Part shown: one piece after another, positions 1-64,000 of the stretch
Position numbering within the stretch: the first letter of the stretch is position 1
How the letters are laid out: every line of letters starts with the position of its first letter
IMG/VR virus record: IMGVR_UViG_3300035204_001483
Source of the DNA: an uncultured virus (IMG/VR IMGVR_UViG_3300035204_001483)
Taxonomy: Duplodnaviria; Heunggongvirae; Uroviricota; Caudoviricetes
Strand: one strand, 5' to 3'
Length of the DNA stretch: 64,000 nucleotides
The notes under the pieces: generated by a model
Seen by the model: only the letters and a program-made list of their open reading frames with translations
The model's database searches: none
Told to the model about the DNA's origin: nothing
Program-made: the position numbers and the translations under genes

Positions 1-8260
<8,260 letters not shown>

Positions 8261-8270
8261 TTCATTTTTT

Positions 8271-9962
8271 TTACGGGTCTGTACAGTTGGAAACACCACC
8301 GCAAGGAGCGGACCACGTTAATTTCCATGTGATACTTAATAAATTATGATCATCATGAAAGGGGTAATTTCCTAAAGCACCCGTATAAGTGTGACTCGTG
8401 TGAGAAACCTCTGGGGTTGTAAAAGTAGGCAGGAAACGTCCCGCCCATGTTTCTGTCCCATTTGTGCAAGCGTCGTTTGCCCAAGTTCCATTGTTGTTCG
8501 TGCAGCACAATGCTTCCGTAGCGGAAGAGTTATCACTGCAAAATTCTGCCGTTCCGAAGAGGCTATCGAAAAACGGAATAAATTTTGAGTCCTGATCACT
8601 TGGGTCTGAGTAGCCAAAAACCAAAGACCTATACCTTATGAAATCGTAAGGGGAAACTGAGTCTTGTTTTGCGTTTCCAGGTTGCCAGGTGCAAGTCCGA
8701 GTTATAAATCTAGTTCTTAACGAAAAGTCTTCGGCACCTTTAAAAACCGTCGTTTCGTGCTCGTCATTAGTTATTAATATACTGTTCCAGTTGTATCCAG
8801 CTTCGCCTAGTTTGGTAGCTTCGAACTGATCCTTGTAGTCCGTAGGCTTGGGGAACCTAGGCTCATCTTGTACTTCTTTTCTGTAGTCTTGCCATCTGGT
8901 GTATCTAATTTCATCTTCCCGCAGGGCTTTTAAGCTCTCGGGATTGGGGTCTTGTCCTCCCCCGCCTCCACCTCCGCCGTTCATTTTCGCGGTAAGAGAG
9001 TAGATATTATCAAAAAACACAGGGAAACCGTGGTGCTGAAAATACGCACCACTAGTGTCATTCCAAGGCCGAAATGCTCCGGTATATACTTTTCCGCCCC
9101 AGTAAGGGTTAAATAAAAATTGAGTATCATCAGTACTCATGTAAGCGTGTAAAGCTTTCCCTGATTCATACGGCTCCATTGGACCGCCTACACTTGGGGC
9201 TAATACTGTATCGCCATCTTTTGAATTTTCATCGCCATCGTCTGGATTCATCTCCCCTTTTACAATGCGAACCCCAGGGTGCAAAAGCTTAGATTGACCA
9301 GTTAAATTCTGCCACAAATCAGGGGAACCGTGCTCACTGTCAGCATCCCATAACCCAATAAATTTATTAAAATTTCGAATTCCAGTATCAATAGTAACTC
9401 CCAACTTATAAGTTATAACCGCCCAATCCCCGCTAGGAACCGTAAAGGTTTGCAGGACTCTTGAAAAAGCAGATAGACCCTTGGTGGGAGCTACTGGTAA
9501 CGCTCCACCAGTGTACAACACCTCTGTGTCATTTGGCGTTGCCATTTTTTTAGGTCTTCCTGGGGAGGTCATCATTTCTTTAAAAGTGAATTCTTTCTTC
9601 ATGTAAGAATTGCCACTTTCTGGCAGCCTCCAAGCTCTGTATAAATCTATACCATCGGGCTGTTCTACGTACCCGCACCCTGCGGGATAAAACCCAGTTA
9701 AATATTCAAAAGCGTCAGAATATTCATAGTAGTCTTCCCCATCAACTCTTCCGTATAAGCCTGTAGTATGGATAGTATTTGCTGTGTTAGAGGTACCGAG
9801 ACTCAGCCACTTAAACCCTTCGGCAAACGGCATATAGTAAGGGTACGATAACCCAGTAGTCGTAATGAAGTTGTTAGCAAAATCAGTAGACTCTATTAAT
9901 TCGTCATTCTGATTGTACAAATCGACCTTAAAATGGCCGTCTAGATTAATCAAGCTGGACAT
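8271..9962 (-). CDS. Putative virion structural protein, paralog of 9966..13301
   Basis: 563-aa ORF in the structural operon. Shares N-terminal GxFKVDxYNQ..NFITxTGLSYPY and C-terminal WSAPCxGV..C with its neighbour. Confidence 0.6.
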   Translation of the reverse strand: MSSLINLDGHFKVDLYNQNDELIESTDFANNFITTTGLSYPYYMPFAEGFKWLSLGTSNTANTIHTTGLYGRVDGEDYYEYSDAFEYLTGFYPAGCGYVEQPDGIDLYRAWRLPESGNSYMKKEFTFKEMMTSPGRPKKMATPNDTEVLYTGGALPVAPTKGLSAFSRVLQTFTVPSGDWAVITYKLGVTIDTGIRNFNKFIGLWDADSEHGSPDLWQNLTGQSKLLHPGVRIVKGEMNPDDGDENSKDGDTVLAPSVGGPMEPYESGKALHAYMSTDDTQFLFNPYWGGKVYTGAFRPWNDTSGAYFQHHGFPVFFDNIYSLTAKMNGGGGGGGGQDPNPESLKALREDEIRYTRWQDYRKEVQDEPRFPKPTDYKDQFEATKLGEAGYNWNSILITNDEHETTVFKGAEDFSLRTRFITRTCTWQPGNAKQDSVSPYDFIRYRSLVFGYSDPSDQDSKFIPFFDSLFGTAEFCSDNSSATEALCCTNNNGTWANDACTNGTETWAGRFLPTFTTPEVSHTSHTYTGALGNYPFHDDHNLLSITWKLTWSAPCGGVSNCTDP

Positions 9963-9965
9963 ATG

Positions 9966-12900
9966 CTACGCTGGTTGTTCTATGCAGTCTGCCACCCCAG
10001 CACAGGGAGCAGACCAAGTAATATCCAAATATACCTCCATGGTATTTAAACTGCTCATACCAGGGTAAACGCCGCCTTGCTTAATTCCTTCTCGTGGGTA
10101 AGCGTCAGAGGTTGCCTGTCCCGTGGCAAAGTTCGGCAATAGTCTTTGAGATTCGTAATGAACAAAGTCACCTTCGGGAGGAATAAAATCTGACATTTCA
10201 ATTTTCCCATCAAGTATGGCCGTTGGTCTAATATCGTAAGCTGCATTATTAAAATTGAACTCTGTAGCTAGTAAGAATAAACCGTCAGATTTCCACGCGG
10301 CTGTTCCGTTTGTGCAAGCGTTATTCGCCCAAGTTCCGTTATTGTTTGTGCAGCACAACGCTTCAGTAGCGGACCCAGCGGTGTCATTGCAGTGCTCTCT
10401 TGAGAAGCCAGTAAATACAGGCATATATTCGCCCCCGTCTAACGCATCCAAACCTTGACCAGATAGACGAGAGGTCATATTAGAGCCTCTAACCCCATTA
10501 TCGCCAAACCCATCAAAGAACTTCTCAACGGTAGCAACGTTGTATAAGAAGTTGGTATTTTGTGGTCCAAAATAAACATCTTGTTGCTTTATGTTTACTG
10601 GAAATTGAACCTTTGTGGTTAAGTTGTCCCACTCTGTCTTGGTACCTCTCCAACTAGTGTTTACGATTTTGTCTTTTTGAGCTATTGGAATTAAATATCC
10701 TGTTATAAATCCTGCTTGCACTGATCCAGCAGAATCTGAAGCTCCCGCTCCTGTAACCATATCCCTTACTCCAGAGACTAAAGCGTCTGTTGCTGTCGAA
10801 GGAGCTTCACCCTCTAACCAATAATTGGGATCACCATCGTAATCACCATTTACTGAGTCTCCGGTAACATTACTTAACAAAAATCCTCCTTGGCAAGTTA
10901 TAGACCAACGATTTTGAGTTATGCTCGTTAAAGGTAACCAATTATCTGGAATTGGGTTATTTGGGTCGTCTACGCAAGAATCAAACGTAACTTTATTACC
11001 AGACAACATAGGTTGAAATGTGAGGTCTGCTACGACTTGCCCATGATTGCTCCAAATTGAATTAGCGTCTCCATTTGTACAAATGTTAGTGCTGTTATTC
11101 CAAGCTCCTCCGTTGTTGGTACAGCACAATTCTTCCGAAGCGGAGGTACCGTCTTTACAAGTCGCTGTAGAGTTTGCTGTTTTAGTAAAATACCCATTCG
11201 AATCAGGGATTACGCCTAACCCAGTATGAAAATATTTTAAATCTCGTACTGCAAAATCTATTTCTTTACCTAAAACGTTTGGCCAGTACATTGGGTCGTT
11301 GATAGCGGGTTCGGTCAATATACTCTTACTTCCGTCAACGGCGTCAAGATGATGGTCTACGATCCCGTAGTCTAAGGCTGGCGTAAGATAACCCTGCACG
11401 GCTCCTACTCCATAATAAGATGAATTGCCAACCTGCACATAGCCTTGGCCTCCCCCCAACCCGTCTTCTCCGGTATACCCATGCACGAGATATGGAGCCC
11501 AAGTTTTACCTGCTCCTTCGCAAGCTTCTTGATCGGTGTAATTAGCGTCCGAACAGGGAATAGGTAAGTTTTGTTTCCCAGGTGTGTCTTTAGCTGTCGG
11601 AAGGGTGTCGTAAGCTCTTACTGCAACGGGATCAATCCATTCTAGTGATGTTCCTCCCCACTCGTTCTCTACTTCAATTTGCGTTTTTTCATAAAACCCA
11701 CTAAATCCAGTAATGGTGCTTAGGTTAGTCGCTGAGTTAAAAACTATTGGCCCATTAACACTTTTGACGTGGAAACCTCCGTAAGTTCTTGGCTCGGTAG
11801 AAAGCGTGGCGTCAATAATTCCCTTACCTCTTTCTGAGAAAACTACCCCACTAAATTCCCTGTAGTGCTGCATAACAGAACGACCCGAACTATCGTAGAA
11901 CATGCAATCTACCGCTGGGTAATAATATGACCCATTTCTGAAAGCGTATACTAAACTTCCAAATCTAGTATTATGACCAAGAGCATTAATTGGGGTAATA
12001 AACCCTTTACGTGTTAATTTTCTTCTTCTTCCGGTAACGTCTTGTGCTTGAACACCAAGATTACTCATCATGCTAGAAAAAGAAGCTACGAAACCTTTAT
12101 CAAATTCGTTAGGACGAAGTTCTTCCATGCCGAATGACGCCATGGAAACCGCTGTGTCTCCATCGGTTCCGTCAATTAAATAATTGTAATTAGCTTCTGA
12201 CAGGTCAACGGATTGAGTCGTACTCTTCATGTAGTCAGACAAACGAGGCGGACGATAAGAAGAGCTTTCCGGCTTTAGTCTAATATCTCTAATTAATTTA
12301 AATGGAGATGTTGAGTCATTTTGAGGCTCGTTCGAAACAGGCAGTTTTGCATTAAAGTAAATTTGGTCATCAGGAACATTTGCATTTACATCTAAATCAT
12401 GATTAAAACTCAAAGCGTATAAGCCATCCGTTGCGTAAGAAGAGGTGACATTAAGTGCCGCGCCACCTTTAACGTTAGAATCGAATTGACTATTGTCGGG
12501 GGAAAAATAAAGAGATAATTGATCTAGCCTGACATTACTTGGCTCCATTGGGTCACCATACTTGGGGATAAAGGTTCTACCTTGATTATCAACACATCTT
12601 ATCCCATGATAAACCTGCCTATAATAACCTGACAAACTGCCAAAAGATTCCACTAGGTTTTCTTGCTCTGAAATCTCTGCCTGACCAGTGTTAAATGTGC
12701 CAGACTCAAAATACTTAATGCCCGTATTTTGGATTTTGACATTCAACATATACGTAACGATAGTTTTTGTTCCAGAGGGAAGGGTAACGGACCTCTGAAC
12801 TCTGCTAAAAGCGTATCTACCTGTTGAGTCTTGCCCAGAACTAGGAGACACCATAAACTCATTAATGGCAACAGTATGAGCCATATAATTATCATCTCCA

Positions 12901-13301
12901 GTAGGTAAAACCCATCCCCGATACATAGCGGGACCATCAGAACCTATTCTTGTCCCACAGCTTCCTGCGCTTGCATCGCTTTTCTTATCTAAATGTGGAT
13001 CATGCAAATAACCTAAGGTTTGATATTCAGAAAGATTTGTGTTTACATTTTTCGCAGCGATAACTGAGGTAACCTCAATACCTGTGGTATCCATGGTGTT
13101 GGCACCCATCCCGACGCCTAACGTCAAGAAACGAAAACAGTCAGGAAAATTGTAGGTATAAGGATAGCTTAACCCAGTTTGGGTAATGAAGTTACTAAAG
13201 TAGTCGGTGGTATCTACTAGCTCGCCTGATTGATTATAGATATCTACCTTAAACTGGCCCTGTAGTCCGTATTCTACTGCCGCTTTTACTGATGTTTTCA
13301 T
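9966..13301 (-). CDS. Putative virion structural protein (1111 aa)
   Basis: Long G/S/T/N-rich ORF, paralogous to 8271..9962, carrying Cys-rich inserts. Confidence 0.6.
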   Translation of the reverse strand: MKTSVKAAVEYGLQGQFKVDIYNQSGELVDTTDYFSNFITQTGLSYPYTYNFPDCFRFLTLGVGMGANTMDTTGIEVTSVIAAKNVNTNLSEYQTLGYLHDPHLDKKSDASAGSCGTRIGSDGPAMYRGWVLPTGDDNYMAHTVAINEFMVSPSSGQDSTGRYAFSRVQRSVTLPSGTKTIVTYMLNVKIQNTGIKYFESGTFNTGQAEISEQENLVESFGSLSGYYRQVYHGIRCVDNQGRTFIPKYGDPMEPSNVRLDQLSLYFSPDNSQFDSNVKGGAALNVTSSYATDGLYALSFNHDLDVNANVPDDQIYFNAKLPVSNEPQNDSTSPFKLIRDIRLKPESSSYRPPRLSDYMKSTTQSVDLSEANYNYLIDGTDGDTAVSMASFGMEELRPNEFDKGFVASFSSMMSNLGVQAQDVTGRRRKLTRKGFITPINALGHNTRFGSLVYAFRNGSYYYPAVDCMFYDSSGRSVMQHYREFSGVVFSERGKGIIDATLSTEPRTYGGFHVKSVNGPIVFNSATNLSTITGFSGFYEKTQIEVENEWGGTSLEWIDPVAVRAYDTLPTAKDTPGKQNLPIPCSDANYTDQEACEGAGKTWAPYLVHGYTGEDGLGGGQGYVQVGNSSYYGVGAVQGYLTPALDYGIVDHHLDAVDGSKSILTEPAINDPMYWPNVLGKEIDFAVRDLKYFHTGLGVIPDSNGYFTKTANSTATCKDGTSASEELCCTNNGGAWNNSTNICTNGDANSIWSNHGQVVADLTFQPMLSGNKVTFDSCVDDPNNPIPDNWLPLTSITQNRWSITCQGGFLLSNVTGDSVNGDYDGDPNYWLEGEAPSTATDALVSGVRDMVTGAGASDSAGSVQAGFITGYLIPIAQKDKIVNTSWRGTKTEWDNLTTKVQFPVNIKQQDVYFGPQNTNFLYNVATVEKFFDGFGDNGVRGSNMTSRLSGQGLDALDGGEYMPVFTGFSREHCNDTAGSATEALCCTNNNGTWANNACTNGTAAWKSDGLFLLATEFNFNNAAYDIRPTAILDGKIEMSDFIPPEGDFVHYESQRLLPNFATGQATSDAYPREGIKQGGVYPGMSSLNTMEVYLDITWSAPCAGVADCIEQPA

Positions 13302-13345
13302 TAATTTTTCCCTTTTATTTTAATATTATTTTAAAAATTTTCAAC

Positions 13346-13975
13346 TTAATCTTGTCCACCAACATAGGTGCCCGTTTGGAAGAAAAACTGAAAAACACCG
13401 GGAGACTCTGACATCAATTGAGCGTCCTGTTTTTCCGTTACGTGTTCCTTCGAGTATCTTCCTGTTAAAAAAATAAAGTCTGCATTTTCCGCGTCCTCTT
13501 TATATCCATATATGTTTCCTGAAAAAGTATAAACGAAAGGCGGGTGATCATGCCAAAAATCGTCGAAAGCTCCACGAAATTCGCTAAATTGAATATACCC
13601 TACTTCTCTCGCTATCCCGTAGTCAAACCCACTAAGCTTCGTGTCAAGCAGCGGTACGCCGCGAGGGGGTTCAATTAATTGGCCTGTGATTTTAGCTGAA
13701 AATCGAGGTCGATCAAGCAGTTCTCCCCTTTGATTCCCAGAAGGAGTAGATTTCAACAATCCCACCTCTCGAAGGGCAGGAGTAAAACTCCCTGACTTCA
13801 GCTTTGCCACAAAGGCAGGTTGATCGTAGTTTATTTTTGCTACCTTTACGTCCAAGTCAAGGCCCATCACTGGCACCTCTATTCCAAAATAGAAACTTTT
13901 AAGCACGTCGGTGCCTATTTCTCTAATCGGACTGTGTCCCGAAATCTGCTGTAATTGGCTATACGGAGCACCCAT
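13346..13975 (-). CDS. Hypothetical protein
   Basis: 209-aa ORF tightly packed in the operon. Confidence 0.6.
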   Translation of the reverse strand: MGAPYSQLQQISGHSPIREIGTDVLKSFYFGIEVPVMGLDLDVKVAKINYDQPAFVAKLKSGSFTPALREVGLLKSTPSGNQRGELLDRPRFSAKITGQLIEPPRGVPLLDTKLSGFDYGIAREVGYIQFSEFRGAFDDFWHDHPPFVYTFSGNIYGYKEDAENADFIFLTGRYSKEHVTEKQDAQLMSESPGVFQFFFQTGTYVGGQD

Positions 13976-13981
13976 CTAATT

Positions 13982-15154
13982 TTATAAATCTCCTAGCTTG
14001 GCCAACTCTTCCAGCTTTAACTTCGGTCTAGCTAATCCTCCAACAGCAGTAAATACCGTAAGGTTGGGCTTGTTTCCGCTATAAATTCCATTGTGTACAA
14101 TATTCCCAGCTTTAAGCATTCTAGAAAGTTGTTCGAACGCTTGATCTAAATCTTTTTGAGGAATATTATCTAACTGCTCTTTCCCACCGATAACGATGGC
14201 AGAAGCGCAAGTGCCACTCGATAAGTCTAACCCTCCAGATAGAAGATTATTTTTGAGGTTTTCTCTTACCGCTCTAGAGATGCTCACCGAGTCTTTCCAA
14301 TTTGCTACGGGCGAAGCACCAAAAACGATGCATCCAGAGTTAAGAATTGTTTCGTAATCTTTTCTATCGAATGACGAATAACTGCTATCTTTAGACGCCG
14401 TCAAATTGAACAAGTTGAAAAGCCCAGCCATGCTCATATTTGCTGTTTGCCAGAAGTTCGAAACGACAAGGTTAGGATAAAGTTTTGTAATCTTTTCGTT
14501 ATCCAAAATAATAAGGGGAGATATAACCCCTTTATCAACAAGATCGAAGGCTTTACTTAGGGTGGCGTGAGCGTTGGAATTGACCTTTTTCCCTTCAGAA
14601 GCTTTAGGTAAAGCGAGAATAACTCCGACTTGTTTTGCGGAAGCTTTTACCGTTTCTTGAAGTTCTTTAGCCGCGTAGACCAACGGTTCCATCATTCCCG
14701 CTCCAGAACCCCCTCCAGCACCAAGACTAACGATAATTCTATCTAGCTCTTCCCCAAAGGAATACTTCATGAAATCTAAAACATCCTCCGCTTTTTTATT
14801 GAAGAGCTCTTCTGCTACCTTGGGGTCTTTTCCTGCTCCCCCGTCTCCGATGCATAATTTGTTTTCGATATCTTTGAGAGTATTTAGGTCTTGCATTGCG
14901 GTATTTATGGCCGCAGTTTTTCTGTAGCCAAGTTGGTGAAATGTTTCTGCGATTCTAGACCCCCCTTGACCCGCACCGATAAAAGCAAAGCGAAATGCTA
15001 CGTCAATTTCGTCTTTTATTTCTGTCTTCTTTTCGGGCTCTGGTTCTGGCATGGGGATGTCTGGCAGTGAGATGTCAATATCTGATTCACCGTACATAGC
15101 TTTAACCTGCTCGTCGTTTTTTTGTTCTTGGTTTTCTTGGTTTTCTTCGTTCAT
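13982..15154 (-). CDS. Tubulin/FtsZ-family GTPase (PhuZ/TubZ-like)
   Basis: FIGAGQGGSRIA, INTA, GAGKDP, tubulin signature GAGGGSGAG, ILDN. Confidence 0.85.
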   Translation of the reverse strand: MNEENQENQEQKNDEQVKAMYGESDIDISLPDIPMPEPEPEKKTEIKDEIDVAFRFAFIGAGQGGSRIAETFHQLGYRKTAAINTAMQDLNTLKDIENKLCIGDGGAGKDPKVAEELFNKKAEDVLDFMKYSFGEELDRIIVSLGAGGGSGAGMMEPLVYAAKELQETVKASAKQVGVILALPKASEGKKVNSNAHATLSKAFDLVDKGVISPLIILDNEKITKLYPNLVVSNFWQTANMSMAGLFNLFNLTASKDSSYSSFDRKDYETILNSGCIVFGASPVANWKDSVSISRAVRENLKNNLLSGGLDLSSGTCASAIVIGGKEQLDNIPQKDLDQAFEQLSRMLKAGNIVHNGIYSGNKPNLTVFTAVGGLARPKLKLEELAKLGDL

Positions 15155-15157
15155 AAT

Positions 15158-17218
15158 TTAATTCTCCGTTTGCTCTTTTGAGGCGTATAAGATGCTTGCT
15201 GATTCCATGTCTACACCATGTTCGCAAGCTACATCGTTAACCTTGCTTACTCTCTCTTTGTTTTTGTCTATGGGCTTATCGCAGTACTCTTTTGCATTGT
15301 TCATCCAGAGCTCGGGTTCTTCGTTTGCCATTACAATGTTGCTAATCTCTCTGGATATTTCTTTTTGTTGATTAGTTAACCTTTTAACTTTGTGTTTTTC
15401 CCTTAAGACCTTAGAGACTTCTATCTCCAAACTTTGAGATAAAATAAATAGTTCTTTTACTTTTGCCATACTGTAACCTTCCTTACCTCCAATAGGCGTA
15501 ATTTTCCTGTTTGACTTGTAAGGTGCGTCTTTCGTGCCAGAAGGTCTTCCTGACTCTTTGCTTGGCTTTTTATTTGGGCGAACACCCTTCGGAGAAGGGG
15601 GTCCGGTTGGGTCTTGTATTCCTTCTTTTGTTTTCTTTCTATCTAGTTTCTCTTGAGATTTAATGTTTTTTTCTTGTAGTTCAATTTGAACGTCTCCTTG
15701 CTTGTCAGCAAGTTCCATTTGAGTATTGGGTCCACCAGCAATAGGCTCGTAAAGACCCTTATCTTTAAGTCCTCTGAATTCCTCTTGAGATTCTAAGGAT
15801 TCTTCTTTTGAAGGTAGACGATTAGTCTCAAGGGCTTTAATTCCTTCTTCTGGAGTAAGAACGCCTAACTCAACAAGTCTAGTATAAACTCTAAGTATTT
15901 CTGAGTTGGTTTTTAACTCAAAATCTTCAAAATAAGGAGTCGGGAAACTTCTAAATCCAAGACTTCTTGCTATCCGTTTAATTTCTGGCAATAGAAACTG
16001 ATAAATGAAAGCTCTACGCCCCTGAGTGAGGCGAGAAATAAAAACTTCCACTTTTGCAGACTGATTTGCGAATTTTTCTCCACCTACGAAAATGTTATTC
16101 AAGCCGATGTTAATATCGTTATTTATGACTTCGTATTTTCTGGAATCTAATAGTTGGCCAATTTGGGGTATGACAAACTCCGCCTTAGTAGTATAATCAG
16201 CGATGAGAACTCTTCCTATAGATTCGTTTTGGAAAAGAGCTTGCATTTTTTTCAGATTCTCTTGGTTGATTCCACCCTTTTCTGGTTCTTCGCCCATTGT
16301 AACCATCAATATGGCTTGCTGCATAGTCCGAGCAATTGCCATGTCCATTTTTTTCATTTCATATTTAAAATTAATATCCTCAAGTACTGGGTAACCAAAT
16401 GGGACAGCGAAAGGTTCGTAATCTTGCTTTTTGTAAAAAACTGCTAAAAGTTTTTCTGAACTTAAGGGTAAAGAAAGAGAGGTTACGGCAGCTTTACGTT
16501 TTATGAGCTTTTTAGTTTCTTCATCTAAAGAGTTGTATATTTCTAAATCTTCATCTGACTTAGGATTCCTAACTCTTTCTAGTTCGTAATCAGAAAGAAC
16601 CTTATAATATTTTCCTTCTGAAAAATTCAAAGACCCATGCAGTTGAATGTCGGCTGGGTTTAGAATTGTATACCTAGAGGGAATAAACATTTCCTTAGTA
16701 GGTAATTTGGGTAATTCGCTTTTACCATAAACTTGAGTTACGTTTTTAACGTCGCTTTTTGAAAGTTTCGCATCGTACCTATAAGTGAAAACGTTTCCGC
16801 TTCGATAATACTCTCTGAAAAACTTATCCTGAAAATCCCAAAGGTTAATCTTCTTAAATAAGGCGTCAAAAAAATCTCTTGAATTTTTGTTGCCCCCACG
16901 AAAATAAAGGTTGCTAACTGAGAATTCCGTCATGGTATCAATAATGTTTCTAAAAATAGAAAAATTATAATAACATTTTTGACAAAGAATTACCGCATGA
17001 CGAATTGAAAGGTTAGTTTTCCCATGACCCGAAGATGTCCTGAATGGAATTAGTCCGTCGTCAATATTTTTGAACCTATCAGTTCTTTCTATATTACCAG
17101 CTAGATTTCTTCTTCGAGAGGTAGGATCAACAGCAGAACCCTGCGCGGTCATTAACGGCTCGCTTTTGACTTTTTTTGGTCGTCCTCTTTTCGCGGGTTT
17201 TTTATTTTCGTTTGCCAT
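15158..17218 (-). CDS. Probable portal protein
   Basis: 686 aa, FFREYYRSGNVF-type segment, charged low-complexity C-terminus, position near terL. Confidence 0.55.
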   Translation of the reverse strand: MANENKKPAKRGRPKKVKSEPLMTAQGSAVDPTSRRRNLAGNIERTDRFKNIDDGLIPFRTSSGHGKTNLSIRHAVILCQKCYYNFSIFRNIIDTMTEFSVSNLYFRGGNKNSRDFFDALFKKINLWDFQDKFFREYYRSGNVFTYRYDAKLSKSDVKNVTQVYGKSELPKLPTKEMFIPSRYTILNPADIQLHGSLNFSEGKYYKVLSDYELERVRNPKSDEDLEIYNSLDEETKKLIKRKAAVTSLSLPLSSEKLLAVFYKKQDYEPFAVPFGYPVLEDINFKYEMKKMDMAIARTMQQAILMVTMGEEPEKGGINQENLKKMQALFQNESIGRVLIADYTTKAEFVIPQIGQLLDSRKYEVINNDINIGLNNIFVGGEKFANQSAKVEVFISRLTQGRRAFIYQFLLPEIKRIARSLGFRSFPTPYFEDFELKTNSEILRVYTRLVELGVLTPEEGIKALETNRLPSKEESLESQEEFRGLKDKGLYEPIAGGPNTQMELADKQGDVQIELQEKNIKSQEKLDRKKTKEGIQDPTGPPSPKGVRPNKKPSKESGRPSGTKDAPYKSNRKITPIGGKEGYSMAKVKELFILSQSLEIEVSKVLREKHKVKRLTNQQKEISREISNIVMANEEPELWMNNAKEYCDKPIDKNKERVSKVNDVACEHGVDMESASILYASKEQTEN

Positions 17219-17230
17219 GATATTAAAATA

Positions 17231-20200
17231 TTAGATGTAATAGTTTTTGGTGTACGTGCCTAAATATACAGGCTTACGAACTGGTTGAAGGGGGTCATTT
17301 GGATGACCCTTATCAGGGTACCTAACAAAGGTCATTGTAATAGAATGTCCAATTTCTGTTGGGAACATGGGGGGATTTTCATTCGGCCAATGAATGCCTG
17401 TACCCCAATGAAATGGATTATTAGTAATATAATTAGGATTAGTATTATTAGAGGTTGTTCCAGAATTGCAAACTCTCATTACGTTGACTTGCCCTGTCCT
17501 AAAAGCTCCAGAGTCGAAGTTTATGCTAACGTTGTTTCCCGTTACGTAAAAGTTAGCGGCGTCATGCATGTTAAATACAATAAGATTAGGGGTAGTGCTT
17601 TGAAGCAAAGATAAACCACCAATGGTATATCTGACATCTCCCGTCATTCCGGTTTGCCCAGATGCACCCGACAAACCAGTTGGTCCTGTCGGGCCAGTGC
17701 TACCCATTTCTGCGAGTAACTCCCAATAAACTGTCGTACCCCAAGTTTCTGTCCCATTTGTGCAAGCGTCGTTTGCCCAAGTTCCATTGTTGTTCGTGCA
17801 GCACAATGCTTCAGTAGCGGAAGTGCCATCACTACAATACGCTAAATCTGGGTTTTTAGCGGCCCCTCCAGAGGCTTGAGCAGAGCCGTGCTCCTTTACG
17901 CAAATGTAAGTTTTTTCATTATGAGTAACTACGTCGTTTACGTAATAAGTCGGTGTCCCACTAGCGTATGCGTCTCTATACGTAATACCCGTAGGCCCAG
18001 TTAATCCTGTTGCTCCTATCGGACCACCCGAAGGACCAGTGTCTCCTTGTGCTCCAGTTTGACCAGTGGGTCCGGTCTCAACAGTTTTAATGGTTAAAGT
18101 CCCACCCATGCCAGTGTGAGGAGTATCACAATAATAATAAAGAGTATCTGGCGCGTTATGAGGAACCGTAAATAGAGCGTAAGAATTCCCTACCCCTTGA
18201 GTACCATAAACGGTCCAACCATCTGTAAATTGTATGCCTCCTGAGGTATTGGTTCCGTCAATTGTTGAAGATATAGCGAGCTCATGAGGTCCAGCGTTTA
18301 TGCTCGTACTACCAAGATCGAACCTGTAAGTGAAGCCTCTATATAGAACAAGAGTTGGAGCAGCGACCGAATCTATGAAAAACTTATTAGTACTATTATC
18401 CGTAGCAACCGTTACAACGTAATCGTCCGCAAGAGTGGCGGGGCCAGTAAGCCCAGTTGCCCCTGTGGCTCCTGTCATTCCGGTTGCTCCCGTTAAACCA
18501 GTTGCGCCAGTTTGTCCTGGAGGTCCACCCGAAGGACCAGTGTCTCCTTTTGCTCCAGCAAGACCTGATTGACCCGTAGCTCCTGTTGCCCCACTAAGTC
18601 CTGTGTTGCCAAGCCTACCTTCTAAACTTTCTAAGTTAACATCAATGATGTACCCAACTGTCAGAAAGTCAAAAATAGGATTACCACTATTGTTGTAAGA
18701 GCAAGAGGGGCAGGAATACGGAGGCGTAACGATAATATGCAACTGGCCATTTGTTTCGTTGTAGGTTTTCACTCTGCCTGAAAAGAATTTTTCAGGAGAA
18801 CCAGCTATTACAAAAAGAATTTTTTGTGCCGTTGTATAAGATAAATTGCGAAGAGAATCGTGCCTTAAAATAAGCTCGTCTTCTATTGTAAAAGTGGCAC
18901 TACCACCAGAGACATTAGTAGCGGAGCTTCCCCCCGCTAAGATTTTATCAAAGCTACCGTCTTGCGCGTAAGTCGCTGGGTTTATAAGAGAGTTAACACC
19001 GAAGGTCGTTTTGTACTTGTCCGCTTCCCCCTTCGGTCCAGCTAACCCCATAAGACCAGTTTCTCCTGTTGCCCCAGTTTGACCAGAAGCTCCACTTAGA
19101 CCTGTTAAACCAGTTGCTCCAGTTTCTCCCGCTCCAGTAGGCCCAGGTGGGCCTTCTACGGTGCTATCTGCACCAGACATCCCAGTTGCTCCCGTTGCCC
19201 CAGTTTCTCCAGTGCTCCCCGTTGCTCCGGTATACCCTGTGCCCCCTGTTGCTCCTGGTGGAGAAGCATCATAAACCTTCAAGTCTCCTAAGACATATAA
19301 ATAGTTAGGGTTCTCCTCGGAATTAGAATTCGGAGGAGCTTGCATTTTTGTGAAACCGTATTTGAAATCAGAGCCAGCAGAAAAAGAAACGGGACCAGTA
19401 ACAAGCCCAAGATTAGTACCGTATTCAAAATCTTGAAACAGATCACCCAGTGAAGCTTTCGAACCAGAAACTGAAGGCATTGGGGAATTCGGAGTCCAAG
19501 TCGCTTGTGCAGCTAAACAGGCCGCTTCGTTATCATGCGCTGGAACACTACAAACGCCTTCTGAAGGAATGTATCTACCTTCTTGGGTTTGGCTGGAAAA
19601 TATGGCAAACCTTAAATGGGCAGCGTCTTGATAAAAATTAGTTGGAGAATTAAGTACTGTAGTAACATTTAACTCGTCATAGTCAAACGTGTAAGAGTGC
19701 CCCCTGATTATTGTTAGGGTTGGGTTTATTCCACCCAAGTCCTCGACGGTGAGATAAGGGAATGTTTCTCCGCTGTAAAGTCCGGTTATTTGTTGAAAAT
19801 TGTAAATTAAACCGCCAATTTTGCCTTCCGGTCCCGTTTCTCCCGTAGCACCACTAGGGAGCAAAAGAGGAACGCCAGTTGTGGCTCCCGTACCCGTTCC
19901 ATATATCCACGCCAAATACTCGTTGTTGTCGCCAGAAAGAAGGTGACCAGAAACAGAAACGCCAGTAGGGCCAGTATATCCTATTGGGCCAACTGGCCCT
20001 GTCTCCCCAGTCATTCCTGATGCTCCCGCTGGACCAGTGGGACCAGTCAAACCTACTGGTCCGGGAGGAGACGTAACGTCAATTGTAAGAGGTTCGCCGT
20101 CAATAAGAAGGGAGTTTCCACTGATTTCTACGTGCTTGTAGGAGTTAGCACCATCGTGAAAATAGATACCCCCATCGACATCGCCAGAAGCTATATAGAG

Positions 20201-20383
20201 TTTTCTGAAGCTGTAAGCAGATGAGCCTAAATCGTATGTTTCGTCTTCCTTGGGTAAAAGATGTCCCGAAGCGACAACATCTCCACCGAAATAAACGGTT
20301 GGTGTGCCCGATACGACATCCAACACGTAACCAGAAATATCTGGTTGATAAATTTGCTTAAGCCTAATGTAATTGTCAGCCAT
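17231..20383 (-). CDS. Collagen-like tail fibre protein
   Basis: Several G-X-T collagen tracts, DETYDLGSS motif, [23 protein letters not shown] domain typical of aquatic phage fibres. Confidence 0.8.
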
Positions 20384-20429
20384 ACCTTTTACCGAGTTTT
20401 TATTTTAAATTTATTTTAAATTACACTAA

Positions 20430-22262
20430 TTAGTCAATCATGATAGGAGAAAAAGTGCTACTTTTCGAAATATCTTCAGTATTCATCATGTCGAAGTAAG
20501 ACTTAGTAGCCCAAACCCCCAGCATCAAAGTGGTGTAATTATCTTTTCTTGCCCTAGTTGCGGATGAGCTTTTCTTCAAATGTAGGGGTAAATCAAAGGT
20601 TTGTGTTCCTCTAGCGGTAGACTTAACCTCTACTAAAGCGCACTGTTTTTTAGTTTGATAGATTAAGTCGTCTTGCATTTCCATTAAATCTAAAACGGTT
20701 TCAGAGTGTAGTAGCTCCTTGTCTACAGTAACCGAAATAGACTCGTCAAAAGCTGAGTTGTTTGCGGTAACCCTCGAAGCGAACCATACTTTCTTATAAT
20801 CGATAGAAGCCTTTAGGTGCTCGTTGGCTTTTCTTATAAAACCGCTCGTAAATACTTGTTTTATGCATTTTTTTCCTGATTCTTTATTGTAGTGGTACCT
20901 TGCCTTCTTTAGCATTTGCCTGTAATCTAAGTCTTCGGCATCTGAATTAAAATCAAAAAAACTTAATTTTATTTTATCTTCTTTAAAGTATTTACTTTCA
21001 TTTGCACTGTCAATAAATTGATAACCAGCATTATCTATCATGATCATCTCTAAATTAAAAAATTTATTTAAATAATAAAAATATTTAATATGATCTTTTA
21101 GGTGTCCTCCAGCCACAGCGTACCCATGCACTAATACACATTGTCTTTTTTCTTCATCTAGCTCCATTACCGACATAGCGAAGTAATCAGAACTAGGAGA
21201 ATCAGAAAAGCTAGGATCAATTGCTAATATGTACTTTTTATTTGATTTTCCCTTAATTTGCGTCGTGGGAGATTCTCCATCTGGAATTGTGCATTCGTGC
21301 ATTTTCTTCGCGCTAAAATAAGAATCAGAACCATCAGTGAATTGAGCGCAATATTCTCGCTGAAAACTCGAATGACTTTGCCCTCCATCCTTAGCTTCCT
21401 CGATAATAGTTTCGTCAATCATATGGTTTGGGAGAGACTCATATCCCATTTGGGATATAAAATAAGTAGAATCTGCGTTATCGTCTTCTTTGTAAATCTT
21501 ACTTGTCCATTCTTGGTAAGTCTTATATAGGTTTTCAAAAGTATAACTAGCTGAAGAAAGGGCGACCATTTTAGAGTTATCTTTAAATACCATCCTTTCC
21601 TCCTCTTTCATTCTCCCTTCTTTAATTAGTTTATCTTCTATTTCTCTAACTTCTAAACGTTCCTTTATGTCTTGCGGTGCTACCAAAAACGGCATCAAAA
21701 CAGTTTTAATAATTTCCTCAGGAAGAAGCAGGTACTCATCTAAAACTAAAACGTTAGCGCGAAAACCACGAATTTTTTCACCAGACAAGGGGATAGCTGT
21801 GATAGACCCTCCGTTAATTAACCATTCGTATTGATCGTTACGTTTTGATTTTGCTCCAAACACCTGTTGCAAAAGCTCTGCCCCTTTACCGTTATGAATG
21901 CTTTCTATATTGTTGAAGACGAAGCGAGCGGTACGAAAAGTGGGGCCAGCAACTAAAATTTTAGTTTTAGGCTCAAAAATAGTTTGTAAAAGACAAAAGA
22001 CAGAGGCTATAAAAGTCTTGCCGCAGCCACGACCCCACACACACATACTAAAGTTTCTATTCAGCATCGCACGAAGAGTCACCTCTTGGAATGGAGCGAG
22101 CTTTATTCCCGTAAGCAACTCTGTAGTGAAGTGAAGGTTGTGGCGAAGGAATTTAGCGAGAGAAATTTGAGCTTCCTCATCTCCTAGTTCGCCCTGAAGC
22201 CTAAGGAAGTCCTTATTAAGGTCTTCTGCTCCGCTTTTGTATTTTTCAGGACAAAAAAACAT
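20430..22262 (-). CDS. terL: Terminase large subunit
   Basis: Walker A GRGCGKT, IRGFRANVLVLDE Walker B, FQREYCAQF, nuclease LAIDP..SDYFA. Confidence 0.88.
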   Translation of the reverse strand: MFFCPEKYKSGAEDLNKDFLRLQGELGDEEAQISLAKFLRHNLHFTTELLTGIKLAPFQEVTLRAMLNRNFSMCVWGRGCGKTFIASVFCLLQTIFEPKTKILVAGPTFRTARFVFNNIESIHNGKGAELLQQVFGAKSKRNDQYEWLINGGSITAIPLSGEKIRGFRANVLVLDEYLLLPEEIIKTVLMPFLVAPQDIKERLEVREIEDKLIKEGRMKEEERMVFKDNSKMVALSSASYTFENLYKTYQEWTSKIYKEDDNADSTYFISQMGYESLPNHMIDETIIEEAKDGGQSHSSFQREYCAQFTDGSDSYFSAKKMHECTIPDGESPTTQIKGKSNKKYILAIDPSFSDSPSSDYFAMSVMELDEEKRQCVLVHGYAVAGGHLKDHIKYFYYLNKFFNLEMIMIDNAGYQFIDSANESKYFKEDKIKLSFFDFNSDAEDLDYRQMLKKARYHYNKESGKKCIKQVFTSGFIRKANEHLKASIDYKKVWFASRVTANNSAFDESISVTVDKELLHSETVLDLMEMQDDLIYQTKKQCALVEVKSTARGTQTFDLPLHLKKSSSATRARKDNYTTLMLGVWATKSYFDMMNTEDISKSSTFSPIMID

Positions 22263-22263
22263 T

Positions 22264-23205
22264 TTAAAGCTTCTTCGTGTCGTAAGCTAGTTGAAGGTCT
22301 ACTTGCCTATAATAACAGTTCGAAAAGAAAATTCTTTTGATAATTCTAGAGGACTCCTCCCTGTCTTTAACAAACAAAAACTGTATGTGAGGATACTTTT
22401 GAATCAATTCTCTAACATTTCTAAATATAAACTCCGGCGTTACTCTTATTTTTTTTGAGATGTAAGGTAGATACCGAAAAGAAAGCGCATTGTTAAGCGT
22501 ATCTTCCACAAGTATAACTAAATAAGCGTCTAACTCTTTCGCTCTCAAGATTTCCCTTTCGAACCTGTCAAAATGTTTGACGCTTAAAGTGGAAATAAAA
22601 TCAGATAATGACTTTCTTTCTATATAGCAGTCACAAGTAATATCCGAATCGCTTAAACTGTAGTCGCCAATCTTTAGACCTTTGAGCTCAGTGGGCCAGT
22701 CCAACTCTAAGGGCAGTTGCTCTCTGGTGTCAACGTATATTTTATAGTCATCCTTGCTATAAGCTGCGCCCGTGACAAATTCTCCAGCGGTTCGGTATTT
22801 GTTTTTGAATTTTAATTTTTCGCAAAGCTGATAATAGTCTCCAAATAAAAGATCGTAATAATGAACAGGCGGGAGCATCAACGTTCTCAGTTCGACCTGT
22901 GTTGGAGCGTAAACAAGGTTCTTAGCGATTTTTCTCGCTTTAAGGAGGTCTATGCAGTACTTTTTAGAATCTTCTTCAGGAGCCTCTTTAAGCCATCTTT
23001 TTAAATTCGTGCGAGAATTAAAGTCGCTGGAAAAATATTGCTTTTTGTTTTTAAATTTTATAAGCTTACCGTCATACATGTCACGCCTTGGGTGACATTG
23101 TTGATAATATTCAGCCATACGAAGCTTGTGAGCCTTCAAGTGCTTATGAAGGCTCGTATCGTTGCTAAACTCTTTTTCGCATATCTGGCAAATAGATTTA
23201 TCCAT
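22264..23205 (-). CDS. C2H2 zinc finger plus ERCC4/XPF-type nuclease
   Basis: CQIC..HLKAH at N-terminus; VDTREQ, GDYSL and IERKSLSDF ERCC4 motifs. Confidence 0.8.
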   Translation of the reverse strand: MDKSICQICEKEFSNDTSLHKHLKAHKLRMAEYYQQCHPRRDMYDGKLIKFKNKKQYFSSDFNSRTNLKRWLKEAPEEDSKKYCIDLLKARKIAKNLVYAPTQVELRTLMLPPVHYYDLLFGDYYQLCEKLKFKNKYRTAGEFVTGAAYSKDDYKIYVDTREQLPLELDWPTELKGLKIGDYSLSDSDITCDCYIERKSLSDFISTLSVKHFDRFEREILRAKELDAYLVILVEDTLNNALSFRYLPYISKKIRVTPEFIFRNVRELIQKYPHIQFLFVKDREESSRIIKRIFFSNCYYRQVDLQLAYDTKKL

Positions 23206-24331
23206 TCATAGCTTCATCCTTGTCTATTCCCAAAATTCGACATTTTAATTCGTCCATGGAAGAAAGAGCTTCAACCTCTTCTCCAAGGGACTCTTTTTGC
23301 ATTTCAGCTAAACGGATCATCTTATTCCTAGTTTCTTGGCTTTTCCAAGCTTCTACCAAATTAAGTACACTTGCGTTTTGGTTGATTTTTTTACCTAGCT
23401 TGTCGCTACGTTTTTGTTTCAGGTCTCCTAAGAGTTTATGTTGTCTATTAACGCATTGGTTGTATTCATTTTGGGCCGTATTAATAGCCTCAACTAGGGA
23501 CATTGAAATGCGTGCTCCTTCCGTATCGTTTGCTGTATCGTCAAGGAGTTGCTGTAAACGCTCTACTCTACGTTGGATGTTAGAAGAAATAACTACCTCA
23601 CCAGACAAAACAATATATTGGTCAACCTCCTCTTGGGTCAGATCATTCTTGTCGTAAGTGTAACGGACGAATGAGCTTTCAAATAGCTCTCTGGCGGTTT
23701 CGTTTTCATAACTATTAATTTGGTGGATAAATCTAAAAGTACTCAAGTAGCCGATTAAAGAGGCTATGTCTTTTTTTTGTTTGGCAGTAATTTTAGTTTT
23801 GTCAATGCCGTTAAGAACGTATCCGTTTATCTTATGTAAGGTTTTATCAAACGTTTTGGGAGGCTTATACTCTTCTGTCGAGGTTTGTTGGCTTTCGTTA
23901 TACGGAACAATGCTGGGGTCAACAGTTTTTATAAAATCGTTAATTGTTCTGGCTTCTTGACTTACGTGAGACAAGTCGGGATTTGCAAAAATAACACGAG
24001 CAATTTCGTACCCTTTCATTGTCGTTACGTTGTTGATAATGTATTCTTGTTGCTCTTCTGTAAGTTCTATTTTTTCTTTTGGAACGTAATTGTGAAGGCT
24101 TCTGGGGGAAATTTCTTTGCTAGTTAAAAACGCTCTAACGGCCCTTCCTTCCTTTGTTCTGCCGTTGGCTTTTTCTAGGTCTGGAAATGCAATTTTTATT
24201 AATTCGTTTAATGAGGGTGGCCCCTCAGGATGATCTATAGCCCTGCTGTTCCACTCTTCTAGAATCAGCTTTTGTTGTTCGACGGATATAGTTATTCCGC
24301 TGTGAGAAAATGAATTGTTTGAATTTTTCAT
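23198..24331 (-). CDS. Hypothetical coiled-coil protein
   Basis: 377-aa ORF overlapping the ERCC4 gene, with a helical C-terminal half. Confidence 0.65.
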   Translation of the reverse strand: MKNSNNSFSHSGITISVEQQKLILEEWNSRAIDHPEGPPSLNELIKIAFPDLEKANGRTKEGRAVRAFLTSKEISPRSLHNYVPKEKIELTEEQQEYIINNVTTMKGYEIARVIFANPDLSHVSQEARTINDFIKTVDPSIVPYNESQQTSTEEYKPPKTFDKTLHKINGYVLNGIDKTKITAKQKKDIASLIGYLSTFRFIHQINSYENETARELFESSFVRYTYDKNDLTQEEVDQYIVLSGEVVISSNIQRRVERLQQLLDDTANDTEGARISMSLVEAINTAQNEYNQCVNRQHKLLGDLKQKRSDKLGKKINQNASVLNLVEAWKSQETRNKMIRLAEMQKESLGEEVEALSSMDELKCRILGIDKDEAMNG

Positions 24332-24332
24332 G

Positions 24333-25019
24333 CTATAAATCTAATTCGCCTTTTTCAATCAACTTTTTAACTTTGGAAATTATATTTTTTTTGATGTTTT
24401 GAATTTGTTTGTAGCCGGGGCTTCTTTTCTTTTCGTTTGTTTTGAATCCAAGCTTTTTAGCTACATCAAGATCATCTTTATCTTTTATAAATAACGATTC
24501 GAAAACTAGCATTTCGGTAGGTTTTAGGATTTCTTTCATTTTTTTTCTTAACTTTTTTATTTTAGTTTCATAATCCACAAAATCCTCATGAATGGACCAA
24601 ACCTCTTGTTGGTGATTTTCTAAAGCTAATGGAATCTTCAAATTGTAAGCGGACTGCTTTCTCTTTTCCCAATAAGCGTAAAGGGGGCATTCGCTCGATT
24701 GTGTGGAATATATTCTGCACGAGTTAGAATCTTCTGCTGCGGCACATCTTAAACAGGGGCGACTGTAATTAGTGTAGTTGTTCCGAATTATATTTTTAAG
24801 CTGATTAGTTATGACTCTATTGAGCCATGGCCGCAAAGATTTTTGGGGATCATACTGGTTCCATTTTTCATATATATGGATACGAATTATTTGAGATACA
24901 TCATCATAATCTATCCAAGATAAAGAAGAGAGGCTCCACTTACTTCTCCTTTTGGCGATTTCCTCGTCAATGATATCAATATTATCTTCAAATTTTAATT
25001 TTTTATTCGTTTTCGGCAA
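24333..25019 (-). CDS. Phage RNA polymerase sigma factor (sigma70/ECF-like)
   Basis: Region-2-like DDVSQIIRIHIYEKWNQYDPQKSLRPWLNRVITNQLKN; region-4-like HTH (LKPTEMLVF..DVAKKLG); internal CxxC..C..C insert. Confidence 0.7.
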   Translation of the reverse strand: MPKTNKKLKFEDNIDIIDEEIAKRRSKWSLSSLSWIDYDDVSQIIRIHIYEKWNQYDPQKSLRPWLNRVITNQLKNIIRNNYTNYSRPCLRCAAAEDSNSCRIYSTQSSECPLYAYWEKRKQSAYNLKIPLALENHQQEVWSIHEDFVDYETKIKKLRKKMKEILKPTEMLVFESLFIKDKDDLDVAKKLGFKTNEKKRSPGYKQIQNIKKNIISKVKKLIEKGELDL

Positions 25020-25395
25020 TTGACGGTCCCTTCCTTATGGAACCAGCCTCCCTTTGAAATTCTTTCAGAAATTCTTCCTGACTTAGTTCGGGACCACCGC
25101 CGTTTTCGTGAATTTCGCCAATGGCGCCTGGTCCACCTTTTCCCATAATATCCCCAAAGGTTTCTTTGGGTTTGGGATCATTAAAAGAAATCTCAACGTC
25201 TAACTTTGAAGCGTTAAGAGTAAAAAGTTCATTTTCATCTTCATTAGAGTCGTCAATATCATCATCAGCCTCACGTAAAGCTTTCTTTTTCCCCTTCGCT
25301 TTGGTAAGTTGCAAAGTCATGGGTGAAGCGCAACTACAGCAGAATTTAGCAGTTGCAGGGTTCGGCTTTCCACACTCTGGGCAGTACTTCTTCAT
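25003..25395 (-). CDS. Zinc-ribbon protein
   Basis: YCPECG..AKFCCSCA followed by an acidic tail. Confidence 0.7.
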   Translation of the reverse strand: MKKYCPECGKPNPATAKFCCSCASPMTLQLTKAKGKKKALREADDDIDDSNEDENELFTLNASKLDVEISFNDPKPKETFGDIMGKGGPGAIGEIHENGGGPELSQEEFLKEFQREAGSIRKGPSIAENE

Positions 25396-25449
25396 GTTTA
25401 TTATTATACATTTTTAAGAGAAAAAAGCCAAAAAAAATAAAATAAAGGT

Positions 25450-25653
25450 ATGGACAAAAAACAAGCCAAAATGGCTGTAAAGGATTTTGACAAAATTCTA
25501 GACGAGAGCTATAAATACTGCAAATTTGAAGATAATGAAAAAGTACAAAATAAAGCGAGAAAAATCAACAATTTAGCTTGGGAAACAATCAAATACGTTA
25601 ATAGGTACGTTCTCAAGAAAAAGAAGAAAAAAGCGACCCGAAGAAAGAAATGA
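25450..25653 (+). CDS. Small basic hypothetical protein
   Basis: First ORF of the plus-strand operon; ATGA overlap with the next gene. Confidence 0.55.
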   Translation: MDKKQAKMAVKDFDKILDESYKYCKFEDNEKVQNKARKINNLAWETIKYVNRYVLKKKKKKATRRKK

Positions 25654-26537
25654 AGTCGATAGCCCTTTGTCGTCCGGGAGCCATAGGAGACATAATGATG
25701 ATCCTCAATTGCGCCCCCAAGCTAAAGGAGCGTTACGATAAAGTCGATTTGTATTGCCATCGGTCCACATTAGGTGTTGTAAAAAATTTTTGTAGAAAAA
25801 GTGGGCTAGTTGATGAAGCTTCAGATATAGATGAATTTGATTCTTCTAAATATGACAAATCTGTGAATTGTATTGGTTATCCCTTGTCCGAGGGGTACCC
25901 CAATACGCCAATGAGAAAACACTTAATAGAATATTTTGCTGAAGAGCTAGATTTGGATATTTCATTCGATGACGTGAAGTTAACGCCCATGAAACCTCCA
26001 TCTGAAGTTTTTAAAAAGCCCATATACATTACGATTCAGACAAAAACAGGATGGTCCGCTTACAAAGAGTGGTGGGGTTGGCAAAAACTCGTAAATAGAC
26101 TCAAAGACGAAAGGCCAGATATAGGAATATATCAAATAGGCGGGCCTAACGATCCAAAATTGTTAAATCTCGATGGGCATTTTTTGGGACGTTCGTTCGA
26201 TGATAATTTAGCTTCCCAAATTTGGGGGGAACTTCATATTGGTGTAGATTCTGTCTTTAATCATACATCTAATTATTCATGGCATGGTATAGGCAAAAAG
26301 AGTTGTGTTATTTTATGGGGGTCAACTCAGTATAATGCGGCAGGATATCGTCATAACACAAATATTTCCCTAAATTTGCCATGCCAGCCGTGTTTCAGGG
26401 AAGACCCGAAAGTATCTCAAATGTCCAAGGGTACGTGCCCTAACCCAAAAAATCAAACATATGAAAATCCAAAACATGAATGTATGGCAGGAATATCCGT
26501 CGATATGGTTTACGATGCTATAATGCAGAAAATATGA
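25650..26537 (+). CDS. Glycosyltransferase family 9 (heptosyltransferase-like)
   Basis: RPGAIGDIMM, IGVDSVFNH, LPCQPCF..CM motifs. Confidence 0.8.
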   Translation: MKSIALCRPGAIGDIMMILNCAPKLKERYDKVDLYCHRSTLGVVKNFCRKSGLVDEASDIDEFDSSKYDKSVNCIGYPLSEGYPNTPMRKHLIEYFAEELDLDISFDDVKLTPMKPPSEVFKKPIYITIQTKTGWSAYKEWWGWQKLVNRLKDERPDIGIYQIGGPNDPKLLNLDGHFLGRSFDDNLASQIWGELHIGVDSVFNHTSNYSWHGIGKKSCVILWGSTQYNAAGYRHNTNISLNLPCQPCFREDPKVSQMSKGTCPNPKNQTYENPKHECMAGISVDMVYDAIMQKI

Positions 26538-27643
26538 AAAAAATAAACTTATGTATGATAGTAAAGGATGAGGCTCATATAATCGAGCGTTGCCTTGATA
26601 GCGTAAAACCCTTGATAGATGAAGTCGTTATTGTAGATACGGGGAGTACAGACAACACAATAAAAGTAATAAATAATTTTCTAAAAAAACAAAACTTGCC
26701 GGGGAAGATAATAGAAGACCAATGGAAAGGTTTTGCACACGGTAGAACGCTTGCGTTAAAAGAAGCAAGAAAAACAGATTGTGAATACGCACTGATGATT
26801 GATGCTGATGAGATACTAACATTTCAGAAGAGTTTTGATATTAAAAAATTTAAAGAATCCTTAAGTTTTGATATTTACAATATTCCCACTAAAATGGCTG
26901 ATACTATTTATTATCGGCCCACTCTCACATCTAACAAAAAAGACTTCAAATATATAGGCGTGGTTCATGAGTTTCTAGACGGAGAAGGGACAAAAGATTT
27001 CATAAATCATGAAAAAAACTTCTATAATCACCCAATCCAAGATAGTGCTAGAAACAAAAATCCTCGTAAATTTCAAGATGACGCAAAATTACTGGAGGAA
27101 GCCTTAGAGACCGAAACAGATGAATTTCTTCGTTCAAGATACACGTTTTACGCTGCTCAAAGTCATAAAGATAGCGATTCTCCGGGAAAAGCTCTCGATT
27201 TCTATATGCAACGTATAAAAATGGGACATTGGGAAGAAGAATCTTATCAATCCTGTATAAAAGGTGGAATGCTACAAGAACAATTAGGTTATCCGAGCAA
27301 TGTAGTTGTAGAGACCTATCTTAAGGGGCTCGAATTTAATAGCTCAAGAGCCGAAGCTTATCATTATCTCGCTAAATATTGCAGGACGCACAATAAAAAT
27401 CATTTGGCTTATCTCATGTCAAAAGAGGGGCTCAATAAAAAAATAAAAAAACATTTTCTATTTACAGAGAAATGGATTTACGATTATGGACTGCTTGACG
27501 AATTTTCGATTGCCGCTTATTGGGCTGGACACTATCAAGAGTCCTATGACGCTTGCCAAGAGTTATTGCAAAACGCTTTCGTTCCTCGTTCGTATTTGCC
27601 AAGAATAGAAAAAAACTTAAATTTTGCTAAAAATAAACTATGA
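26534..27643 (+). CDS. Glycosyltransferase family 2 with TPR-like C-terminus
   Basis: LCMIVKDE..IERCLDSV..VDTGSTD, IDADE, VHE. Start placed at the ATGA overlap. Confidence 0.85.
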   Translation: MKKINLCMIVKDEAHIIERCLDSVKPLIDEVVIVDTGSTDNTIKVINNFLKKQNLPGKIIEDQWKGFAHGRTLALKEARKTDCEYALMIDADEILTFQKSFDIKKFKESLSFDIYNIPTKMADTIYYRPTLTSNKKDFKYIGVVHEFLDGEGTKDFINHEKNFYNHPIQDSARNKNPRKFQDDAKLLEEALETETDEFLRSRYTFYAAQSHKDSDSPGKALDFYMQRIKMGHWEEESYQSCIKGGMLQEQLGYPSNVVVETYLKGLEFNSSRAEAYHYLAKYCRTHNKNHLAYLMSKEGLNKKIKKHFLFTEKWIYDYGLLDEFSIAAYWAGHYQESYDACQELLQNAFVPRSYLPRIEKNLNFAKNKL

Positions 27644-28401
27644 ACATTTTTACCCACCTAGAAATCGAAACGGTTGGAAGTTGTAATAGGGCGTGCCAGA
27701 CTTGCTTAAGGCAAACGTACATCAACAAAAATAACCCAACTCATTACGGGAGGTTCCCTGTGACTTCTAAAGTGGGAGAAGGAATGAAAATGCCCACGGC
27801 TACATTTAAAAGGATAATAGATCAAGCTGTGGATATGGGTTTCGACAATACCGTTTGTTTGCAACACTTTAACGAACCACTCTTAGACGAAAGGCTGGCT
27901 GAGTTGGGTCAATATGTTAAAAGTAAGCCTCAAATCAAAGGAGCTCTATCTGCTTGCTCAAACATGGACTTAATGACTGAAGAAAGAGCAAAAGAACTGG
28001 ACGGCCTTTTTGATCATTTCGTAGTCGCTTTATATATACCTGAAGAAAGACAACCAGAAAGAGAAAAATGGCTCCTAAATCTCTTTAAAAAAACAGAATT
28101 AAGATTCACAAAAGGCGTCCATGTGATTACTCATTATAGCCCCTACACTAACACCGCACAAACAGTTGAAGACCAAAAGCATAAACCATGCACGTACTAT
28201 AACCAAATGTTAATCATAGCTTACAATGGTACAGTCCTTCATTGTTGTGATGACTATGTCGGCCATTTCGGCCTTGGGGATACGAATACTATGTCACTAA
28301 AAGAAATATGGGAAAGCCAGAAACACCAAGAGCTCGTAGACGACCTTTCTGTTGCTGGGGGTAGATTAAAACACCCTTATTGTTCTGTTTGCCCTAGATA
28401 A
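27640..28401 (+). CDS. Radical SAM protein with SPASM/twitch domain
   Basis: CNRACQTC (CxxxCxxC), NEPLLD, C..GTVLHCCDD..CSVC. Confidence 0.85.
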   Translation: MNIFTHLEIETVGSCNRACQTCLRQTYINKNNPTHYGRFPVTSKVGEGMKMPTATFKRIIDQAVDMGFDNTVCLQHFNEPLLDERLAELGQYVKSKPQIKGALSACSNMDLMTEERAKELDGLFDHFVVALYIPEERQPEREKWLLNLFKKTELRFTKGVHVITHYSPYTNTAQTVEDQKHKPCTYYNQMLIIAYNGTVLHCCDDYVGHFGLGDTNTMSLKEIWESQKHQELVDDLSVAGGRLKHPYCSVCPR

Positions 28402-28429
28402 AAAACATTATCATAGAAAGAATATTATT

Positions 28430-29047
28430 ATGGGTTGTATACACGAATGGCCAATCGCAGAGCTAAAAAAGGAACACAATCTAGAGGTAGCTGTCGAGTC
28501 AGGGACCGAGAAGGGCAGTGGCACTATTCATTTAGCTTCTCATAACTTTAAAAAAGTTTACACCATAGAGTTGCTGGAGCATGTATTTAATAGTAATGAC
28601 TTTTCCCATACCCCGAGTATACACGCTCTCTTAGGGAGCTCCATAGATGTTTTGCCAAACATTCTAAAAGAGAACCATGACGTTCCTACCCTTTTTTGGC
28701 TAGATGGTCATTTACCCAGCTTCTATGGACACCCACGGGACGAAAAAACTGAGCGGCCTTTAAAGAAGGAGCTTGAGCTTATCGTTAAAAATAAAAACGC
28801 CTCAAAAGACGTCATCATCATAGACGACTTAAGAATTTACGAAGACGGTTCTTACGCTAACGGAAATTGCGCCCGTTGGGCTATGCCCCCTGAAGAGGAG
28901 CATGGAATAACTTTTATGTATGAGTCATTTAAGGAGACTCACCTTATCGTAAAAGATAATCGTGCAGAAGGCTATTTGATCATGGAGCCTTTGACTCCTT
29001 ACAGTAAGCGCAAAAATCTTCTCAGTTGTCAGGAATTAATAAAATAA
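28430..29047 (+). CDS. SAM-methyltransferase-like protein
   Basis: VESGT..G, TIEL, FWLDGH, IIIDDLR pattern. Confidence 0.55.
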   Translation: MGCIHEWPIAELKKEHNLEVAVESGTEKGSGTIHLASHNFKKVYTIELLEHVFNSNDFSHTPSIHALLGSSIDVLPNILKENHDVPTLFWLDGHLPSFYGHPRDEKTERPLKKELELIVKNKNASKDVIIIDDLRIYEDGSYANGNCARWAMPPEEEHGITFMYESFKETHLIVKDNRAEGYLIMEPLTPYSKRKNLLSCQELIK

Positions 29048-29049
29048 AT

Positions 29050-29832
29050 ATGACAAGAATTCTGTTAACAAGGCTAGGCGGACTTGGAGACCTTCTTTTC
29101 ATAGAGCCAATAATAAGAGCTATCTACGAAAAACATAAACCATGTGAAATTGTTTTTAGAACGTATATAGATTTTTATGATGTGCTTACTCATCACCCGT
29201 TAATTTCTGACGTTGTTTGCGATACTGCGGATTACTATCTGGGGTATTATGATGAGCTAAAACCAAAAGAATCTCCATATTGGCGGGGCATTAATTCATT
29301 TTTTGATTTACATTTTGATTTTCAAGGAGTTTTGGAAAAGGGGGTGAAAAGCCAAGACCCAAGATATGAAATGCCTATGTCTCACGCTATAGCTAAACAT
29401 ATGCTACTAGGTAAAAATATTACTCTAAATTCCATTATCCCCCAAATTCACTTCTCAAAGCAAAACGTGCCTTCTTATAATATCGTAGCCCAACTAAGAG
29501 CTAACGAAGAAGATCGTTGTCTGCATGAAAACAAAGAAATCCTTCAAACTCTATCAAAATACGAAAATTACCATATAATAGGAGAAGAAAAATTAAATTA
29601 CCACGAATTTATAAGCATTATTGATAACTGTAATTTGTTTATAGGTACAGAAAGTTGTGGTACGCTCATAGCTAGAGGTCTCAACAAGCAAACGATAGGG
29701 TTTTACACCAATAATAGCAGAAAAAACATATTATCTTTCGATAAAGTAACCCAGCTAACCTTCAACCAAACACACAAGCTAGAGGAGGCCATAGACTCTT
29801 ATGAATCAGTTCAAACGACTAAACTTATTTAA
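29050..29832 (+). CDS. Glycosyltransferase family 9-like
   Basis: RLGGLGDLLF and FIGTESC motifs. Confidence 0.7.
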   Translation: MTRILLTRLGGLGDLLFIEPIIRAIYEKHKPCEIVFRTYIDFYDVLTHHPLISDVVCDTADYYLGYYDELKPKESPYWRGINSFFDLHFDFQGVLEKGVKSQDPRYEMPMSHAIAKHMLLGKNITLNSIIPQIHFSKQNVPSYNIVAQLRANEEDRCLHENKEILQTLSKYENYHIIGEEKLNYHEFISIIDNCNLFIGTESCGTLIARGLNKQTIGFYTNNSRKNILSFDKVTQLTFNQTHKLEEAIDSYESVQTTKLI

Positions 29833-30262
29833 TAATGACGAAAAGCTCGTTTTCTTTCAACGATGCCAAGACCTATTAATTAAGAATCAGCCCGAAAGTG
29901 AGTTCATACTTACTCAAAAAACTACAAACAAAAATTACTTTCTCGATTTGTTTTTGAGGTATCAAGGGTTTGCTTATTGCTCCGAAAACATAGCCTTGCT
30001 CATAAACAAAAAAAAGTACGACTCCAAGGAAGAAGCTCTAAATTCATATATGGAAAATTTATTCACCCCGCCAGATGAAGATGCTAATTGTTACACAATA
30101 GACTTTGTTTCAACGGTTATGACTGCCGACTTAATTGAGGAGGTTAGGCCATTTTTTCACGAAAAATTAAAATACATCAGTTGGCTTAGGAATGGTAAGG
30201 CGAGTTTCTACGAATTTGCCCACTATAAAAACCTTATACTTGAAAAGTTCGGACCTAAATGA
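29801..30262 (+). CDS. Hypothetical protein
   Basis: 153-aa ORF overlapping the previous gene. Confidence 0.55.
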   Translation: MNQFKRLNLFNNDEKLVFFQRCQDLLIKNQPESEFILTQKTTNKNYFLDLFLRYQGFAYCSENIALLINKKKYDSKEEALNSYMENLFTPPDEDANCYTIDFVSTVMTADLIEEVRPFFHEKLKYISWLRNGKASFYEFAHYKNLILEKFGPK

Positions 30263-30352
30263 AGAATTGCCCCAACTGTGGTTATTGCATAGCTAAAAAA
30301 TACTTTCAATGCCCTCGATGTGGCCTTTGGGTTGCTCAGTTATATTTTAATT

Positions 30353-30694
30353 TTATTTTAATTGGCCGCTTTGTTTTAAAATCTCCAAGAGTTTCAGGTT
30401 ATTTATTTCCGACGCTCTTTTCTCCATGTAAAGAAAGACGTTTATAGCGAGGCTCACCCCCAGTGCTCCCGACAGCAAGTATAACGTTGCTACCTTACAA
30501 AATTCTTTAATTTTTCCTAATGGAAAAGCTCCGCAACTCATTTTTTTCCTTACAGTTTGAGGTTTTAATGTCTGTTTTTGTTTTTTCTTTGGTTTTGGAT
30601 GCCAGTCACCATCCCTAAGCTCAAATTCTCCGCTTTCTCGCGCCCTCGGAGAAAGCCTCCATTTGCCATTTATGAAATCTACTTTCTTACTCAC
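30353..30694 (-). CDS. Hypothetical membrane-anchored protein
   Basis: One hydrophobic segment; follows phoH. Confidence 0.5.
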   Translation of the reverse strand: MSKKVDFINGKWRLSPRARESGEFELRDGDWHPKPKKKQKQTLKPQTVRKKMSCGAFPLGKIKEFCKVATLYLLSGALGVSLAINVFLYMEKRASEINNLKLLEILKQSGQLK

Positions 30695-30695
30695 T

Positions 30696-31451
30696 TTAAT
30701 TTATGTGTTTTAATTTCTTTACAAGGAACTTAACAAGCTCTGATCGCATGACGTCTTCTTCATCGAATTGGAAAGTGTAAATTCCGTTTTCCATACTTTC
30801 CTGATCGTCCTTAAATAAATCGTGCATTTTAACAAAACCGCTCTTTGTCCCGTGTAGGTCAGTTTGCATGGGATCAGCCAGAACAAAACACTTAGACCCC
30901 GCCCCTAACCGTGTCAGAATGGTCGTAATTTCCTTTGTGGTGCAGTTTTGCGCTTCATCCATGATAATACACTTGTTGGTCCAGTTAACGCCTCTAGCGA
31001 AGTTTACGGGGAACATTGATATTCTGTTTTCTTTTTCCAAACGTTCCGTGGTCGTTTCTGGAAGTAGCTCATCAAGCTTTTCTAATAATGGAATCTTATA
31101 ATAAGACAGTTTGTCATCTGCATTCCCCGGCAAATATCCGAGTCTTTGGTCAGACGATTCTACCGATGATCTCAAATACATAACGTCAGAGATACATTTC
31201 ATGTTTAGCATCTGAAGACCGCAATATACCGACAGTAAAGTTTTACTGGTTCCCGCTGGTCCATTAACAAAAACGATGCTTGTTTGTGGATGCAAGGCTA
31301 TTTTAAAGAAGTTCTTCTGTTTCTCGGTCCAAGGAAAATTTTTAACCTTAATTCGTCTTTTTAACGGGTTGGGGTTGAAATTGTTTTGGATGGATTCTTC
31401 AATTTGGTTAGCTATATCCTTATTTTTGTCTTGGGAGCTTTTTCTGCTCAT
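30696..31451 (-). CDS. phoH: PhoH-family ATPase
   Basis: GPAGTSKT, LGYLPG, FARG, IMDEAQN, LTRLG, DPMQTD, VMRSELVK. Confidence 0.92.
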   Translation of the reverse strand: MSRKSSQDKNKDIANQIEESIQNNFNPNPLKRRIKVKNFPWTEKQKNFFKIALHPQTSIVFVNGPAGTSKTLLSVYCGLQMLNMKCISDVMYLRSSVESSDQRLGYLPGNADDKLSYYKIPLLEKLDELLPETTTERLEKENRISMFPVNFARGVNWTNKCIIMDEAQNCTTKEITTILTRLGAGSKCFVLADPMQTDLHGTKSGFVKMHDLFKDDQESMENGIYTFQFDEEDVMRSELVKFLVKKLKHIN

Positions 31452-31609
31452 TCTTTCACCTCTGTTTTTTATTACACGCAGAAACAGGGTTAGATTGCTC
31501 TTCTTTTGTTTGCGGGTCTAATTTAATGCAAATAAAAACTTTAAAATATATACCTTTCGGGGATTTTTTCGTCCTTGACTTTTTTTTAGCTATATGTCAT
31601 ACTCCTTGT

Positions 31610-31813
31610 ATGAGAAAACCTAAGTTACACTTACATCTCAGAGTTCACGGAGAAGACGTCATTATTGATTACAAAAACGAAGACGTAATCTTTCCTAATA
31701 GGCCAGAAGAAGCAGACAAATTAAGATTCAACAAAATTGCCGCGATTTCTTCATACCTTAAAGAAGAAGGATTTTTAGATCATCTCCCCAACGAAGTAAT
31801 CGAAGCACCCTAA
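31610..31813 (+). CDS. Hypothetical early protein
   Basis: TTGACT (31575)-17-CATACT (31598) promoter places the start at ATG 31610. Confidence 0.6.
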   Translation: MRKPKLHLHLRVHGEDVIIDYKNEDVIFPNRPEEADKLRFNKIAAISSYLKEEGFLDHLPNEVIEAP

Positions 31814-31821
31814 ATAAGATT

Positions 31822-32028
31822 ATGAACGAACAATTACCACATTACTCACTAAGGTATGTTACATCTAAAGGTGAAGAAAAAGACTACAAAATCAGTCGCC
31901 CTTTTGACTTGTTAAAAGACGACAAAGGTCTAAACGTGGGCATCGTTGCTTATTGTTACGGCAAAGGCATACGCTCTTTTCGACACGAACGAATTCTAAA
32001 AATGGAACCGACAAAAATTCGTCTTTAA
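31822..32028 (+). CDS. Small WYL/Sm-like-fold protein
   Basis: LRYVTSKGE..AYC..IRSFRHERI resembles the WYL R(S/T)FR..RI motif. Confidence 0.5.
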   Translation: MNEQLPHYSLRYVTSKGEEKDYKISRPFDLLKDDKGLNVGIVAYCYGKGIRSFRHERILKMEPTKIRL

Positions 32029-32404
32029 TGCGACTGAAAGGTTTGGTCTCGGGGAGACTGAAAAATACCTCCCCCCCCTCGCCTCACGAATTCAATTTGA
32101 TCCGTTATTCGAAAAATAGGGCGGGCCTATTAAAATCGCAAAAAAATCGCCTAGTTCGGGAGCATGGAAGCTAAAATGAAGAGCCAGAAGGTGCCGCAGA
32201 CGATATTCCATAATGTAATGTCTTTTTTCATGTGTTTTTCTTTAAGTTTGCCACTTCGTAGAGCGCAAACCGACTAAACGGATCGGTCAAGCGAAAAAAT
32301 AGACCTTTTTTACACGAAAAGGCTTCTGAAAGCCGCAGCGGCGTTCCTAACCCCTAAAAAAAGTGTTGACAGGTCGGTATTTAGTCGATTATCCTATTCG
32401 GGAG

Positions 32405-32626
32405 ATGAAAAAACCTACTCGTTACCAAATCGGATGCCTGTATAAGGTCAAAGACCCTGATTCGCTCTGCGGTTATCAAATCGGACGTGCGAAAAGCGTA
32501 GAAAATGATGTGTGGACGCTCGAATCTTACGACGGTTCGACTTTTACCGTTCCCGCGAGTAAACTCCGCGTGGCAAAGAAGAAACAAATGAAGGAATTCA
32601 ATATAGTACGCACAGCGTACGCCTAA
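32405..32626 (+). CDS. Early cassette protein
   Basis: MKKPTRY.. starts just after the promoter; the track start lies inside the promoter. Confidence 0.7.
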   Translation: MKKPTRYQIGCLYKVKDPDSLCGYQIGRAKSVENDVWTLESYDGSTFTVPASKLRVAKKKQMKEFNIVRTAYA

Positions 32627-32729
32627 AAGCGTCGCTTCCGACCCAAAAGGGGTTACGGAAACCGCTGCGGTCTTCCAAACCCCTAAAAAAAGTGTTGACA
32701 GACTGATATTTTGGCTCTAGGATTCTCCC

Positions 32730-32939
32730 ATGAGTGAAACCTACGAACCTAATTCAGAAACCCCACTTAGCGCGAGCCTTGACGCGAAGCTTGACGCCGA
32801 ATTCGACGCCAGCACCATAAACTTGTTTAAAGCGCAAGTGGATGTGCTCGCTGACGAACATTTCACCGTCATCGATGAACTCTGTTACGAGGAAAACGAA
32901 AACGAAGACAGCTTCATGGATGGGCTCCGTGAAGAGTAA
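32730..32939 (+). CDS. Acidic MSETY-family early peptide
   Basis: Leaderless start; LDAK..EFDAST(I/L)NLF shared with 33636..33824. Confidence 0.75.
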   Translation: MSETYEPNSETPLSASLDAKLDAEFDASTINLFKAQVDVLADEHFTVIDELCYEENENEDSFMDGLREE

Positions 32940-33031
32940 TAACACATAAGGGGTTCGTCACCCCGCTGCGCGTTTCGTAACCCCTAAAATAATGCTTGAC
33001 GAATCGATATTTCCAAGCTACTATTTTCCCC

Positions 33032-33192
33032 AGTTAAGCGATGGCTGACTGGTTCCCGCCTAGAATTATCGCGGCACCGCCCCTCGTATGTCGTCGGGTG
33101 TAGATGCGAAAAAGTGCCTTAAGAACGCGGCCCAACATCGCTTTGGCTTCGCCTTCCCTAATGGTGGCGGTTCGACTCCGTGAGAACCATTA
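33032..33192 (+). ncRNA. Putative structured ncRNA occupying one cassette
   Basis: Promoter 32996/33019 with AGT instead of ATG at the usual start. Stems AAGCGATG/CATCGCTT, GGCAC/GTGCC, TAATGGT/ACCATTA; T-loop GGTTCGACTCC at 33169-33179. Confidence 0.5.
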
Positions 33193-33275
33193 AGGGGTAG
33201 CGCGAAGCGCAGCGGCTTTTCGAACCCCTAAAATGATGCTTGACAAATTGGTATTTGACAAGTATTATTCTCTAC

Positions 33276-33347
33276 ATGGAACCGATAGCAGGAATCCTAT
33301 TCGCGTACGTTATGACTCGCCTCGTGTATGGGTCTTTTAACAACTAA
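33276..33347 (+). CDS. 23-aa hydrophobic peptide MEPIAGILFAYVMTRLVYGSFNN
   Basis: Leaderless ATG after TTGACA-17-TATTAT. Confidence 0.55.
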   Translation: MEPIAGILFAYVMTRLVYGSFNN

Positions 33348-33362
33348 AAAAACCTACTAAAT

Positions 33363-33461
33363 ATGAAAAAAATTAATTGGGATATGTTTCTCGCAGCCTT
33401 TCAAACTGGCTTTATTCTTACCGCACTAGGCTTTGCCTTAATCGCCTTAGCATTAACGTAG
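33363..33461 (+). CDS. 32-aa membrane peptide MKKINWDMFLAAFQTGFILTALGFALIALALT
   Basis: Follows AAACCTACTAA box; one TM-like segment. Confidence 0.55.
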   Translation: MKKINWDMFLAAFQTGFILTALGFALIALALT

Positions 33462-33635
33462 TCCGTACTGCGTAATTTTTTTGAAATGAAAAAAAAGTTA
33501 CCCCCCTCCCCCCCTGTCGAATAAATACGGGGGGGATACGGGGGAGTAGCATAAGGGGTCACTGAAGCCGCAGCGCGTTTCGTAACCCCTAAAATAATTC
33601 TTGACGGATGGGTATTTATGCCGTAAGTTTCTCCC

Positions 33636-33824
33636 ATGAGTGAAACCTACGACCACCATAATCCTAACCTGGACGCCAAGTGTGACTTGGAGTTCGACGC
33701 CAGCACCCTCAACCTGTTTGAAGAGACCATCCAAGTGATGACTCTCGAAGGTGTGGAAGAAACCCCCGACGAACTCGAAGTAGTGCCATTCCGTCATTAC
33801 TACGATGAGCTTTTTGATGAATAG
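33636..33824 (+). CDS. Acidic MSETY-family early peptide
   Basis: Leaderless start; paralog of 32730..32939. Confidence 0.75.
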   Translation: MSETYDHHNPNLDAKCDLEFDASTLNLFEETIQVMTLEGVEETPDELEVVPFRHYYDELFDE

Positions 33825-33927
33825 CTAACACGCTCCAGACCCGAAGGGGTCACTGGGGCCGCTGCGCGTTTCGTAACCCCTAAAATAATGCTTGACGAAT
33901 CGATATTTCAGCCGTACTATTTCCCCA

Positions 33928-34194
33928 ATGAATGACCTACTGTTCAACCTTGTCCGTTTCTTTGTTCGCCGCTCTCAAGTCCTGCGCCCTGTGGTGCGTG
34001 CAGTCATGCCGCATGAGTGGCAGTGGTCTTTCAGTAGCTGGGTCTTTAGCCGTTCTCATGGCCCTGCCCACAGGTGGCCCAACTCTCGTTGGGTTAACCT
34101 CGTGTGCCACCGCCTTTACTGGCTCACCAATCTCAGGGGCGAAGACCCCACATATGGGTGGTGGTGGCGAGCTAAACGACGATTAGGTTTTTAA
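33928..34194 (+). CDS. Trp/Arg-rich early cassette protein
   Basis: Leaderless ATG; the stop codon overlaps the next element. Confidence 0.65.
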   Translation: MNDLLFNLVRFFVRRSQVLRPVVRAVMPHEWQWSFSSWVFSRSHGPAHRWPNSRWVNLVCHRLYWLTNLRGEDPTYGWWWRAKRRLGF

Positions 34195-34276
34195 GGGGTT
34201 AGTCACCCCGCTGCGCGTTTCGTAACCCCTAAAATAATGCTTGACGAATCGATATTTAAGCCGTACTATTCTCCCA

Positions 34277-34378
34277 ATGAACGACGACTTCAGAGATATT
34301 TACTTTGTTCTTATTGTCGGTATCGTATCATTTGTGGTGATACTAGCAACGGGCATTTACATCGAATCTATATCATGA
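34277..34378 (+). CDS. 33-aa membrane peptide MNDDFRDIYFVLIVGIVSFVVILATGIYIESIS
   Basis: Leaderless ATG; ATGA-coupled to 34375. Confidence 0.6.
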   Translation: MNDDFRDIYFVLIVGIVSFVVILATGIYIESIS

Positions 34379-34539
34379 AAAATAAAAACCTAACACGTAA
34401 AGAAATCCAGCAACTCAACGAACAAGATGCTAAAGTTAAGTGGTATCTTGAATTAACCATTGCGGCGTGCTTGGGTGCGGCCCTTGCTTTGAGCTTTGTA
34501 GTAGCTCACTGTATGCTCACCACTGAATGGACTTGGTAA
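34375..34539 (+). CDS. 54-aa membrane peptide
   Basis: ATGA overlap; TM-like C-terminal segment. Confidence 0.6.
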   Translation: MKNKNLTRKEIQQLNEQDAKVKWYLELTIAACLGAALALSFVVAHCMLTTEWTW

Positions 34540-34630
34540 AAGTGTGAAAGGGGTTCGCCACCCCGCTGCGCGTTTCGTAACCCCTACGATTCTGCTTGAC
34601 GGATCGATATTTAAGCCGTACTATTTCCCC

Positions 34631-34891
34631 ATGAGCAAGGTCAGAATGAACGTAGTTGGAACCACTAGGGAAATGAACATGGCAGCAGCCCAGTGCTGTG
34701 AGACATTCAATAAAGCCGTTATGAAATTTCGGGCTTTACAGTACGCTAATGACATGGGTACGGGCGGGCCTGATTTTGATGAATTAGAGAAATTCTTTAT
34801 CGAAAAGCAAGGATTATACGATTACCTAGAAAAGGGGTTCAATGTAGCGTGTGCCTCTGACCAAGAGGCTGGAGTAATCCCAAAGAAATAA
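34631..34891 (+). CDS. Early cassette protein
   Basis: Leaderless ATG; the stop codon overlaps the next element. Confidence 0.7.
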   Translation: MSKVRMNVVGTTREMNMAAAQCCETFNKAVMKFRALQYANDMGTGGPDFDELEKFFIEKQGLYDYLEKGFNVACASDQEAGVIPKK

Positions 34892-34972
34892 GGGGTTCAT
34901 AACCCCGCTGCGCGTTTCGTAACCCCTACGATTCTTCTTGACGAATCGATATTTAAGCCGTACTATTTCCCT

Positions 34973-35119
34973 ATGAGTATTGACCCTTATAGCGAGATGA
35001 CCTCCGAAGACCACGACGACATGTGTGCATGGTTCGATGACATGCGGCTCGATGAGCCTGTGTGTGATGATCCTGGTCTCCGGTGCAACTGTGAAGACTA
35101 CCCATGCTGTGGTCACTAA
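34973..35119 (+). CDS. 48-aa acidic peptide ending RCNCEDYPCCGH
   Basis: Leaderless ATG; paralog of 36388..36540; not in the ORF track. Confidence 0.75.
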   Translation: MSIDPYSEMTSEDHDDMCAWFDDMRLDEPVCDDPGLRCNCEDYPCCGH

Positions 35120-35178
35120 AGGGGTTCGCCACCCCGCAGCGGCCCCCGCAACCCCTTTGGGTTACGAGGACGCTGTGC

Positions 35179-35478
35179 CTACTGTATTTGTAATTGAGAA
35201 GGCGGGTTTGTAGCTAACCCCACTGGCAGCGGTGGCAATGGCGGAAGGCTCATTTTTACCGTTTGAGGGATAGGGGGAGCAATCGGAATCGCTACCACAC
35301 GAGCCTCTTCAAAAGAGAGTCGGAGGATAGGCATCGCAGCCTTGATTTGATAAAGGCGATAGGCTTCAGCCTTCGCCTTCTCATGAGTCACGCCCAATTT
35401 TTTTTGGGCTTTGATGTGGTTGGTTACTTGCGCGGCCTTGACCGCGTTACGAGCTTGATAAGTTTTGTAGGTCTTCAT
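35179..35478 (-). CDS. Early cassette protein with Pro-rich tail (inverted cassette)
   Basis: Minus promoter TTGACA (35517)-17-TACATT; start MKTYKTY. Confidence 0.65.
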   Translation of the reverse strand: MKTYKTYQARNAVKAAQVTNHIKAQKKLGVTHEKAKAEAYRLYQIKAAMPILRLSFEEARVVAIPIAPPIPQTVKMSLPPLPPLPVGLATNPPSQLQIQ

Positions 35479-35584
35479 TACGAGAAAGAATGTACAAGAA
35501 AAAGAGTTAACTGTCAAGGGAATTCGTAAGCCGCAGCGGCCCCTGCAACCCCTTCGGGTCGCAAGGGTGAGATGATATTTACAC

Positions 35585-35968
35585 TTAACAAGGGTCATAT
35601 TCTGGCACGCCCGCCTCCTGGACTTCCTCACTAAACGAACGGTCATTGCCTACGATTTCGCGAATTTCCTTTTCCACAAACGCCCGAAAGCCTTTATCCT
35701 GGTCGCAGTAACTCCATTCAATCTGCCCCAGGTCTATCCACTTGCCGCCCATGTTGGCTGAAACGTTAAAATGAAAAATGCTTATATCCTCAATTGCAAT
35801 GTCGGTCAATTCCATACCGACCCGATGGGTGGCTGGCCCTTGCGGCCCCTCATAATCGAAATCGCCATTTTCCCAGCAAGGGTCATATTCAAGCTCTCCA
35901 AAAACATACAAGAAGGTTGAATCGTTCAGCTTGATTTCTACATCCTCGAATTGATAGGTGTCACTCAT
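35585..35968 (-). CDS. Acidic early cassette protein (inverted cassette)
   Basis: TTGACA-17-TACCTT, leaderless MSDTY start. Confidence 0.7.
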   Translation of the reverse strand: MSDTYQFEDVEIKLNDSTFLYVFGELEYDPCWENGDFDYEGPQGPATHRVGMELTDIAIEDISIFHFNVSANMGGKWIDLGQIEWSYCDQDKGFRAFVEKEIREIVGNDRSFSEEVQEAGVPEYDPC

Positions 35969-36085
35969 GGGAATAAGGTACACGAACCCTGTGACGTTGT
36001 CAAGGGGTTTCTTAGGCCGCTGCGCGTTTCGTAACCCCTAAAAAAGTGCTTGACGGATGGGTATTTGGGCAGTACTATTTTCCCC

Positions 36086-36301
36086 ATGAGTGAAACCTAC
36101 AACGACCCTAATTCCAACCTCGACCCCCAAAGCTCTGATGATCGCCTTGCCAAAATCGGCTCAGAGGAGTATTACGATGAGAAGCCTGATTTCTCCTCAT
36201 CTACAATAGCCTATGATGGCTTTGAAGGCTGCTGGCCTGGTGACGGGTCTGGCATGGATGACCTAGCAGACTTTAATCAGATGGAGGGCGACGACTATTA
36301 A
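36086..36301 (+). CDS. Acidic MSETY-start early peptide
   Basis: Leaderless ATG; PNSNLD resembles 33636. Confidence 0.7.
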   Translation: MSETYNDPNSNLDPQSSDDRLAKIGSEEYYDEKPDFSSSTIAYDGFEGCWPGDGSGMDDLADFNQMEGDDY

Positions 36302-36387
36302 CATAAGGGGTTCGTCACCCCGCTGCGCGTTTCGTAACCCCTACGATTCTGCTTGACGGATCGATATTTAAGCCGTACTATTTCCCC

Positions 36388-36540
36388 ATGAGTAAAGACC
36401 CTTATAGTGAAATGACCGACCAAGACCATGCCGAAATGAGCGAATGGTTTGATGAAAGAGAGCAAGCTTTTTGGGATGATGGTGGCCCAGATAACTACTC
36501 ACGTTGCAACTGCGAAGACTACCCGTGCTGTGGTCACTAA
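36388..36540 (+). CDS. 50-aa acidic peptide ending RCNCEDYPCCGH
   Basis: Leaderless ATG; paralog of 34973..35119. Confidence 0.75.
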   Translation: MSKDPYSEMTDQDHAEMSEWFDEREQAFWDDGGPDNYSRCNCEDYPCCGH

Positions 36541-36624
36541 AGGGGTTCGCCACCCCGCTGCGAGTTTCGTGGTCCCTAAAGTAGGGCTTGACAAACCGAT
36601 ATTTAGAGCGTACTATTTCCCTAC

Positions 36625-36903
36625 ATGAAACCTAGAAACATAATCAGCAACGATGGGACAGGCCCATGCGCCGAAGGCGAGCCTTTCACCGTGCATCAAC
36701 ATATCATCACTAAAAACCATTGGGAGTATTATCTAGAAGAGACAGACAGTTGCGGCTTGTCCTTTGGCTATGTGATGGGCAACGAAAACGAATGGGGCAT
36801 GGTAGACATGGAAGAGATTGAGCCTCACGTCATAGGTAGAGCAAGGGAAAATGACTTGTGGCACATCATGCCACCTGAAGGCTATCGTTGGGAAGATGAA
36901 TAA
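36625..36903 (+). CDS. DUF2958-like early protein
   Basis: WEYYLEE..FGYVMGNENEWGMVDMEEI pattern. Confidence 0.55.
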   Translation: MKPRNIISNDGTGPCAEGEPFTVHQHIITKNHWEYYLEETDSCGLSFGYVMGNENEWGMVDMEEIEPHVIGRARENDLWHIMPPEGYRWEDE

Positions 36904-36984
36904 GGGGTTTGCCACCCCGCTGCGCGTTTCGTGACCCCTACTAATACGCTTGACAAACCGATATTTATATCATACTATTTCCCC

Positions 36985-37269
36985 ATGGAAGGCGAGAAAT
37001 TCTTACTTTACTCTAATAGGAAAACCAATAGGCACGTTTTCACTTACATTAACCCTGAAGGCAAGGAGCACACCATTGATTCTGACGTGCTGACTGAAAC
37101 GTATGGTGAAGATTGGAAATGGAAGCTTTCGGGTCATCACGCTATTGTTCGGGCTGCTCACAATGATGTTGTAGATCAAGAATCATGGGATGAACTACTT
37201 CGCATCCCGTGGATGAAAGTTAATGAAATGTGGGACAAAGACGAACCACCACCGTGGATGAAGGAGTAA
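36985..37269 (+). CDS. Early cassette protein
   Basis: Leaderless ATG; the stop codon overlaps the next element. Confidence 0.65.
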   Translation: MEGEKFLLYSNRKTNRHVFTYINPEGKEHTIDSDVLTETYGEDWKWKLSGHHAIVRAAHNDVVDQESWDELLRIPWMKVNEMWDKDEPPPWMKE

Positions 37270-37331
37270 GGGGTTACTAACCCCGCTGCCGCTTCCGCAA
37301 CCCTTTCGGGTTACAGGAACGAGGCCGTATT

Positions 37332-37715
37332 TTACCACCAACAACTGTAAACTATAGTCCAGCCCTCAGACATAGCTTTTCTAGCCTTCTGAACGAACTC
37401 AAGGTCGCTATCCTTGTAGCCGTATTCCCCTTCGTAATCTTCATAACTATCATTCCCAAAGAAGAAACCTCCCGTTTCTGGTAGCTCCCTATCTAGGATG
37501 GTTTGCTCTAGGCTCTCCAAATCTTCTTCGTCGATACGCACATCAACAAGGTTGAATTCTCCTGAGCCACCCTTGCTGCGCCAGAGCTCTTCCATCCACC
37601 CTTGCAAACGATTGTGTTTGCGCCAGTAGTGAAGCTCCGTCTTAGTGGTGGTTTCGGTGCGTGAATCTGAATTGTAATCAGACTTTACTTTGTAAGCGTT
37701 TTGATCGAGTCCCAT
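37332..37715 (-). CDS. Conserved phage hypothetical protein
   Basis: MGLDQ..YWRKHNRLQGWM..GFFFG..YSCWW, a common phage family pattern. Confidence 0.7.
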   Translation of the reverse strand: MGLDQNAYKVKSDYNSDSRTETTTKTELHYWRKHNRLQGWMEELWRSKGGSGEFNLVDVRIDEEDLESLEQTILDRELPETGGFFFGNDSYEDYEGEYGYKDSDLEFVQKARKAMSEGWTIVYSCWW

Positions 37716-37813
37716 AATATTCTCCGTGGTTGTAGGTTTAACTAATGAAGATTAAAACATTTTTAAGTCTGATTGTCAAGGGAATTCGTAAACCGCTGCG
37801 GCTTCCCGCACCC

Positions 37814-38257
37814 CTACCTTGGGGGAACCAATGCCCAACACTCATGACCAACAAAGCAACGAGGTGAATTAAAAATTGGTTCTTCGTATTTCATCGTAAC
37901 AAACGTCTTATATTTATAAGGGTCGTATGTAATTCGCTCATAAACCCAATCTGCGTGTTCAGGCAAGTTAGCCATCGACTGCATATCCTTTAGCATCTTC
38001 TTCGGGCTTACCATTGGGGTTAAAGACAGAGGCGGTTGCTTTGTCCATGTGAGCCAATTGCCACGCACTACCGCATGAACGTTCTTACGCTTCTCATCAC
38101 GCACACGCTGATTGCCCTTTTCTCCAACAGCAAACTCAGCTTCTTGAATAATGATTCCGTGAACGTGTTTGCATACGAGTCTATCATGAGTGGTTCGCAC
38201 TGAGTAAACAATGCCTTCATGATGTAGGTTTCTGTAGACTTCAACTCTGCTTTTCAT
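37814..38257 (-). CDS. Conserved phage hypothetical protein
   Basis: VYRNLH..RVRDEKRKNVHA..YDPYK pattern. Confidence 0.7.
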   Translation of the reverse strand: MKSRVEVYRNLHHEGIVYSVRTTHDRLVCKHVHGIIIQEAEFAVGEKGNQRVRDEKRKNVHAVVRGNWLTWTKQPPLSLTPMVSPKKMLKDMQSMANLPEHADWVYERITYDPYKYKTFVTMKYEEPIFNSPRCFVGHECWALVPPR

Positions 38258-38259
38258 AA

Positions 38260-38709
38260 TTACTCCGAAAGTGAAATTTCGTGATCTGATTCAGGGATGT
38301 TTACCTTTAAGATGTTTTCTTCCCACCTCTGGTTTTCGAGCATTTCAGTAAGAGCTTTCGCTACATCTTTTTCAGTAACGTGAGACAAATCCTCTTTGGG
38401 TGCGTTACCCAATACCTCTTCCCACGGGACATTGATACGCCACCCGATTGGTAAACACTCATGCCATACACTTGCCACCGTAGGACGCAAAATAGAAACG
38501 TAGTCACCCACCATCATTGAGCGGACTTCGAGCTTCTTAAACAAGTCACACTCTTTACCACTCCCGTTATTCCAACCCTCCCACACTGCATCGAGAATAT
38601 CATGGTCTGTGTACTTGTAACCTACCGAATTTTCTTCTGGGTAGTCCAACCAGAACTTTTTACATTGCTTCTCGGTCATGTCCCGATATTGGATATTAAC
38701 TCTGATCAT
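38260..38709 (-). CDS. YodL-like protein
   Basis: RSMMVGDYV motif; start re-placed after the AAGGAGG SD. Confidence 0.5.
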   Translation of the reverse strand: MIRVNIQYRDMTEKQCKKFWLDYPEENSVGYKYTDHDILDAVWEGWNNGSGKECDLFKKLEVRSMMVGDYVSILRPTVASVWHECLPIGWRINVPWEEVLGNAPKEDLSHVTEKDVAKALTEMLENQRWEENILKVNIPESDHEISLSE

Positions 38710-38818
38710 GTTCCTCCTTATGCTTAGGTTTACGGACGTAAGAGCCTTTGCCCTTCTTAACTCGGTGAACGCGAGAGGCACTGTTCATGTATCCTTCCTT
38801 ACTTTTCCTCGCCTTCAT
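38696..38818 (-). CDS. ArfA-like peptide (40 aa)
   Basis: MKARKSKEGYMNSASRVHRVKKGKGSYVRKPKHKEEHDQS contains the ArfA KKGKGSYxRKxKH motif; leaderless after TTGACA-17-TACTTT. Confidence 0.7.
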   Translation of the reverse strand: MKARKSKEGYMNSASRVHRVKKGKGSYVRKPKHKEEHDQS

Positions 38819-38914
38819 GTGGATAAAGTACACGAAAAAAGTCTAACTGTCAAGGGAATTCGTAAGCCGCAGCGGCTCCCGCAACCCCTTCGGGCTGCGA
38901 GAGTAGGGGGTTAT

Positions 38915-39169
38915 TTAATAACCTCGCCTCCCATTTGGGTTAGCCTTATCATACTGAGGCTTAAGGCTTGAAGGTAAGGTATTAAGGATCGAATATATCT
39001 CATTCAAACGATCATGTGTCTGTTGAAGCAAGCCAACCGTAGACCTAAATCTCTTGACGCTATCTTCCGTTAGGTTAATCCCGTTAATTAGGTTCTCCAT
39101 CTGATCAGAAAGATCAGAGGCTTGTTTGGTTAGTTCGATTACGTCTGTTGTAGGTTTCTTTTCGCTCAT
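38915..39169 (-). CDS. Coiled-coil early protein
   Basis: Own promoter TTGACG-17-TAGTAT. Confidence 0.65.
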   Translation of the reverse strand: MSEKKPTTDVIELTKQASDLSDQMENLINGINLTEDSVKRFRSTVGLLQQTHDRLNEIYSILNTLPSSLKPQYDKANPNGRRGY

Positions 39170-39240
39170 AACAAATAAGATACTACCCCAAAACTAAAAG
39201 CCCGTCAACAACAAAAGGGGATGCGTAAACCGCAGCCGCT

Positions 39241-39265
39241 CCCGTAACCCCTTCGGGGTTACGGG
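39241..39265. terminator. Hairpin on the right arm of the element at 3' ends of minus-strand cassettes (terminator or processing candidate)
   Basis: CCCGTAACCCC-TTC-GGGGTTACGGG; related hairpins near 35147, 35544, 37297, 38880. No clear U-tract. Confidence 0.5.
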
Positions 39266-39282
39266 TGGGGGGAGGGGGTTAT

Positions 39283-40182
39283 TTAGTTCAGGGTCACGTC
39301 GGATTCGGTCACTACCGTGTCAGTCGGAACCGCGACAACAAGCCTATTTAACTTGTCAGAGTTTTCCGCAGCACCGCGCAACCGCCGCAGGACGTTGGTG
39401 CTAACGGTGTTGGCGTACTCGAAACGGTTGGGGCTAACCTCATGGGTGAGGTGTTGAGTGGCTGCATTGTAGAGCGTCCACAAGTTGCGAGCCTCGTCCT
39501 CCTCATGGGTTGGGTTTTCCCAAATCTTAAGGATGCCATCCTTCACCACGTTAGACAGTACCTTGGACTTGTTCAACTGGTTGAGGATGTTGCGGCCCTG
39601 CTCCTGCGAGATGTCACGCTCGCCCAATACGCTGAAGCCTTGCGCGGCTTTGTGGAAACTTCCGGTAGCCTTGTCGAGAGCATCCCCGATGAAACCGATT
39701 TCCACGTTACTGCTATGCTTGCGAGTCATGCCAAACTCTTTTTCCATTGTGGTCATGCCGTTAAGGCAAACCAACCGCACCATGCCAAGCGCGAAGGATA
39801 CGCGCAGGGAACGGTCAAAAGAGTTTTGCAAGGTAAGACGCATTCCCATCTCCATGCCCTTGGTGCGATCCTCGCGCCGTGTAGCAATAGCCGTTTCATT
39901 CTCGAAGTCGTACTGCGCGAACATACGTTCACCGCGACCCGCCACGACAACCTGACGATTGGTTGGAGTCATCCCGCGAGACTCGAAAGCTTCCTCTGCA
40001 TTACCGATTAAATCGGCATTCTGTACAAAGCCGTACTGCTCCGTACCCCAGCCAAGCTCCTCGCCCGTGTCAGTGCGAACGTGCGCGTACACGCGAGATT
40101 TTTTGTTGGTAGTGGACACGGTGAGCGGAACACGCTCTACAGTGAAGTCGAAATCGGAGGTTTGAATAGTGTTTCTGGCCAT
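39283..40182 (-). CDS. DUF932-family protein
   Basis: Y..VQN, LQNSFDRS, RLVCLNG, KH, NLWTLYNAATQHLTH. Confidence 0.8.
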   Translation of the reverse strand: MARNTIQTSDFDFTVERVPLTVSTTNKKSRVYAHVRTDTGEELGWGTEQYGFVQNADLIGNAEEAFESRGMTPTNRQVVVAGRGERMFAQYDFENETAIATRREDRTKGMEMGMRLTLQNSFDRSLRVSFALGMVRLVCLNGMTTMEKEFGMTRKHSSNVEIGFIGDALDKATGSFHKAAQGFSVLGERDISQEQGRNILNQLNKSKVLSNVVKDGILKIWENPTHEEDEARNLWTLYNAATQHLTHEVSPNRFEYANTVSTNVLRRLRGAAENSDKLNRLVVAVPTDTVVTESDVTLN

Positions 40183-40635
40183 GATTAGGTTTTCTTTCTT
40201 GGGTTTAGGGTTCGTCTAACTGGTAAAGATTAAACCATATATCGGATTAAGTGTCAAACCTTTTTTCACCTCACTGGATAGATTCTTTTCCCCCCCCCTA
40301 ACCCCTTGCGAAGCAAGGGGTTGCGTAGGCCGCTGCGGCCTCACGAGCCCCTATACAATGAGACTTAACCCAATGCCCTTAATTGTTAGAGTTATTTAAC
40401 TATATTTAATTTGCCAAAAATTGCTGTATTTCACTGTTATTCTACCCCAGAGTTTCTTATATAAGGGGGATTTCTCCGATGAGAAAATGGGGGTATTTAA
40501 GAAATTGCGTTGGTTAGAATGATTACGGGCAATATGCCTTTCCGAAAACTCCTCCCGCTTAACTTCTAGAGAGCAAAATGATAAAACCTCTCTAGCTAAT
40601 AAGCATCATTCTTTACGATGCCAACGCTCACCGTT

Positions 40636-40860
40636 TTATGATGGAGTGTCTGTAGGCAAATTTTCCTCGACGATTTCCAGCTTCGCAACCGTATTTCCGT
40701 TTGCGTCTTGAGCGGTAACAAAGTCACCAACATCAACAGCCATTATGCGTCCCGCGTTATCAACAAGGCGTTCTAGTACATTTTGTATTTCAAACAGACG
40801 CTCTGAAGGATTGTTGCCAAAAGCGTCATTGCCTAGTTCGATTTCGATTTTCGCTTTCAT
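40636..40860 (-). CDS. Conserved phage hypothetical protein
   Basis: IEIELGNDAF..DANGNTV pattern; leaderless promoter at 40896. Confidence 0.65.
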   Translation of the reverse strand: MKAKIEIELGNDAFGNNPSERLFEIQNVLERLVDNAGRIMAVDVGDFVTAQDANGNTVAKLEIVEENLPTDTPS

Positions 40861-40885
40861 TGGGTATAACCTAACACACGAAACG

Positions 40886-41134
40886 CTAGTTGTCAAGAGG
40901 TTTCTTATGTCTTTCAACTACGTCTGCTACCTGCTCGCCCTTCTCGTAGTCAGGTAGCTTAACAACGTACATGGAGTCTCTATCTCTTAACGTATAATTG
41001 TATTCCGTGTGTTTTAATGTCACACTATTCCTTCCACCAGACAGACGCGCAGATTGAATAGCCTCCTCCTCAGAGTTAGCGTCTACGATATAAGTAGATG
41101 ACCACATTTCAGTTGTTATTACTTTATACTTCAT
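40886..41134 (-). CDS. DpnD/PcfM-like small protein
   Basis: YKV..IVDANSEEEAI. Confidence 0.5.
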   Translation of the reverse strand: MKYKVITTEMWSSTYIVDANSEEEAIQSARLSGGRNSVTLKHTEYNYTLRDRDSMYVVKLPDYEKGEQVADVVERHKKPLDN

Positions 41135-41137
41135 AAT

Positions 41138-41296
41138 TTAATCCTCGTAGATTTCCTTGTAGCGTTCTTCAATGTCTGCGTCAGGCATCTGATTGAACCC
41201 CAAGACTCCATCCATTAACATCTCACGAATGTCTCTATCTCCAACCTGTTCAAATACAGATTCCATTAAGCGTTCTCTTTTTTCGTCAATAGTCAT
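41138..41296 (-). CDS. 52-aa acidic hypothetical protein
   Basis: Read by hand; fills the gap in the operon. Confidence 0.55.
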   Translation of the reverse strand: MTIDEKRERLMESVFEQVGDRDIREMLMDGVLGFNQMPDADIEERYKEIYED

Positions 41297-41299
41297 AAT

Positions 41300-41476
41300 T
41301 TAATGCTCCAATACGTCAAACTTTGTTTCGTCGTCTAGGGTATAAGCATACTCTGTGTCTTTCCCGTAATCGCCTTCACCATTTTTAGCGGCAGCAATCG
41401 CTTCATTCTTATTCTCCGCTTCCACCACAACGTATTGCCAATGGACTTCGGGTATTCTAACTGTGAATGTTTTCAT
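41300..41476 (-). CDS. DpnD/PcfM-like small protein (58 aa)
   Basis: MKTFTVRIPEVHWQYVVVEAENKNEAI; read by hand. Confidence 0.55.
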   Translation of the reverse strand: MKTFTVRIPEVHWQYVVVEAENKNEAIAAAKNGEGDYGKDTEYAYTLDDETKFDVLEH

Positions 41477-41653
41477 TTAGTCCTCCAATTTCTTAAAGTT
41501 GTCTACTACGATTTGGCAGAGAGCATCCGCGTTTTCCTTATAACCTCCAGCGGCTTCTACATAGCAGATGATGTCCTCCTGCATTTGTTCTCTTACCTCC
41601 GCAAACTTTTCGGGGTAAACCTTCTTGTATCCTCCTCTGTGTATAATTTTCAT
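41477..41653 (-). CDS. Hypothetical protein
   Basis: MKIIHRGG..LCQIVVDNFKKL; packed in the operon. Confidence 0.55.
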   Translation of the reverse strand: MKIIHRGGYKKVYPEKFAEVREQMQEDIICYVEAAGGYKENADALCQIVVDNFKKLED

Positions 41654-41655
41654 AC

Positions 41656-41859
41656 TTAAATCCAATCTTGCTTTGAGTCTCCGCTGATACCATGCCTCTG
41701 GCATAAATCGTCCCACTCCATACTGTTATAGGTTGAGTTGCGAGATTGAGTATCAACCACCATTTCTTTTAGATGGTTTGTGAGTTCGCCTATGTCCTCG
41801 AATTGAATTCTGACGTACTTATCGGTAGATTGCCTTGGAGGTTTTCTTGTAGGTTTCAT
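41656..41859 (-). CDS. Early protein
   Basis: Leaderless MKPTRKP after TTGACA-17-TATAGT. Confidence 0.6.
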   Translation of the reverse strand: MKPTRKPPRQSTDKYVRIQFEDIGELTNHLKEMVVDTQSRNSTYNSMEWDDLCQRHGISGDSKQDWI

Positions 41860-41941
41860 GTAAAGACTATAGCCCACATTGGACTTTGTGTCAAGGACAA
41901 AAGGGGTTAAGGAAAACGCAGCGGCCTCATCATCCCCATTG

Positions 41942-42505
41942 CTACGGGCGTTTACGTGTCAGAGTTATTTTGCACTTATTGCATCGGTATGTGCGCCCCT
42001 TCTTCATCCTGTTATGAATTGTCGTGGATATAGTATGAGAAGGATTCGGACACCCGCAGTAATATTTCCATCGTTTCTGTTTCTTTCCTCCCGCATTCGT
42101 CGTATCATAATTGTGACACCTATTCGGTTTCAGACCGAGATGACGCATTACTTTTTTCCAATCGCGTCCGTGGGCGGTAGGCTTTTCAATTCTTCTTAGA
42201 CTATAGAGTTTGTCCGTCAAGATGTGTGCAAACTCGTGGCCGACTGTTTGCTTTATGAAATGCTCCACGTTTTCTTTTAGCAAAACGTAATTTATTTCAA
42301 TGATATTTCTATAGCTGTTCGCGGTTCCTGCCCTATTTCCTTTTAGACTATAACGTAGATCGGGCGGTTCCATTGTTATTCCCCAATGCTTTTCGGCATA
42401 GTCATGTAGTTCTCCAATTCTATCTTCGCAACGCGCTTGCAATTCTGCGGTGGTGGGAACAAGTAAACCCGACTCTTTTTTTTCGAATGATTCTATTATT
42501 ATCAT
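41942..42505 (-). CDS. SprT-like zinc metalloprotease
   Basis: RAGTA, HEFAH, HGRDWK, YYCGC..YRCNKC. Confidence 0.88.
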   Translation of the reverse strand: MIIIESFEKKESGLLVPTTAELQARCEDRIGELHDYAEKHWGITMEPPDLRYSLKGNRAGTANSYRNIIEINYVLLKENVEHFIKQTVGHEFAHILTDKLYSLRRIEKPTAHGRDWKKVMRHLGLKPNRCHNYDTTNAGGKKQKRWKYYCGCPNPSHTISTTIHNRMKKGRTYRCNKCKITLTRKRP

Positions 42506-42575
42506 TTTCTTTTTTTGGGGTTTCTTATGGCGTCAACGAGAATGTAAAGTAGTAAAAAGGTTACTATCGCAGACA

Positions 42576-43367
42576 CTAAGCCACCTCCATTTCTTTGCGT
42601 TTGCTGTACCCGTTCCAGCCTCTGCGTTTTAGTTCTTGAATTGCTTGGCTTGCTGCGCTGCCCTTTGGCTGTGTGCCATGAATGAGTAGAGCAAAATTCT
42701 TTTTTCCAAATGCTGCATGGTAATCATCATGGTCAATCTCAAAACCCATTGCGTCGGCTTCTTCTTCACTATAAACAACCTCGGCATACTTTAGACCATG
42801 CTCCACAATAAGCGCGTCATGCTTGCCGCCGAAAGATGCGGTCAGTACAAAGTTTGAAGGAATAGAATCAAAACGATGTACCCAAAAGTTCAAGCTCTTT
42901 GTGTACGCATAAAAATGCTTGTTGGGGTTACGTCGTGCAACTTCCATCCACGCATCAAAATAAACCTGTGAAAAGAAATCACCACCCACATGGACACGCA
43001 TGATGTCAAACTTTTTGGGAAGCATCGACTCTAGTAAATCGGCAACCTCTTTTGCCTGATTCTTTTTGTATCGCCATGCGTTGAGGAGAACGTTTTTGAT
43101 AGCCTCAAAATTACGCCACACCATTGCGCGTGTGTTTTTATACTGTGATTCGCTACTCGCCGCAAAGCAACGAAATGCTGTGTGTGGGCCGTCTGTAATC
43201 TTGCCCGTTGTCCTGTCCGCTTTAGACAAGCAATCTTTTGCTGCTGGACACGTCCACCCGCTAGGGAGGGTGAAAGATTTAATAGTTAAACCGAGCCGCT
43301 TCGCCATCGCAATTAACTTTGCGTTAGCTTGGGAAAAGGTTAGAGCTTGGGGTTGTGTAGGTTTCAT
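42576..43367 (-). CDS. Phage gp88-like protein
   Basis: SFTLPSGWTCP..C..CFA, RVHVGGDFFS, FYAYTKS. Confidence 0.7.
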   Translation of the reverse strand: MKPTQPQALTFSQANAKLIAMAKRLGLTIKSFTLPSGWTCPAAKDCLSKADRTTGKITDGPHTAFRCFAASSESQYKNTRAMVWRNFEAIKNVLLNAWRYKKNQAKEVADLLESMLPKKFDIMRVHVGGDFFSQVYFDAWMEVARRNPNKHFYAYTKSLNFWVHRFDSIPSNFVLTASFGGKHDALIVEHGLKYAEVVYSEEEADAMGFEIDHDDYHAAFGKKNFALLIHGTQPKGSAASQAIQELKRRGWNGYSKRKEMEVA

Positions 43368-43406
43368 GATGTAAATATAGCAGGTTTTACTTAGGTTGTC
43401 AAGTCT

Positions 43407-43853
43407 TTACTGAAAGTTGTAAAATCTTTCGCTGGTTTGTTTCCACTCTTCTTCATCGTTCCACACGCCACCAGTTTTCATAGTGCCATGCCCACACATT
43501 TCGCTACTGAGGGAAAGCCGGTAAGCTCCCCCATGCTGCACGGAAATAAACGTTTCGTGAATCATGTTGTTGAATCTAAGTCGCGCAAGTAAGCCAGCGT
43601 AACGTCTGACCTTTTCTCTTAGCGTGTTTCCGTGCTTGCCTAAGAAGTAAGCAAGGGAGGAGTTATAAAAGTAATTCCTTATGTCTTCCTCCGTTGTCCA
43701 GATGTAAGCAAACCTTTCAGACATATAATTCAACTCACCGTTGTACGCTCCGTGGTTGTACCAACTGTAATCCTGTGAAATGATTTTTTGGGGGTCGTCC
43801 GATTCGATACCGACTGCCCAACTGTTTCCGAGTGGTTGATAGAATAGCTTCAT
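43407..43853 (-). CDS. Early hypothetical protein
   Basis: Leaderless ATG after the promoter next to the last element. Confidence 0.65.
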   Translation of the reverse strand: MKLFYQPLGNSWAVGIESDDPQKIISQDYSWYNHGAYNGELNYMSERFAYIWTTEEDIRNYFYNSSLAYFLGKHGNTLREKVRRYAGLLARLRFNNMIHETFISVQHGGAYRLSLSSEMCGHGTMKTGGVWNDEEEWKQTSERFYNFQ

Positions 43854-43972
43854 TGGGACTTAAGGTACACTAATATAACCTACGTGTCAAGAGCAAAAAG
43901 GGGTTAAGAAGGCCGCAGCGATTTTCGCAAGCCTTATCCCGAGTTAAGGTCAAAACTCTTTATTTGATATAT

Positions 43973-44317
43973 TTAGAAGTCAAAAAATTCTATTATTTGA
44001 TCACTGTTTATTTTCCAGTGCATGAAGCTTATTATTTGAGAAGTAGATGGTATTTGAGGATCGCCAAACCCATATTGGTATCCCCCTATTACCATTGAGT
44101 CTAGTTGTGCGCCGATATCAGTTTCATCTATACCGACACTGAGGGTGCGAGAAAAATATCTTACATATATTATTTTGTGTTTTGTTTCTGCTCTCCACTC
44201 ACAACTTTTTTCAGTAATTGTACCTGCTAATATATATATCTTTCTATACCCGCCAAACCTTTTGAGAACAGAGGGGGTGACAACCCTTTGCAGTCCAGAT
44301 TCTCCAGATAAGTCCAT
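43973..44317 (-). CDS. Hypothetical protein
   Basis: 114-aa ORF. Confidence 0.5.
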   Translation of the reverse strand: MDLSGESGLQRVVTPSVLKRFGGYRKIYILAGTITEKSCEWRAETKHKIIYVRYFSRTLSVGIDETDIGAQLDSMVIGGYQYGFGDPQIPSTSQIISFMHWKINSDQIIEFFDF

Positions 44318-44323
44318 GTTATA

Positions 44324-45289
44324 TTATACATGAGTTTTATCTAGTTCTACTAGGTAGTTACGCCCTTTTTGAGTGATGTTCCTGCCTTTAGTTGTGATCT
44401 CCATGAGGTCGTGACTCTGAAGAAACAATTCGTAATCACACCGTAAGGATTGAACAGTCAACTTTACTTTTGTGCCGAGTTTAGTGAGCGAAACATCTCG
44501 ACAGTCACGTAATACTCGCAGCACCCTCACCTCTTTCGGGCGTAAACCTAAAGGAGTAATGCCTAGAGTGCCAGTTAACGCTTTCCAATCCTTACGGGTA
44601 AATTTAGAAAGTTTGCCGTTGGCATCTAAATACATCTGGATATTAATTGCCATCTTTTGGGCAGCGCGTGGGTTGCCACGCAACACAGAAGCGATTTCCT
44701 CTGGTAGTCCATCTTCAAATTCTACTTCACTTAAATTAAGTAAAATGATCTCCCCCAACTCCTCATGGCTGTAATCTTCAAGGTCAACTCTATCCAACCT
44801 ATCCATGAGAGCGTGAAATACCTTATGAGGTTCGCTCGTAGCAAATAAGAAAGTCTGACGACGAAAATCAAAATCAAACGTAAACTCATCCCAACTAAAA
44901 GAATTACGGTTTTGGGGATTAGGGTTAAGAATAGAGAGCATAACCATCTCAACATCTGGAGGAATCTCGCTCGCCTCATCAAAAAGAACGGTTACGTCCC
45001 TGTCGTGAACTTTAGGAATAATTAACTCATCAAAAAATGCTTTGGTATTCTTAATGGAAGCGCAATTAACTTCGCAATACTTTTTGGGTTTATCTTCTCC
45101 GCTTTTAACTAACTCTTTTGCTAGAGCTTTAGCTATAAGTGTTTTGCCGCACCCCTTTGACGCAGTAAACATCATGTTTGGAATCAATCCTGCTTTTTCG
45201 TAGGAATCAATATAGAAGTCTAACTTTCGTTTAGCTTGCGGTTGGCCTATAATGCCATCAAATCGTGAAGAGGTGTAGGTTTCGCTCAT
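44324..45289 (-). CDS. ruvB: RuvB-like Holliday junction AAA+ ATPase
   Basis: FDGIIGQ, GCGKT, LFDE, ALMDR, RGNPRAA, LGITPLGL, TTKGR: RuvB order of motifs and length. Confidence 0.78.
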   Translation of the reverse strand: MSETYTSSRFDGIIGQPQAKRKLDFYIDSYEKAGLIPNMMFTASKGCGKTLIAKALAKELVKSGEDKPKKYCEVNCASIKNTKAFFDELIIPKVHDRDVTVLFDEASEIPPDVEMVMLSILNPNPQNRNSFSWDEFTFDFDFRRQTFLFATSEPHKVFHALMDRLDRVDLEDYSHEELGEIILLNLSEVEFEDGLPEEIASVLRGNPRAAQKMAINIQMYLDANGKLSKFTRKDWKALTGTLGITPLGLRPKEVRVLRVLRDCRDVSLTKLGTKVKLTVQSLRCDYELFLQSHDLMEITTKGRNITQKGRNYLVELDKTHV

Positions 45290-45496
45290 GTAAAAATAGT
45301 ACTATCTATCGGAAATAAAGTCAAGCACTTAATCTTTTTTTAGTCTCATCTTCGACCTTCTTGTTAAAGACTTTTGCTTCGTGAGAGTTGGAATCATCTA
45401 ATACTATAGACCTGACCTCTCCATCTAACTCATCTAAGAATTCTTGATAAACTTCTTTGTGAGTGTCCCAATAGCGAGACGATTTAAGAGTCATGA

Positions 45497-45730
45497 TTAT
45501 TTTCTGCCTTCTGCGCGACGAATGGCTTCTTTTGCGATATCATCCATTATACGCTGATCACTTTTATCGTGATAAACGTGTCTACCGCTAATAACTTCAA
45601 AATTTTCGATAATGATTTTTTGTTTCCACGGGGGCTGCTCTCCCACCACTTCATTCCACGCAACTTCGTATCTCGCTGCCATGCCTGTCGGTGGTGAGGA
45701 AGGAAGCTTCATGTCCTTTATTACACTCAT
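45497..45730 (-). CDS. Hypothetical protein
   Basis: 77-aa ORF in operon. Confidence 0.5.
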   Translation of the reverse strand: MSVIKDMKLPSSPPTGMAARYEVAWNEVVGEQPPWKQKIIIENFEVISGRHVYHDKSDQRIMDDIAKEAIRRAEGRK

Positions 45731-45731
45731 T

Positions 45732-46013
45732 TTACCACTCCGTTTCTTTTACTTCGACGCGAACCCCGTCATCTTCTAAATTCGTCGTCTGGTCGTCCTC
45801 GAACTTAGTTTCTTTAACGTTTACGGTTGGCTTGGGTTGATCCGAAACAGATGTAATATCATTGCCAACAACACCAAGGTCTACAGCCCACTTACGCGAA
45901 ACTCTAACGGTCATACTGGGGCGGAGAAGATCATTTAACTGCTGGAGGGTAACATTGCAGAAAGAGTAAGACCCCTTTTTTCTTCCGCTACCAGGCTTTC
46001 TGGTTTTCTTCAT
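45732..46013 (-). CDS. Small protein with AT-hook-like basic N-terminus
   Basis: RKPGSGRKKGS; leaderless promoter at 46048. Confidence 0.55.
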   Translation of the reverse strand: MKKTRKPGSGRKKGSYSFCNVTLQQLNDLLRPSMTVRVSRKWAVDLGVVGNDITSVSDQPKPTVNVKETKFEDDQTTNLEDDGVRVEVKETEW

Positions 46014-46154
46014 GTAAAAATAGTACTACCAATCTAACTTCGTGTCAAGATTTTCTTAAAGAAAACAAAAGAAATAAAAAGAATAATACTAATAAATAAA
46101 AATAATATATACACTGTTGTTAATACTGCCACCCACAAACCAACCACAATCTCT

Positions 46155-46460
46155 TTAAGCGTCCTCATCTACTCTATACTGTAAGTTGTTATACAGTACT
46201 CTAGACAAGGTGTTTCCGAAAGAGGTCACTTCTTTTTCAGTAAGCTCTGGAAAATAAGCGTGCGTCACCTCATGTATTACTGTGTTTAGTATAGTCTGAT
46301 TGGATCGGTGGGGGTTTATATAAATATGAGATTTATTTCCTTTCTTCGGATAGAAGCACACCCCATCGCAATCTTCTCCCCATGTACGTGCGTCCGGCTT
46401 GCGAAAGATGATCTCGTAACGCACACCTTCATTATTTTTAAATTTTAAAAAGTTTTTCAT
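46155..46460 (-). CDS. HExxH metallopeptidase-like protein
   Basis: GVC..IYIN..TVIHEVTHA. Confidence 0.6.
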   Translation of the reverse strand: MKNFLKFKNNEGVRYEIIFRKPDARTWGEDCDGVCFYPKKGNKSHIYINPHRSNQTILNTVIHEVTHAYFPELTEKEVTSFGNTLSRVLYNNLQYRVDEDA

Positions 46461-46904
46461 CCTCCCCCAAAATAAGTCTAATACTATACAAATGCTCAAA
46501 AAAACTAAAAATACCTCCAAAATCTTTAAAATATGTAAATATTGTACCATATCCTGTACCCCTATACAAGCTTATTTTTGAACAAAAAAACCACATATTT
46601 AAGTCTCACTGTTTTGCGGGGAAAATAAAAAACCCGCCGCAAGCACTAGGCCCGCAGCGGGCTTCTGAAGCATACCAGCCTGTGGGGCTGGCAGAAGATA
46701 AGCTCCATAACGAGGTTCAGGGTGGTCTGTCCCTCGCTGAAATATTATATATTTAATCAAAAAACATTCAAAAAAAAATGCCCCTCCAAAATAGAGAGAC
46801 ACTTTATAGAGATGATACCCATAAGACTAAAAGTCTTTAGATAAGTATCCTATATTTAAATTAATTTTATTCTAATTTTTTTTATCCACGATTTTTTCAT
46901 CCCT

Positions 46905-47113
46905 ATGTTATAATCCTCATACTTAAAGTAATCGATGACCCTGCGTGTTTTAATCCTCTAATACTTAAAATTTTGCTTGGTACTCAATATGTTGTAATCC
47001 TCTTATACACCTTCGCGCCATAATGTTATAATCCTCTAATACTTATGAAGACGGGTTTGTATGGACATTTTTAACCGTGGTCTTCAGTGACTCGTCAGAT
47101 GTTGTAATCCACT
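46905..47113 (-). repeat. Cluster I of (A)GAGGATTACAACAT-type repeats (5 copies)
   Basis: Plus strand RTGTTNTAATCC(T/A)C at 46905, 46945, 46989, 47023, 47099. Confidence 0.8.
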
Positions 47114-47272
47114 ACAAAGAAGTATACCACGCACGTTATTTCGAGTCAAGAAGATTTGTGGGGGATTTTAATATATTTTAAATAATTTTAATTTGTGGGG
47201 GATTTGTCGATCACTGGTGAGTGGCTACTTATTTAGACAATCAAAATTTGCAGAAAATGAGTGACAAAATAA

Positions 47273-47521
47273 TTATCTTTTTATTCTTCTGTAATTTTTT
47301 GACCAGATGATATTGCACATCTCATTAGCAGTTTGGTCTACTCTAGTCTCTGACCAGTTAGGATTATAGATATGAAGCATTTCATGTATTAAGACATTTA
47401 AAAATTGTTTACTTTTTAATCTGCCATCTATTTCTATTTTATCTTCTCCTACCCACGCCAAACCAAGGGCTTTCTCCCTGCCAAGAGGCCGCTCAACTAC
47501 TTTGATTTTCTTCTTAGCCAT
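47273..47521 (-). CDS. Small HExxH metallopeptidase-like protein
   Basis: GLA..IEIDGRL..LIHEMLH. Confidence 0.65.
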   Translation of the reverse strand: MAKKKIKVVERPLGREKALGLAWVGEDKIEIDGRLKSKQFLNVLIHEMLHIYNPNWSETRVDQTANEMCNIIWSKNYRRIKR

Positions 47522-47544
47522 ATAAATATATACACTTTATGAGC

Positions 47545-47573
47545 TTGACATATGCTAAAAATACAGATATAAT
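47545..47573 (+). promoter_or_regulatory. Perfect consensus sigma70 promoter
   Basis: TTGACA-17-TATAAT. Confidence 0.65.
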
Positions 47574-47930
47574 GAGTATCTGGGATATATATAAACCAGC
47601 CACTCCTTTTTTTAAAATTTTTTAATCAATAAATCATGTATTCCCTTATATATACTACCTCTTATACACATGAACATTAAAGACTAAATCGTGTCGTTTT
47701 GTGGGGAAAAGTGGGGGAAAGTGTAGGTTTCTGTGGATTTGAGGGAGTGCAGGTTTAGGGCGAGTGTTCTAACAATAAAGAAAATAACACATTCTTAATT
47801 CAATGCAAGTTAATACTCTCTTTTATATGCTAATTACTTCCGTTTGGCCTTGTTTATGCCCTCTATCCATGCGCTAATAAACCACCAAGTTATCAATCCA
47901 AGATAAATTGCCCCGCCAAGATTTTCCATG

Positions 47931-48365
47931 TCACTTCCTTTCTCTTAGCTTAAAGAACTTGTGATTGCCTATAATTTTTACAGGTTTACTTGTGCGAGTC
48001 CAATAATTGTGAGTCTTTAATGTGCAATAATGGTCTGCGTTCTTAACGTAAGACAACTGTAAACGACTCAAATTAATAGCTAAAAATTTAGCATAAATCC
48101 CCTGCGGAGTCTTTAATGAGTGAGATTCTTTACCGTCATTCCAGCAAGAAAATTGCCGCTTTTGTAAACAGACTTGTGCTGGGGTTATCTTCCTATTTTT
48201 GGAACGTTGTTGAATAACACAAGCTACAGCATACATACCCGCTTTACCCTCACCTCTGGCCTCCCCCAAAATTGTGAGTGCCACAATCCTTTGGCTACGT
48301 GTTAACGCCGTATCTGCTTGAACAAATGGCGCAACAAATAAAATAAAAGCTATGATTCTTTTCAT
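47931..48365 (-). CDS. Cell wall hydrolase, SleB/Hydrolase_2 family
   Basis: Signal peptide, TILGEARGEG, QFSCWN, IGNHKFF. Confidence 0.88.
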   Translation of the reverse strand: MKRIIAFILFVAPFVQADTALTRSQRIVALTILGEARGEGKAGMYAVACVIQQRSKNRKITPAQVCLQKRQFSCWNDGKESHSLKTPQGIYAKFLAINLSRLQLSYVKNADHYCTLKTHNYWTRTSKPVKIIGNHKFFKLRERK

Positions 48366-48610
48366 TTTAGTGGGATGTTCACCTTGAAACCATCCTTTTC
48401 CATTTGAGCATCAAAATCCTCGTCATAGGTGTCTATGCCCGACATGGCCTCCAGATACTCATCAGTCTCAAAGACCTCTCTAATGCGCTTCTGGAGGGCA
48501 TTAATAACCGCTCCCTTCTCATGCTTGAGGCAGTCATACCAATCCTCATACTTACTCATAGGAACCGCAAATGCTATGTCAAATGCGTGGTTGTATCTCT
48601 TTTCTTTCAC
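48362..48610 (-). CDS. Hypothetical protein
   Basis: ATGA-coupled to the hydrolase gene. Confidence 0.55.
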   Translation of the reverse strand: MKEKRYNHAFDIAFAVPMSKYEDWYDCLKHEKGAVINALQKRIREVFETDEYLEAMSGIDTYDEDFDAQMEKDGFKVNIPLK

Positions 48611-48659
48611 TGTTTACCTTTCTTTTTTAGTCCTCGTTTGGTTGTCCAGACGAGGATGC

Positions 48660-48775
48660 GTGTTGTAATCCTCTTGGAAAACTGCGCCTTCTGTGTCCTA
48701 ATCCTCTTAAAGCCTCTAACAAGGTCAGTGTTTTAATCCTCTAATCAATTACTTCTTTCTTTGTCGTAATCCTCA
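48660..48775 (-). repeat. Cluster II of the same repeat (4 copies, 33-35-bp period)
   Basis: Copies at 48660, 48693, 48728, 48761. Confidence 0.75.
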
Positions 48776-48942
48776 TTGACCCTTTCTCGATCTCCTAATT
48801 TTCCGCTGCTCCATTTATCGTACAAATCCCATGCTTCGTCAGCCCATTTTTTGCCATAGACCTTCTGCTTCTCTGCGAGGTAGACCACCACCTCATCGTA
48901 GGGAGTATTTTCGTAAACTTTAATGAGGTCTGTTGTTGTCAT
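48745..48942 (-). CDS. Hypothetical protein
   Basis: 65-aa ORF. Confidence 0.5.
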   Translation of the reverse strand: MTTTDLIKVYENTPYDEVVVYLAEKQKVYGKKWADEAWDLYDKWSSGKLGDRERVNEDYDKERSN

Positions 48943-48967
48943 AATGTCTCGATATAAATTCCTGTCG

Positions 48968-49180
48968 CTAGTCCTCTTGGTCTAAATCCCATTCTCCCAA
49001 CGCATACTCCAATACCTCTTCAAACGATTGCCCGTGTTCGTTCGCTTCTACTGCTGCATTTAACGCACTCCACATCACTTCTGCCTCCAACCCCCAAGGT
49101 CGCGCTGCTTTTAGAGCCTGTTCCACCAATTGTATCTTAGCTGGCCTTGGATTGGTTGCGTCTATGTCTTTGAGTTTCAT
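48968..49180 (-). CDS. Conserved phage hypothetical protein
   Basis: GLEAEVMWSAL..ALGEWDL pattern. Confidence 0.6.
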   Translation of the reverse strand: MKLKDIDATNPRPAKIQLVEQALKAARPWGLEAEVMWSALNAAVEANEHGQSFEEVLEYALGEWDLDQED

Positions 49181-49228
49181 AAATCAGCTAAGGGGTAATG
49201 TTGTAGTCCTCTTCTAATTCGTTATTCC

Positions 49229-49456
49229 TCATCGCTCTATCTTTTCAAAGCGTTTCGCTTTATTCTTGCTTCTTTTCTTGCTTGTAGTCGTCTCATGTAA
49301 CGCGATATAGTCTTCACCTTTGTAATCCTCTATGGTGATACTTTTGTACACAAGATTTTTTGCTCCTTCTCGATGCAATAAGTCGTACATCTTCGGCTCG
49401 CTGGTAGCGCAACCAGTTATAGTTAGGACAGTTAATAATATAATAATTTTTTTCAT
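49229..49456 (-). CDS. Putative lipoprotein
   Basis: MKKIIILLTVLTITGC lipobox. Confidence 0.55.
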   Translation of the reverse strand: MKKIIILLTVLTITGCATSEPKMYDLLHREGAKNLVYKSITIEDYKGEDYIALHETTTSKKRSKNKAKRFEKIER

Positions 49457-49888
49457 TCTTCTTCTTCTCTTACTACTTCGCACCACTCTTTACAATCCCT
49501 GCAAATAGCGACATCATCACCAGCGGGGTTGTACACTGGTGAGCCACAACAACTACTAATCTCACCTGTTAAAAAATAGTCTGAGTAGTCCATGCTCATT
49601 GCAAATCTCTCTCTTATTCGTCTAACTCGTAAAGAGTGTTAGTTACCGCTTCTTCTAGCTTGTCTGGCATTGACGACGCGCCTTCTGGGTACTGCTCGTA
49701 GATCGCCTCTAACAGTTTATCAACCGTTTCCTTACTTACCGTATTGAACGAGTCTCTTTGTCCTAACATCTTTCCGTCTTTCTTTTAAATTTTAAAAAAC
49801 TTTTATAAGCTAGGAGCATCGAGAGAAGGAAGTGGAAGCTCCCGATGCTCCCGTTTGGGGGGTCTCCACCCCTCTAGGCTTGGGCAGC

Positions 49889-50701
49889 CTACATCTTCGG
49901 GGGCGGTAAAGGTGGAGACAGTAAAGTCGTTTCTCCCGTATCCGCATTATAATGACCTTGATAGTATGTATCTACTATTGGCTCTTCCAGAGCGCGAGAG
50001 AATACGCCAACCACCTTGTACTTCGCTGTACGGAGTTTCTGGCACTCACAATCCTTCGGGACACTCACAACGTCCGTAGGGTCAATTTCGACCACTACAA
50101 CGTGACTTTGATCGCCTCCGAAACTTTGCGCGTAATCCAAACTCCCCGCATGGAAACCATACGAACAGCCAATGTCGGCATCATCACACACTGTATTACG
50201 ATGCATCTCATGCGTTTGCCCGACCTTGTTGGAGAACGTGCCTGAGTAATGGTCAGTCCAATCACGCCTCAGACTTTTGTAAGCGAGAAAATTGCCATCG
50301 GGCGTAAAAGGCATATTCTTGTGCCGCAAAAACGTATACAATTCGTTTACAGCGCGGCGTGAAGGATTTGCCATGAGCTTATCCAAGAACTTTAACAGGG
50401 GGCGAAACGGACTCCCCATTTGAATTAATTGCAAGATGCGCTCAGTCACCACATTATGGACTGGTAAATCCTTATACTTAAGGATTCCGTTATCAATAAT
50501 GATATTACCTTCTGAAAGACCTGTGATTGTTGCTGGAATATCCAGCGCGGCTTTAAGCCCATCCCAATCCTGTGCCAACAAAGCCGCTTTTGCGACTTGC
50601 CAATTCGGATGCTCTAAACGAATTGTGTACGACTGACCTTCCTCATTTGGGGTATAGGTAAGTGAATTTGGTGTTAATATAAAACTGTGATCTTCTAACA
50701 T
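49889..50701 (-). CDS. rIIB: RIIB-like protein
   Basis: LYTFL..TPDGNFLAYK, CSYGFHAG, IDPTDVVSVPKD..KLRT. Confidence 0.85.
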   Translation of the reverse strand: MLEDHSFILTPNSLTYTPNEEGQSYTIRLEHPNWQVAKAALLAQDWDGLKAALDIPATITGLSEGNIIIDNGILKYKDLPVHNVVTERILQLIQMGSPFRPLLKFLDKLMANPSRRAVNELYTFLRHKNMPFTPDGNFLAYKSLRRDWTDHYSGTFSNKVGQTHEMHRNTVCDDADIGCSYGFHAGSLDYAQSFGGDQSHVVVVEIDPTDVVSVPKDCECQKLRTAKYKVVGVFSRALEEPIVDTYYQGHYNADTGETTLLSPPLPPPKM

Positions 50702-50709
50702 AATTCCTC

Positions 50710-50955
50710 CTAGTTTCTTTCTTTTAATTTGATTATATCTTTTTTTTGTCCATCAAACTTTTTGTAGATCACCCAACCTACGTGACGCTCAGAATCTTGA
50801 CCGCCCTCCATGACATCACCAAAGTGATCCACATTAAAATCGAACATCTTGCGAGTTTCGCCTTCGCCCCAAAGAAACCCAACTAGAGTAACCTTAAAAC
50901 CGATGTCACGCTTATACCTTACTTGAGCTTCGGTATCTTTCAATGTGCCTTTCAT
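50710..50955 (-). CDS. Hypothetical protein
   Basis: 81-aa ORF after the promoter at 50990. Confidence 0.55.
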   Translation of the reverse strand: MKGTLKDTEAQVRYKRDIGFKVTLVGFLWGEGETRKMFDFNVDHFGDVMEGGQDSERHVGWVIYKKFDGQKKDIIKLKERN

Positions 50956-50976
50956 TACGAGTAGTATGCCAGATTC

Positions 50977-51294
50977 TTAGTTCCTGTCAAGCTTTTTGTG
51001 GTAGTTTTCTAAATACTCTAATTCCTTTTCTACATCCTCTGGATTAAGCCACCCCTTTACTGAATCATGCCAAGCTTCAACTTTCATCATCCTTTCTCCC
51101 CCCGCATAGAATACTCCCATTTCGTATAATCCTACTTCGTGACCGTGAGAAGCTCCATGCTGCACCACCGATACTTCAAGACCATTCGGTAAATTTACGT
51201 AAGCTTGAATGGGGTCAATGTGCTTACTTTCAACCTTAAAGCTTCTGCCGTACTCTTCGGGCATCGGCTCAAATTCTAGATCGTCGAATTTCAT
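50977..51294 (-). CDS. Conserved phage hypothetical protein
   Basis: PNGLEVSVV..GLYEMGV..VKGWL pattern. Confidence 0.65.
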   Translation of the reverse strand: MKFDDLEFEPMPEEYGRSFKVESKHIDPIQAYVNLPNGLEVSVVQHGASHGHEVGLYEMGVFYAGGERMMKVEAWHDSVKGWLNPEDVEKELEYLENYHKKLDRN

Positions 51295-51323
51295 AATCTT
51301 TTTTTTAAAATTTTAATTAGAAG

Positions 51324-51398
51324 GGGGCAGGGAGAGATGACCTACTAACTCCCCCCACCCCTGAGTTGCCCTGCGAGAAACCTACTAATCGCAGGACA
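51324..51398 (-). ncRNA. Twin-hairpin RNA element downstream of rIIA with UUAGUAGGU loops
   Basis: TGTCCTGCGA-TTAGTAGGTTTC-TCGCAGGGCA and GGGGTGGGGGGAG-TTAGTAGGTCAT-CTCTCCCTGCCCC; fully paired only on the minus strand (G.U pairs). Confidence 0.6.
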
Positions 51399-51404
51399 GA
51401 TTGT

Positions 51405-53549
51405 TTAATTACATTCATCCAGTTGCACCATGTTGTTGCAGAGTGCTTTTAAAGCTATGTTCTCTCTATCGTAATAGCCGTCAACAGTGACGTGCTTTAC
51501 GAGAGGGTAATCCTCCTCAACTTGCTTGGCGAGGTCTTTTAGCTCAACATTTTTTTCTTTCTTAACCTTCTTGAGTTTGAATCCCCAATTCCGAGCAAGG
51601 TTTTCAAATTTCGTTACCTCTGCTTTGTCTGTTGATGATTCGTGAAAGTCACGTTGGACTTTAACGTAGGAGTGATCTTCACCGAGAATCTCTTCGGCTA
51701 TATCCAACTTGTTCTCTCTAAGGAACCAATCACGCTCAACACCATCTACTTGGCTAATCAAGCTTGCCTTTGTTGGGATGTCTTTTTCTTCCGCAATGTC
51801 CAAAACATGATCCGCAACCCACTCATGAAGTTCAATCCAGTTGGGATTGTCTTTCAGCTTTTTAGCTGCGACCTTGGTAAAGCCGATAATTTTTTCTGGC
51901 ATATTGTCTGCACCAAGTAGATTTTCAATCTCATGAATTTGATTATGAAAGTTATGCGGTTCACTGTAAGGATAACCTTCTGGCCTTTGGACAACGTACC
52001 GACTGATCTCAACGAACACTCCTTCATCTTCCTCAAGATCAATCTCAGTCGCAGTCCAACGATCACGCCACTTAGACCAACGGTAACAATCTTGATCATA
52101 CTCAAAAGTCTTTTGTACAGTGCGAGTCTGAGTGGAAACCGAACTATTCTTTGGCGGCTTCGGTAAATCTTTTAGCGAAAGCATTTCCGCATCAAAACCC
52201 ATCTCTTTGCAGATTTCTTTTTCTGACTTGAGTTTCGGTTCACTAGGAGTGCGGTGAGTATTCTCACTAAAGTTAATAAGGTAAACCTTACGTCCTTCTT
52301 CTTTCTGTTGTAGGTAAGTGATTTTACCCAAAGCTCCACGAACGTGACCGACATCATTCTTTACTATCACGATTTTCTCACGGGGTTCAATCGTTGTTCC
52401 CTGTTTGAACCTTATGTTGCCCCCGCTGGTTTTCTTCGTTGAACGAACGGTAACGTGGTCGTAATTGTAAAAATTATACTGAGAGTTTTTGATTTTCTCA
52501 CCGTTAAAGGTGATGTTCTCTTTCGCCCAAGTTGATAGTTGGTACAGTGAGCTACCGTAGTCGCAAATTTCTCCCATCAATCGTTTTGCGTCCCACATCG
52601 TTTTGCAGTTGTCGAATTTTTCTTCTACTTTTTTCTGCAACTCAGCGTTAACTTTTTTAAGTTTTCTAACGAGGTTTGTCTTTGTACGATCAGTCATTTC
52701 CAAAGCTTCACGACTTGCTGTGATGCTCAACTCTCCGATTTCACACTCGACAATGAGATGCCCGTTAACAATCTCCTTTAGATTTCTCTCTAAGCTCAAT
52801 TCGTCTGGATCAAAACCGTAAGGGATTCCACCCATTACCGCTGTCGGATCAGAGTAATTTGAAGCCTCTTTAATATACTTCCAGTTGTCGCCCTCAAAAA
52901 GTACGTCCACCTTAATCTCATCAATTTCGTGGTCTGAAAGACCATGAATAACTGGCTTTACTTTAAAATGTTTATATAATTTAATCGCCTTCTCGCTAAA
53001 TTCCTCGCAATCATCAACGTCTACGCCAATAACGATTTCAACACCATCCCTTTCGTTGGTATCGCTTGCTCCAAGCTTAGAAATTTGACCGACTTTCGTT
53101 TCGTCAATAAATGCCGTATGAACGTGTTTCACCCCATTAATGTAAGAGTTAATTACAAAGCTATCACCGTAGGCAAATGCCGATTTTGAACCAAGACCAA
53201 GCATACCAATTTGCTCGTTGCTGTTCCGCTTGGTAGACTCACCGTAATTCGCGTAAACATCTTTAATCTCTTCATCGTTTAGGGATGGGCCAAAATCACG
53301 AACCTTAAAAACGGGGTCTATAACGGTTGGCAACGTCACTTCGATGGGAATATCGCCATTACCAGCCTCTTTGTTGGCGTCTACCGCATTGGCTGAATAC
53401 TCACGAATAACTGCCCCAATCTTATCAGAGTAAAGTTGATTCCGTAAAACGTTGAAAATGTGGGAGAGTCCACTCTTTTTAATTCCAAAAGCAACTGAGG
53501 TTTGAACGCCGTTAGTTTGGACTTCGATTTTTTCGTCTATGACTTTCAT
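51405..53549 (-). CDS. rIIA: RIIA-like protein (GHKL ATPase N-terminus)
   Basis: LYSDKIGAVIREYSANAVDA, VRDFG, YGESTKR..GLGSKS, ASREAL; rIIB nearby. Confidence 0.88.
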   Translation of the reverse strand: MKVIDEKIEVQTNGVQTSVAFGIKKSGLSHIFNVLRNQLYSDKIGAVIREYSANAVDANKEAGNGDIPIEVTLPTVIDPVFKVRDFGPSLNDEEIKDVYANYGESTKRNSNEQIGMLGLGSKSAFAYGDSFVINSYINGVKHVHTAFIDETKVGQISKLGASDTNERDGVEIVIGVDVDDCEEFSEKAIKLYKHFKVKPVIHGLSDHEIDEIKVDVLFEGDNWKYIKEASNYSDPTAVMGGIPYGFDPDELSLERNLKEIVNGHLIVECEIGELSITASREALEMTDRTKTNLVRKLKKVNAELQKKVEEKFDNCKTMWDAKRLMGEICDYGSSLYQLSTWAKENITFNGEKIKNSQYNFYNYDHVTVRSTKKTSGGNIRFKQGTTIEPREKIVIVKNDVGHVRGALGKITYLQQKEEGRKVYLINFSENTHRTPSEPKLKSEKEICKEMGFDAEMLSLKDLPKPPKNSSVSTQTRTVQKTFEYDQDCYRWSKWRDRWTATEIDLEEDEGVFVEISRYVVQRPEGYPYSEPHNFHNQIHEIENLLGADNMPEKIIGFTKVAAKKLKDNPNWIELHEWVADHVLDIAEEKDIPTKASLISQVDGVERDWFLRENKLDIAEEILGEDHSYVKVQRDFHESSTDKAEVTKFENLARNWGFKLKKVKKEKNVELKDLAKQVEEDYPLVKHVTVDGYYDRENIALKALCNNMVQLDECN

Positions 53550-53615
53550 GTAGGTTTCTTTTTTTCGTAGGTTTTCGTTTCGTTAAAGAAGACTATACCA
53601 CCGTCTTGTTTCCTG

Positions 53616-53861
53616 TCAATCTTTTTCTCGTTTTCTTTCTATATCCGCTATTGTTAAGGCTTTTTTTAAAGTGTTAGATTTAACTGGCTCGGGATCACTC
53701 GCTCGGAGTTCCTTCTCAACCTTATCAAGCTCTAACATATCATTGAGAATAATTGCGGCTTCTTTTCGCGCTGAAAAACCATAATCATCTATCGTTCTAC
53801 TGCCTGTCATTAGCGCGTGAGCGATTTGCAAAGCTTGAGTTTTATTAATTAGCGTTTCCAT
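53616..53861 (-). CDS. Hypothetical protein
   Basis: 81-aa ORF in operon. Confidence 0.5.
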   Translation of the reverse strand: METLINKTQALQIAHALMTGSRTIDDYGFSARKEAAIILNDMLELDKVEKELRASDPEPVKSNTLKKALTIADIERKREKD

Positions 53862-54165
53862 GCTCCAATCTTCCTCTTTCGCCTAAAGCGTATAGTGGTT
53901 CAAAAAAAGCTGGTGTATATTCTCCAACGTATGCCTGTTCTACGTTAAAGCTAAAAAACTCCATTGCATCTTGGTAGTTCATGCCATCCCTTTCCATAAG
54001 GACATCTATACATTTTTCAGAATCATAGAGAGCCTTCGGCTTCGATCCAAAACTTTCTACAATACCCATGAACGCATCTTCAAAACCGTCAGCAAGTAAG
54101 ATGCCATCCCTATCTTCATCAAAGTAGTTAATTTCTATGTAGTGTCGTATATCTTCTTTTTTCAC
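53845..54165 (-). CDS. Conserved phage hypothetical protein
   Basis: LLADGFEDAFMG..AMEFFSFNV..YVGEYTP pattern. Confidence 0.7.
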   Translation of the reverse strand: MKKEDIRHYIEINYFDEDRDGILLADGFEDAFMGIVESFGSKPKALYDSEKCIDVLMERDGMNYQDAMEFFSFNVEQAYVGEYTPAFFEPLYALGERGRLEHGNAN

Positions 54166-54386
54166 GAATTTTTACCTCTCCCCTCCTCTTTCTGGAGGGC
54201 TGCTTGACGCAACTCCGACTTGGGACAATATTGCCAACCGTCATCAAGCAAATCTTTTAGCTTCTTAAATGATGCTTGGTATTTGTTCTTGGATGAGGCT
54301 GCTTTAGCTACCTCTTCCGCTCCATGCCACCCTTTAGGAAGGGGGGTTACTCTAATGTATTTTTTACCTTTTTTTAATGTTTTCAT
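54162..54386 (-). CDS. Hypothetical protein
   Basis: MKTLKK..GWQYCPKS. Confidence 0.55.
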   Translation of the reverse strand: MKTLKKGKKYIRVTPLPKGWHGAEEVAKAASSKNKYQASFKKLKDLLDDGWQYCPKSELRQAALQKEEGRGKNS

Positions 54387-54391
54387 TAAAT

Positions 54392-54580
54392 TTAATCTCT
54401 CTCGAAATGCGACTCCCCAAAAACTTCTTCAAATTTTTCCACTAAAGATTCTTTCTCTAAATTATCGTACCCCTTATTACCAAACATCAGCATCGCAATC
54501 ACTAAGTCTTGATCCATTTGAGTCGCCCAGTACTCCGCGAGCAGTTTTGGCATTATGGATAATTCATAATCTGAATACAT
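54392..54580 (-). CDS. Hypothetical protein
   Basis: 62-aa ORF. Confidence 0.5.
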   Translation of the reverse strand: MYSDYELSIMPKLLAEYWATQMDQDLVIAMLMFGNKGYDNLEKESLVEKFEEVFGESHFERD

Positions 54581-54743
54581 CTCAGCTACCGCTTTCTCTT
54601 TCCGTTCCTCGCTCTTGCTTCGACCTTTTGATGTTTTCGTGACATTATCCTGTTTTTGCGTTGTCTTGGTTTTTCTTTTTTTAAATAATTTTTTAATGCT
54701 TCTTCCGCTTTATAAAAGGCCAAGCTGTCAACGTTATCGTGAT

Positions 54744-54950
54744 TCATTCTTTGGACTCCAACGTTGGAATTGTTTTTAGTCGATGTTCTTCCAAGGTATC
54801 CACTAACATTTTTGCGTGGTAGTAAACATGGTTCTTTGAGGCAACTTCACCAGTATCGCGTAACCAATCGTAATAGTCTCCCTCTTCAAACTCCAAGATA
54901 AAGTTCACCACTTCCCTTAAACTCTCCGCTTCTTTATCAGTTAGGTTCAT
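54744..54950 (-). CDS. Hypothetical protein
   Basis: Start re-placed at MNLTDKE. Confidence 0.5.
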   Translation of the reverse strand: MNLTDKEAESLREVVNFILEFEEGDYYDWLRDTGEVASKNHVYYHAKMLVDTLEEHRLKTIPTLESKE

Positions 54951-55205
54951 TACTTTGACTCCTCTCTTCTTTAAGGGAAACTGCCAGAGCTTTGTCTGCC
55001 TGTCCACTTATTTTTTTTACAGTATTAGGGTAAGTCACGCTCACCTCAAGCGGGGGCGGTCATATCAAGTGTAATTTACCGTCAGCCCCGATATGAGTGT
55101 CAGGCAACTGGTTATAATAAATATTAACAAGGACGGCAACGAACATCACGGTTATCGTAAGAGCAACGGAAGCGAGCATCACATCGACTATTCCTTCTTT
55201 GGTTC

Positions 55206-55415
55206 TCATTTCAACTCAAATACCTCTACTGTTTCTAGTTCCCAGTTACCTTCATCCCGTTTGAATTCTTCGTAACCAAAAAACTTCAGCCACGCTCTCG
55301 CCTCTGCGTGTGGTACACTTATACCATCACACTTAAGTAAGACGGTTTTGCTACGTTTATCGTTTTGGAACCATGCTGTATAGTTTTTCATTTTACGTCC
55401 TAGTGAGTCCATCAT
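55206..55415 (-). CDS. Hypothetical protein
   Basis: Coupled to 55412..56056. Confidence 0.45.
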   Translation of the reverse strand: MMDSLGRKMKNYTAWFQNDKRSKTVLLKCDGISVPHAEARAWLKFFGYEEFKRDEGNWELETVEVFELK

Positions 55416-56056
55416 CGGCTTACTCCGTAAGGTAATTTTTGTAGTCTATCAATGCAGCTTTCGTATTCTTTAATCTGTAAGGCTTTGTGGGCTTCGTTTA
55501 ATTCTGCCTTCGTCTCAAATTCTTTATAGAGATAAATTTTCTCCAAGTTCAAATCATCTTGAGTCAAACCGTGTTTCTTGATGAAATCACATGGCCGCAC
55601 TTCATCACCCCACTTGATTCGGTATGGATCAGTAAGCTGCTTCCACACGCTTTCCTCCATTTGCACCTTGGATGACCACCAATCATTACCTATTGTCCGA
55701 TTGGTTTTCCAAGCGTCAGACTCCCAAAGCATATACTTGTTAGCCTTCTTCCAATACTCATCGGAAACGGGTTGGAACGGGTAGTCTCCTATGCTGTTAT
55801 CAAAGTAATGATTATACTCCTCGAAATCATAACGAGGACTATGCCACTCGTTGCTATTCCAATACTCTTTGATGATACCGAGTCTTGCACCGCTCCATTC
55901 TGGTTTGCCCCGTGCTGGGCCGAGGGTTTTCTCGTTGTCCCATTGGTGCTTGTATCCTTGAAAAGATACTGCCCAATATTCACCGAGGCTCATGTAGAGT
56001 AATTCTGATTCGTCTATGCGAAAGTGATTTGAATTGTTAGTGTATCCCATTTTCAC
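55412..56056 (-). CDS. Trp-rich hypothetical protein
   Basis: 214-aa ORF. Confidence 0.6.
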   Translation of the reverse strand: MKMGYTNNSNHFRIDESELLYMSLGEYWAVSFQGYKHQWDNEKTLGPARGKPEWSGARLGIIKEYWNSNEWHSPRYDFEEYNHYFDNSIGDYPFQPVSDEYWKKANKYMLWESDAWKTNRTIGNDWWSSKVQMEESVWKQLTDPYRIKWGDEVRPCDFIKKHGLTQDDLNLEKIYLYKEFETKAELNEAHKALQIKEYESCIDRLQKLPYGVSR

Positions 56057-56294
56057 CTCCTACGTTTTTAATTTCGTCTGCCGTCATTGGTGTGCAGCCT
56101 TCCAGTAAACCTCCATCTTCTACTATGGCCCAATCTACCTCCCATGAGCCTTCTACATACTCACCGTTGTCTGGTAGGCCAATGCCCATGTCTGATTCCG
56201 CAATTTCTGCGGCGTGTTGAAGTGTATCCGCTTCTACGGTAACATAACCGTACATTTGCCAAGATACTGGAACTTTGAATGATTTGCCTTTCAT
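56037..56294 (-). CDS. Early hypothetical protein
   Basis: Leaderless promoter at 56329; VTVEADTLQHAAEIA. Confidence 0.6.
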   Translation of the reverse strand: MKGKSFKVPVSWQMYGYVTVEADTLQHAAEIAESDMGIGLPDNGEYVEGSWEVDWAIVEDGGLLEGCTPMTADEIKNVGGENGIH

Positions 56295-56371
56295 AAGGAA
56301 GAGAGTACCACGCTCTTGTCTTTTGTCAAGGAGATTTTATGTTTTAAAAAACTTTAAGTGTAATAAACTGT

Positions 56372-56695
56372 ATGCACGACTCTAAAGATTTGAACCTTTT
56401 GCTGGAAGACCTACAGGTAGACGCAAGAAAAAATGGATTTGAGTTGGTCGTTGAACCTTCAAACGATAAAGACTTATTCGTTCTAGCTAACTCCCTTAGT
56501 CAGAAGGCTGTCGTCTTAGGTTTGACAGAAATTAACTATCAAAAAGTTATAGTCTCCTACTCCATCAGCTTACAAAGGTACGGGTACTACAGAGATGAAG
56601 GGTTCGATAGTAACCAAATGTCAGATATGCCAATAAGGGATGATATTTTTGACTTTATCCTTGTTGATAAAATAATCGAATATTTAAAAAAATAA
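56372..56695 (+). CDS. Hypothetical protein
   Basis: Preceded by GTGTAAT motif. Confidence 0.6.
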   Translation: MHDSKDLNLLLEDLQVDARKNGFELVVEPSNDKDLFVLANSLSQKAVVLGLTEINYQKVIVSYSISLQRYGYYRDEGFDSNQMSDMPIRDDIFDFILVDKIIEYLKK

Positions 56696-56697
56696 AT

Positions 56698-57456
56698 TTA
56701 AAGATTCCCAAGATAGCCTCGATCAAGGGACATGATTGAACCATCAAGTTCAACAGAATCAGCTACCTCTATTGGGTTAACCTGAATACGAACGCCATTC
56801 TCGCGGAGTAGATACATTAACGCTTCTATTGAGTGTCCGTTTTTCTTCAATCTCCCATTGATGTGAAACTCTCCAAGAAAATTTTCGATCTTGTGTCTAA
56901 AACTGTAAGACTTAATTATTTCATGCTCCGAACACTCACAATCCATCTTCATTACTTTGCATTTTTTGATGTTGTTTTGTTCAAAGATTTCGTCAAGAGT
57001 TGTGGATTTGGCTGAATGAAAAGACATATACTCCGATTCTTCTGCCGCCAAAAAATCTGTAATATTTGCGCCACCAGTATTTCCACGGGGCTGACATAAT
57101 TCTACATCTCTTCCGTCAGCAGTAACCGCTAAATTAAACGCTTTTACATTTGTTACGTTATTGGCTTCAATATTTGCCTGTAACGCTTCATAATTTTCCG
57201 CAACTGGCTCATAAGTGTAAATCTTTAACTCAGGAAAAAACTTCGCATAAAACACGCTAACAACCCCGCAATGCCCACCAATATCAATCATTACGTCTCC
57301 TTCTTCTACCTCCAACCCCTCCAGCGTGTATTGAGAAGAAAGTTCTCCCAATGCTATTCCACGAACAGCAGAAGATTGGGGGGATGAATCAGTTAACGTA
57401 AGAACTGCTGGCTTGGTGTTTTCGTCCCAATAAACAGTGTAATCATGGAAGTCCAT
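56698..57456 (-). CDS. FkbM-family methyltransferase
   Basis: IDIGGHCG, YEP, TTLDEI, MKMDCECSE, GEFH. Start uncertain because the track start runs into the repeat cluster. Confidence 0.85.
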   Translation of the reverse strand: MDFHDYTVYWDENTKPAVLTLTDSSPQSSAVRGIALGELSSQYTLEGLEVEEGDVMIDIGGHCGVVSVFYAKFFPELKIYTYEPVAENYEALQANIEANNVTNVKAFNLAVTADGRDVELCQPRGNTGGANITDFLAAEESEYMSFHSAKSTTLDEIFEQNNIKKCKVMKMDCECSEHEIIKSYSFRHKIENFLGEFHINGRLKKNGHSIEALMYLLRENGVRIQVNPIEVADSVELDGSIMSLDRGYLGNL

Positions 57457-57475
57457 ATTTCTATAGTTACGGCGA

Positions 57476-57787
57476 ATGTTACAATCCTCTAAAAACCATC
57501 CGGTGCGGGATGTTGCAATCCTCAAAAACCACTTTCATCAGGTGATGTTGTTATCCTCTAAAATTACATCTATCATTCATGTTCTAATCCTCTACAAAGG
57601 TAGTACGTGTTGTTGTAATCCTTCTTTTTGTTAAATGTTCTAATCCTCTAATCGATTTCGTGGTATGTTGTAGTCCTATTTAAGGTTATGTTGTTTCCCC
57701 CTATTCGTTCAGCGTGTAGTTGATATCACCAATCAATGTTCTAATCCTCAAGATCATAAACATATTTGCACGTATGTTGCAATCCTA
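57476..57787 (-). repeat. Cluster III of the same repeat (9-10 copies) directly 3' of tmRNA
   Basis: Copies at 57476, 57510, 57545, 57579, 57610, 57635, 57665, (57688), 57736, 57774. Confidence 0.85.
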
Positions 57788-57790
57788 AAA

Positions 57791-58201
57791 TGGTGGAGGC
57801 GGTGGGAGTCGAACCCACGTCTTTAAAACCGTCTGCTCAGATATACTACAAGTTTAGTCGGTGACATACTTGTTAGTTGACCACCGACAGACTAACTAAC
57901 AAGGTTGGAGGCACTTTATTTATACTAGACTCCTCACCCTTCCTAGTTTTTTTTGCTCGCTATCGACGCCCTAGCTCCTTAACGAGCATCCAGAGTAGGA
58001 CGGGGTAGAACTAAGCTACCAGCGCAGCCTCTTCGGCCCAACCGAAACGAGCGAGAATCTCGTCTGCTTCAGCCAGTGAAGGAGCTACCATGTCAACGTC
58101 ATTGTTGGCATATATGTTTTTGATAGAATTTTTAAGAGGCCAACTATCATCCTCTACTTGCAATCTTGCGTAAGGCTCCAAATCGAAACCAGTACGCCCC
58201 C
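57791..58201 (-). ncRNA. ssrA: tmRNA
   Basis: 5' GGGGGCGTACTGGTTTCGA and 3' GACGTGGGTTCGACTCCCACCGCCTCCACCA; acceptor stem with G3.U; internal tag frame 58109-58011 (ANNDVD..AALVA). Confidence 0.93.
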
Positions 58202-58222
58202 ATAAATTATTATACACCATTA

Positions 58223-58486
58223 CTACAGTTTGTCATACTGATTTGACCATTTTTTTAAATTGACCAAGGCGATCTTTGAGCGTAAAATTTCCCGCCTCGC
58301 TGCTGCGTCATGCTCCGCAGACTTCAATCTACCCCTGTAATTAGGGTCAGCTTCAGCTTCTTCAAGATTAGTTTCCAGATGACGCAGAACGTGAAGGAAT
58401 AGGCAGCAATACTTTTTCTTTTCCCCATCAGTGAGGTTATCGTACTTTTCATCAAGCTCTAAAATGTCTATGTTTTCCAACGACAT
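58223..58486 (-). CDS. Hypothetical protein
   Basis: 87-aa ORF in operon. Confidence 0.55.
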   Translation of the reverse strand: MSLENIDILELDEKYDNLTDGEKKKYCCLFLHVLRHLETNLEEAEADPNYRGRLKSAEHDAAARREILRSKIALVNLKKWSNQYDKL

Positions 58487-58488
58487 GA

Positions 58489-58722
58489 TTAGTTCGCTCT
58501 AAGCTTTTCTTTTTCTTTTATTTTTTTTATAATTTTTAATCCCTGTCTGGCGAATGACTGACAATGCTCTGCAAAATCCTTATCCGCTCCAGCTTTTACA
58601 GCACCCAAATAAGAATATAAAACTATAGCAAAGTTGTTTCGTCCAGCCATCTTACATTCGTCAGCCAAGTTTTCAACAACCTCCAATAATTCAAGCTCTT
58701 TGTTTGTTTCTTTTTCTCTCAT
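58489..58722 (-). CDS. Hypothetical protein
   Basis: 77-aa ORF in operon. Confidence 0.55.
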   Translation of the reverse strand: MREKETNKELELLEVVENLADECKMAGRNNFAIVLYSYLGAVKAGADKDFAEHCQSFARQGLKIIKKIKEKEKLRAN

Positions 58723-58732
58723 AGTTTATTCC

Positions 58733-58927
58733 TCATTCGCAAATCCCAAAACGATTATGTCCCTCACCAAAGTAGCTATTAGGTTGGTGATCGTAAGGGT
58801 TTTTGCGTCGATCTGCGCTCTTATTTGGCGTTTTTGAATTTTGCGGGGTCTTGCGCGTACGTTTATTTGGCTTTTTTATTTTTGTGGGGGTTTTTTTCAT
58901 ATTTATTTTTCCTTGCTTTCTGCCCAC
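58733..58927 (-). CDS. Small basic hypothetical protein
   Basis: 64-aa ORF; start may be the second Met. Confidence 0.45.
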   Translation of the reverse strand: MGRKQGKINMKKTPTKIKKPNKRTRKTPQNSKTPNKSADRRKNPYDHQPNSYFGEGHNRFGICE

Positions 58928-59109
58928 AAATATAATTTATAGCCAGCAATTTCAGCCTCTCTACTTGTAATGGAGGAATCCGAATGCTGCAAGAATAAAA
59001 GAATATTTTCCGCTAGTTCCCTCTCGCTCATCTTGAGGGCTGATTGCCTTATCCATTCTTTTTCGTGAGGCTCTATCTCTCCATATTCAACTTCGCTCAT
59101 CTTTTTCAA
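58903..59109 (-). CDS. Hypothetical protein
   Basis: 68-aa ORF. Confidence 0.5.
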   Translation of the reverse strand: MKKMSEVEYGEIEPHEKEWIRQSALKMSERELAENILLFLQHSDSSITSREAEIAGYKLYLWAESKEK

Positions 59110-59740
59110 AAATACAGGTTAATATGTTATTTGGTTCAGGACTTTTCCTAATGATATCTTCAACGTGGGAAGAGGCAAGTAAATTGTAACTCAACTCTCT
59201 CATAAAATTAGTAAGGCTTTCTTCGTTAAAGTGCCATAAATGCTCATCGGGTCTTCTGTGTTTCCAATTTTCAAACCAATGATCTGAAAGGTAATGGCAC
59301 TCGGGAACAGAAACGCAAATGTATTTGGTCTTTAGCTTCTGTATATCGTATATATCGTCTAGATGCTCTAAGGTGTCAAAAAAACAAACAAGATCAAAGC
59401 TCTCCAAATATATATCGTCTACAAATCTGCATCCCTTCGGAATTGGGTAGCTATTTATATCAAACCCGCAACGATCTTCAAATGCTCCTTCAGAGTAGCT
59501 TAAGAAATCACCATTACCATATCCTACATCAAGGATTTTATGAAGCTCCGTTGAGATGACCCCCTTTATGAACCCCAACCTTAAAAACGACATCCTAATG
59601 GAGGCTTCCCCGTATGAATCGTATCTCTTTTTTATGTAATCGAGGTTGTATTCTCTTTTCTTAACAAAAAAACTTTTTTGTTTTATTACTCCATTGCTTA
59701 GTTGCTCATAATTATCAAGCATACTACTTTTTTTTGCCAA
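59087..59740 (-). CDS. Class I SAM-dependent methyltransferase
   Basis: ILDVGYGNGDFL, FDLVCFFDTLEH, EHLWHF. Confidence 0.85.
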   Translation of the reverse strand: MAKKSSMLDNYEQLSNGVIKQKSFFVKKREYNLDYIKKRYDSYGEASIRMSFLRLGFIKGVISTELHKILDVGYGNGDFLSYSEGAFEDRCGFDINSYPIPKGCRFVDDIYLESFDLVCFFDTLEHLDDIYDIQKLKTKYICVSVPECHYLSDHWFENWKHRRPDEHLWHFNEESLTNFMRELSYNLLASSHVEDIIRKSPEPNNILTCIFEKDERS

Positions 59741-59775
59741 TAAATTCTATTTGGCAAATTGTATCCCCCCAAGGA

Positions 59776-60636
59776 TTAATCCCCGTCTGATTTTTTCTTT
59801 GATCTCTCTGCGAGTTTATTGTCGGCCCAAACGCCTCCTAATTCGGGGATATAATTATCATGTTTTGAAAAGTTCTCTTTGGCCGTAATCACCCTCAGAT
59901 TATCTTGATGATGCGCCCCGCCAATAGATAGTGGAATAATGTGGTCTACATGATATTTTTCACCGTGCTTCTTCGTCATATCGTCTCTTTGTTTGTAAAG
60001 ATTTTCAATAAGTTTGTAGTCGGTTGTGGGTAACAGGGCTGTAATCTTTAAGGCTCTTCTTTTGCCCTCCCTTGCTCTTATCTTTTCTGGATTCGCTTTA
60101 GCGTATTCTTTAGCTTTCCTGTTAAGCTCTTCCCTGTGGGCTTCGCGATAAGCTTTGCCTTGCGCCAACCCCTTTTCCCTGTTCTTTTTTCTGTAAGCTT
60201 TATTCGTCGCCTTTATCTTCTCCTCGTTGGCTTCGTTGTAAATCTTTTGATACTCTCTAATTTTTTCCTTATTGGCTTGGCGGTAAGCTTTTCTATATTC
60301 TGCAATTTCCCCTTCGTTGGCTTTTCTGTAAGCCTTTATTTTTTCTTTGTTGGCTTTACGGTAAGCCCTGTTACGTGCATCGCACTTTTCCTTGTTGCGA
60401 GCATAGTAGGCTTTGCCTCTTTCGGCGCATTCTTTCCGGTATTCAGGATCGGCCATTTTCTTTTTATGCCTAGCCTTTGACCTAGCCTTACCCGCTTCTC
60501 TGACTTCAGGTCTTTTTTGGTATTCTGCTCGGTATTCTTTAGTTCGCTCTTTTATTCTTTCTTTATTCTCCTCGTAATACCTTTTGCTACTTGCCTTCCT
60601 ACGCCGATGTCTTTCCTCCTCGCTCAATTTTTTCAT
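59776..60636 (-). CDS. HNH endonuclease with repetitive basic helical N-terminus
   Basis: YHVDHIIPL..GAHHQDNLRVITAKENFSK; KAYRxANxEKI repeats. Confidence 0.85.
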   Translation of the reverse strand: MKKLSEEERHRRRKASSKRYYEENKERIKERTKEYRAEYQKRPEVREAGKARSKARHKKKMADPEYRKECAERGKAYYARNKEKCDARNRAYRKANKEKIKAYRKANEGEIAEYRKAYRQANKEKIREYQKIYNEANEEKIKATNKAYRKKNREKGLAQGKAYREAHREELNRKAKEYAKANPEKIRAREGKRRALKITALLPTTDYKLIENLYKQRDDMTKKHGEKYHVDHIIPLSIGGAHHQDNLRVITAKENFSKHDNYIPELGGVWADNKLAERSKKKSDGD

Positions 60637-60652
60637 TTTATATAAATAATCC

Positions 60653-60835
60653 TCAATTTAATTGAGACTGTATCTCGTCTAAGTCTTCTTTTACCTGAAT
60701 ACAGCGACCATCAACAAGACAAACTTCGCAATATACATTGCCAAACGAGTCAACGGTATCAGTAACGTAAGCTACGTTATCCCAGTTAAAAATGACAGGT
60801 TGATCTGATGTTTTTGTTAGTTTTACCATCTTCAT
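60653..60835 (-). CDS. Small FlbD-like protein
   Basis: VKLT..FN..V..IQVKEDLDEI pattern. Confidence 0.5.
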   Translation of the reverse strand: MKMVKLTKTSDQPVIFNWDNVAYVTDTVDSFGNVYCEVCLVDGRCIQVKEDLDEIQSQLN

Positions 60836-60901
60836 AAGGAAATTATATCCCTTTTTGACACTGAGTCAAGAAAAATACGCTAAATAAGTGTAATAACTAA
60901 T

Positions 60902-61336
60902 ATGCCGTTTGAACTGATAACCATGATTGGAGGAGCAGTTACGGGCTTTATTTTTCGGTTTATGGCTGAAAGAGCTAAAGAAAGAGCGCGGCTATGGGAG
61001 ATGGCTCTAGGCAAGAAAAAAGCAGAAGATGATAGTGCTGACAAAGCCGCAAAAAGAGTACCTATAGACGCTGGAAAATGGGTTAGGAGGGTAATTGTCG
61101 TATGCGTTTTATTTGGCGTAATATTGGCTCCGTTTATTTTATCTCTCTTGGGTTACTCTACGATAGTAGAGGTAGAAGAAACTGACCCTACATGGTTTTT
61201 TGGATTATTTGGTGGTGGAACTGAAATTACGTTTGTTGAACTTCCAGCCTATCTAATGGTATCAGAAGTAAGACAAACATTAACCGCAATCATTGGTTTC
61301 TATTTTGGAAACGCATCAGCATCGTGTAAAACATAA
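60902..61336 (+). CDS. Membrane protein (holin-like)
   Basis: Hydrophobic segments, WVRR, C-terminal AIIGFYFG. Confidence 0.55.
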   Translation: MPFELITMIGGAVTGFIFRFMAERAKERARLWEMALGKKKAEDDSADKAAKRVPIDAGKWVRRVIVVCVLFGVILAPFILSLLGYSTIVEVEETDPTWFFGLFGGGTEITFVELPAYLMVSEVRQTLTAIIGFYFGNASASCKT

Positions 61337-61479
61337 TGGCAATAAGAAAATCATTTAAGTACGAACACAAAAGTGTCAAAAAGAAAACCCGCCAAGGCTG
61401 TGGAATCCACAGTAAAGGAATGAAAAAGTATAGAGGGCAAGGCGGCCCACGCAAGAGAAGTAAACTTCCTAAGAAATGA
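61336..61479 (+). CDS. 47-aa basic peptide with KKTRQG..YRGQG motif
   Basis: Read by hand; TAATG-coupled to the previous gene. Confidence 0.65.
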   Translation: MAIRKSFKYEHKSVKKKTRQGCGIHSKGMKKYRGQGGPRKRSKLPKK

Positions 61480-61646
61480 AAACGTACAAATCCAAATTGA
61501 ATATCAAATTCGGTGACCATATGGGAGCAATAGTCCTCTGGTGTATAGCTATAATTTGCACGTTAGGATTTGCAGCTATCCCATTCCAACTCTGGTTAGC
61601 TAAACTGGTTTTGGATAATTGGGAAGTGGAGGTACACGAAAAATGA
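61476..61646 (+). CDS. Small membrane protein
   Basis: ATGA-coupled; LW..IICTLGFAAIPF. Confidence 0.55.
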   Translation: MKTYKSKLNIKFGDHMGAIVLWCIAIICTLGFAAIPFQLWLAKLVLDNWEVEVHEK

Positions 61647-61725
61647 GTTCATGGTGGTTGACATTATTGTGGTTGCCGTTTTTTTGCTTAATGCTTTGGC
61701 TACTACATATAACTAAAGATAAAAA

Positions 61726-62508
61726 ATGAAAAACCCTTATCCCAGAGTATTTCCAATATGGCTCATCCCTTTGCTGGTGCTTATCGCGTTCTCCTTAATG
61801 CAGTGCGGGTGCAGAACAGGGGGTACACGACTAAACCCAAACTCTGCTGGTACAGTTATCATACCTCAAACCCCTCAAGAAATTAACGAGCGCAACAATG
61901 AAGCAATAGAGTTACCCCCGTTTGAACCACTAGCACCTATTCCCATCGTTCCTCCAGCTAGAAAACATACAAACGCTGCAAGGTCTAACCCTGTTATACC
62001 AGAACCTCAATCAGCTAAAGCTAACCCTGTCGCCTCCAACCCTAAAGCGTCGGGAGCATCAACGTCATTCTCTCCAACTGTTAGCACCAACCTATTAACA
62101 AAGCTACCACCAGCAAAAGCAAAAAAACTACCCCCTAAAATTATAGAGGGAGATGGGGGATGCGTTGTTATTACGGACAATCCAAAAAACCCGCAAACGA
62201 ACAACAAGGCAGCAACCGAGACGAACGGTTTTCTATTATGCGACCCAATGGAAAAACCAAAAGAGAAACAGGCGGGTACTAACTGGTTAAGCTTATTTAC
62301 GTTTTATATAACGTGTTTTTTGGGTTTAATTATTCTCTGGGTAATATATGATATTATAAAAGACGCCATTGAAATGAAGAAGCAAGGCTCACCTATGAAA
62401 AAACATCTAGAGAATTTAAAAAAGCCAGCTAAAGGAACAAGAGCGGCTAGAAAACCAACAAAGAAAAAACCAACAAAGAAAAAATCAACAAAGAAAAAAC
62501 CAAAATGA
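61726..62508 (+). CDS. Pro-rich membrane/lipoprotein with Lys-rich tail
   Basis: N-terminal signal with Cys, C-terminal TM, KKPTKK repeats. Confidence 0.65.
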   Translation: MKNPYPRVFPIWLIPLLVLIAFSLMQCGCRTGGTRLNPNSAGTVIIPQTPQEINERNNEAIELPPFEPLAPIPIVPPARKHTNAARSNPVIPEPQSAKANPVASNPKASGASTSFSPTVSTNLLTKLPPAKAKKLPPKIIEGDGGCVVITDNPKNPQTNNKAATETNGFLLCDPMEKPKEKQAGTNWLSLFTFYITCFLGLIILWVIYDIIKDAIEMKKQGSPMKKHLENLKKPAKGTRAARKPTKKKPTKKKSTKKKPK

Positions 62509-62654
62509 AAAAACTAATTATATTATTTGTAAGCGTATTCGCAATTGCCTGTAACTGGGGCAATTCTAGCTGTGATAAATGTTCATGTGACGCGGGCTGT
62601 TGTGACTCTGGAGCTTGCTCCGCTGATGACTGCGCTTGTGTTTGTAAAAAGTAG
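62505..62654 (+). CDS. Cys-rich small lipoprotein (49 aa)
   Basis: MKKLIILFVSVFAIAC-NWGNSSCDKCSCDAGCCDSGACSADDCACVCKK; ATGA-coupled. Confidence 0.65.
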   Translation: MKKLIILFVSVFAIACNWGNSSCDKCSCDAGCCDSGACSADDCACVCKK

Positions 62655-62805
62655 AACGATATGAGTAGCACATGGAGTTCAGGAATCGGAAGGTTTCCCA
62701 AGCGCGACCCCGAACACGGAAAGTGGTGGCGATGGCTAAAGGATAATTGGAAGGGGTTTTGGGAAGCTTCCAACAGGAAATGTAAAAAAAACTGTAAATG
62801 TAAAA

Positions 62806-63024
62806 ATGAAAAAACTTTGGAAAAAAATTAAACATTGGTGCTGTAAAGTAGGCTTATGTAATTTAGACAAATGCGTTTGTGATTGTCACGAGCAACCTAA
62901 AGGGCGCAGCAAAGCTTATTACAAAACGACAACTCCACCCCCACTTAAAGCAAAAGCCTCAACGCCCGAAAAAGCCCCCAAGAAGAAAAACCGCAGTTGG
63001 CGTGACGGCCCAACCCCCAACTAA
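62806..63024 (+). CDS. Small basic Cys-containing protein
   Basis: HWCC..C..CVCDCH. Confidence 0.5.
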   Translation: MKKLWKKIKHWCCKVGLCNLDKCVCDCHEQPKGRSKAYYKTTTPPPLKAKASTPEKAPKKKNRSWRDGPTPN

Positions 63025-64000
63025 ACGTTAAGACCAAGAGCATTCAATCTGCCTCTAAACTTATCGTAGGGAACATGATTGTAAGATAAGTTTTTGGGGT
63101 AGGGTATCCAATAATCTCTACGTTGCTCCATATCTTTATCGAAAATTCCTTCGGCCATTAAGCTGGCTACGCTAGAAATAGGAAACGCTGTTGCTTTTTG
63201 CATGGCGGAAAATCCATCTAAATCTCCAAAAATGGCTAGTTCTTCTTTCCATTCTACTTTTTCTCCGTCTACAAATACCTTAACTAAAACAACGTCACCT
63301 GTATCGTGTGTATCTTTGCACCCTTTTTCAAAAGCTTCTCTAACGCATTCCTCGCTCTGATTTCTGATTAAAAATCTGACTATGTCCCTATGCCCCTCGT
63401 ATCTTAAGGTTTTATAATAGCATTTTTCAACCCCCTTGTCTTTCATGCTAAGGATGGTGTGGGATGCCCCGCCGCTAGTGCAAAACGCTTCTAACTGCCC
63501 TAATATACCGCAGTCTACAGTTTCTCGGTGGCTCATTCCCTCTACTATTTTTATTTGCCCGTCCTCTAACACTTCACAGTCATCTTTATATTCATTTATG
63601 AGTCCGTCAATAGACCAAGTGACAACGTAATCTAACGGGTGATTTACTTTTGAGGTCGGCAACCCCCCCACCATCATCTTGACTGACGTCACCTGTCTGT
63701 GTAATTGTTTGTACCCATGTTCCGCTAAAATATTCGCCCATCCAGGGGCCAAACCAAGATCAGTGAACACAGGTTTAGTCGCGTTTTCCTTGGCGTAACT
63801 GTTGATGTGATGAGAGACATCTACTCTGCCGCCCAAGTCACAATAACGAAATCCATTATCTACACACCAGTAAGCAATCTCTTCAGTTTGATGATAAGGC
63901 AAGCTACTAATTACCACATCTGGTTTTTCATGGGTAAGTAGGACGGTCTCCATCATCTTGTTGGCATCGTTTTGATCCGTTAAATAAAATGCTCCTTCCT
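63021..64000 (-). CDS. Saccharopine dehydrogenase-family oxidoreductase (5' end beyond window)
   Basis: VVISSLPY, YCDLGG, GLAPG, VGGLP, WSIDGLINEY, LEAF, YKTLRYEGH, SAMQKATAF. Frame stays open to 64000. Confidence 0.85.
   Translation of the reverse strand, partial: EGAFYLTDQNDANKMMETVLLTHEKPDVVISSLPYHQTEEIAYWCVDNGFRYCDLGGRVDVSHHINSYAKENATKPVFTDLGLAPGWANILAEHGYKQLHRQVTSVKMMVGGLPTSKVNHPLDYVVTWSIDGLINEYKDDCEVLEDGQIKIVEGMSHRETVDCGILGQLEAFCTSGGASHTILSMKDKGVEKCYYKTLRYEGHRDIVRFLIRNQSEECVREAFEKGCKDTHDTGDVVLVKVFVDGEKVEWKEELAIFGDLDGFSAMQKATAFPISSVASLMAEGIFDKDMEQRRDYWIPYPKNLSYNHVPYDKFRGRLNALGLNV

Follow-up and report, generated by a model that had tools for sequence, protein, structure and literature searches.

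Pairing within an mRNA that controls its own translation is described for icaR: a short 3′UTR motif anneals to the site of translation initiation on that mRNA, which prevents formation of the initiation complex and makes a substrate for RNase III. In the phages P1 and P7 the c4 antisense RNA, a structured RNA that is co-transcribed with its target, exposes two segments which pair with two sites covering the ribosome binding site, and between the two phages RNA and target differ by matched changes. Enterobacterial 3′UTR-derived small RNAs are cut from mRNA 3′ ends, carry the terminator hairpin at their end and use single-stranded, Hfq-bound seeds against Shine-Dalgarno (SD) regions. In phage T4 the post-transcriptional effectors are proteins: the endoribonuclease RegB is GGAG-specific, and the repressor RegA has as operators a short motif that overlaps or abuts the AUG of certain early mRNAs, among them those of the rII genes. 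Elements just past the AUG have also been proposed to affect initiation, namely the downstream box, which is defined by 16S complementarity, and CA-rich sequences, which are said to enhance leaderless translation. In Bacillus subtilis, the hbs mRNA is described as having a 14-bp interaction between its 5′ and 3′UTRs (PMC5737220).

The window analyzed here is a stretch of 64,000 nucleotides from an uncultured marine phage. An initial annotation had noticed an (A/G)ACCTAC box at the 5′ ends of presumed early genes, and every occurrence that it listed was found where it had been placed or within a few bases of it, including the leader copies before 33363, before 37715, before DUF932 and, twice, before rIIA. 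If the pairing described below holds, the box and the loops 3′ of rIIA suggest that early protein synthesis in this phage is under the control of an RNA-RNA switch. The features concerned are collected in Table 1.

Table 1. Boxes, boxed genes and rIIA elements in the window.
Feature	Position	Strand	Details
rIIA, 714 aa	51405..53549	-	PHROG 612 RIIA, E = 3e-116
rIIA promoter TTGACA-16-TATAGT	53592..53619	-	promoter scan, 11/12 matches
rIIA leader boxes, AACCTAC x2	53567-53573 and 53550-53556	-	
Hairpin 1	51367..51398	-	10-bp stem, 12-nt loop UUAGUAGGUUUC at 51377-51388
Hairpin 2	51324..51361	-	13-bp stem, 12-nt loop UUAGUAGGUCAU at 51337-51348
Small leaderless gene cluster	31610..36100	+	boxes 31617 (AACCTAA), 32412, 32738, 33351, 33644, 33934, 36094
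ATGAG(T/C)GAAACCTAC starts	32730, 33636, 36086	+	also 45289 (-)
ATGAAAAAACCTAC	32405	+	in cluster, box at 32412
Leader box AACCTACTAA	33351	+	before gene at 33363
ATGAATGACCTAC	33928	+	box GACCTAC at 33934
AAA+/RuvB_C-like gene ('ruvB' initially), leaderless start ATGAGCGAAACCTAC	45275..45289	-	duplex energy with loops -13.0 kcal/mol
GP88-family gene, leaderless start ATGAAACCTAC	43357..43367	-	duplex energy -12.7 kcal/mol
67-aa gene, leaderless start ATGAAACCTAC	41849..41859	-	
DUF932 leader, AACCTAA variant (AACCTAATC)	40185..40191	-	2 nt 5′ of start
84-aa gene, leaderless start ATGAGCGAAAAGAAACCTAC	39150..39169	-	duplex energy -12.9 kcal/mol
Leader box of 127-aa gene (start 37715)	37732..37738	-	
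MKTYKTYQARNA protein, leaderless start ATGAAGACCTAC	35467..35478	-	
Near matches	31610 (AACCTAA), 35968 (CACCTAT), 36625 (AACCTAG)		

The box and its relation to start codons

The window contains 27 RACCTAC matches against 11.92 ± 3.48 expected from 100 shuffles, none of which reaches 27 (highest count 21), and 21 of the 27 fall in the 31.6-53.6 kb interval of the initial annotation. The positional enrichment at starts that had been proposed was confirmed: for ORFs of 40 codons or more, 14 of 21 AACCTAC copies are no further than 40 nt to either side of the first ATG, a zone that takes in 13% of positions (binomial 2e-8). A box is present in the first 30 nt of 9 of the 23 leaderless genes of the window (chance about 0.006 per gene) and of 7/27 in the 158-kb relative G002, under a strict definition of leaderless (TTGAC-N16-18, -10 box, N4-9, ATG); the assignment of genes as early and leaderless derives from promoter geometry, with TTGACA-N17-TAnnnT followed by ATG 6-7 nt on. 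Across nine related genomes AACCTAC is start-proximal (-15 to +25) in 53/128 cases, compared to 6/143 for the one-base variants ATCCTAC, ACCCTAC and AGCCTAC together. In the window, 8 of 12 boxes are preceded or formed by GAAACCTAC. The paralogous genes at 32730, 33636 and 36086 count as a single event.

The view that selection acts on nucleotides and not on protein is supported by several observations. The box is read in three frames (GAA-ACC-TAC, AAA-CCT-ACA and GAC-CTA-CTG) and also occurs in untranslated leaders, as had been noted, with at least 11 non-paralogous loci in all. In leadered genes its position follows the ATG, while its distance from the promoter varies. Tracking of the AUG rather than of the transcription start fits an effect on translation initiation, and accessibility of the start codon is described as a determinant of leaderless initiation (PMC8459731). 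In orthologues of the MKTYKTYQARNA protein the amino acids are constant and ACC-TAC moves between the first and second Thr-Tyr codon pair, at least one copy being kept in 7/7 phages (9/14 pairs); ordinary Thr-Tyr dipeptides use ACC-TAC in 10-17% of cases. Among clamp-loader orthologues with unrelated N-termini, some have the box in the coding sequence and others in the leader. In G002 the ATGAGCGAAACCTAC start has the same nucleotides (proteins 73% identical), the orthologue of the 67-aa gene has two box copies and the DUF932 leader reads GACCTAC. The core is nearly constant among phages with 35-100% rIIA identity, variants compatible with G-U pairing (AACCUAU with GUAGGUU) being tolerated, and in most relatives AACCTA(C/T) flanks the rIIA start, 0-4 nt before the ATG and again in codons 2-6.

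Hairpins at the 3′ end of rIIA

The rIIA mRNA has boxes at its 5′ end, in a predicted leader of about 35 nt without an SD sequence, and anti-box hairpins at its 3′ end. Two hairpins directly follow the stop codon (51324-51398, minus strand), and the reverse complement of each 12-nt loop reads as the box with its flanks (GAAACCUAC, AUGACCUACU). Hairpin 1 begins 6 nt past the stop and its loop is the reverse complement of GAAACCUACUAA; the fold energy given for it is -40.7 kcal/mol (z -3.7), which 0/200 shuffles equal. The loop of hairpin 2 is the reverse complement of AUGACCUACUAA, and a U-rich tract comes next; a simple terminator scan did not call the rIIA hairpins. The loops are missing from the initial annotation.

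The leader box at 53550-53556, which adjoins the rIIA ATG (AGAAACCTACATG), could form with the hairpin 1 loop an uninterrupted run of 10 Watson-Crick pairs. Loop 2 is complementary over 10 nt to ATGACCTACT at 33928, and RNAduplex gives -15.6 kcal/mol for this loop and the 5′ end of that gene (AUGAAUGACCUACU). Among 25 leaderless 5′ ends, a duplex energy of -11 kcal/mol or lower is attained by 10 with the loops and by 1 with reversed loops. Of the two roles first suggested for the box, that of a shared regulatory target is thus strengthened, the partner being the two box-complementary loops after rIIA in the same window.

Uncultured marine relatives whose rIIA is as little as about 35% identical still have hairpins and boxes. 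In 8/8 aligned relatives the loop of hairpin 1 is invariant, and all 10 pairs of its stem are retained, four of them with changes on both sides. Loop 2 is UUAGUAGGUCAU in the window and in L132, and UUAGUAGGUUUC in relatives at about 60% rIIA identity. Across 8 relatives (58-100% identity) pairing is kept in 98.4% of cells, changes on both sides are seen at 9 of 23 stem pairs against 4.7 in shuffles (1/500 reaches 9), and the covariation score is 0.455 against 0.274 (0/500 as high). A covariance model run on 42 sources detected the element at rIIA 3′ ends only, in 20 of them, with scores of 20-93 bits; among these 20 there are two pairs with identical coordinates and scores. In the window and in G002 it gave no further hit. 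A survey of 80 viral loci (1.4 Mb) accepted stems of 8 bp or more, with G-U pairs counted. Of the 18 GTAGGT-loop hairpins on the rIIA strand, 16 lie within about 70 nt of an rIIA stop, in 11 loci; the other two are one located elsewhere (8-bp stem, L230) and one counted but unlisted, and the opposite strand has four. At 44 distinct rIIA loci, box and anti-box occur together in 25, neither in 8, the box only in 8 and the anti-box only in 3 (Fisher 0.009, phylogeny not corrected for).

Coordinated change of box and loop

Among 24 distinct phages, the longest stretch over which the rIIA start is complementary to loops averages 9.42 for the phage's own loops and 8.50 for those of other phages; 0/20000 permutations reach the own-loop value, though the difference is modest and lies among phylogenetically related sequences. 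Matched changes are seen in individual lineages. In L151 and L216 the loop GUAGGAUUU occurs with the rIIA leader GAAAUCCUAC and the leaderless clamp-loader start AAAUCCUAC; in L158 and L218 a GAUAGGUUG loop goes with CGACCUAUCGA, in L152 a UGUGGUAG(G) loop stands alongside CCUACCACA, and in L266 UUUUAGGUC alongside AAAACCUAAA. A C precedes AACCTAC in 1/32 boxes of phages with ...GGUUU loops and in 9/23 with ...GGUUG loops (Fisher 9e-4). At targets other than rIIA, own loops appear to carry the complementarity past the 7-nt core only a little further than other loops do (3.07 versus 2.53 nt). There are counter-examples: L163 and L172 have the rIIA leader AUCCUAC, yet GUAGGUU-type loops; in L231 and L239, which do have the rIIA box, no anti-box lies within 110 nt of the stop; and in L215 the anti-box is present and the box weak.

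Possible mechanisms

On the sequence evidence we somewhat favor a mechanism in which translation start sites are hidden by base pairing, rIIA being controlled in cis and other early mRNAs in trans. The box would be the mRNA half of an RNA-RNA pairing system, with (G/A)AAACCUAC(U) placed within about 15 nt of the start codons of rIIA and about a third of the leaderless early mRNAs. Its partner would be the hairpin pair, which presumably forms the 3′ end of the rIIA transcript and accumulates, and whose loops could form a helix of 9-12 nt with the single-stranded initiation region. In cis the rIIA mRNA would be closed end to end, the two loops past the stop meeting the two boxes that surround the AUG. 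The presence of the box on about a dozen other mRNAs implies action in trans, by an RNA that contains the hairpins. Translation would most likely be shut off, and the duplex might be cleaved as well; alternatively, pairing might protect the 5′ end. A look for RNA runs that contain the region turned up none. A single rIIA transcript would have to serve a dozen mRNA species, and a helix of 9-10 bp within a 12-nt loop is a tight steric constraint. The near-constant cores of box and loop would also fit recognition by a constant host or phage factor.

The initial annotation's other suggestion, a translation enhancer, would have the box recruit ribosomes to SD-less mRNAs through rRNA pairing or a ribosomal protein, the hairpins then being an rRNA-like decoy, an anti-enhancer or unrelated. 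The box lies inside the ribosome footprint, at the SD position in rIIA or at +5 to +20 in leaderless genes; SD-like cores precede only 12/43 long ORFs in the window and 32/123 in G002; many phages lack an SD at rIIA, where the box ends 0-4 nt before the AUG; and a near-constant core is expected of a host-imposed signal. However, only about a third of leaderless genes have the box, so it is no general requirement for leaderless translation, and GUAGGUU is not known to occur in the universally conserved 16S segments. An enhancer leaves the invariant exact complement in two hairpin loops and the lineage-specific co-changes unexplained and is superfluous for explaining the data; we consider it unlikely as the sole function, while it could coexist with the pairing switch as a second role. 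More doubtful is a RegA-like phage or host protein that binds single-stranded AACCUAC and represses a subset of early mRNAs, with the hairpins as a separate element. A short, constant motif at or over the AUG of early mRNAs including rIIA resembles the T4 RegA operators, but a protein of this kind cannot account for the complementary GUAGGUU in the loops or for the co-changes. Searches for the RegA family (PF01818) gave no match in five genomes (G002, G010, G003, G009 and G012), and none in the control genomes either, so this negative carries little weight.

Two further explanations do without such RNA recognition. A protein bound to double-stranded DNA, which holds box and complement at once, might act as a roadblock or regulator downstream of early promoters and at the rIIA 3′ end, and the sites do cluster close to promoters. 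This is very improbable: start-proximal boxes all have one orientation relative to transcription, in leadered genes the box keeps to the ATG and not to the promoter, the G-U variants make sense for RNA but not for DNA, and the rIIA 3′ sites lie exactly in hairpin loops whose covarying stems indicate RNA structure. That the box has no function and hitchhikes on duplicated or recombined cassettes of promoter and N-terminus, with shared N-terminal peptides, is scarcely credible and, given the box counts, already largely refuted. Cassette duplication does occur, as the near-identical plus-strand promoter spacers show, and three box genes are paralogous; but the box recurs at non-paralogous loci in every frame and in leaders, persists in clamp-loader orthologues with unrelated N-termini, is start-proximal far more often than its one-base variants, and is relocated synonymously in the MKTYKTY gene.

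Comparison with known systems

The masking of starts by the rIIA loops would be close in layout to icaR, whose counterpart here is the pair of boxes around the rIIA AUG with two complementary loops just past the stop. The icaR motif UCCCCUG mimics the anti-SD and targets an SD, whereas the phage target is a non-SD box, often on a leaderless mRNA, a pair of hairpin loops presents the anti-box and about a dozen further mRNAs have the box; the rIIA system belongs to a phage and is known here from its sequence. In hbs too the mRNA ends pair over a long range and modulate mRNA fate, but there the pairing acts on RNase Y cleavage within the leader, and hence on stability, rather than masking the start codon, and concerns a single mRNA, not a regulon (PMC5737220). 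Enterobacterial 3′UTR small RNAs would share the origin of the regulator from an mRNA 3′ end and differ in their Hfq-bound single-stranded seeds against SD regions. The likeness to downstream-box and CA-rich enhancers is a sequence element just past the AUG. RegA and RegB of T4 likewise act post-transcriptionally on a subset of early mRNAs, rII genes included, through a short sequence at the translation start; they are proteins, whereas the candidate effector of the rIIA system is an RNA. The c4 RNA serves one operon (icd/ant) in lysogenic immunity, in contrast to a 3′UTR element with many early mRNAs in a lytic-type phage; it shares with some lineages of the rIIA element the matched changes of RNA and target.

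The phage and its relatives

The window encodes rIIA, rIIB, PhoH, a large terminase and collagen-like tail fibres and is part of a large phage. No close cultured phage was found by megablast, and the best protein matches among cultured phages, at identities of 24-29% (rIIA) and 24-26% (terminase), are too distant for host assignment. The nearest records are a near-identical fragment of 29.5 kb (G001) and an IMG/VR contig of 158 kb (G002), which is 91% complete and has an rIIA identity of 58%. More distant relatives, with rIIA identities down to about 35%, come from marine metagenomes. The related loci were gathered with an rIIA alignment as the query; a single rIIA protein as query gave none.

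At 2-8299 on the minus strand lies a very long open frame, exceeding 2766 aa, that continues past the end of the window. Together with its neighbours of 1111 aa and 1050 aa (collagen-like) it forms a structural block in which PHROG matches are almost absent. A full-length tmRNA gene lies within the phage region at 57791-58201 (minus strand). It scores 148.7 bits with Rfam RF00023 (gathering score 47) and is also called by ARAGORN; the predicted tag is unusually long and ends in ALVA. The gene could help in host identification and suggests that the phage interferes with translation.

A conserved box at predicted early gene starts

The initial annotation had reported a box, (A/G)ACCTAC, beside the start codons of predicted early genes. 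All the occurrences that it listed are present, and the box is enriched: RACCTAC occurs 27 times in the window against 11.92 ± 3.48 in shuffled sequences, none of 100 shuffles reaching 27. Most copies (21 of 27) lie within 31.6-53.6 kb, a region rich in sigma-70-like promoters of the form TTGAC(A/G)-N17-TAnnnT that are followed by an ATG 6-7 nt on, so that transcripts are expected to begin at or next to the start codon. Under a strict definition of such leaderless genes, [AG]ACCTA[CA] is found in the first 30 nt of 9/23 genes in the window, against a chance of about 0.006 per gene (binomial 6e-15). AACCTAC lies within 40 nt on either side of the first ATG in 14 of 21 cases, while 13% of positions qualify. 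Across nine genomes it is start-proximal (-15 to +25) in 53/128 cases, and one-base variants that served as an internal control are so placed in 3/48 (ATCCTAC), 1/34 (ACCCTAC) and 2/61 (AGCCTAC). Three box genes, at 32730, 33636 and 36086, are paralogous and were counted once; at least 11 unrelated box loci remain, including those of an AAA+/RuvB_C protein, a GP88-family protein, DUF932 and rIIA. The commonest extended form of the box is GAAACCTAC, and the leader before 33363 has AACCTACTAA.

The relatives keep the box at the same kind of site. In G002 it is found at the leaderless ATGs of 7/27 genes, for example as ATGAGCGAAACCTAC at the clamp-loader orthologue and as ATGAAACCTAC at five genes. 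Throughout the family AACCTA(C/T) flanks the rIIA start, with one copy ending 0-4 nt before the ATG and another at codons 2-6; the upstream copy is often AACCTATG and occupies the place expected for a Shine-Dalgarno sequence. The clamp-loader orthologues have unrelated N-termini, yet the box is kept, whether among the first codons or in the leader immediately upstream of the ATG. Among the MKTYKTYQARNA orthologues the peptide is constant and ACC-TAC encodes the first, the second or both of the Thr-Tyr positions. This choice of codons is found in 9/14 of these Thr-Tyr pairs, with at least one copy in 7/7 phages, against a share of only 10-17% for ordinary Thr-Tyr dipeptides. This retention at ATGs, rIIA flanks, clamp-loader starts and MKTYKTYQARNA starts supports selection at the nucleotide level at the start of translation, in agreement with what had been proposed from the window alone. 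One pair of orthologous small genes records a box gain or loss through a three-codon indel: the gene at 36625 in the window has the near-box ATGAAACCTAGAAAC and that at 32033 in G002 has ATGAAACCTACAAAACCTAGAAAC, in which an extra 9-nt unit makes a perfect box.

Several further elements are repeated or conserved. Between 32990 and 37000 (plus strand) about ten promoters, each before a small leaderless ORF, have an almost identical 17-nt spacer and discriminator (TTGACG-(A/G)ATCGATATTTAAGCCG-TACTAT-TTCCCC-ATG). This looks like a tandemly duplicated promoter-plus-start cassette and is reminiscent of the mobile early-promoter cassettes of T4-type phages. A non-coding element that contains the box, CCACAGAAACCTACAC...CCCCAC(T)TT(T)CCCC, is conserved at 47690-47770 (minus strand) in the window, near 1127 in G001 and near 43750 in G002 (58% rIIA identity). 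It has no obvious promoter or ORF nearby and may represent a further RNA with the box. Directly behind a TTGACT-N17-TATACT promoter at 47149-47121 there are five copies of a 15-22-nt unit, (A)GAGGATTA(C/T/A)AACA(T/C), at 46905-47113 (read on the minus strand) with a spacing of 34-76 nt. The copies lie in an AT-rich stretch free of ORFs and could be a repeat RNA that is untranslated, or else an array of iterons; just upstream, at 47154-47205, there are two ATTTGTGGGGGATTT repeats.

Two hairpins at the 3' end of rIIA

The 110 nt that separate the rIIA stop codon from the following gene form two hairpins (-40.7 kcal/mol, z -3.7). Their stems differ and both loops are 12 nt long, starting with UUAGUAGGU. 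The loops carry the complement of the box (the anti-box, GUAGGUU): UUAGUAGGUUUC is the reverse complement of GAAACCUACUAA, and UUAGUAGGUCAU that of AUGACCUACUAA.

Position of rIIA and its 3' hairpins in the window
Feature	Position	Strand	Type
rIIA	51405-53549	-	gene
Hairpin 1	51367-51398	-	fold
Hairpin 2	51324-51361	-	fold

Relatives whose rIIA is 58-79% identical have the hairpins directly 3' of that gene, and hairpin 1 keeps an invariant loop. In an alignment of eight sequences 98.4% of the cells pair, and 9/23 stem pairs are changed on both sides, against 4.7 in shuffles, of which 1/500 reaches 9; the covariation score lies above those of all 500 shuffles and all slid registers. Of 42 sources searched with a covariance model built on the hairpins, 20 gave matches, of 20-93 bits and only at rIIA 3' ends (two pairs among the 20 have identical coordinates and scores); these matches extend to relatives with 35-43% rIIA identity. 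The model found no second copy of the element in the window or in G002. In 80 viral loci, the rIIA strand has 18 hairpins with GTAGGT in the loop and a stem of 8 bp or more, G-U pairs included. Of these, 16 are placed no more than about 70 nt from an rIIA stop codon, in 11 loci; one is elsewhere (L230, with an 8-bp stem) and one was counted but is unlisted. The strand opposite rIIA has four. The rIIA stop codon (UAG) and the first anti-box overlap in several relatives. An IMG/VR scan for two copies of TTAGTAGGT 20-50 nt apart returned at least 124 stretches, which look like chance matches or coding repeats, as judged from match spacing and repeated matches only.

At the gathering threshold Rfam recognized only the tmRNA in the whole window and no family for the hairpins, and a permissive scan of 46700-51500 gave no match at them. 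A conserved promoter for the hairpins alone was not seen; the TTGACG upstream lies within coding sequence that differs in relatives. A consensus terminator scan made no call at the hairpins because their loops are 12 nt long. A U-rich tract with interruptions follows hairpin 2. Further 3', just before the next gene, an A/T block, AATTAAAA(A)TTTTAAAAAAA at 51295-51323, is conserved in the window, in L132-L142 and in G002 and may be a promoter of a later class.

Some likenesses of the loops to known elements go no further than resemblance. Most loops have AGGU and not the GGA of CsrA-type decoys, and with Shine-Dalgarno mimics they share AGGU only. GUAGGUU also resembles the 5' half of a tRNA T-arm, although in the hairpins the sequence is loop and not stem. 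In one clade of relatives, seen in L210 (12290-12366) and also in L211, a tRNA-Met (CAU) is located directly 3' of rIIA, where other clades have the anti-box hairpins, and in L210 its T-arm is GUAGGUUCAAGUCCUAC, containing GUAGGUU and CCUAC. This likeness may be fortuitous or may hint at how the element arose.

Evidence for pairing between box and loops

In the window AGAAACCUAC, which abuts the rIIA AUG, can form 10 Watson-Crick pairs with the loop of hairpin 1. Across 24 distinct phages, complementarity of the rIIA start region to the phage's own 3' loops typically has a longest run of 10-12. Its mean is 9.42 with own loops against 8.50 with those of other phages, and the value for own loops is reached by 0/20000 permutations. 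The predicted rIIA mRNA carries a 3'UTR segment complementary to its own translation initiation region, with both partners conserved and changing together in relatives. The two covarying hairpins, with their conserved loops, also expose segments complementary to several other mRNAs. ATGACCTACT at 33928 is complementary to loop 2 over 10 nt (-15.6 kcal/mol), and 10/25 leaderless 5' ends reach -11 kcal/mol or better in pairing with the loops, compared with 1/25 for reversed loops.

Coordinated change of box and loop is evident from matched variants. In L151/L216 the loop is GUAGGAUUU, rIIA has GAAAUCCUAC and the leaderless clamp-loader start (G013) has AAAUCCUAC; two of the three start-proximal ATCCTAC in the nine genomes belong to this phage. 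Similarly, L158/L218 combines the loop GAUAGGUUG with CGACCUAUCGA, L152 the loop UGUGGUAG(G) with CCUACCACA, and L266 has UUUUAGGUC with AAAACCUAAA. The preference for C or A before the box core tracks the loop class (Fisher 9e-4). Box and anti-box are present together in 25 of 44 distinct rIIA loci, the box alone in 8, the anti-box alone in 3 and neither in 8 (Fisher 0.009, a statistic that ignores relatedness). Comparison of these sequences demonstrates complementarity, conservation and, for rIIA, coordinated change. There are counter-examples: L163/L172 has the leader AUCCUAC but GUAGGUU loops, and L231/L239 has a box with no anti-box nearby. For targets other than rIIA the clamp-loader start and the base preference speak for coordinated change, but the advantage of own loops is slight (an extension of 3.07 nt against 2.53 nt with those of others), with few cases. 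Across the family the cores of box and loops are almost invariant, something that a constant third party could explain too.

Alternative explanations

The idea that the box is a ribosome-binding enhancer, put forward in the initial annotation, may coexist with RNA pairing. A pairing with helix 45 of 16S rRNA would involve five of seven positions. However, a signal complementary to rRNA is expected on most genes of the class that it serves, and only 9/23 leaderless genes in the window and 7/27 in G002 have the box; an enhancer also leaves the conserved complementary loops unexplained. A second alternative is an operator of a RegA-like protein. PF01818 was found in 0/5 related records, which is a weak test since the control genomes also gave no match, and the complement in the loops again has no place in this explanation.

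A site acting at the DNA level is contradicted by the fixed orientation of the box, by the way it tracks the ATG, by the presence of the anti-box in loops with covarying stems and by the tolerance of G-U-compatible variants. Hitch-hiking of the box with duplicated cassettes is contradicted by controls such as the one-base variants and the unrelated loci.

Possible mechanism

Pairing between boxes and hairpin loops could work as follows. The hairpins would be made as the 3' end of the rIIA mRNA, and their loops would pair with boxes inside the ribosome footprint at the start region. In rIIA this would link the 5' end with the 3' end, involving two boxes and two loops, and on other early mRNAs the pairing would act in trans. 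That the hairpins are transcribed, that they pair in the cell and which sign the effect has are what we infer here. Start-codon accessibility is a determinant of leaderless initiation (PMC8459731), and the icaR 3'UTR, by pairing with the initiation region, prevents initiation and gives rise to an RNase III substrate (PMC3868564). On these grounds repression or shut-off is the favoured effect by analogy. Stabilisation would be the alternative, as with the 5'-3' pairing of hbs (PMC5737220).

It is possible, though less likely than not, that the double hairpin is a master antisense regulator of a widespread lineage of uncultured marine phages. A kissing-type pairing of 9-12 nt would then close the rIIA mRNA end to end and govern a leaderless early regulon via the box by the 5'-terminal AUG. 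This would be a phage timing switch made of RNA and not of protein, and the first RNA regulator known to target leaderless start sites. In a bolder form, suggested by the position of the anti-box at or on the rIIA stop codon, the pairing could pass terminating 70S ribosomes straight on to start codons without a Shine-Dalgarno sequence or leader.

Comparison with known systems

Phage early-to-middle transitions are known mostly via proteins, such as those that appropriate sigma factors, RegA and RegB, and repressors. A conserved 3'UTR element matched to many early mRNA starts would be a different mode of timing and would carry pairing between 3'UTR and 5' end, familiar from single bacterial mRNAs, over to a phage regulon of many genes. 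It is also relevant to the regulation of leaderless mRNAs, where no leader is available as a target. For a large family of uncultured marine phages the element is a marker, and it yields a compact hypothesis testable by compensatory mutations; the box and anti-box pair offers a simple signature for the annotation of early genes in these genomes.

A search of the literature turned up no description of this box and hairpin system. It is like known cases of pairing between a 3'UTR and a 5' end, and it resembles phage antisense RNAs such as c4 of P1. It differs from both in that the target is a box other than a Shine-Dalgarno sequence on mostly leaderless mRNAs, that the anti-box is placed in two hairpin loops at the rIIA stop codon, and that the apparent targets are many.

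Follow-up and report, generated by a model that had tools for sequence, protein, structure and literature searches.

A repeated 37-bp dyad coupled to leaderless-type promoters at the boundaries of shuffled early-gene cassettes in a large marine phage: a probable PeSL-type module

Among the systems that resemble the locus described here, integrons carry attC sites of varied length that recombine at one fixed point via IntI, and their cassettes are mostly promoterless and lie in one direction. The temperate Streptomyces phage phiC31 has highly conserved inverted repeats (CIRs) of 17 bp that are bound by its repressor and, like the repeat described here, are present in many intergenic copies near early promoters; these CIRs are not known to be linked to cassette shuffling. 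In the promoter-early stem-loop (PeSL) cassettes of T4-type phages (Arbiol et al., 2010, PMC2839356; Comeau et al., 2014, PMC4122927), crossovers map to various parts of the unit (PMC2839356). Cluster A mycobacteriophages such as L5 possess stoperators, more than 20 copies of one protein-binding site in promoters and short intergenic spaces, whose binding by the repressor inhibits initiation as well as elongation; these sites are 13 bp long, asymmetric, monomer-bound and orientation-dependent, and form part of a temperate phage immunity system (PMC9283540).

We analyzed a stretch of 64,000 nucleotides (the window) from a large marine phage in which approximately twenty tiny early genes are separated by a unit of dyad plus promoter. 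The dyad pattern AGGGGTT-N8-CGCWGCG-N8-AACCCCT has 22 copies in the window at up to 3 mismatches, all within 32319-43935, compared with 0 expected (eight perfect, five with one mismatch, seven with two and two with three). No match arose in 100 dinucleotide-preserving shuffles, and loosening the search to 4 mismatches added no dyad in the window. Eight related records contribute approximately 87 further dyads, giving 109 sites at up to 4 mismatches. A first-pass annotation had reported 22 copies of a symmetric 37-bp site with fixed geometry; both statements are borne out, the latter without imposing the pattern, as a free-spacing scan for GGGGT-N(10-40)-ACCCC over the window and the eight records returned spacing 25 in 58 cases, spacing 26 once and five single matches at other spacings. 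The length of the dyad is thus rigid, with 58/59 at the same spacing. Both the arms and the centre keep their sequence: in 43 pairs of orthologous junctions, changes per column amounted to 0.5 in the arms, 0.3 in the centre and 2.1 in the N8 spacers. Since the sites were collected by means of this same pattern, at up to 4 mismatches, the conservation of arms and centre is inflated.

The left part of the array is uniformly on the plus strand. Site 1 (32319-32355), the left end, has a degenerate outer arm (AAGGCTT) and a plus-strand promoter 10 nt rightward, and is followed by tandem junctions at sites 2 (32648-32684), 3 (32949-32985), 4 (33193-33229), 5 (33554-33590), 6 (33845-33881), 7 (34194-34230), 8 (34549-34585) and 9 (34891-34927). 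Cassette 1 (32356-32647; promoter TTGAC at 32366) encodes 73 aa (32405-32626); cassette 2 (32685-32948; promoter 32695) a leaderless gene of 69 aa (32730-32939); cassette 5 (33591-33844; promoter 33601) 62 aa (33636-33824); cassette 6 (33882-34193; promoter 33892) 88 aa (33928-34194), its stop overlapping site 7; cassette 8 (34586-34890; promoter 34596) 86 aa (34631-34891); and cassette 9 (34928-35119; promoter 34938) 48 aa (34973-35119). Two open reading frames each occupy cassette 4 (33230-33553; promoter 33240; 33276-33347, 23 aa, and 33363-33461, 32 aa), which has a hairpin and T-run at 33456-33473, and cassette 7 (34231-34548; promoter 34241; 34277-34378, 33 aa, and 34375-34539, 54 aa). 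Cassette 3 (32986-33192; promoter 32996) has no ATG near the -10; it gave no tRNA and no Rfam match, its fold is not better than that of shuffles, and its sequence is 100% identical in related records G001 and L026. No Pfam family was found for any of the small cassette proteins, that of cassette 1 included.

Further right, cassettes lie in both orientations, as the annotation had stated. Site 10 (35120-35156) is a convergent junction without a promoter, and 35157-35165 pairs with its right arm in a small hairpin. Cassette 10 (35157-35516, minus; gene 35179-35478, 99 aa) has a promoter whose -35 overlaps the left arm (AGGGAAT) of site 11 (35517-35553), and the promoter of cassette 11 (35554-36002, minus; gene 35585-35968, 127 aa) overlaps site 12 (36003-36039), a divergent junction flanked by two promoters, one per side. 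Plus-strand cassettes follow: cassette 12 (36040-36305; promoter 36050; gene 36086-36301, 71 aa), the tandem site 13 (36306-36342), cassette 13 (36343-36540; promoter 36353; gene 36388-36540, 50 aa), site 14 (36541-36577; 3 mismatches, right arm GGTCCCT), cassette 14 (36578-36902; promoter 36588; gene 36625-36903, 92 aa), site 15 (36903-36939), cassette 15 (36940-37268; promoter 36950; gene 36985-37269, 94 aa) and the convergent site 16 (37269-37305). The remaining cassettes are on the minus strand. Cassette 16 (37306-37778; gene 37332-37715, 127 aa) has a leader and GGAG; site 17 (37779-37815) overlaps its promoter -35 and, at the opposite edge, the stop of gene 37814-38257. That gene (147 aa, Pfam Phage_L5_gp82) and 38260-38781 (173 aa) make up cassette 17 (37816-38852), whose promoter overlaps site 18 (38853-38889). 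Cassette 18 (38890-39215; promoter TTGACG at 39208; gene 38915-39169, 84 aa) precedes site 19 (39216-39252), where the right arm forms the hairpin GTAACCCC-TTCG-GGGTTAC, and cassette 19 (39253-40315) encodes a DUF932 protein (39283-40182, 299 aa). Site 20 (40316-40352) is the best palindrome, with the closest -35 approximately 57 nt away. Cassette 20 (40353-41901; promoter 41894) holds approximately six small open reading frames, from 41656-41859 down to 40636-40860, and site 21 (41902-41938) shows, on the minus strand, a T-run and then the promoter. Cassette 21 (41939-43898) has a promoter at 43890 followed by 43407-43853 (148 aa), an internal promoter at 43402, and then 42576-43367 (Pfam GP88) and 41942-42505 (SprT-like). 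Site 22 (43899-43935) closes the array with a degenerate outer arm (AAGCCTT) that is the mirror image of site 1. A site at nearly every boundary, as first proposed, thus holds for the small cassettes, but not for the larger right-hand ones with internal promoters at 43402 and 40896 (the latter in cassette 20), neither of which has a dyad. Stop codons meet the site as the annotation described, overlapping it at 34194, 34891, 36903 and 37269 and abutting it at 35119 and 36540.

Every dyad is linked to a promoter of sigma-70 type (cTTGAC-17-TAnnnT): it either overlaps the -35 or is separated from it by an A-rich, UP-element-like linker of 10 nt. All 13 plus-strand promoters in the array begin 10 nt past a dyad, and the 92 gaps between dyad and promoter in all records measure 10 nt in 64 cases, -1 in 18, 7-9 in nine and 11 in one. 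Within 32000-61000, an ATG lies 4-10 nt past the -10 in 24 of the 29 matches to TTGAC-N17-19-TAnnnT, at a distance of 6-7 nt in 18 of those 24. With the ATG 6-8 nt past the -10, the array mRNAs look leaderless, their predicted start falling at or beside the ATG. This fixed position relative to the -35, with two main classes 11 bp apart (about one helical turn), together with the symmetry and rigid geometry of the dyad and the 8/105 sites that have a promoter on both flanks, would suit a regulator that switches all early promoters together and has no boundary role. Yet six leaderless-type promoters (TTGAC at 45324, 46048, 43402, 40896, 56329 and 60869), including that of the clamp-loader gene, have no dyad, 21/105 dyads lack TTGAC within 18 nt on either side, convergent junctions (35120 and 37269 in the window) among them, and copying of the whole module could itself transmit a fixed spacing. 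We regard this explanation as unlikely, and the earlier suggestion of an operator for all early promoters lacks support as stated; binding of a protein at the dyad as such is nevertheless favoured.

Relatives differ from the window in the cassettes that they carry and in the order of these. G001, the closest relative, aligns collinearly with the window (91-99% identity), but has one cassette displaced, three window cassettes missing, three extra and one replaced, and all of its breakpoints fall at a dyad or promoter unit. It joins cassette 6 to cassette 10 at site 7, lacking cassettes 8 (found in L024 at 95%) and 9, and carries cassette 7 between cassettes 12 and 13, flanked by a duplicated site 13. 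In the window, site 11 combines two G001 sites into a hybrid whose crossover lies in the centre, and sites 18 and 19 are a single hybrid in G001, again joined in the centre, with cassette 18 missing there and in an independent contig from run X6, and found in L027 (89%). G001 has an extra cassette, X14, at site 15 (right-arm crossover), and both G001 and L021 have another, X16, at site 16 (left-arm crossover). Cassette 16 is the replaced one, at only 81% identity to G001 between neighbours at 98-99%. Order, content and per-cassette identity vary between the window and G001, L021, L024 and L027 (99, 90-92, 99, 81, 98, 89, 93 and 99%), with breakpoints at the modules, and cassette 12 is 95% identical to L022 and L025 where other shared cassettes reach 78-82%. 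All records are metagenome assemblies, in which repeats are able to produce false joins; however, cassettes present in a single record cannot be such false joins. The X6 contig has the G001-like joints 34192->35119 and 38894->39267. The comparison shows that insertion, deletion, displacement and replacement of cassettes among related phages have taken place at the modules.

The six crossovers that could be mapped, from two to three lineages, lie in the left arm (two), centre (two), right arm (one) and promoter (one). Because they are scattered over all conserved blocks, they indicate that exchange is probably homology-driven, by template switching or by recombination at homology or microhomology between repeats, and they do not point to a dedicated recombinase that cuts at a single position. 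A site-specific recombinase encoded beyond the window, excising and inserting cassettes at the dyad in the manner of integrons, would account for a dyad at every small-cassette boundary in any transcriptional context, and for halves that combine freely, two of the six events being left-half/right-half hybrids joined in the centre. The 15 + 7 + 15 bp layout is reminiscent of tyrosine recombinase core sites, and, as with attC, each cassette boundary bears an imperfect inverted repeat and relatives differ in cassette content. Four of the six crossovers, however, lie outside the centre, and it is the outer 7 bp that are conserved, not the bases beside the supposed crossover region. Unlike in integrons, the site has a fixed length and varying crossover points, each cassette has a promoter of its own, both orientations are found, and a Pfam scan of 65 window proteins revealed no recombinase or integrase, in agreement with the annotation. 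We consider such a recombinase very improbable. Of the annotation's interpretation, shuffling at the sites is supported, cassette order differing in the relatives with every breakpoint at a dyad/promoter unit, while a dedicated recombination site, like the common operator as stated, is not.

In a classical PeSL reading, the dyad would act only as an RNA stem-loop, its arms the stem and all between them the loop, serving as a bidirectional terminator or as a 3'-end stabiliser of short mRNAs. Several observations point this way: the dyad starts at the stop codon or one base past it in at least nine cassettes, dyads stand at convergent gene ends without a promoter, those at 32648 (-17.8/-19.8 kcal/mol) and 40316 (-24.4 kcal/mol) fold well, and T-runs follow on the transcribed strand at three minus-strand sites (39216, 41902 and 43899). 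At minus-strand gene 3' ends, moreover, the right arm makes a tight extra hairpin whose partner varies with the arm (GCAACC/GGTTGC, GTAACC/GGTTAC, GCTACC/GGTAGC), and this covariation indicates that some RNA-level structure is under selection. Termination has been shown for PeSL stem-loops (PMC2839356). The commonest dyad type, in contrast, reaches only -10 to -12.7 kcal/mol on the transcribed strand (z -1.2 to -1.6), with an A-run rather than U after it, which makes it weak as a terminator; canonical hairpin and T-run terminators are present elsewhere in the window. Symmetric N8 positions are paired in 16-51% of 81 distinct sites, not above permuted controls. The non-Watson-Crick arm cells (14 G-U, 13 A-C and 21 other, of 336) give no strand bias, and no compensatory bias, nor any G-U bias on the transcribed strand, was found in the dyad, although in recent copies spread by recombination compensatory changes would be absent whatever the dyad does. 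The invariant CGCWGCG centre and the 58:1 spacing are left unexplained by a hairpin, and full dyads between divergent promoters (36003, and several in L022, L024 and L027) have nothing to terminate. We therefore hold the hairpin as the main alternative, tentatively and with less confidence than a protein-read dyad.

The reading that we consider probable is that the repeat is a PeSL-type composite boundary module, a dyad fused to a leaderless promoter; the dyad may serve as a protein-read shield. If transcription starts at or beside the ATG, giving a leaderless mRNA, each gene needs its own start, and each small gene would thus have its own promoter and each unit would be shielded from its neighbours. 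The dyad would be recognised in double-stranded form by a dimeric protein, probably encoded by the phage, and would form a roadblock comparable to a symmetric stoperator; promoters whose -35 it overlaps would be repressed, and its hairpin potential would be secondary. Dyads occupy junctions of tandem, convergent (35120, 37269) and divergent (36003) type, a range that only a boundary function accounts for. We see about as much reason to accept as to doubt this specific role as a protein-recognised, orientation-independent transcription boundary: the binding protein is putative, and the stop-adjoining sites, T-runs and covarying extra hairpins count against it. The mode of action that we favour is that of stoperators, from which the dyad differs in its length of 37 bp and its symmetry.

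The annotation did not recognise the site as PeSL; the unit, however, shares most of the features that define PeSL. In both, a strong sigma-70-type promoter is immediately preceded by a stem-loop or dyad, from which an AT-rich stretch separates it; copies of this unit recur between small genes without an assigned function in a hyperplastic region; the units mark the places where close relatives differ by insertions, deletions, replacements and one displacement; and the crossover position varies within the unit. Unlike in PeSL, there is no Shine-Dalgarno element and the genes look leaderless, the dyad is a tripartite 37-bp element with a conserved centre, unpaired N8, fixed length and mostly no U-tract, and the phage is not demonstrably T4-type, judging from its terminase, approximately 25% identical to Bacillus phage terminases, and its rIIA, 24-29% identical to rIIA of various phages. 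The PeSL principle is seen here in leaderless form, carried by an unrelated lineage of phages.

The cassette proteins include duplicated paralogues, as the annotation had noted. The cassette 12 protein starts MSETY, as do those of cassettes 2 and 5, with which it was not aligned. The latter two (32730-32939 and 33636-33824) share 49% identity over 41 residues (E 9e-11), and the ...CCGH proteins of cassettes 9 and 13 (34973-35119 and 36388-36540) share 58% (E 2e-18).

All 22 copies of the 37-bp dyad AGGGGTT-N8-CGCWGCG-N8-AACCCCT that a pattern scan tolerating up to three mismatches found in the window lie within 32319-43935; eight match exactly, and five, seven and two carry one, two and three mismatches, respectively. 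None of 100 dinucleotide-preserving shuffles of the sequence contained a match, and loosening the threshold to four mismatches added no site in the window. The geometry is not a product of the search pattern, since a looser scan for GGGGT-N(10-40)-ACCCC across the window and eight related records recovered an arm spacing of 25 in 58 cases, of 26 in one (a dyad of the related metagenome contig L022 with an extra G within its G-run) and other spacings in five, each seen once. Collectively, these scans bear out the 22-copy array of a symmetric site reported in the first-pass annotation, whose stop-codon overlaps, two cassette orientations and paralogues were all confirmed; the array is real and biologically coherent, and its departure from randomness is strong.

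The dyads occupy tandem junctions, two convergent junctions without a promoter (35120 and 37269) and one divergent junction with a promoter on either side (36003), and the W at their centre is an A in 27 of 81 oriented sites and a T in the other 54. The two end sites share an identical degenerate outer arm, AAGGCTT at 32319-32325 and its mirror AAGCCTT at 43929-43935, pointing outward, as do the array ends of G001, the nearest related viral record, and of the contig L026. Half-sites outside full dyads numbered three and five against about 2.3 expected per strand, and a single arm was rejected as an independent unit because half-sites are not enriched apart from full sites. Restriction-site avoidance was also discarded, as GCWGC shows no avoidance within the window. 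Long C- or G-runs, for example CCCCCCTCCCCCCC and GGGTGGGGGGAGGGGG, adjoin several sites (33497-33545, 39255-39280 and 40286-40300).

Most dyads adjoin a sigma-70-type promoter, with TTGAC within 18 nt at 84 of 105 sites across all records. Plus-strand units are ordered as dyad, 10-nt A-rich linker, TTGAC, 17-nt spacer with a conserved TATTT, -10 element (e.g., TACTAT), 6-8 nt and ATG, and all 13 plus-strand promoters of the array begin 10 nt past a dyad. The AT-rich linker is AAAATAATGC, AAAAAAAGTG or similar in these units and TTTTGNNC in three minus-strand units. At the minus-strand sites 35517, 36003, 37779 and 38853 the last dyad base is the first T of TTGACA, while at 39216, 41902 and 43899 a short T-run lies between dyad and promoter. 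Over all records, the 92 dyad-to-promoter gaps measure 10 nt in 64 cases, -1 in 18, 7-9 in nine and 11 in one.

Among 29 TTGAC-N17-19-TAnnnT matches in 32000-61000, 24 have an ATG 4-10 nt downstream of the -10 element, and in 18 of these 24 promoter-gene pairs the gap is 6-7 nt, leaving no room for a Shine-Dalgarno sequence. Because standard sigma-70 geometry would, at such distances, place the transcription start at or next to the ATG, the mRNAs would be leaderless. The layout is general over 32366-61000 (e.g., TTGAC at 45324, 46048, 43402 and 56329) and extends beyond the array, for instance to the clamp-loader gene (44324-45289); ordinary GGAG-type ribosome-binding sites are present at some other genes, including rIIB at 50701 and a gene at 37715. 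The first-pass annotation had considered an operator co-regulating all early promoters, but six leaderless promoters of the same type, the clamp-loader promoter among them, have no dyad (TTGAC 45324, 46048, 43402, 40896, 56329 and 60869), and 21 of 105 dyads lack a TTGAC within 18 nt in either direction. This idea was thus not borne out, and a pure operator role is in our judgment quite improbable.

Several other signals accompany these promoters. The motif G(A/G)TATTT is conserved 5 nt past TTGAC in the 17-nt spacer of array promoters (e.g., 32996-33024 and 34241-34269) and is also present in the distant L022 lineage; its TATTT was considered as a T4 MotA box or late promoter and dropped, the spacings not matching the consensus. 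The sequence AAACCTAC has 18 copies in the window against 2.8 expected (e.g., at 32411, 32737, 33643, 36093, 41856, 43364, 45282, 53557 and 53574), at least 12 of which, on the coding strand, sit between about -25 and +27 nt relative to a start codon. It is translated in differing frames (MSETY..., MKPT..., MKKPT...), with two copies immediately 5' of the rIIA ATG, and looks like a candidate translation signal at the nucleotide level. Upstream of the genes starting at 25395 (-), 44317 (-) and 60902 (+), which would likewise be leaderless, a further putative class of promoter consists of TGTATAAT or GTGTAATAA, then 5-7 nt and the ATG; no -35 is visible. Cassette c3 (32986-33192) has a complete promoter yet lacks an ATG near the -10, and is 100% identical in G001 and L026 where its neighbours are 98-99% identical. 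Its 3' end bears a T-arm-like GGTTCGACTCC hairpin; a structured RNA was rejected, as the fold does not surpass that of shuffles (z 0.13). Searches for tRNAs and Rfam families gave no match in this cassette.

To compare cassette content we used G001, a 29.6-kb record with 22 dyads that aligns collinearly with window 19341-48625 (91-99% identity), and seven related metagenome contigs (L021-L027) with 5-15 dyads each. Among the window cassettes lying between consecutive dyads (c1-c21), c7 (34231-34548) sits between c12 and c13 in G001, while c8 (34586-34890), c9 (34928-35119) and c18 (38890-39215) are absent from G001 and present in L024 or L027. G001 has three additional cassettes (X8, X14 and X16) that are not in the window, X16 being found also in L021. 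Cassette c16 (37306-37778) is 81% identical to its G001 counterpart where the flanking cassettes reach 98-99%, and c12 (36040-36305) is 95% identical to the distant L022 lineage, with which other common cassettes share 78-82%. The indels, replacements and displacement relative to G001 amount to six events, every one at a unit of dyad and promoter.

All of these records, and probably the window too, are metagenome assemblies, in which repeats of about 100 bp could create false joins; nevertheless, record-unique cassettes and joints found in independent assemblies argue against most of the events being assembly artefacts. In comparisons based on assembled Logan contigs, two sequencing runs (X1 and X2) contain 97% of the window, contigs of four seawater runs from different studies break at dyad sites, and a contig of one run (X6) repeats two G001-type joints, 34192->35119 and 38894->39267. 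The first-pass annotation proposed shuffling at the sites, a reading that an identical cassette order in relatives would contradict; order and content instead differ from G001, and G001-type joints recur in the independent contig. The dyad-promoter module bounds cassettes, and relatives exchange cassettes at these modules with variable crossover points.

The array had no megablast match among 50,697 phage records, a search of 185,579 prokaryote species, each represented by one genome, did not find the exact dyad pattern, and in IMG/VR that pattern occurred in the G001 contig only, as did relatives of the clamp loader among viral contigs. The promoter-plus-ATG pattern matched 48 loci in viral contigs, with multiple matches per locus only in the G001 contig; the single-match loci look like chance. 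A literature search, judged by the titles and abstracts listed, found neither a published description of this dyad nor work on this lineage with leaderless early promoters in a hyperplastic region.

To map crossovers, every rearranged junction was set against the two parental junctions in the window and G001, and the switch of homology was taken as the crossover point. The c6-to-c10 joint and the presence or absence of X16, where homology begins at GTAAGGGGTT, place it in the left arm; the presence or absence of X8 and of c18 in the centre; that of X14 in the right arm; and the displacement of c7 in the promoter downstream of TATTT, G001 c7 being flanked by a duplicated site and 5' promoter part. 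The six events thus fall twice in the left arm, twice in the centre, once in the right arm and once in the promoter. Because they use four different places, an enzyme with one fixed cut is disfavoured, and the events would fit an exchange between short conserved blocks, by recombination or by template switching. A dedicated recombinase acting at the dyad is highly improbable, as crossovers are scattered in this way and no recombinase was identified among the 65 window proteins scanned, in agreement with the first-pass annotation, which recognised no recombinase in the window. Integrons differ in the same respects: attC has one fixed crossover point, and an adjacent integrase serves one-way, mostly promoterless cassettes, whereas here each cassette has a promoter and cassettes lie on both strands.

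The array shares more with the promoter-early stem-loop (PeSL) cassettes of T4-type phages. As in those phages, a sigma-70-type early promoter has a stem-loop or dyad directly upstream, an AT-rich stretch separates this element from the -35, the surrounding region is hyperplastic with small genes of unknown function and cassette content that varies among relatives, and the indels, replacements and displacement of close relatives fall at the units. Crossovers also occur in varied parts of the unit, those of PeSL units having been placed in the AT-rich region and in the interval between Shine-Dalgarno sequence and -10 (PMC2839356). For PeSL themselves, the stem-loop acts as an effective terminator of transcription, and mini-circles arise when adjacent units recombine. 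The 3' end of a PeSL differs in carrying a Shine-Dalgarno sequence with the start codon, the former being absent here. With most of the defining features present, the sequence identifies the array as a PeSL-kind regulatory cassette array in changed form. PeSL genomes are those of T4-like myoviruses; the window encodes rIIA and rIIB, a clamp loader and a terminase with a T4-type N-domain, and this terminase shares about 25% identity with Bacillus phage terminases.

Across 43 orthologous junction pairs, which are not independent and whose dyads were found with the pattern itself, changes per column averaged 0.5 in the arms and 0.3 in the centre against 2.1 in the N8 spacers, 4-7 times fewer. Symmetric N8 positions form Watson-Crick pairs in 16-51% of 81 distinct oriented sites, not above permuted controls, and one right N8 is combined with eight different left N8s. 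Arm deviations (14 G-U, 13 A-C and 21 other in 336 cells) are uncompensated, without G-U preference on the transcribed strand. The RNA folds predicted for the dyads have energies between -8 and -24.4 kcal/mol, no better than -10 to -12.7 kcal/mol (z -1.2 to -1.6) for the plus-strand type seen most often. Dyad length varies in one of 59 cases, compared with ten of 74 non-overlapping gaps between dyad and -35 that differ from 10 nt. Taken together, the conserved arms and centre, unpaired N8s, uncompensated deviations, weak folds and low length variation favour recognition of the dyad as double-stranded DNA sequence and helical geometry over a stem-loop that needs pairing only.

It is possible, though on balance doubtful, that the dyad is simply a classical PeSL hairpin, serving as terminator or stabiliser. 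The dyads do hug stop codons, and a U-tract directly follows the hairpin at three of 22 window sites (39216, 41902 and 43899); an intrinsic terminator combines a GC-rich hairpin with an immediate U-tract on the transcribed strand, which is lacking at the other 19, and the commonest dyad type not only folds weakly but is followed by an A-run with no U-run. Hairpin-plus-T-run terminators are found elsewhere in the window (e.g., 46666-46628 and 33456-33473). Moreover, a hairpin would leave the conserved CGCWGCG centre and the fixed spacing unexplained. Favouring a role in RNA, at minus-strand gene 3' ends the right arm also supplies the 5' half of a tight hairpin whose loop is of UUCG/UUUG type (35150-35167, 35547-35564, 37299-37316, 38883-38900 and 39246-39264, with equivalents in L022 and L027). 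Because its partner strand varies along with the arm (GCAACC/GGTTGC, GTAACC/GGTTAC, GCTACC/GGTAGC), this hairpin suggests a selected RNA structure that would compete with the large dyad. At gathering thresholds only the tmRNA passes in Rfam, and at E<=5 the interval 32000-44500 gave four weak, chance-level matches, none to the dyad as a family.

Translation of leaderless mRNA requires a 5'-terminal AUG, so each small leaderless gene would need a separate promoter, and transcripts running in from the adjacent gene would bring no benefit or do harm. The dyad may then be a shield, an orientation-independent boundary bound by a dimeric protein in the manner of a symmetric stoperator and causing repression where dyad and -35 overlap; we give such a protein-bound boundary about an even chance. 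The stoperators of mycobacteriophage L5 would share the logic of a multi-copy site at which a bound, sequence-specific protein blocks RNA polymerase, putatively so here, and are short, asymmetric and oriented with transcription (PMC9283540), unlike this symmetric 37-bp dyad. That a phage-encoded dimeric protein has two roles at the dyad, insulating single-gene leaderless units and marking cassette boundaries so as to favour exchange there, is a more speculative and rather unlikely extension; if true, the system would be a promoter-bearing equivalent of the integron platform, serving early genes and carried by a marine phage from an undescribed lineage.

These data extend modular shuffling by repeated regulatory cassettes, so far seen in T4-type phages, to an apparently unrelated marine phage lineage, with exchanges documented by natural variants from several metagenomes. 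The pairing of a leaderless, one-promoter-per-gene design with a rigid tripartite dyad, apparently read by a protein, looks noteworthy, and the layout can be rationalised if leaderless genes need their own transcription starts and therefore insulation from neighbours. If a protein does bind the dyad, it would represent a transcription boundary element of a new kind and offer a way into how phages retain and trade early genes with presumed host-takeover or counter-defence roles.

Judging by its proteins, the source of the window is a large phage not close to any isolate. They include a tubulin homologue, a sigma-like factor, PhoH, collagen-repeat fibre proteins and an HNH/EndoVII-like nuclease; rIIA is 24-29% identical to rIIA of various phages, comparisons of terminase and rIIA found no close T4-like relative, and no T4 core virion gene was identified within the window. 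The array has a G+C content of 43-49% (47-49% over 32001-40000) against 34-45% in most surrounding sequence, and a tRNA scan found no tRNA in it. The 14 proteins of the small cassettes c1-c15 matched no Pfam family at E<=0.05, and the larger right-hand cassettes encode L5-gp82-like, GP88, DUF932 and SprT-like proteins. The Phage_L5_gp82 (37814-38257, E 1e-24; a family named after a mycobacteriophage L5 gene) and GP88 (42576-43367, E 1.7e-40) proteins may, along with the leaderless layout, point to a host of actinobacterial type. Elsewhere, a tubulin/FtsZ-family protein is encoded at 13982-15154 (-) (Pfam E 4.8e-9), an ERCC4-type nuclease with an N-terminal C2H2-like zinc finger adjoins the terminase gene at 22264-23205 (-), and an ORF that runs off the window edge (2-8299, -), exceeds 2766 aa and contains collagen repeats, a C1q domain and a CBM5/12 module probably encodes a fibre protein. 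The phage also carries a one-piece tmRNA at 57791-58201 (-) (Rfam RF00023, 148.7 bits), for which ARAGORN gives an unusually long tag peptide of 32 residues ending in ALVA.

Follow-up and report, generated by a model that had tools for sequence, protein, structure and literature searches.

The name ArfA stands for alternative ribosome-rescue factor A, a protein of beta- and gamma-proteobacteria. The bacterial arfA message is a non-stop mRNA, in which a hairpin, a terminator or an RNase III site lies before the stop codon, and it is hence repressed by trans-translation. The available text of a review confines ArfA to some beta- and gamma-proteobacteria (PMC8012679). In the accessible account of Demo et al. 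2017 (PMC5378476), ArfA contacts RF2 through residues 25-29, which pair with the beta-sheet of RF2, and through a patch of Leu19, Leu24 and Phe25, which binds Trp319 in the RF2 switch loop. At the core of the N-terminal minidomain is Ala18; folding of this minidomain and opening of RF2 are coupled, and the A18T variant binds RF2 without release of the peptide (PMC5378476).

Phage genes annotated as ArfA are already in print, namely g10 of Citromicrobium phage vB_CbaS-RXM (PMC8953757, available text) and gp30 of pelagiphage HTVC027P, for which the available text reports early and late expression (PMC12753301). Our literature search turned up these two annotation-level mentions of a phage ArfA and no functional work on one, their supplements aside. 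ArfT of Francisella tularensis is a factor of 40 aa with a normal stop that is not tmRNA-gated and works with RF1 or RF2; its authors, in the available part of their paper, regard it as an independent family (PMC6299226).

We analyzed a short gene in an uncultured virus (IMG/VR record IMGVR_UViG_3300035204_001483), for which an original prediction had proposed an ArfA-like product. The window, which is the whole stretch of 64,000 nucleotides analyzed, is a T4-type phage region with rIIA, rIIB, a clamp-loader-like ATPase, PhoH, the large terminase and tail fibre genes, and it is present in DNA sequencing runs from marine metagenomes. At its start, an ORF of at least 2766 codons (2-8299, minus strand) runs off the window.

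Gene, promoter and cassette layout

The features of the locus are as follows.

37814..38257, minus strand: third cassette gene, 147 aa (Phage_L5_gp82, PF25735, E 1e-24; phrog_586)
38260..38709, minus strand: second cassette gene, 149 aa (no PHROG or Pfam match, no known family)
38696..38818, minus strand: ArfA-like peptide gene, ATG at 38818, 40 codons and TAA at 38698-38696 (ORF list, PF03889, hhalign, dN/dS)
38825..38853, minus strand: sigma-70-type promoter, TTGACA (38853-38848), 17 nt, TACTTT (38830-38825), 6 nt, ATG (9/12 match)
38876..38903, minus strand: 12-bp GC-rich hairpin upstream of the promoter, an inter-cassette repeat element (repeat families D4, D6 and D7)
38915..39169, minus strand: preceding cassette of one gene (84 aa), which has its own promoter (39208-39180)
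39283..40182, minus strand: DUF932 gene (PF06067, E 6.5e-16), the commonest upstream neighbour of the peptide gene

Translation of the 40-aa ORF gave MKARKSKEGYMNSASRVHRVKKGKGSYVRKPKHKEEHDQS. The 40-aa ORF with a normal stop was found exactly where the original prediction had placed it, and the 18-residue string quoted there corresponds to residues 16-33 of the peptide; the strand, which had been left unstated, is minus. An upstream GTG at 38833, giving a 45-aa form, was rejected as the true start: it lies inside the -10 hexamer, and every relative begins at ATG.

To describe the promoter, we scored sigma-70-type elements with at least 9/12 matches and a -10 hexamer ending 5-8 nt (6-7 nt in practice) before a start codon. 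Such a promoter abuts the start codon of the peptide gene in the window and in 19 of the 29 distinct related loci, and among all ATG triplets in the related loci, taken as a control, 196 of 8311 (2.4%) passed the same test. No space for a Shine-Dalgarno sequence is present between the promoter and the ATG. The promoter geometry, with the -10 hexamer ending 6 nt before the ATG and the arrangement repeated across the related loci, indicates that the peptide mRNA is probably leaderless, in agreement with the original prediction. The host-type promoter also suggests expression early in infection.

Across the window, 34 of 1946 ATG triplets passed the abutting-promoter test, and 19 of those 34 head ORFs of at least 25 codons between 31.6 and 46.1 kb. 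Most small early genes on both strands of this region (31600-46100) consist of a GC-rich hairpin, TTGAC(A/G), 17 nt, TACTAT and an ATG 6-8 nt further on. A 100-nt hairpin-plus-promoter repeat occurs in 12 copies on the plus strand (32631-36985), and further units lie on the minus strand; many of the 19 ORFs are preceded by a copy of this repeat. From this layout, leaderless mRNAs seem to be the rule for the early program of this phage. At three related loci (L014, L017 and L021), the upstream region of about 30 nt carries TGGCAC-N5-CTGCT about 12 nt before the ATG in place of the sigma-70-type promoter; judged by eye, the element looks like a sigma-54 (-24/-12) promoter, likewise without a leader.

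The peptide gene had been predicted to be the first gene of its cassette, and the arrangement bears this out: the hairpin and promoter lie directly upstream, and two more genes follow before the next hairpin-promoter unit. The hairpin at 38876-38903 (-28.5 kcal/mol, z -1.85, 10 of 200 shuffles equally good) is the probable end of the preceding transcript. The second gene has its AAGGAGG (38719-38713) and ATG (38709) inside the 3' end of the peptide gene, which it overlaps by 14 nt; its orthologue at locus L012 starts at the same Met. RNA folding of the peptide ORF gave z +0.37, with 122 of 200 shuffles as good, and no arfA-type hairpin before the stop was found in the ORF by comparison with these shuffles. 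The normal TAA stop and the absence of such a hairpin support the constitutive expression that had been proposed.

The ArfA-type tail and its phage family

In a Pfam search, the sole family matched by the 40-aa form was ArfA (PF03889), with 24.4 bits against a gathering cut-off of 25.5 and a single-protein E of 2e-5, a value that is borderline given the thousands of short ORFs in the 64-kb window. Residues 15-34 of the peptide aligned with profile positions 25-44 of 44, which is the C-terminal half only. The 45-aa form scored 24.0 bits, also below 25.5. All seven relatives first collected (see below) matched the same half, with E from 7e-6 to 1.2e-3, and one of them, P0002, was above the cut-off (25.9 bits). 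An NCBIfam search of the peptide gave no match.

Profile-profile comparison by hhalign with an alignment of 19 canonical ArfA sequences gave a probability of 96.8% and E 2.7e-10 over 23 columns only, which pair residues 14-36 of the peptide with residues 26-48 of E. coli ArfA. The six invariant columns of the canonical tail (K34, G35, K36, G37, R41 and K44 in E. coli) are all kept as K22, G23, K24, G25, R29 and K32. In a sequence search of the PDB, the peptide and a profile of 25 short-type members matched only ArfA chains (6/6 for the profile), with best E values of 0.008 and 3.1e-4, respectively, and the alignment of the peptide placed residues 15-35 on ArfA residues 27-47. The ArfA set accounted for 26 of the 30 nearest clusters in the ESM Atlas. 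Matches to PHROG families covered the tail only (residues 17-38), namely phrog_37108 (E 1.1e-4) and phrog_2701 (E 3.5e-3), both labelled 'unknown function'; E. coli ArfA itself matches phrog_37108 (E 2.7e-3). ArfA-type tails were caught by four small PHROG families altogether, all with the same label.

These sequence comparisons indicate that the resemblance to the mRNA-channel tail of ArfA is real and homologous. The original prediction, which had named an HMM search with the ArfA family as a check, thus held for the tail: the family was found at E 2e-5, but the score stayed under the cut-off and only profile positions 25-44 were covered. To call the peptide a short version of ArfA was an overstatement, as the RF2-activating N-terminal part has no aligned counterpart.

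A protein search by word index yielded the seven short relatives, and a profile built from them found 84 representative proteins at E <=1e-3, 43 of them at <=1e-10, among 1.84 billion. When IMG/VR was scanned, 78 stretches matched and 38 were confirmed, giving 34 viral loci with 29 distinct sequences. At 98% identity, the nearest relative is that of virus record G001. The short type was absent from 50,697 deposited phage records searched by tblastn with P0001, P0026 and P0058; the best leftovers were Enterococcus phages at E >=2 and a piece of Salmonella arfA, with no true relative among them. Megablast of the locus against the deposited phages gave no match either.

Among 25 short-type sequences, the median dN/dS was 0.18 and all values were below 1 in the 138 of 300 pairs with usable dS; silent sites were saturated in the remaining pairs, for which dS was unusable. 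The reading frame ends at a stop within 36-52 codons in 33 of the 34 related loci. We judged the peptide gene to be real because of family conservation, dN/dS and the profile-profile E of 2.7e-10, and not because of the single-protein E. The reading that the ORF is not a gene is ruled out by purifying selection, both on the whole ORF and on residues 2-10 (see below). The 40-codon, probably early gene is real and conserved.

The one locus outside these stop limits, L009 (454-861), and the protein P0014 have no stop after the peptide; their frame stays open across the next promoter and on into the gene that follows (136 and 105 aa, respectively). They may represent fusions; alternatively, the transcripts may end before a stop codon is reached. 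The protein P0067 (532 aa, acidic and repeat-rich) carries a complete short-type peptide at its C-terminal end (residues 491-531).

Canonical-looking N-termini were present in 3 of the 34 viral loci (L032, L033 and L035) and also in short ORFs of deposited phages of Erythrobacter (two), Caulobacter (Cr30), Roseobacter, Citromicrobium (RXM g10) and Microcystis. The canonical-like ORF of Cr30 (L044 1450-1602; region 11151-11240 of the record) lies in an unannotated gap between two hypothetical genes. Cr30 is a cultured, T4-type Caulobacter phage, and its host class is said to have no ArfA. Chromosomal ORFs of 54-87 codons with an ArfA-type tail occur in Clostridium genomes (L039-L041) and in Verrucomicrobiota MAGs (L037-L038). 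Those of Clostridium also resemble ArfA in their N-terminal pattern, and they have a Shine-Dalgarno sequence and a normal stop. These taxa fall outside the beta- and gamma-proteobacterial range of ArfA given in reviews. Pseudomonadales were considered as the host of the short type and set aside: a MAG contig carries a copy identical to L024/L025, and it may be a mis-binned phage contig.

Clustering of ORFs showed that the DUF932 gene (cluster 0) is upstream of the peptide gene in the window and in 23 of the 34 loci, and no other neighbour is constant. Downstream, neither the most frequent gene (cluster 3) nor that of the window (cluster 31) belongs to a known family, and these genes differ between loci. 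No release-factor-like or hydrolase neighbour was present among the clustered ORFs of the window and the 34 loci.

The phage tmRNA that the original prediction had paired with the peptide was confirmed by two methods.

57791..58201, minus strand: phage tmRNA gene (ARAGORN; RF00023, 148.7 bits against a gathering score of 47)

The tmRNA is of the one-piece type and lies about 19 kb from the peptide gene; its tag, as predicted by ARAGORN, is unusually long, with 32 residues ending in ALVA. Of 33 related viral records, 5 had a tmRNA score above the cut-off, most of the others being fragments, and these five include both records with a completeness of at least 90%. Searches for SmpB and for an RF-1 domain gave nothing in the five largest related records or in 55 ORFs of the window; therefore, the phage would need to use host factors, as ArfA does.

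The front end and its possible modes of action

Arg4, Gly9, Met11, Ser13, Ala14, Arg16 and His18 are kept in at least 90% of the 25 sequences, and position 10 is aromatic or Leu. The N-terminal 13 residues gave no alignment with ArfA residues 1-25 by PF03889 or hhalign: profile positions 1-24 of PF03889 were unmatched in all eight family members, and hhalign aligned nothing before residue 14. When the alignment was extended by hand in an ungapped register, the positions of ArfA Leu19, Leu24 and Phe25 were occupied by Lys, Asn and Ser in the peptide, and roughly the first 15 residues of the ArfA minidomain are absent. MAFFT placed position 10 opposite the Phe25 equivalent of the canonical-like phage ArfAs only with a 3-residue gap, so that this counterpart is suggestive, a lead and no demonstration.

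The reading that we favour, on balance and with some reserve, is that the peptide is a constitutive, minimal, release-factor-dependent ribosome-rescue factor. Host RNA polymerase would transcribe the gene early, with the transcript starting on or beside the AUG, and the leaderless mRNA would yield a basic peptide of 40 residues early in infection. The tail would dock in the vacant mRNA channel of stalled ribosomes; this is the best-supported step, to which the tail homology points. The front end (Arg4, Gly9, residue 10, Met11, Ser13, Ala14, Arg16 and His18) would sit in the A site or decoding centre, where it may attract and activate one of the class-I release factors of the host, by analogy RF2 and possibly RF1. 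The release factor would then hydrolyse the peptidyl-tRNA, and the ribosome would return to the pool. With its own stop and no internal hairpin, the gene would not be shut off by trans-translation and could work beside the phage tmRNA. The phage may benefit by recycling ribosomes from messages cut in host shut-off or by defence nucleases. We lean toward release because small factors with unrelated front ends, such as ArfT, achieve it, and because the lineage invests in tmRNA. The predicted complex of the peptide family (A3) with RF2_ECOLI had a score of 0.00, which bears on binding in neither direction, as E. coli RF2 is a stand-in and ArfA and RF2 meet on the ribosome.

A more far-reaching form of this proposal is tentative and, in our estimate, rather unlikely as a whole. 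It would make the peptides a phage-specific class in which the RF2-activating minidomain is replaced by a different basic motif of 10-13 residues that engages RF1, RF2 or both in a new way, acting constitutively beside the phage tmRNA in a take-over of rescue. Nearly all early genes of the phage are laid out for leaderless mRNAs, and leaderless mRNAs start on 70S ribosomes; peptide and tmRNA together may strip such ribosomes from degraded host messages and make them available for the leaderless phage transcripts.

The strongest competing explanation, which we regard as unlikely, is that the peptide occupies the channel and has no release activity. Bound to the decoding centre and the vacant mRNA entry channel, it would act by competition or modulation; for example, it could block the tails of host ArfA, ArfB or SmpB, keep RF2 compact and inactive, or leave vacant ribosomes parked. 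The homology is indeed limited to the tail, and the hydrophobic patch that activates RF2 has no aligned counterpart. The available description of ArfA A18T shows that binding without release is possible (PMC5378476), and therefore tail homology is no guarantee of rescue; moreover, one channel is used by SmpB, ArfA and ArfB (PMC6299226, available text). However, the tmRNA of the lineage needs this channel free for the SmpB tail, so that a constitutive blocker would oppose it, and a lytic phage has no obvious gain from freezing ribosomes early. The conserved N-terminal motif also argues for a specific A-site partner, and the constrained front end fits such a partner beyond simple channel binding.

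It is improbable that the true product is instead a 30-residue form beginning at Met11, with the SD-like AAGGAAGGA in codons 7-9 and the upstream codons serving as a 5' leader. This form has in its favour that Met11 is present in 24 of the 25 sequences and is preceded by a purine-rich, SD-like stretch (window 38713-38790, minus strand), and that a gene caller reported the near-identical relative P0002 as a 30-aa protein. Residues 2-10 alone, however, had a median dN/dS of 0.25 (usable in 128 of 300 pairs), all 25 sequences have Arg4, encoded by five different codons, and Gly9 is encoded by all four of its codons. Residues 2-10 thus evolve as protein, and therefore the protein begins at the promoter-abutting ATG and not at the internal Met11. 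This ATG is in frame and the frame is stop-free in every locus with the promoter. Both the 40-aa and the 30-aa forms could be made.

Least probable of all, and very much so, is a basic nucleic-acid-binding or other non-ribosomal peptide that shares the KGKGS-type stretch with ArfA by descent or convergence and has another target. In its favour are the shortness, strong basicity and low complexity of the peptide, a Pfam score under the cut-off and the lack of a translation-related family among the neighbouring genes. Against it, about 20 residues match position by position, with every invariant tail column kept, ArfA was the only family matched in the PDB (6/6), and hhalign against canonical ArfA gave E 2.7e-10.

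Implications and comparison with known rescue systems

With annotated phage ArfA genes already known, what is new here is a divergent, predicted leaderless and tmRNA-independent mini-ArfA subfamily of uncultured marine T4-type phages. It is a large family of still smaller phage versions, in which the ribosome-sensing tail is kept and the known activating part is not. The phages that encode these mini-ArfA peptides have a tmRNA as well, and the peptides appear to be free of tmRNA control. If active in release, they would define a minimal sequence for calling a release factor to a stop-less ribosome, and large marine phages would see to ribosome rescue on their own. Without such activity, they would be naturally occurring peptides that inhibit the rescue site, an antibiotic target.

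Compared with functional analogues, the peptide resembles BrfA of Bacillus subtilis (PMC6881298) and the C-terminal tails of SmpB and ArfB (PMC6299226), which the available texts describe as basic tails that sense the empty mRNA channel. In the Pfam search, PF03889 was the only family to match the peptide, and to that extent the peptide is unrelated in sequence to BrfA, SmpB and ArfB. Like ArfA (YhdL; PF03889; PDB 5MDV, 5MDW, 5U4I, 5H5U, 5MGP and 7OJ0), the phage peptide is small and would need host factors, and it has a basic C-terminal tail of the KGKGS type followed by R..KH. It differs from ArfA in having 40 aa, compared with 52-55 aa in the mature factor, and in that nothing in it aligns with ArfA residues 1-25, the RF2-activating minidomain. 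Its gene is also phage-borne and, as predicted, leaderless; it has its own stop and neither a hairpin nor an RNase III site, and would therefore not be tmRNA-gated.

Among phage proteins, RXM g10 and HTVC027P gp30 are, as far as the available texts describe them, like the peptide: all are encoded by phages and combine a normal stop with a PF03889-type tail. A canonical-looking N-terminus is kept by RXM g10 and by its relatives in phages of Erythrobacter, Caulobacter (Cr30), Roseobacter and Microcystis, whereas the subfamily of the window lacks one. By description, not by sequence, the peptide is also like ArfT, which in the available account likewise has 40 aa, a normal stop and a KGKGS-like basic stretch near the C terminus (PMC6299226).

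What the first reader, a model, noticed from the sequence alone, without database searches (positions are those of the whole stretch)
51324..51398. Twin hairpins after rIIA display the exact antisense of the early-transcript box
Seen: two different stems hold 12-nt loops UUAGUAGGUUUC and UUAGUAGGUCAU. Four G.U pairs show they fold on the minus (transcribed) strand. Loop 1 complements GAAACCUAC (MSETY, MKPT and rIIA starts; 11 nt to AAACCUACUAA before 33363). Loop 2 complements AUGACCUACU at 33932. The rIIA leader itself has two boxes. Known: 3'-UTR-derived sRNAs and loop-initiated antisense pairing regulate translation. Inference: an RNA switch that silences many leaderless early mRNAs at once and feeds back on its own operon, forming one circuit with the cassette array.
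Basis: partly seen in the sequence, partly recalled or inferred. Interest (0 to 1): 0.85.

Follow-up and report, generated by a model that had tools for sequence, protein, structure and literature searches.

The report
rIIA terminator loops pair with starts
Two conserved hairpins at the end of a marine phage's rIIA message carry loops that are complementary to the start region of the same message and of about ten other early messages, which looks like an RNA-based way of throttling early genes.

Summary
Two hairpins (51367-51398 and 51324-51361, minus strand) follow the rIIA stop codon. Their 12-nt loops are UUAGUAGGUUUC and UUAGUAGGUCAU, and the four G.U pairs favour the transcribed strand. 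The box AAACCTAC occurs 18 times against 2.8 expected, mostly just after sigma-70-like promoters fused to ATG (leaderless genes).

Uncultured marine relatives settle most of the question. Where rIIA is only 35-62% identical, the hairpins persist, the stems change with compensation, and the loops stay complementary to rIIA's own start region. This holds even in clades where the loop and start sequences are unrelated to UAGG (12-nt and 11-nt matches). Own-versus-other permutation gives p = 5e-5.

Boxes on other early genes track the loop variant: GAAACCTAC with loop GUAGGUUUC, ACAACCTAC with loop GUAGGUUGU. Where rIIB abuts rIIA, the anti-start element sits at the rIIB stop codon instead.

Best reading (about 0.6): the 3' end of the rII message base-pairs with start regions and blocks ribosome entry. 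That gives self-limitation of rIIA and, in this phage, a small early regulon.

Repression, a stable 3' fragment, and cis versus trans action are all untested. Rfam has no match, and my literature searches found no description.

The parts
51367..51398 (-). Hairpin 1: 10-bp stem with one G.U pair; 12-nt loop UUAGUAGGUUUC at 51377-51388
   Evidence: The loop is invariant in 7 of 7 aligned relatives, and 3 stem pairs change on both sides.
51324..51361 (-). Hairpin 2: 13-bp G+C-rich stem with three G.U pairs; 12-nt loop UUAGUAGGUCAU at 51337-51348. Probable terminator of the rIIA transcript.
   Evidence: In the 60% relatives the same hairpin is followed by CUUCUUCUUUAUUUU. In the window the tail is only CUUCUAAUU.
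51295..51323 (-). A+T-rich spacer (TTCTAATTAAAATTTTAAAAAAAAGATT) between hairpin 2 and the next ATG at 51294
   Evidence: A similar A+T-rich block precedes the downstream gene in relatives. No sigma-70-like site lies here.
51405..53549 (-). rIIA gene (714 aa)
   Evidence: PHROG 612, RIIA, E = 3.4e-116; weak HATPase_c match.
53592..53619 (-). rIIA promoter: TTGACA, 16-nt spacer, TATAGT with TG; 11 of 12 consensus positions
53567..53574 (-). Box 1 (AAACCTAC) in the rIIA leader, 15 nt after the -10 element
53550..53558 (-). Box 2 (GAAACCTAC) abutting the rIIA ATG. With the preceding A it gives 10 nt complementary to loop 1.
   Evidence: Duplex energy -12.9 kcal/mol.
45275..45283 (-). Box at codons 3-5 (MSETY) of a leaderless clamp-loader-like gene (44324-45289)
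   Evidence: -13.0 kcal/mol. The ortholog in G002 keeps the box.
43357..43365 (-). Box at codons 2-4 (MKPT) of a leaderless gene (42576-43367)
   Evidence: -12.7 kcal/mol.
41849..41857 (-). Box at codons 2-4 (MKPT) of a leaderless 67-aa gene starting at 41859
   Evidence: -12.7 kcal/mol.
39150..39158 (-). Box at codons 5-7 of the gene at 38915-39169
   Evidence: -12.9 kcal/mol.
38224..38232 (-). Box about 26 nt inside the gene at 37814-38257
   Evidence: position read.
37732..37739 (-). Box near the 5' end of a leadered transcript (TTGACA-17-TTTAAT), 24 nt before the ATG at 37715
   Evidence: -10.3 kcal/mol.
47723..47731 (-). Box in a pyrimidine-rich intergenic stretch; conserved in G002
   Evidence: Role unknown.
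35467..35474 (-). AGACCTAC at codons 2-4 of a near-leaderless gene; fits loop 2 best
   Evidence: -12.4 kcal/mol with loop 2.
32736..32744 (+). Box in a leaderless MSETY gene of the cassette array (32730-32939)
   Evidence: -12.6 kcal/mol.
33642..33650 (+). Box in a leaderless MSETY gene starting at 33636
   Evidence: -12.6 kcal/mol.
36092..36100 (+). Box in a leaderless MSETY gene starting at 36086
   Evidence: -12.7 kcal/mol.
33932..33941 (+). ATGACCTACT, 10 nt complementary to loop 2, at the 5' end of a leaderless gene
   Evidence: -15.6 kcal/mol with loop 2, the best site in the window.
33350..33360 (+). AAACCTACTAA, 11 nt complementary to loop 1, 5 nt before an ATG inside an operon
32411..32418 (+). 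Box at codons 3-5 of the gene starting at 32405

Best explanation
The twin hairpins are the 3' end of the early rIIA transcript. Hairpin 2 doubles as the terminator. Their large loops present a 9-12-nt antisense sequence that base-pairs as RNA with the 'box' inside the ribosome-binding window (about -23 to +13 around the AUG). The targets are rIIA's own message and, in this phage, about ten other early and mostly leaderless messages.

Pairing with a pre-formed hairpin loop (a kissing-type contact) would hide the start region from 30S or 70S ribosomes and probably speed decay. rIIA expression would then limit itself, and box-bearing early genes would be turned down as rIIA transcripts accumulate.

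Shown here: the structure, its conservation, and loop/box co-variation.

Inferred: that pairing represses; that it acts within one molecule and/or through a stable 3' fragment in trans; and the timing role.
For: (1) The structure is real and strand-specific.
- z = -3.7 on the minus strand; the plus strand folds worse.

(2) The structure is conserved.
- 41 of the 58 metagenome loci that keep at least 100 nt after the rIIA stop have a strong hairpin at or after the stop.
- In 7 aligned sequences with rIIA 60-96% identical, loop 1 is invariant, 98.8% of pair cells are paired, and 5 pairs change on both sides. 0 of 500 shuffles reach the covariation score.

(3) The loops match rIIA's own start region, and this tracks sequence change across 16 clade representatives.
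- Examples: AGAAACCTAC (window), AAACCTACTAAA (L137), AAGAAATCCTAC with loop GUAGGAUUU (L152), AAACAACCTAC (L157), CCTACCACAA (L153), AAACCTATAA (L171).
- With unrelated sequences: ACGACTATGAAA (L208), AAACCCGTTAA (L151), GAACTGAA (L146).
- Own pairs average 9.75 nt against 7.37 nt for other pairs; 0 of 20000 permutations reach the observed value (p = 5e-5).
- In 6 of 16 representatives no other 85-nt window of the locus matches as well.
- Across 32 loci with both ends, 29 have at least 8 nt and 20 have at least 10 nt. The 3' partner is mostly unpaired in the MFE fold, and the 5' partner starts between -23 and +13 of the ATG in 29 of the 32 loci. L193 and L195 (promoter spacer, -49) and L149 (+26) fall outside.
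- IMG/VR relatives give further independent cases: L260 has two different loops each matched by its own box, L259 has ACAACCTAC, L271 has CAACCCC/GGGGUUG, and L269 has ACCUAAAA/UUUUAGGU.

(4) Targets in trans co-vary with the loop. Sense-strand counts of GAAACCTAC versus ACAACCTAC are:
- window 10 : 0 and G002 8 : 1 (loop GUAGGUUUC);
- G004 1 : 3, G005 1 : 5, G006 0 : 4 (loop GUAGGUUGU).
- Fisher p = 7e-4 for G002 against G004-6.
- The sites sit at leaderless promoters. One G005 site matches its loop over 12 nt.

(5) In the window, 11 of 37 promoter-proximal 45-nt stretches pair with a loop at -10 kcal/mol or better, against 4.4% of 3000 random stretches.

(6) Where rIIB abuts rIIA, there is no hairpin after rIIA. 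Instead, the rIIB stop region is complementary to the first 11-16 nt of the near-leaderless rIIA message. The duplex is 16 bp at -21.7 kcal/mol in L162 and -20.8 in L209, with a conserved U.G wobble that would be a mismatch in DNA.

(7) Non-homologous proteins share the N-termini MSETY or MKPT (the clamp-loader-like gene, PHROG 1392, and rIIA in some clades). This fits an RNA-level constraint.
Against: - There is no RNA evidence of any kind. No RNA run was listed that holds the region, so termination, a stable 3' fragment and the direction of the effect are all unknown.
- In the window, hairpin 2 has a poor U-tract (CUUCUAAUU), and the terminator scan does not call it because its loop exceeds 8 nt.
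- 5 of 16 clade representatives have only 7-8-nt matches that other windows of the locus equal (L144, L146, L159, L169, L201). L193's best match lies in the promoter spacer and does not count.
- Only 11 of 37 promoter-proximal regions carry a good site.
- The three MSETY array genes are paralogs, and G005/G006 sites are partly orthologous, so counts overstate the number of independent events.
- In short relatives few extra targets were seen: 1 of 7 promoters in L152 and 1 of 4 in L157.
- A 12-nt loop can probably form only about 7-9 pairs without strain (established knowledge of kissing complexes, not tested here).
Confidence: 0.6

Rival explanations
1. The pairing is real but positive. Contact between the 3' loops and the 5' end protects short-leader or leaderless messages from 5'-end-dependent decay. 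Alternatively, it brings terminating ribosomes close to the start for re-use on an SD-less message.
For: - The same co-variation applies.
- The hairpins sit 0-20 nt from the stop codon, and in several clades the stop lies inside loop 1.
- The rIIA leader has no Shine-Dalgarno sequence while rIIB has AGGAGG.
- A stabilising 5'/3'-UTR contact is known for B. subtilis hbs (PMC5737220; I saw the search listing and abstract start only).
Against: - The paired segment covers the start codon or the first codons, exactly where a ribosome must bind. That is typical of repressors.
- Activation usually works by opening an inhibitory 5' structure, which leaderless messages lack (general knowledge).
Confidence: 0.17
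2. Only the self-contact of the rII message matters. The boxes on other early genes serve another purpose, such as a start-site enhancer for leaderless translation, and match the loop only because rIIA's own start uses the same enhancer.
For: - Self-complementarity is the universal feature, present even in clades with no shared box (L208, L151, L146).
- AACCTA-like motifs are common near starts in many clades.
- Few extra targets were seen in short loci.
Against: - Box variants on other genes follow the loop variant of the same genome.
- One G005 leaderless gene matches its loop over 12 nt.
- The window's loop 2 variant (GGUCAU) has its best partners on other genes, not on rIIA.
Confidence: 0.12
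3. A DNA-level element. The box and its inverse are binding sites of a sequence-specific phage protein, or the hairpins extrude as single-stranded DNA (N4-type promoter, origin, recombination site). All sites drift together with the protein.
For: - A co-evolving protein and its sites would also give clade-specific motifs in both orientations.
- The boxes lie just after promoters, where a roadblock repressor could act.
Against: - G.U pairs in the stems, and stems that change with compensation, favour RNA of one strand.
- The motif always sits in a loop at the 3' end and always in sense orientation at 5' ends.
- Wobble pairs occur in the long-range contact itself: U.G in the L162 group, and C-to-U in L149.
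- The partner sequences are wholly different in several clades and move relative to the ATG, which a single protein site does not explain.
Confidence: 0.06
4. Ordinary tandem terminators. The loop/box likeness is chance or a leftover of duplication.
For: - Hairpin 2 has a G+C-rich stem and, in relatives, a U-rich tail.
- The other terminator-like hairpins in the window are plain.
Against: - All other strong hairpins of the early region have GNRA-type tetraloops, not 12-nt loops.
- Loop 1 is invariant, and the first nine loop-2 bases too, while rIIA protein is 60% identical.
- The permutation and background tests argue against chance.
Confidence: 0.03

Closest known systems
icaR mRNA 5'/3'-UTR pairing in Staphylococcus aureus (PMC3868564; abstract read)
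   Same: A motif in the 3' UTR pairs with the ribosome-binding region of the same message and blocks initiation. That is the same logic as the conserved rII 5'-3' complementarity.
   Different: - icaR uses an anti-Shine-Dalgarno motif (UCCCCUG) in a long 3' UTR of a cellular gene.
- Here the antisense sits in the loops of the terminator hairpins of a lytic-phage early gene, and targets are mostly SD-less or leaderless starts.
- The sequence differs from clade to clade, and in this phage the same loop fits about ten other messages.
c4 antisense RNA of phages P1 and P7 (review PMC12197685, passages read); the P4 CI RNA is similar (recalled)
   Same: A phage RNA cut from the operon it controls. 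It presents complementary sequences in loops, blocks a ribosome-binding site, and loop/target pairs differ between related phages.
   Different: - c4 controls one antirepressor operon of temperate phages and underlies immunity.
- The element here has no Rfam match, lies at the 3' end of rIIA, and addresses its own start plus a set of early genes of what looks like a lytic phage.
3'-UTR-derived small RNAs that share the mRNA's terminator (CpxQ, SroC and the like; recalled, not looked up)
   Same: A regulator encoded at the 3' end of a coding transcript, with a conserved seed and a terminator hairpin.
   Different: - Those seeds are usually single-stranded stretches 5' of the terminator. That holds for the L162-type relatives.
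- In the window the seed is inside the hairpin loops, twice.
- No RNA species has been observed.
OxyS-fhlA two-site kissing complex (recalled, not looked up)
   Same: Two hairpin loops of one RNA contact two sites around a start codon. Here there are two loops and two boxes in the rIIA leader. In L260 and L164 there are two different loops, each with its own box.
   Different: OxyS is a stand-alone stress sRNA of E. coli. Simultaneous two-site binding was not tested here.
T4 RegA and RegB shut-off of early messages (recalled)
   Same: Post-transcriptional turning-down of early genes at their start regions, rII genes among them.
   Different: T4 uses proteins. No RNA device of this kind is known to me for T4, and the window shows no such proteins in the PHROG scan of 42 ORFs.
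PeSL promoter-terminator cassettes of T4-like phages (PMC4122927, abstract read; PMC2839356, search listing only)
   Same: The window's array of small genes resembles this kind. Each gene has a stem-loop followed by an early promoter.
   Different: PeSLs are recombination-prone terminator/promoter units. The twin hairpins are not followed by an early promoter and carry large sequence-specific loops.

Membership tests
Intrinsic (Rho-independent) terminator | G+C-rich stem-loop at the end of a transcription unit | tested here: met
   Hairpin 2 has 13 bp, 9 of them G-C, and a folding energy of -23.8 kcal/mol.
Intrinsic (Rho-independent) terminator | Run of U directly after the stem | tested here: inconclusive
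   The window has CUUCUAAUUAAAAUUUU. The 60% relatives have CUUCUUCUUUAUUUU. The consensus scan does not call it because the loop exceeds 8 nt.
5'/3'-UTR self-pairing mRNA (icaR type) | 3' UTR sequence complementary to the ribosome-binding region of the same message | tested here: met
   10 nt in the window. At least 8 nt in 29 of 32 loci. Own versus other p = 5e-5.
5'/3'-UTR self-pairing mRNA (icaR type) | Pairing blocks the initiation complex and/or creates an RNase III substrate | not testable with these tools
   Needs toeprinting, reporters or RNase assays.
3'-UTR-derived regulatory small RNA | Conserved seed next to the mRNA's own terminator | tested here: met
   Loop 1 is invariant across 7 of 7 aligned relatives, and the first nine loop-2 bases are too. 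UAGG-type loops occur across clades.
3'-UTR-derived regulatory small RNA | A stable small RNA species accumulates | not testable with these tools
   No RNA run was listed that holds the region.
3'-UTR-derived regulatory small RNA | Targets in trans with complementary sites at start regions | tested here: met
   11 of 37 promoter-proximal regions in the window. Box variants follow loop variants in G002-G006. Prediction only.
P1/P7 c4 antisense RNA family and other curated RNA families (Rfam 15) | Match to the family covariance model | tested here: not met
   No family reaches its threshold at the hairpins. The best E-values are 3.8-8.9, to unrelated miRNA and CRISPR models.
PeSL promoter-terminator cassette | Stem-loop immediately followed by an early (sigma-70-like) promoter | tested here: not met
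   No promoter-like site lies between 51324 and 51294. The spacer is an A+T-rich block.

The most novel reading that the evidence does not exclude
A large clade of uncultured marine phages builds a self-addressing RNA circuit into the rII transcription unit. The 3' end of the message carries, usually in terminator-hairpin loops, the antisense of its own 5' start region, and this 'address' drifts and is re-matched in every lineage. In this phage and its near relatives the address has been copied onto the first codons of about ten unrelated leaderless early genes, forcing shared N-termini such as MSETY and MKPT. One 3' RNA end would then act as a genome-wide early shut-off switch, an RNA counterpart of T4 RegA/RegB.
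Probability: 0.45. Interest if true: 0.88.

Novelty: new variant of a known kind. Interest (0 to 1): 0.8.

Why it matters
- Post-transcriptional control by phage-encoded RNAs is known from a handful of temperate phages. For lytic phages, and for the huge uncultured marine virome, it is almost unexplored.
- This element has unusually clear comparative support, because structure, loop and targets all co-vary. It can therefore be tested with simple reporters even without the host.
- It would add a second natural case of bacterial-type 5'-3' message pairing, and a widespread one.
- It would show an RNA address shaping the first codons of proteins.
- It gives a sequence rule (3' loop equals the antisense of the 5' start) that can be searched for in other phage operons.
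- It also marks this phage group as a rich source of leaderless genes.

Tried and rejected
- **Nucleotide search in cultured phages.** The region found nothing. The best cultured rIIA relatives are 26-29% identical.
- **Cultured relatives as a test system.** In Ruegeria phage RpAliso and Rhodobacter phage RcXuper, rIIB overlaps or follows rIIA by 17 nt and no hairpins are present, so they cannot be used. TerL also has no close cultured relative.
- **Scan of viral contigs for two UUAGUAGGU copies 25-55 nt apart.** None of the 25 best-folding ones I looked at had a twin-hairpin layout; most were coding repeats.
- **Exact scan for the clade-B hairpin 2.** 0 hits.
- **First protein-based scan of viral contigs.** 0 confirmed. 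The alignment-based scans worked.
- **The window's own assembly.** It is not held. The nearest record, G001, covers only 19341-48760 and not the hairpins. It does keep all orthologous boxes.
- **Metagenome record behind L157.** It could not be searched whole.
- **RNA evidence.** No RNA holder was listed, and I did not lay reads.
- **Other hairpins with UAGG in the loop.** None in the window is convincing beyond background.
- **Same rule for rIIB.** Its 3' hairpin loop (CUUCCACUUCCUU) has no clear partner by exact matching. Across relatives the loops are pyrimidine-rich and anti-SD-like. An automated own-versus-other test gave p = 0.01, but several loops were badly extracted, so I treat it as a side note.
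- **Host rRNA or tRNA mimicry.** I considered that the loops mimic a host rRNA or tRNA segment. I rejected it because loop and partner differ completely between clades.
- **Antitermination.** I rejected antitermination by the 5' box invading the terminator, because the complementarity stays within the loops.

Full report
**What is at the site**

Read on the minus strand, the rIIA gene (51405-53549; PHROG 612, E = 3.4e-116) ends in TAA. Two hairpins follow.
- Hairpin 1 spans 51367-51398, with a 10-bp stem and loop UUAGUAGGUUUC.
- Hairpin 2 spans 51324-51361, with a 13-bp G+C-rich stem and loop UUAGUAGGUCAU.
- Four stem pairs are G.U.

The minimum-energy fold of the minus-strand RNA is exactly these two hairpins. 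The energy is -40.7 kcal/mol, z = -3.7, and 0 of 200 shuffles fold as well. The plus strand gives broken stems and -31.9 kcal/mol. The coordinates and details of the finding are right.

**What the window is**

It is part of a large phage with rIIA, rIIB (49889-50701), PhoH, a large terminase subunit, a clamp-loader-like gene, a collagen-like tail fibre and two methyltransferases. It also carries a tmRNA gene. G+C content is 42%.

It has no close cultured relative. The nucleotide search found nothing, the best cultured rIIA is 26-29% identical, and TerL is about 25% identical. Protein relatives come from marine metagenomes.

**The box**

AAACCTAC occurs 18 times against 2.81 +/- 1.50 expected. 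One copy is the complement of loop 1. Of the other 17:
- 10 lie 9-32 nt after a TTGAC-N17-19-(T/A)AnnnT match. One more follows TTGACA-17-TTTAAT.
- 13 lie between 25 nt before and 12 nt after an ATG that opens an ORF of at least 40 aa.

The promoters are typically TTGAC(A/G)-17-TAnnnT followed after 6-7 nt by ATG. These genes are therefore predicted to be leaderless. This is an inference from spacing, not a mapped start.

The box then forms codons 2-4 (MKPT) or 3-5 (MSETY). These N-termini occur on unrelated proteins: a clamp-loader-like protein, a PHROG 1392 protein and small array genes. That points to a constraint on the RNA rather than on the protein.

The rIIA leader has two boxes and no Shine-Dalgarno sequence. 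The second box abuts the ATG. rIIB, by contrast, has AGGAGG.

**Relatives keep the hairpins**

An alignment of rIIA with 13 metagenomic homologs (59-96% identity) was used to fetch 80 metagenome loci.
- 58 loci keep at least 100 nt after the rIIA stop.
- 41 of those have a strong hairpin at or after the stop.
- In 15, rIIB follows at once.
- 2 are unclear.

In the seven sequences closest to the window (rIIA 60-96% identical), loop 1 is invariant and the first nine bases of loop 2 are invariant, while the stems differ. 98.8% of pair cells are paired, five pairs change on both sides, several switch between G.U and G-C or A-U, and 0 of 500 shuffles reach the covariation score.

In more distant clades (rIIA 35-45% identical) the stems are entirely different but the layout stays. 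There is a short hairpin at or across the stop codon, then a long G+C-rich one. Loops are of the UAGG type: UUGUAGGUUGU, UUUGUAGGAUUU, UUAUAGGUUA, UUGUGGUAGG and others. In several clades the stop codon UAG is itself part of loop 1.

All other strong hairpins in the window's early region have plain GNRA-type tetraloops. The large loops are therefore special to this site, with the rIIB hairpin as a second case (see below).

**The decisive result: the loops match rIIA's own start region, whatever the sequence**

For 16 clade representatives I compared the 110 nt around and after the rIIA stop with the 85 nt around each rIIA start.
- Own pairs share 9.75 nt of exact complementarity on average. 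Pairs from different clades share 7.37 nt. 0 of 20000 permutations reach the observed value (p = 5e-5).
- The matched words change with the clade: AGAAACCTAC (window), AAACCTACTAAA (L137), AAGAAATCCTAC (L152, loop GUAGGAUUU), AAACAACCTAC (L157), CCTACCACAA (L153), AAACCTATAA (L171).
- Three clades use sequences unrelated to the box: ACGACTATGAAA across the start codon of L208 (loop AUUUCAUAGUCGUCAU), AAACCCGTTAA in L151 (loop UUAUUAACGGGUUUG), and GAACTGAA in L146.

Against other 85-nt windows of the same locus:
- the own start is unmatched in 6 of 16 representatives;
- it is within the top 3% in 5 more, one of which (L193) is a meaningless hit in the promoter spacer;
- it is not distinguished in 5.

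Over all 32 loci with both ends, 29 have at least 8 nt and 20 have at least 10 nt. The 3' partner is mostly unpaired in the predicted fold. The 5' partner starts between -23 and +13 of the ATG in 29 of the 32 loci; the exceptions are L193 and L195 (promoter spacer) and L149 (+26).

IMG/VR relatives add further cases:
- L260 has two different loops, each with its own box.
- L259 has ACAACCTAC.
- L271 has CAACCCC/GGGGUUG.
- L269 has ACCUAAAA/UUUUAGGU.

In L149 a C-to-U change in the start region keeps the pair as G.U.

**A further variant**

In the 15 loci where rIIB abuts rIIA there is no hairpin after rIIA. Instead, the segment across the rIIB stop codon, just before that operon's terminator hairpin, is complementary to the very 5' end of the near-leaderless rIIA message.

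The predicted duplexes are 16 bp at -21.7 kcal/mol in L162, -20.8 in L209, -14.5 in L185, -13.9 in L182, and only -5.8 in L210. Where the duplex is strong (L162, L209, L185, L182), it keeps a conserved U.G wobble. The rule therefore belongs to the rII transcription unit, not to a particular hairpin.

**Other targets follow the loop**

- **G002** is a 158-kb, 91%-complete relative (rIIA 58% identical) with the same loop 1. It has 8 sense-strand GAAACCTAC copies and 1 ACAACCTAC copy. Seven of the 8 sit at leaderless promoters (MKPT, MSETY), including the ortholog of the clamp-loader-like gene. The eighth is the conserved intergenic box.
- **G005 and G006** have loops GUAGGUUGU and the reverse counts, 1: 5 and 0: 4. 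G004 has 1: 3. The window has 10: 0. Fisher's test for G002 against G004-6 gives p = 7e-4. These lineages and sites are not fully independent.
- The G005/G006 sites are again at leaderless promoters or abut an ATG. One matches its loop over 12 nt.
- **G003** (loop GUAGGAUUU) has AATCCTAC at the rIIA start and at one leaderless promoter.
- **In the window,** 11 of 37 promoter-proximal stretches pair with a loop at -10 kcal/mol or better, against 4.4% of 3000 random stretches. The best site, -15.6 kcal/mol, is the loop-2 partner at 33932.

**How it most likely works**

The complementarity is confined to loops or single strands at the 3' end and to the ribosome-binding window at the 5' end. It uses wobble pairs and is re-matched after sequence turnover. 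Those are the marks of RNA-RNA pairing.

I therefore read the element as an anti-start sequence displayed at the 3' end of the rII message. It occludes ribosome entry on rIIA's own message, and in this phage and its near relatives on about ten other early messages.

Two modes are possible:
- **Within one molecule:** a finished message shuts itself.
- **In trans:** a 3' fragment protected by the two hairpins acts on other messages. The non-rIIA targets require this mode.

Either mode gives delayed negative feedback, because the antisense appears only when the 2.2-kb gene has been transcribed.

Repression is inferred from the position of the sites. A stabilising or ribosome-recycling role is the main rival (0.17). 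A self-contact-only reading, a DNA-level reading and plain terminators are less likely, for the reasons given under the rivals.

**Comparison with what is known**

- The logic equals icaR 5'/3'-UTR pairing (PMC3868564, abstract).
- It resembles the c4 RNA of P1 and P7, whose loop sequences and targets differ between related phages (PMC12197685, passages).
- It also resembles 3'-UTR-derived sRNAs and the two-site OxyS-fhlA contact. Both are recalled, not looked up.
- It is not a member of any Rfam family.
- It is not a PeSL cassette, because no early promoter follows it (PMC4122927 abstract).

Six literature searches found no description of this element. They combined rIIA, leaderless, stem-loop, terminator, marine phage and phage sRNA terms. 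That covers only the held library.

Two earlier notes of this scan, on other genomes, reached similar readings. They are not independent evidence.

**Limits**

- No transcript data exist for this phage.
- The host is unknown.
- Start codons of distant relatives were chosen by rule.
- Loop lists for one test were curated by eye.
- Counts across related genomes share ancestry.

Noticed in passing
window 57791-58201 (-): A full-length tmRNA gene in the phage. Rfam RF00023 scores 148.7 bits. ARAGORN predicts the tag peptide ANNDVDMVAPSLAEADEILARFGWAEEAALVA, which is unusually long.
   Followed up: no
window 32300-37300 (+) and 35400-46100 (-): Very many promoters of the form TTGAC(A/G)-17-TAnnnT followed after 6-7 nt by ATG, so dozens of predicted leaderless early genes. 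On the plus strand they form an array of small genes with near-identical promoter cassettes (TTGACG-17-TACTAT-TTCCCC-ATG), resembling PeSL cassettes of T4-like phages.
   Followed up: partly
window 35158, 35555, 37307, 38891, 39254, 40312 (-): A repeated G+C-rich hairpin with a GNRA-type tetraloop (GGGTTGCGGG-type stems), followed by CCGCTGCGGC and then an early promoter. This is the ordinary terminator type of the early region and contrasts with the 12-nt loops after rIIA.
   Followed up: no
window 49798-49838 (-), just after the rIIB stop: A 14-bp hairpin with a 13-nt pyrimidine loop, CUUCCACUUCCUU. Relatives have UUCCUCCUU-type loops (anti-Shine-Dalgarno-like) after rIIB, and rIIB has a strong SD. 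An own-versus-other energy test gave p = 0.01, but loop extraction was rough.
   Followed up: partly
window 51295-51323 (-) and 49770-49800 (-); loci L134, L139, L144, L149, L153, L169: An A+T-rich block (ATTAAAATTTTAAAAAAA, or TATTTATTTAAAAA in relatives) stands 5-15 nt before the gene that follows the rIIA or rIIB hairpins. It is a candidate middle or late promoter of the phage.
   Followed up: no
window 47600-47840 (-); G002 around 43744: A 400-nt intergenic region with a pyrimidine-rich stretch carrying the box (CCACAGAAACCTACAC...CCCCAC). It is conserved in the 58% relative. G001 has a second box there. It could be another target, a decoy or a small RNA.
   Followed up: partly
loci L162, L182, L185, L209 (rIIA-rIIB operons): Where rIIB abuts rIIA, the last codons and stop of rIIB are complementary to the first 11-16 nt of the rIIA message, so both partners are coding sequence.
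   Followed up: yes
loci L208, L211, L212, after the rIIA hairpin: A tRNA-like cloverleaf sequence follows the rIIA terminator in this clade. I read this from the fold and did not run tRNA detection.
   Followed up: no
window 7675-7714 (+): A 12-bp hairpin with G.U pairs and a 16-nt loop containing GUAGGA. It is the only other large-loop hairpin with a UAGG motif and is probably background.
   Followed up: no
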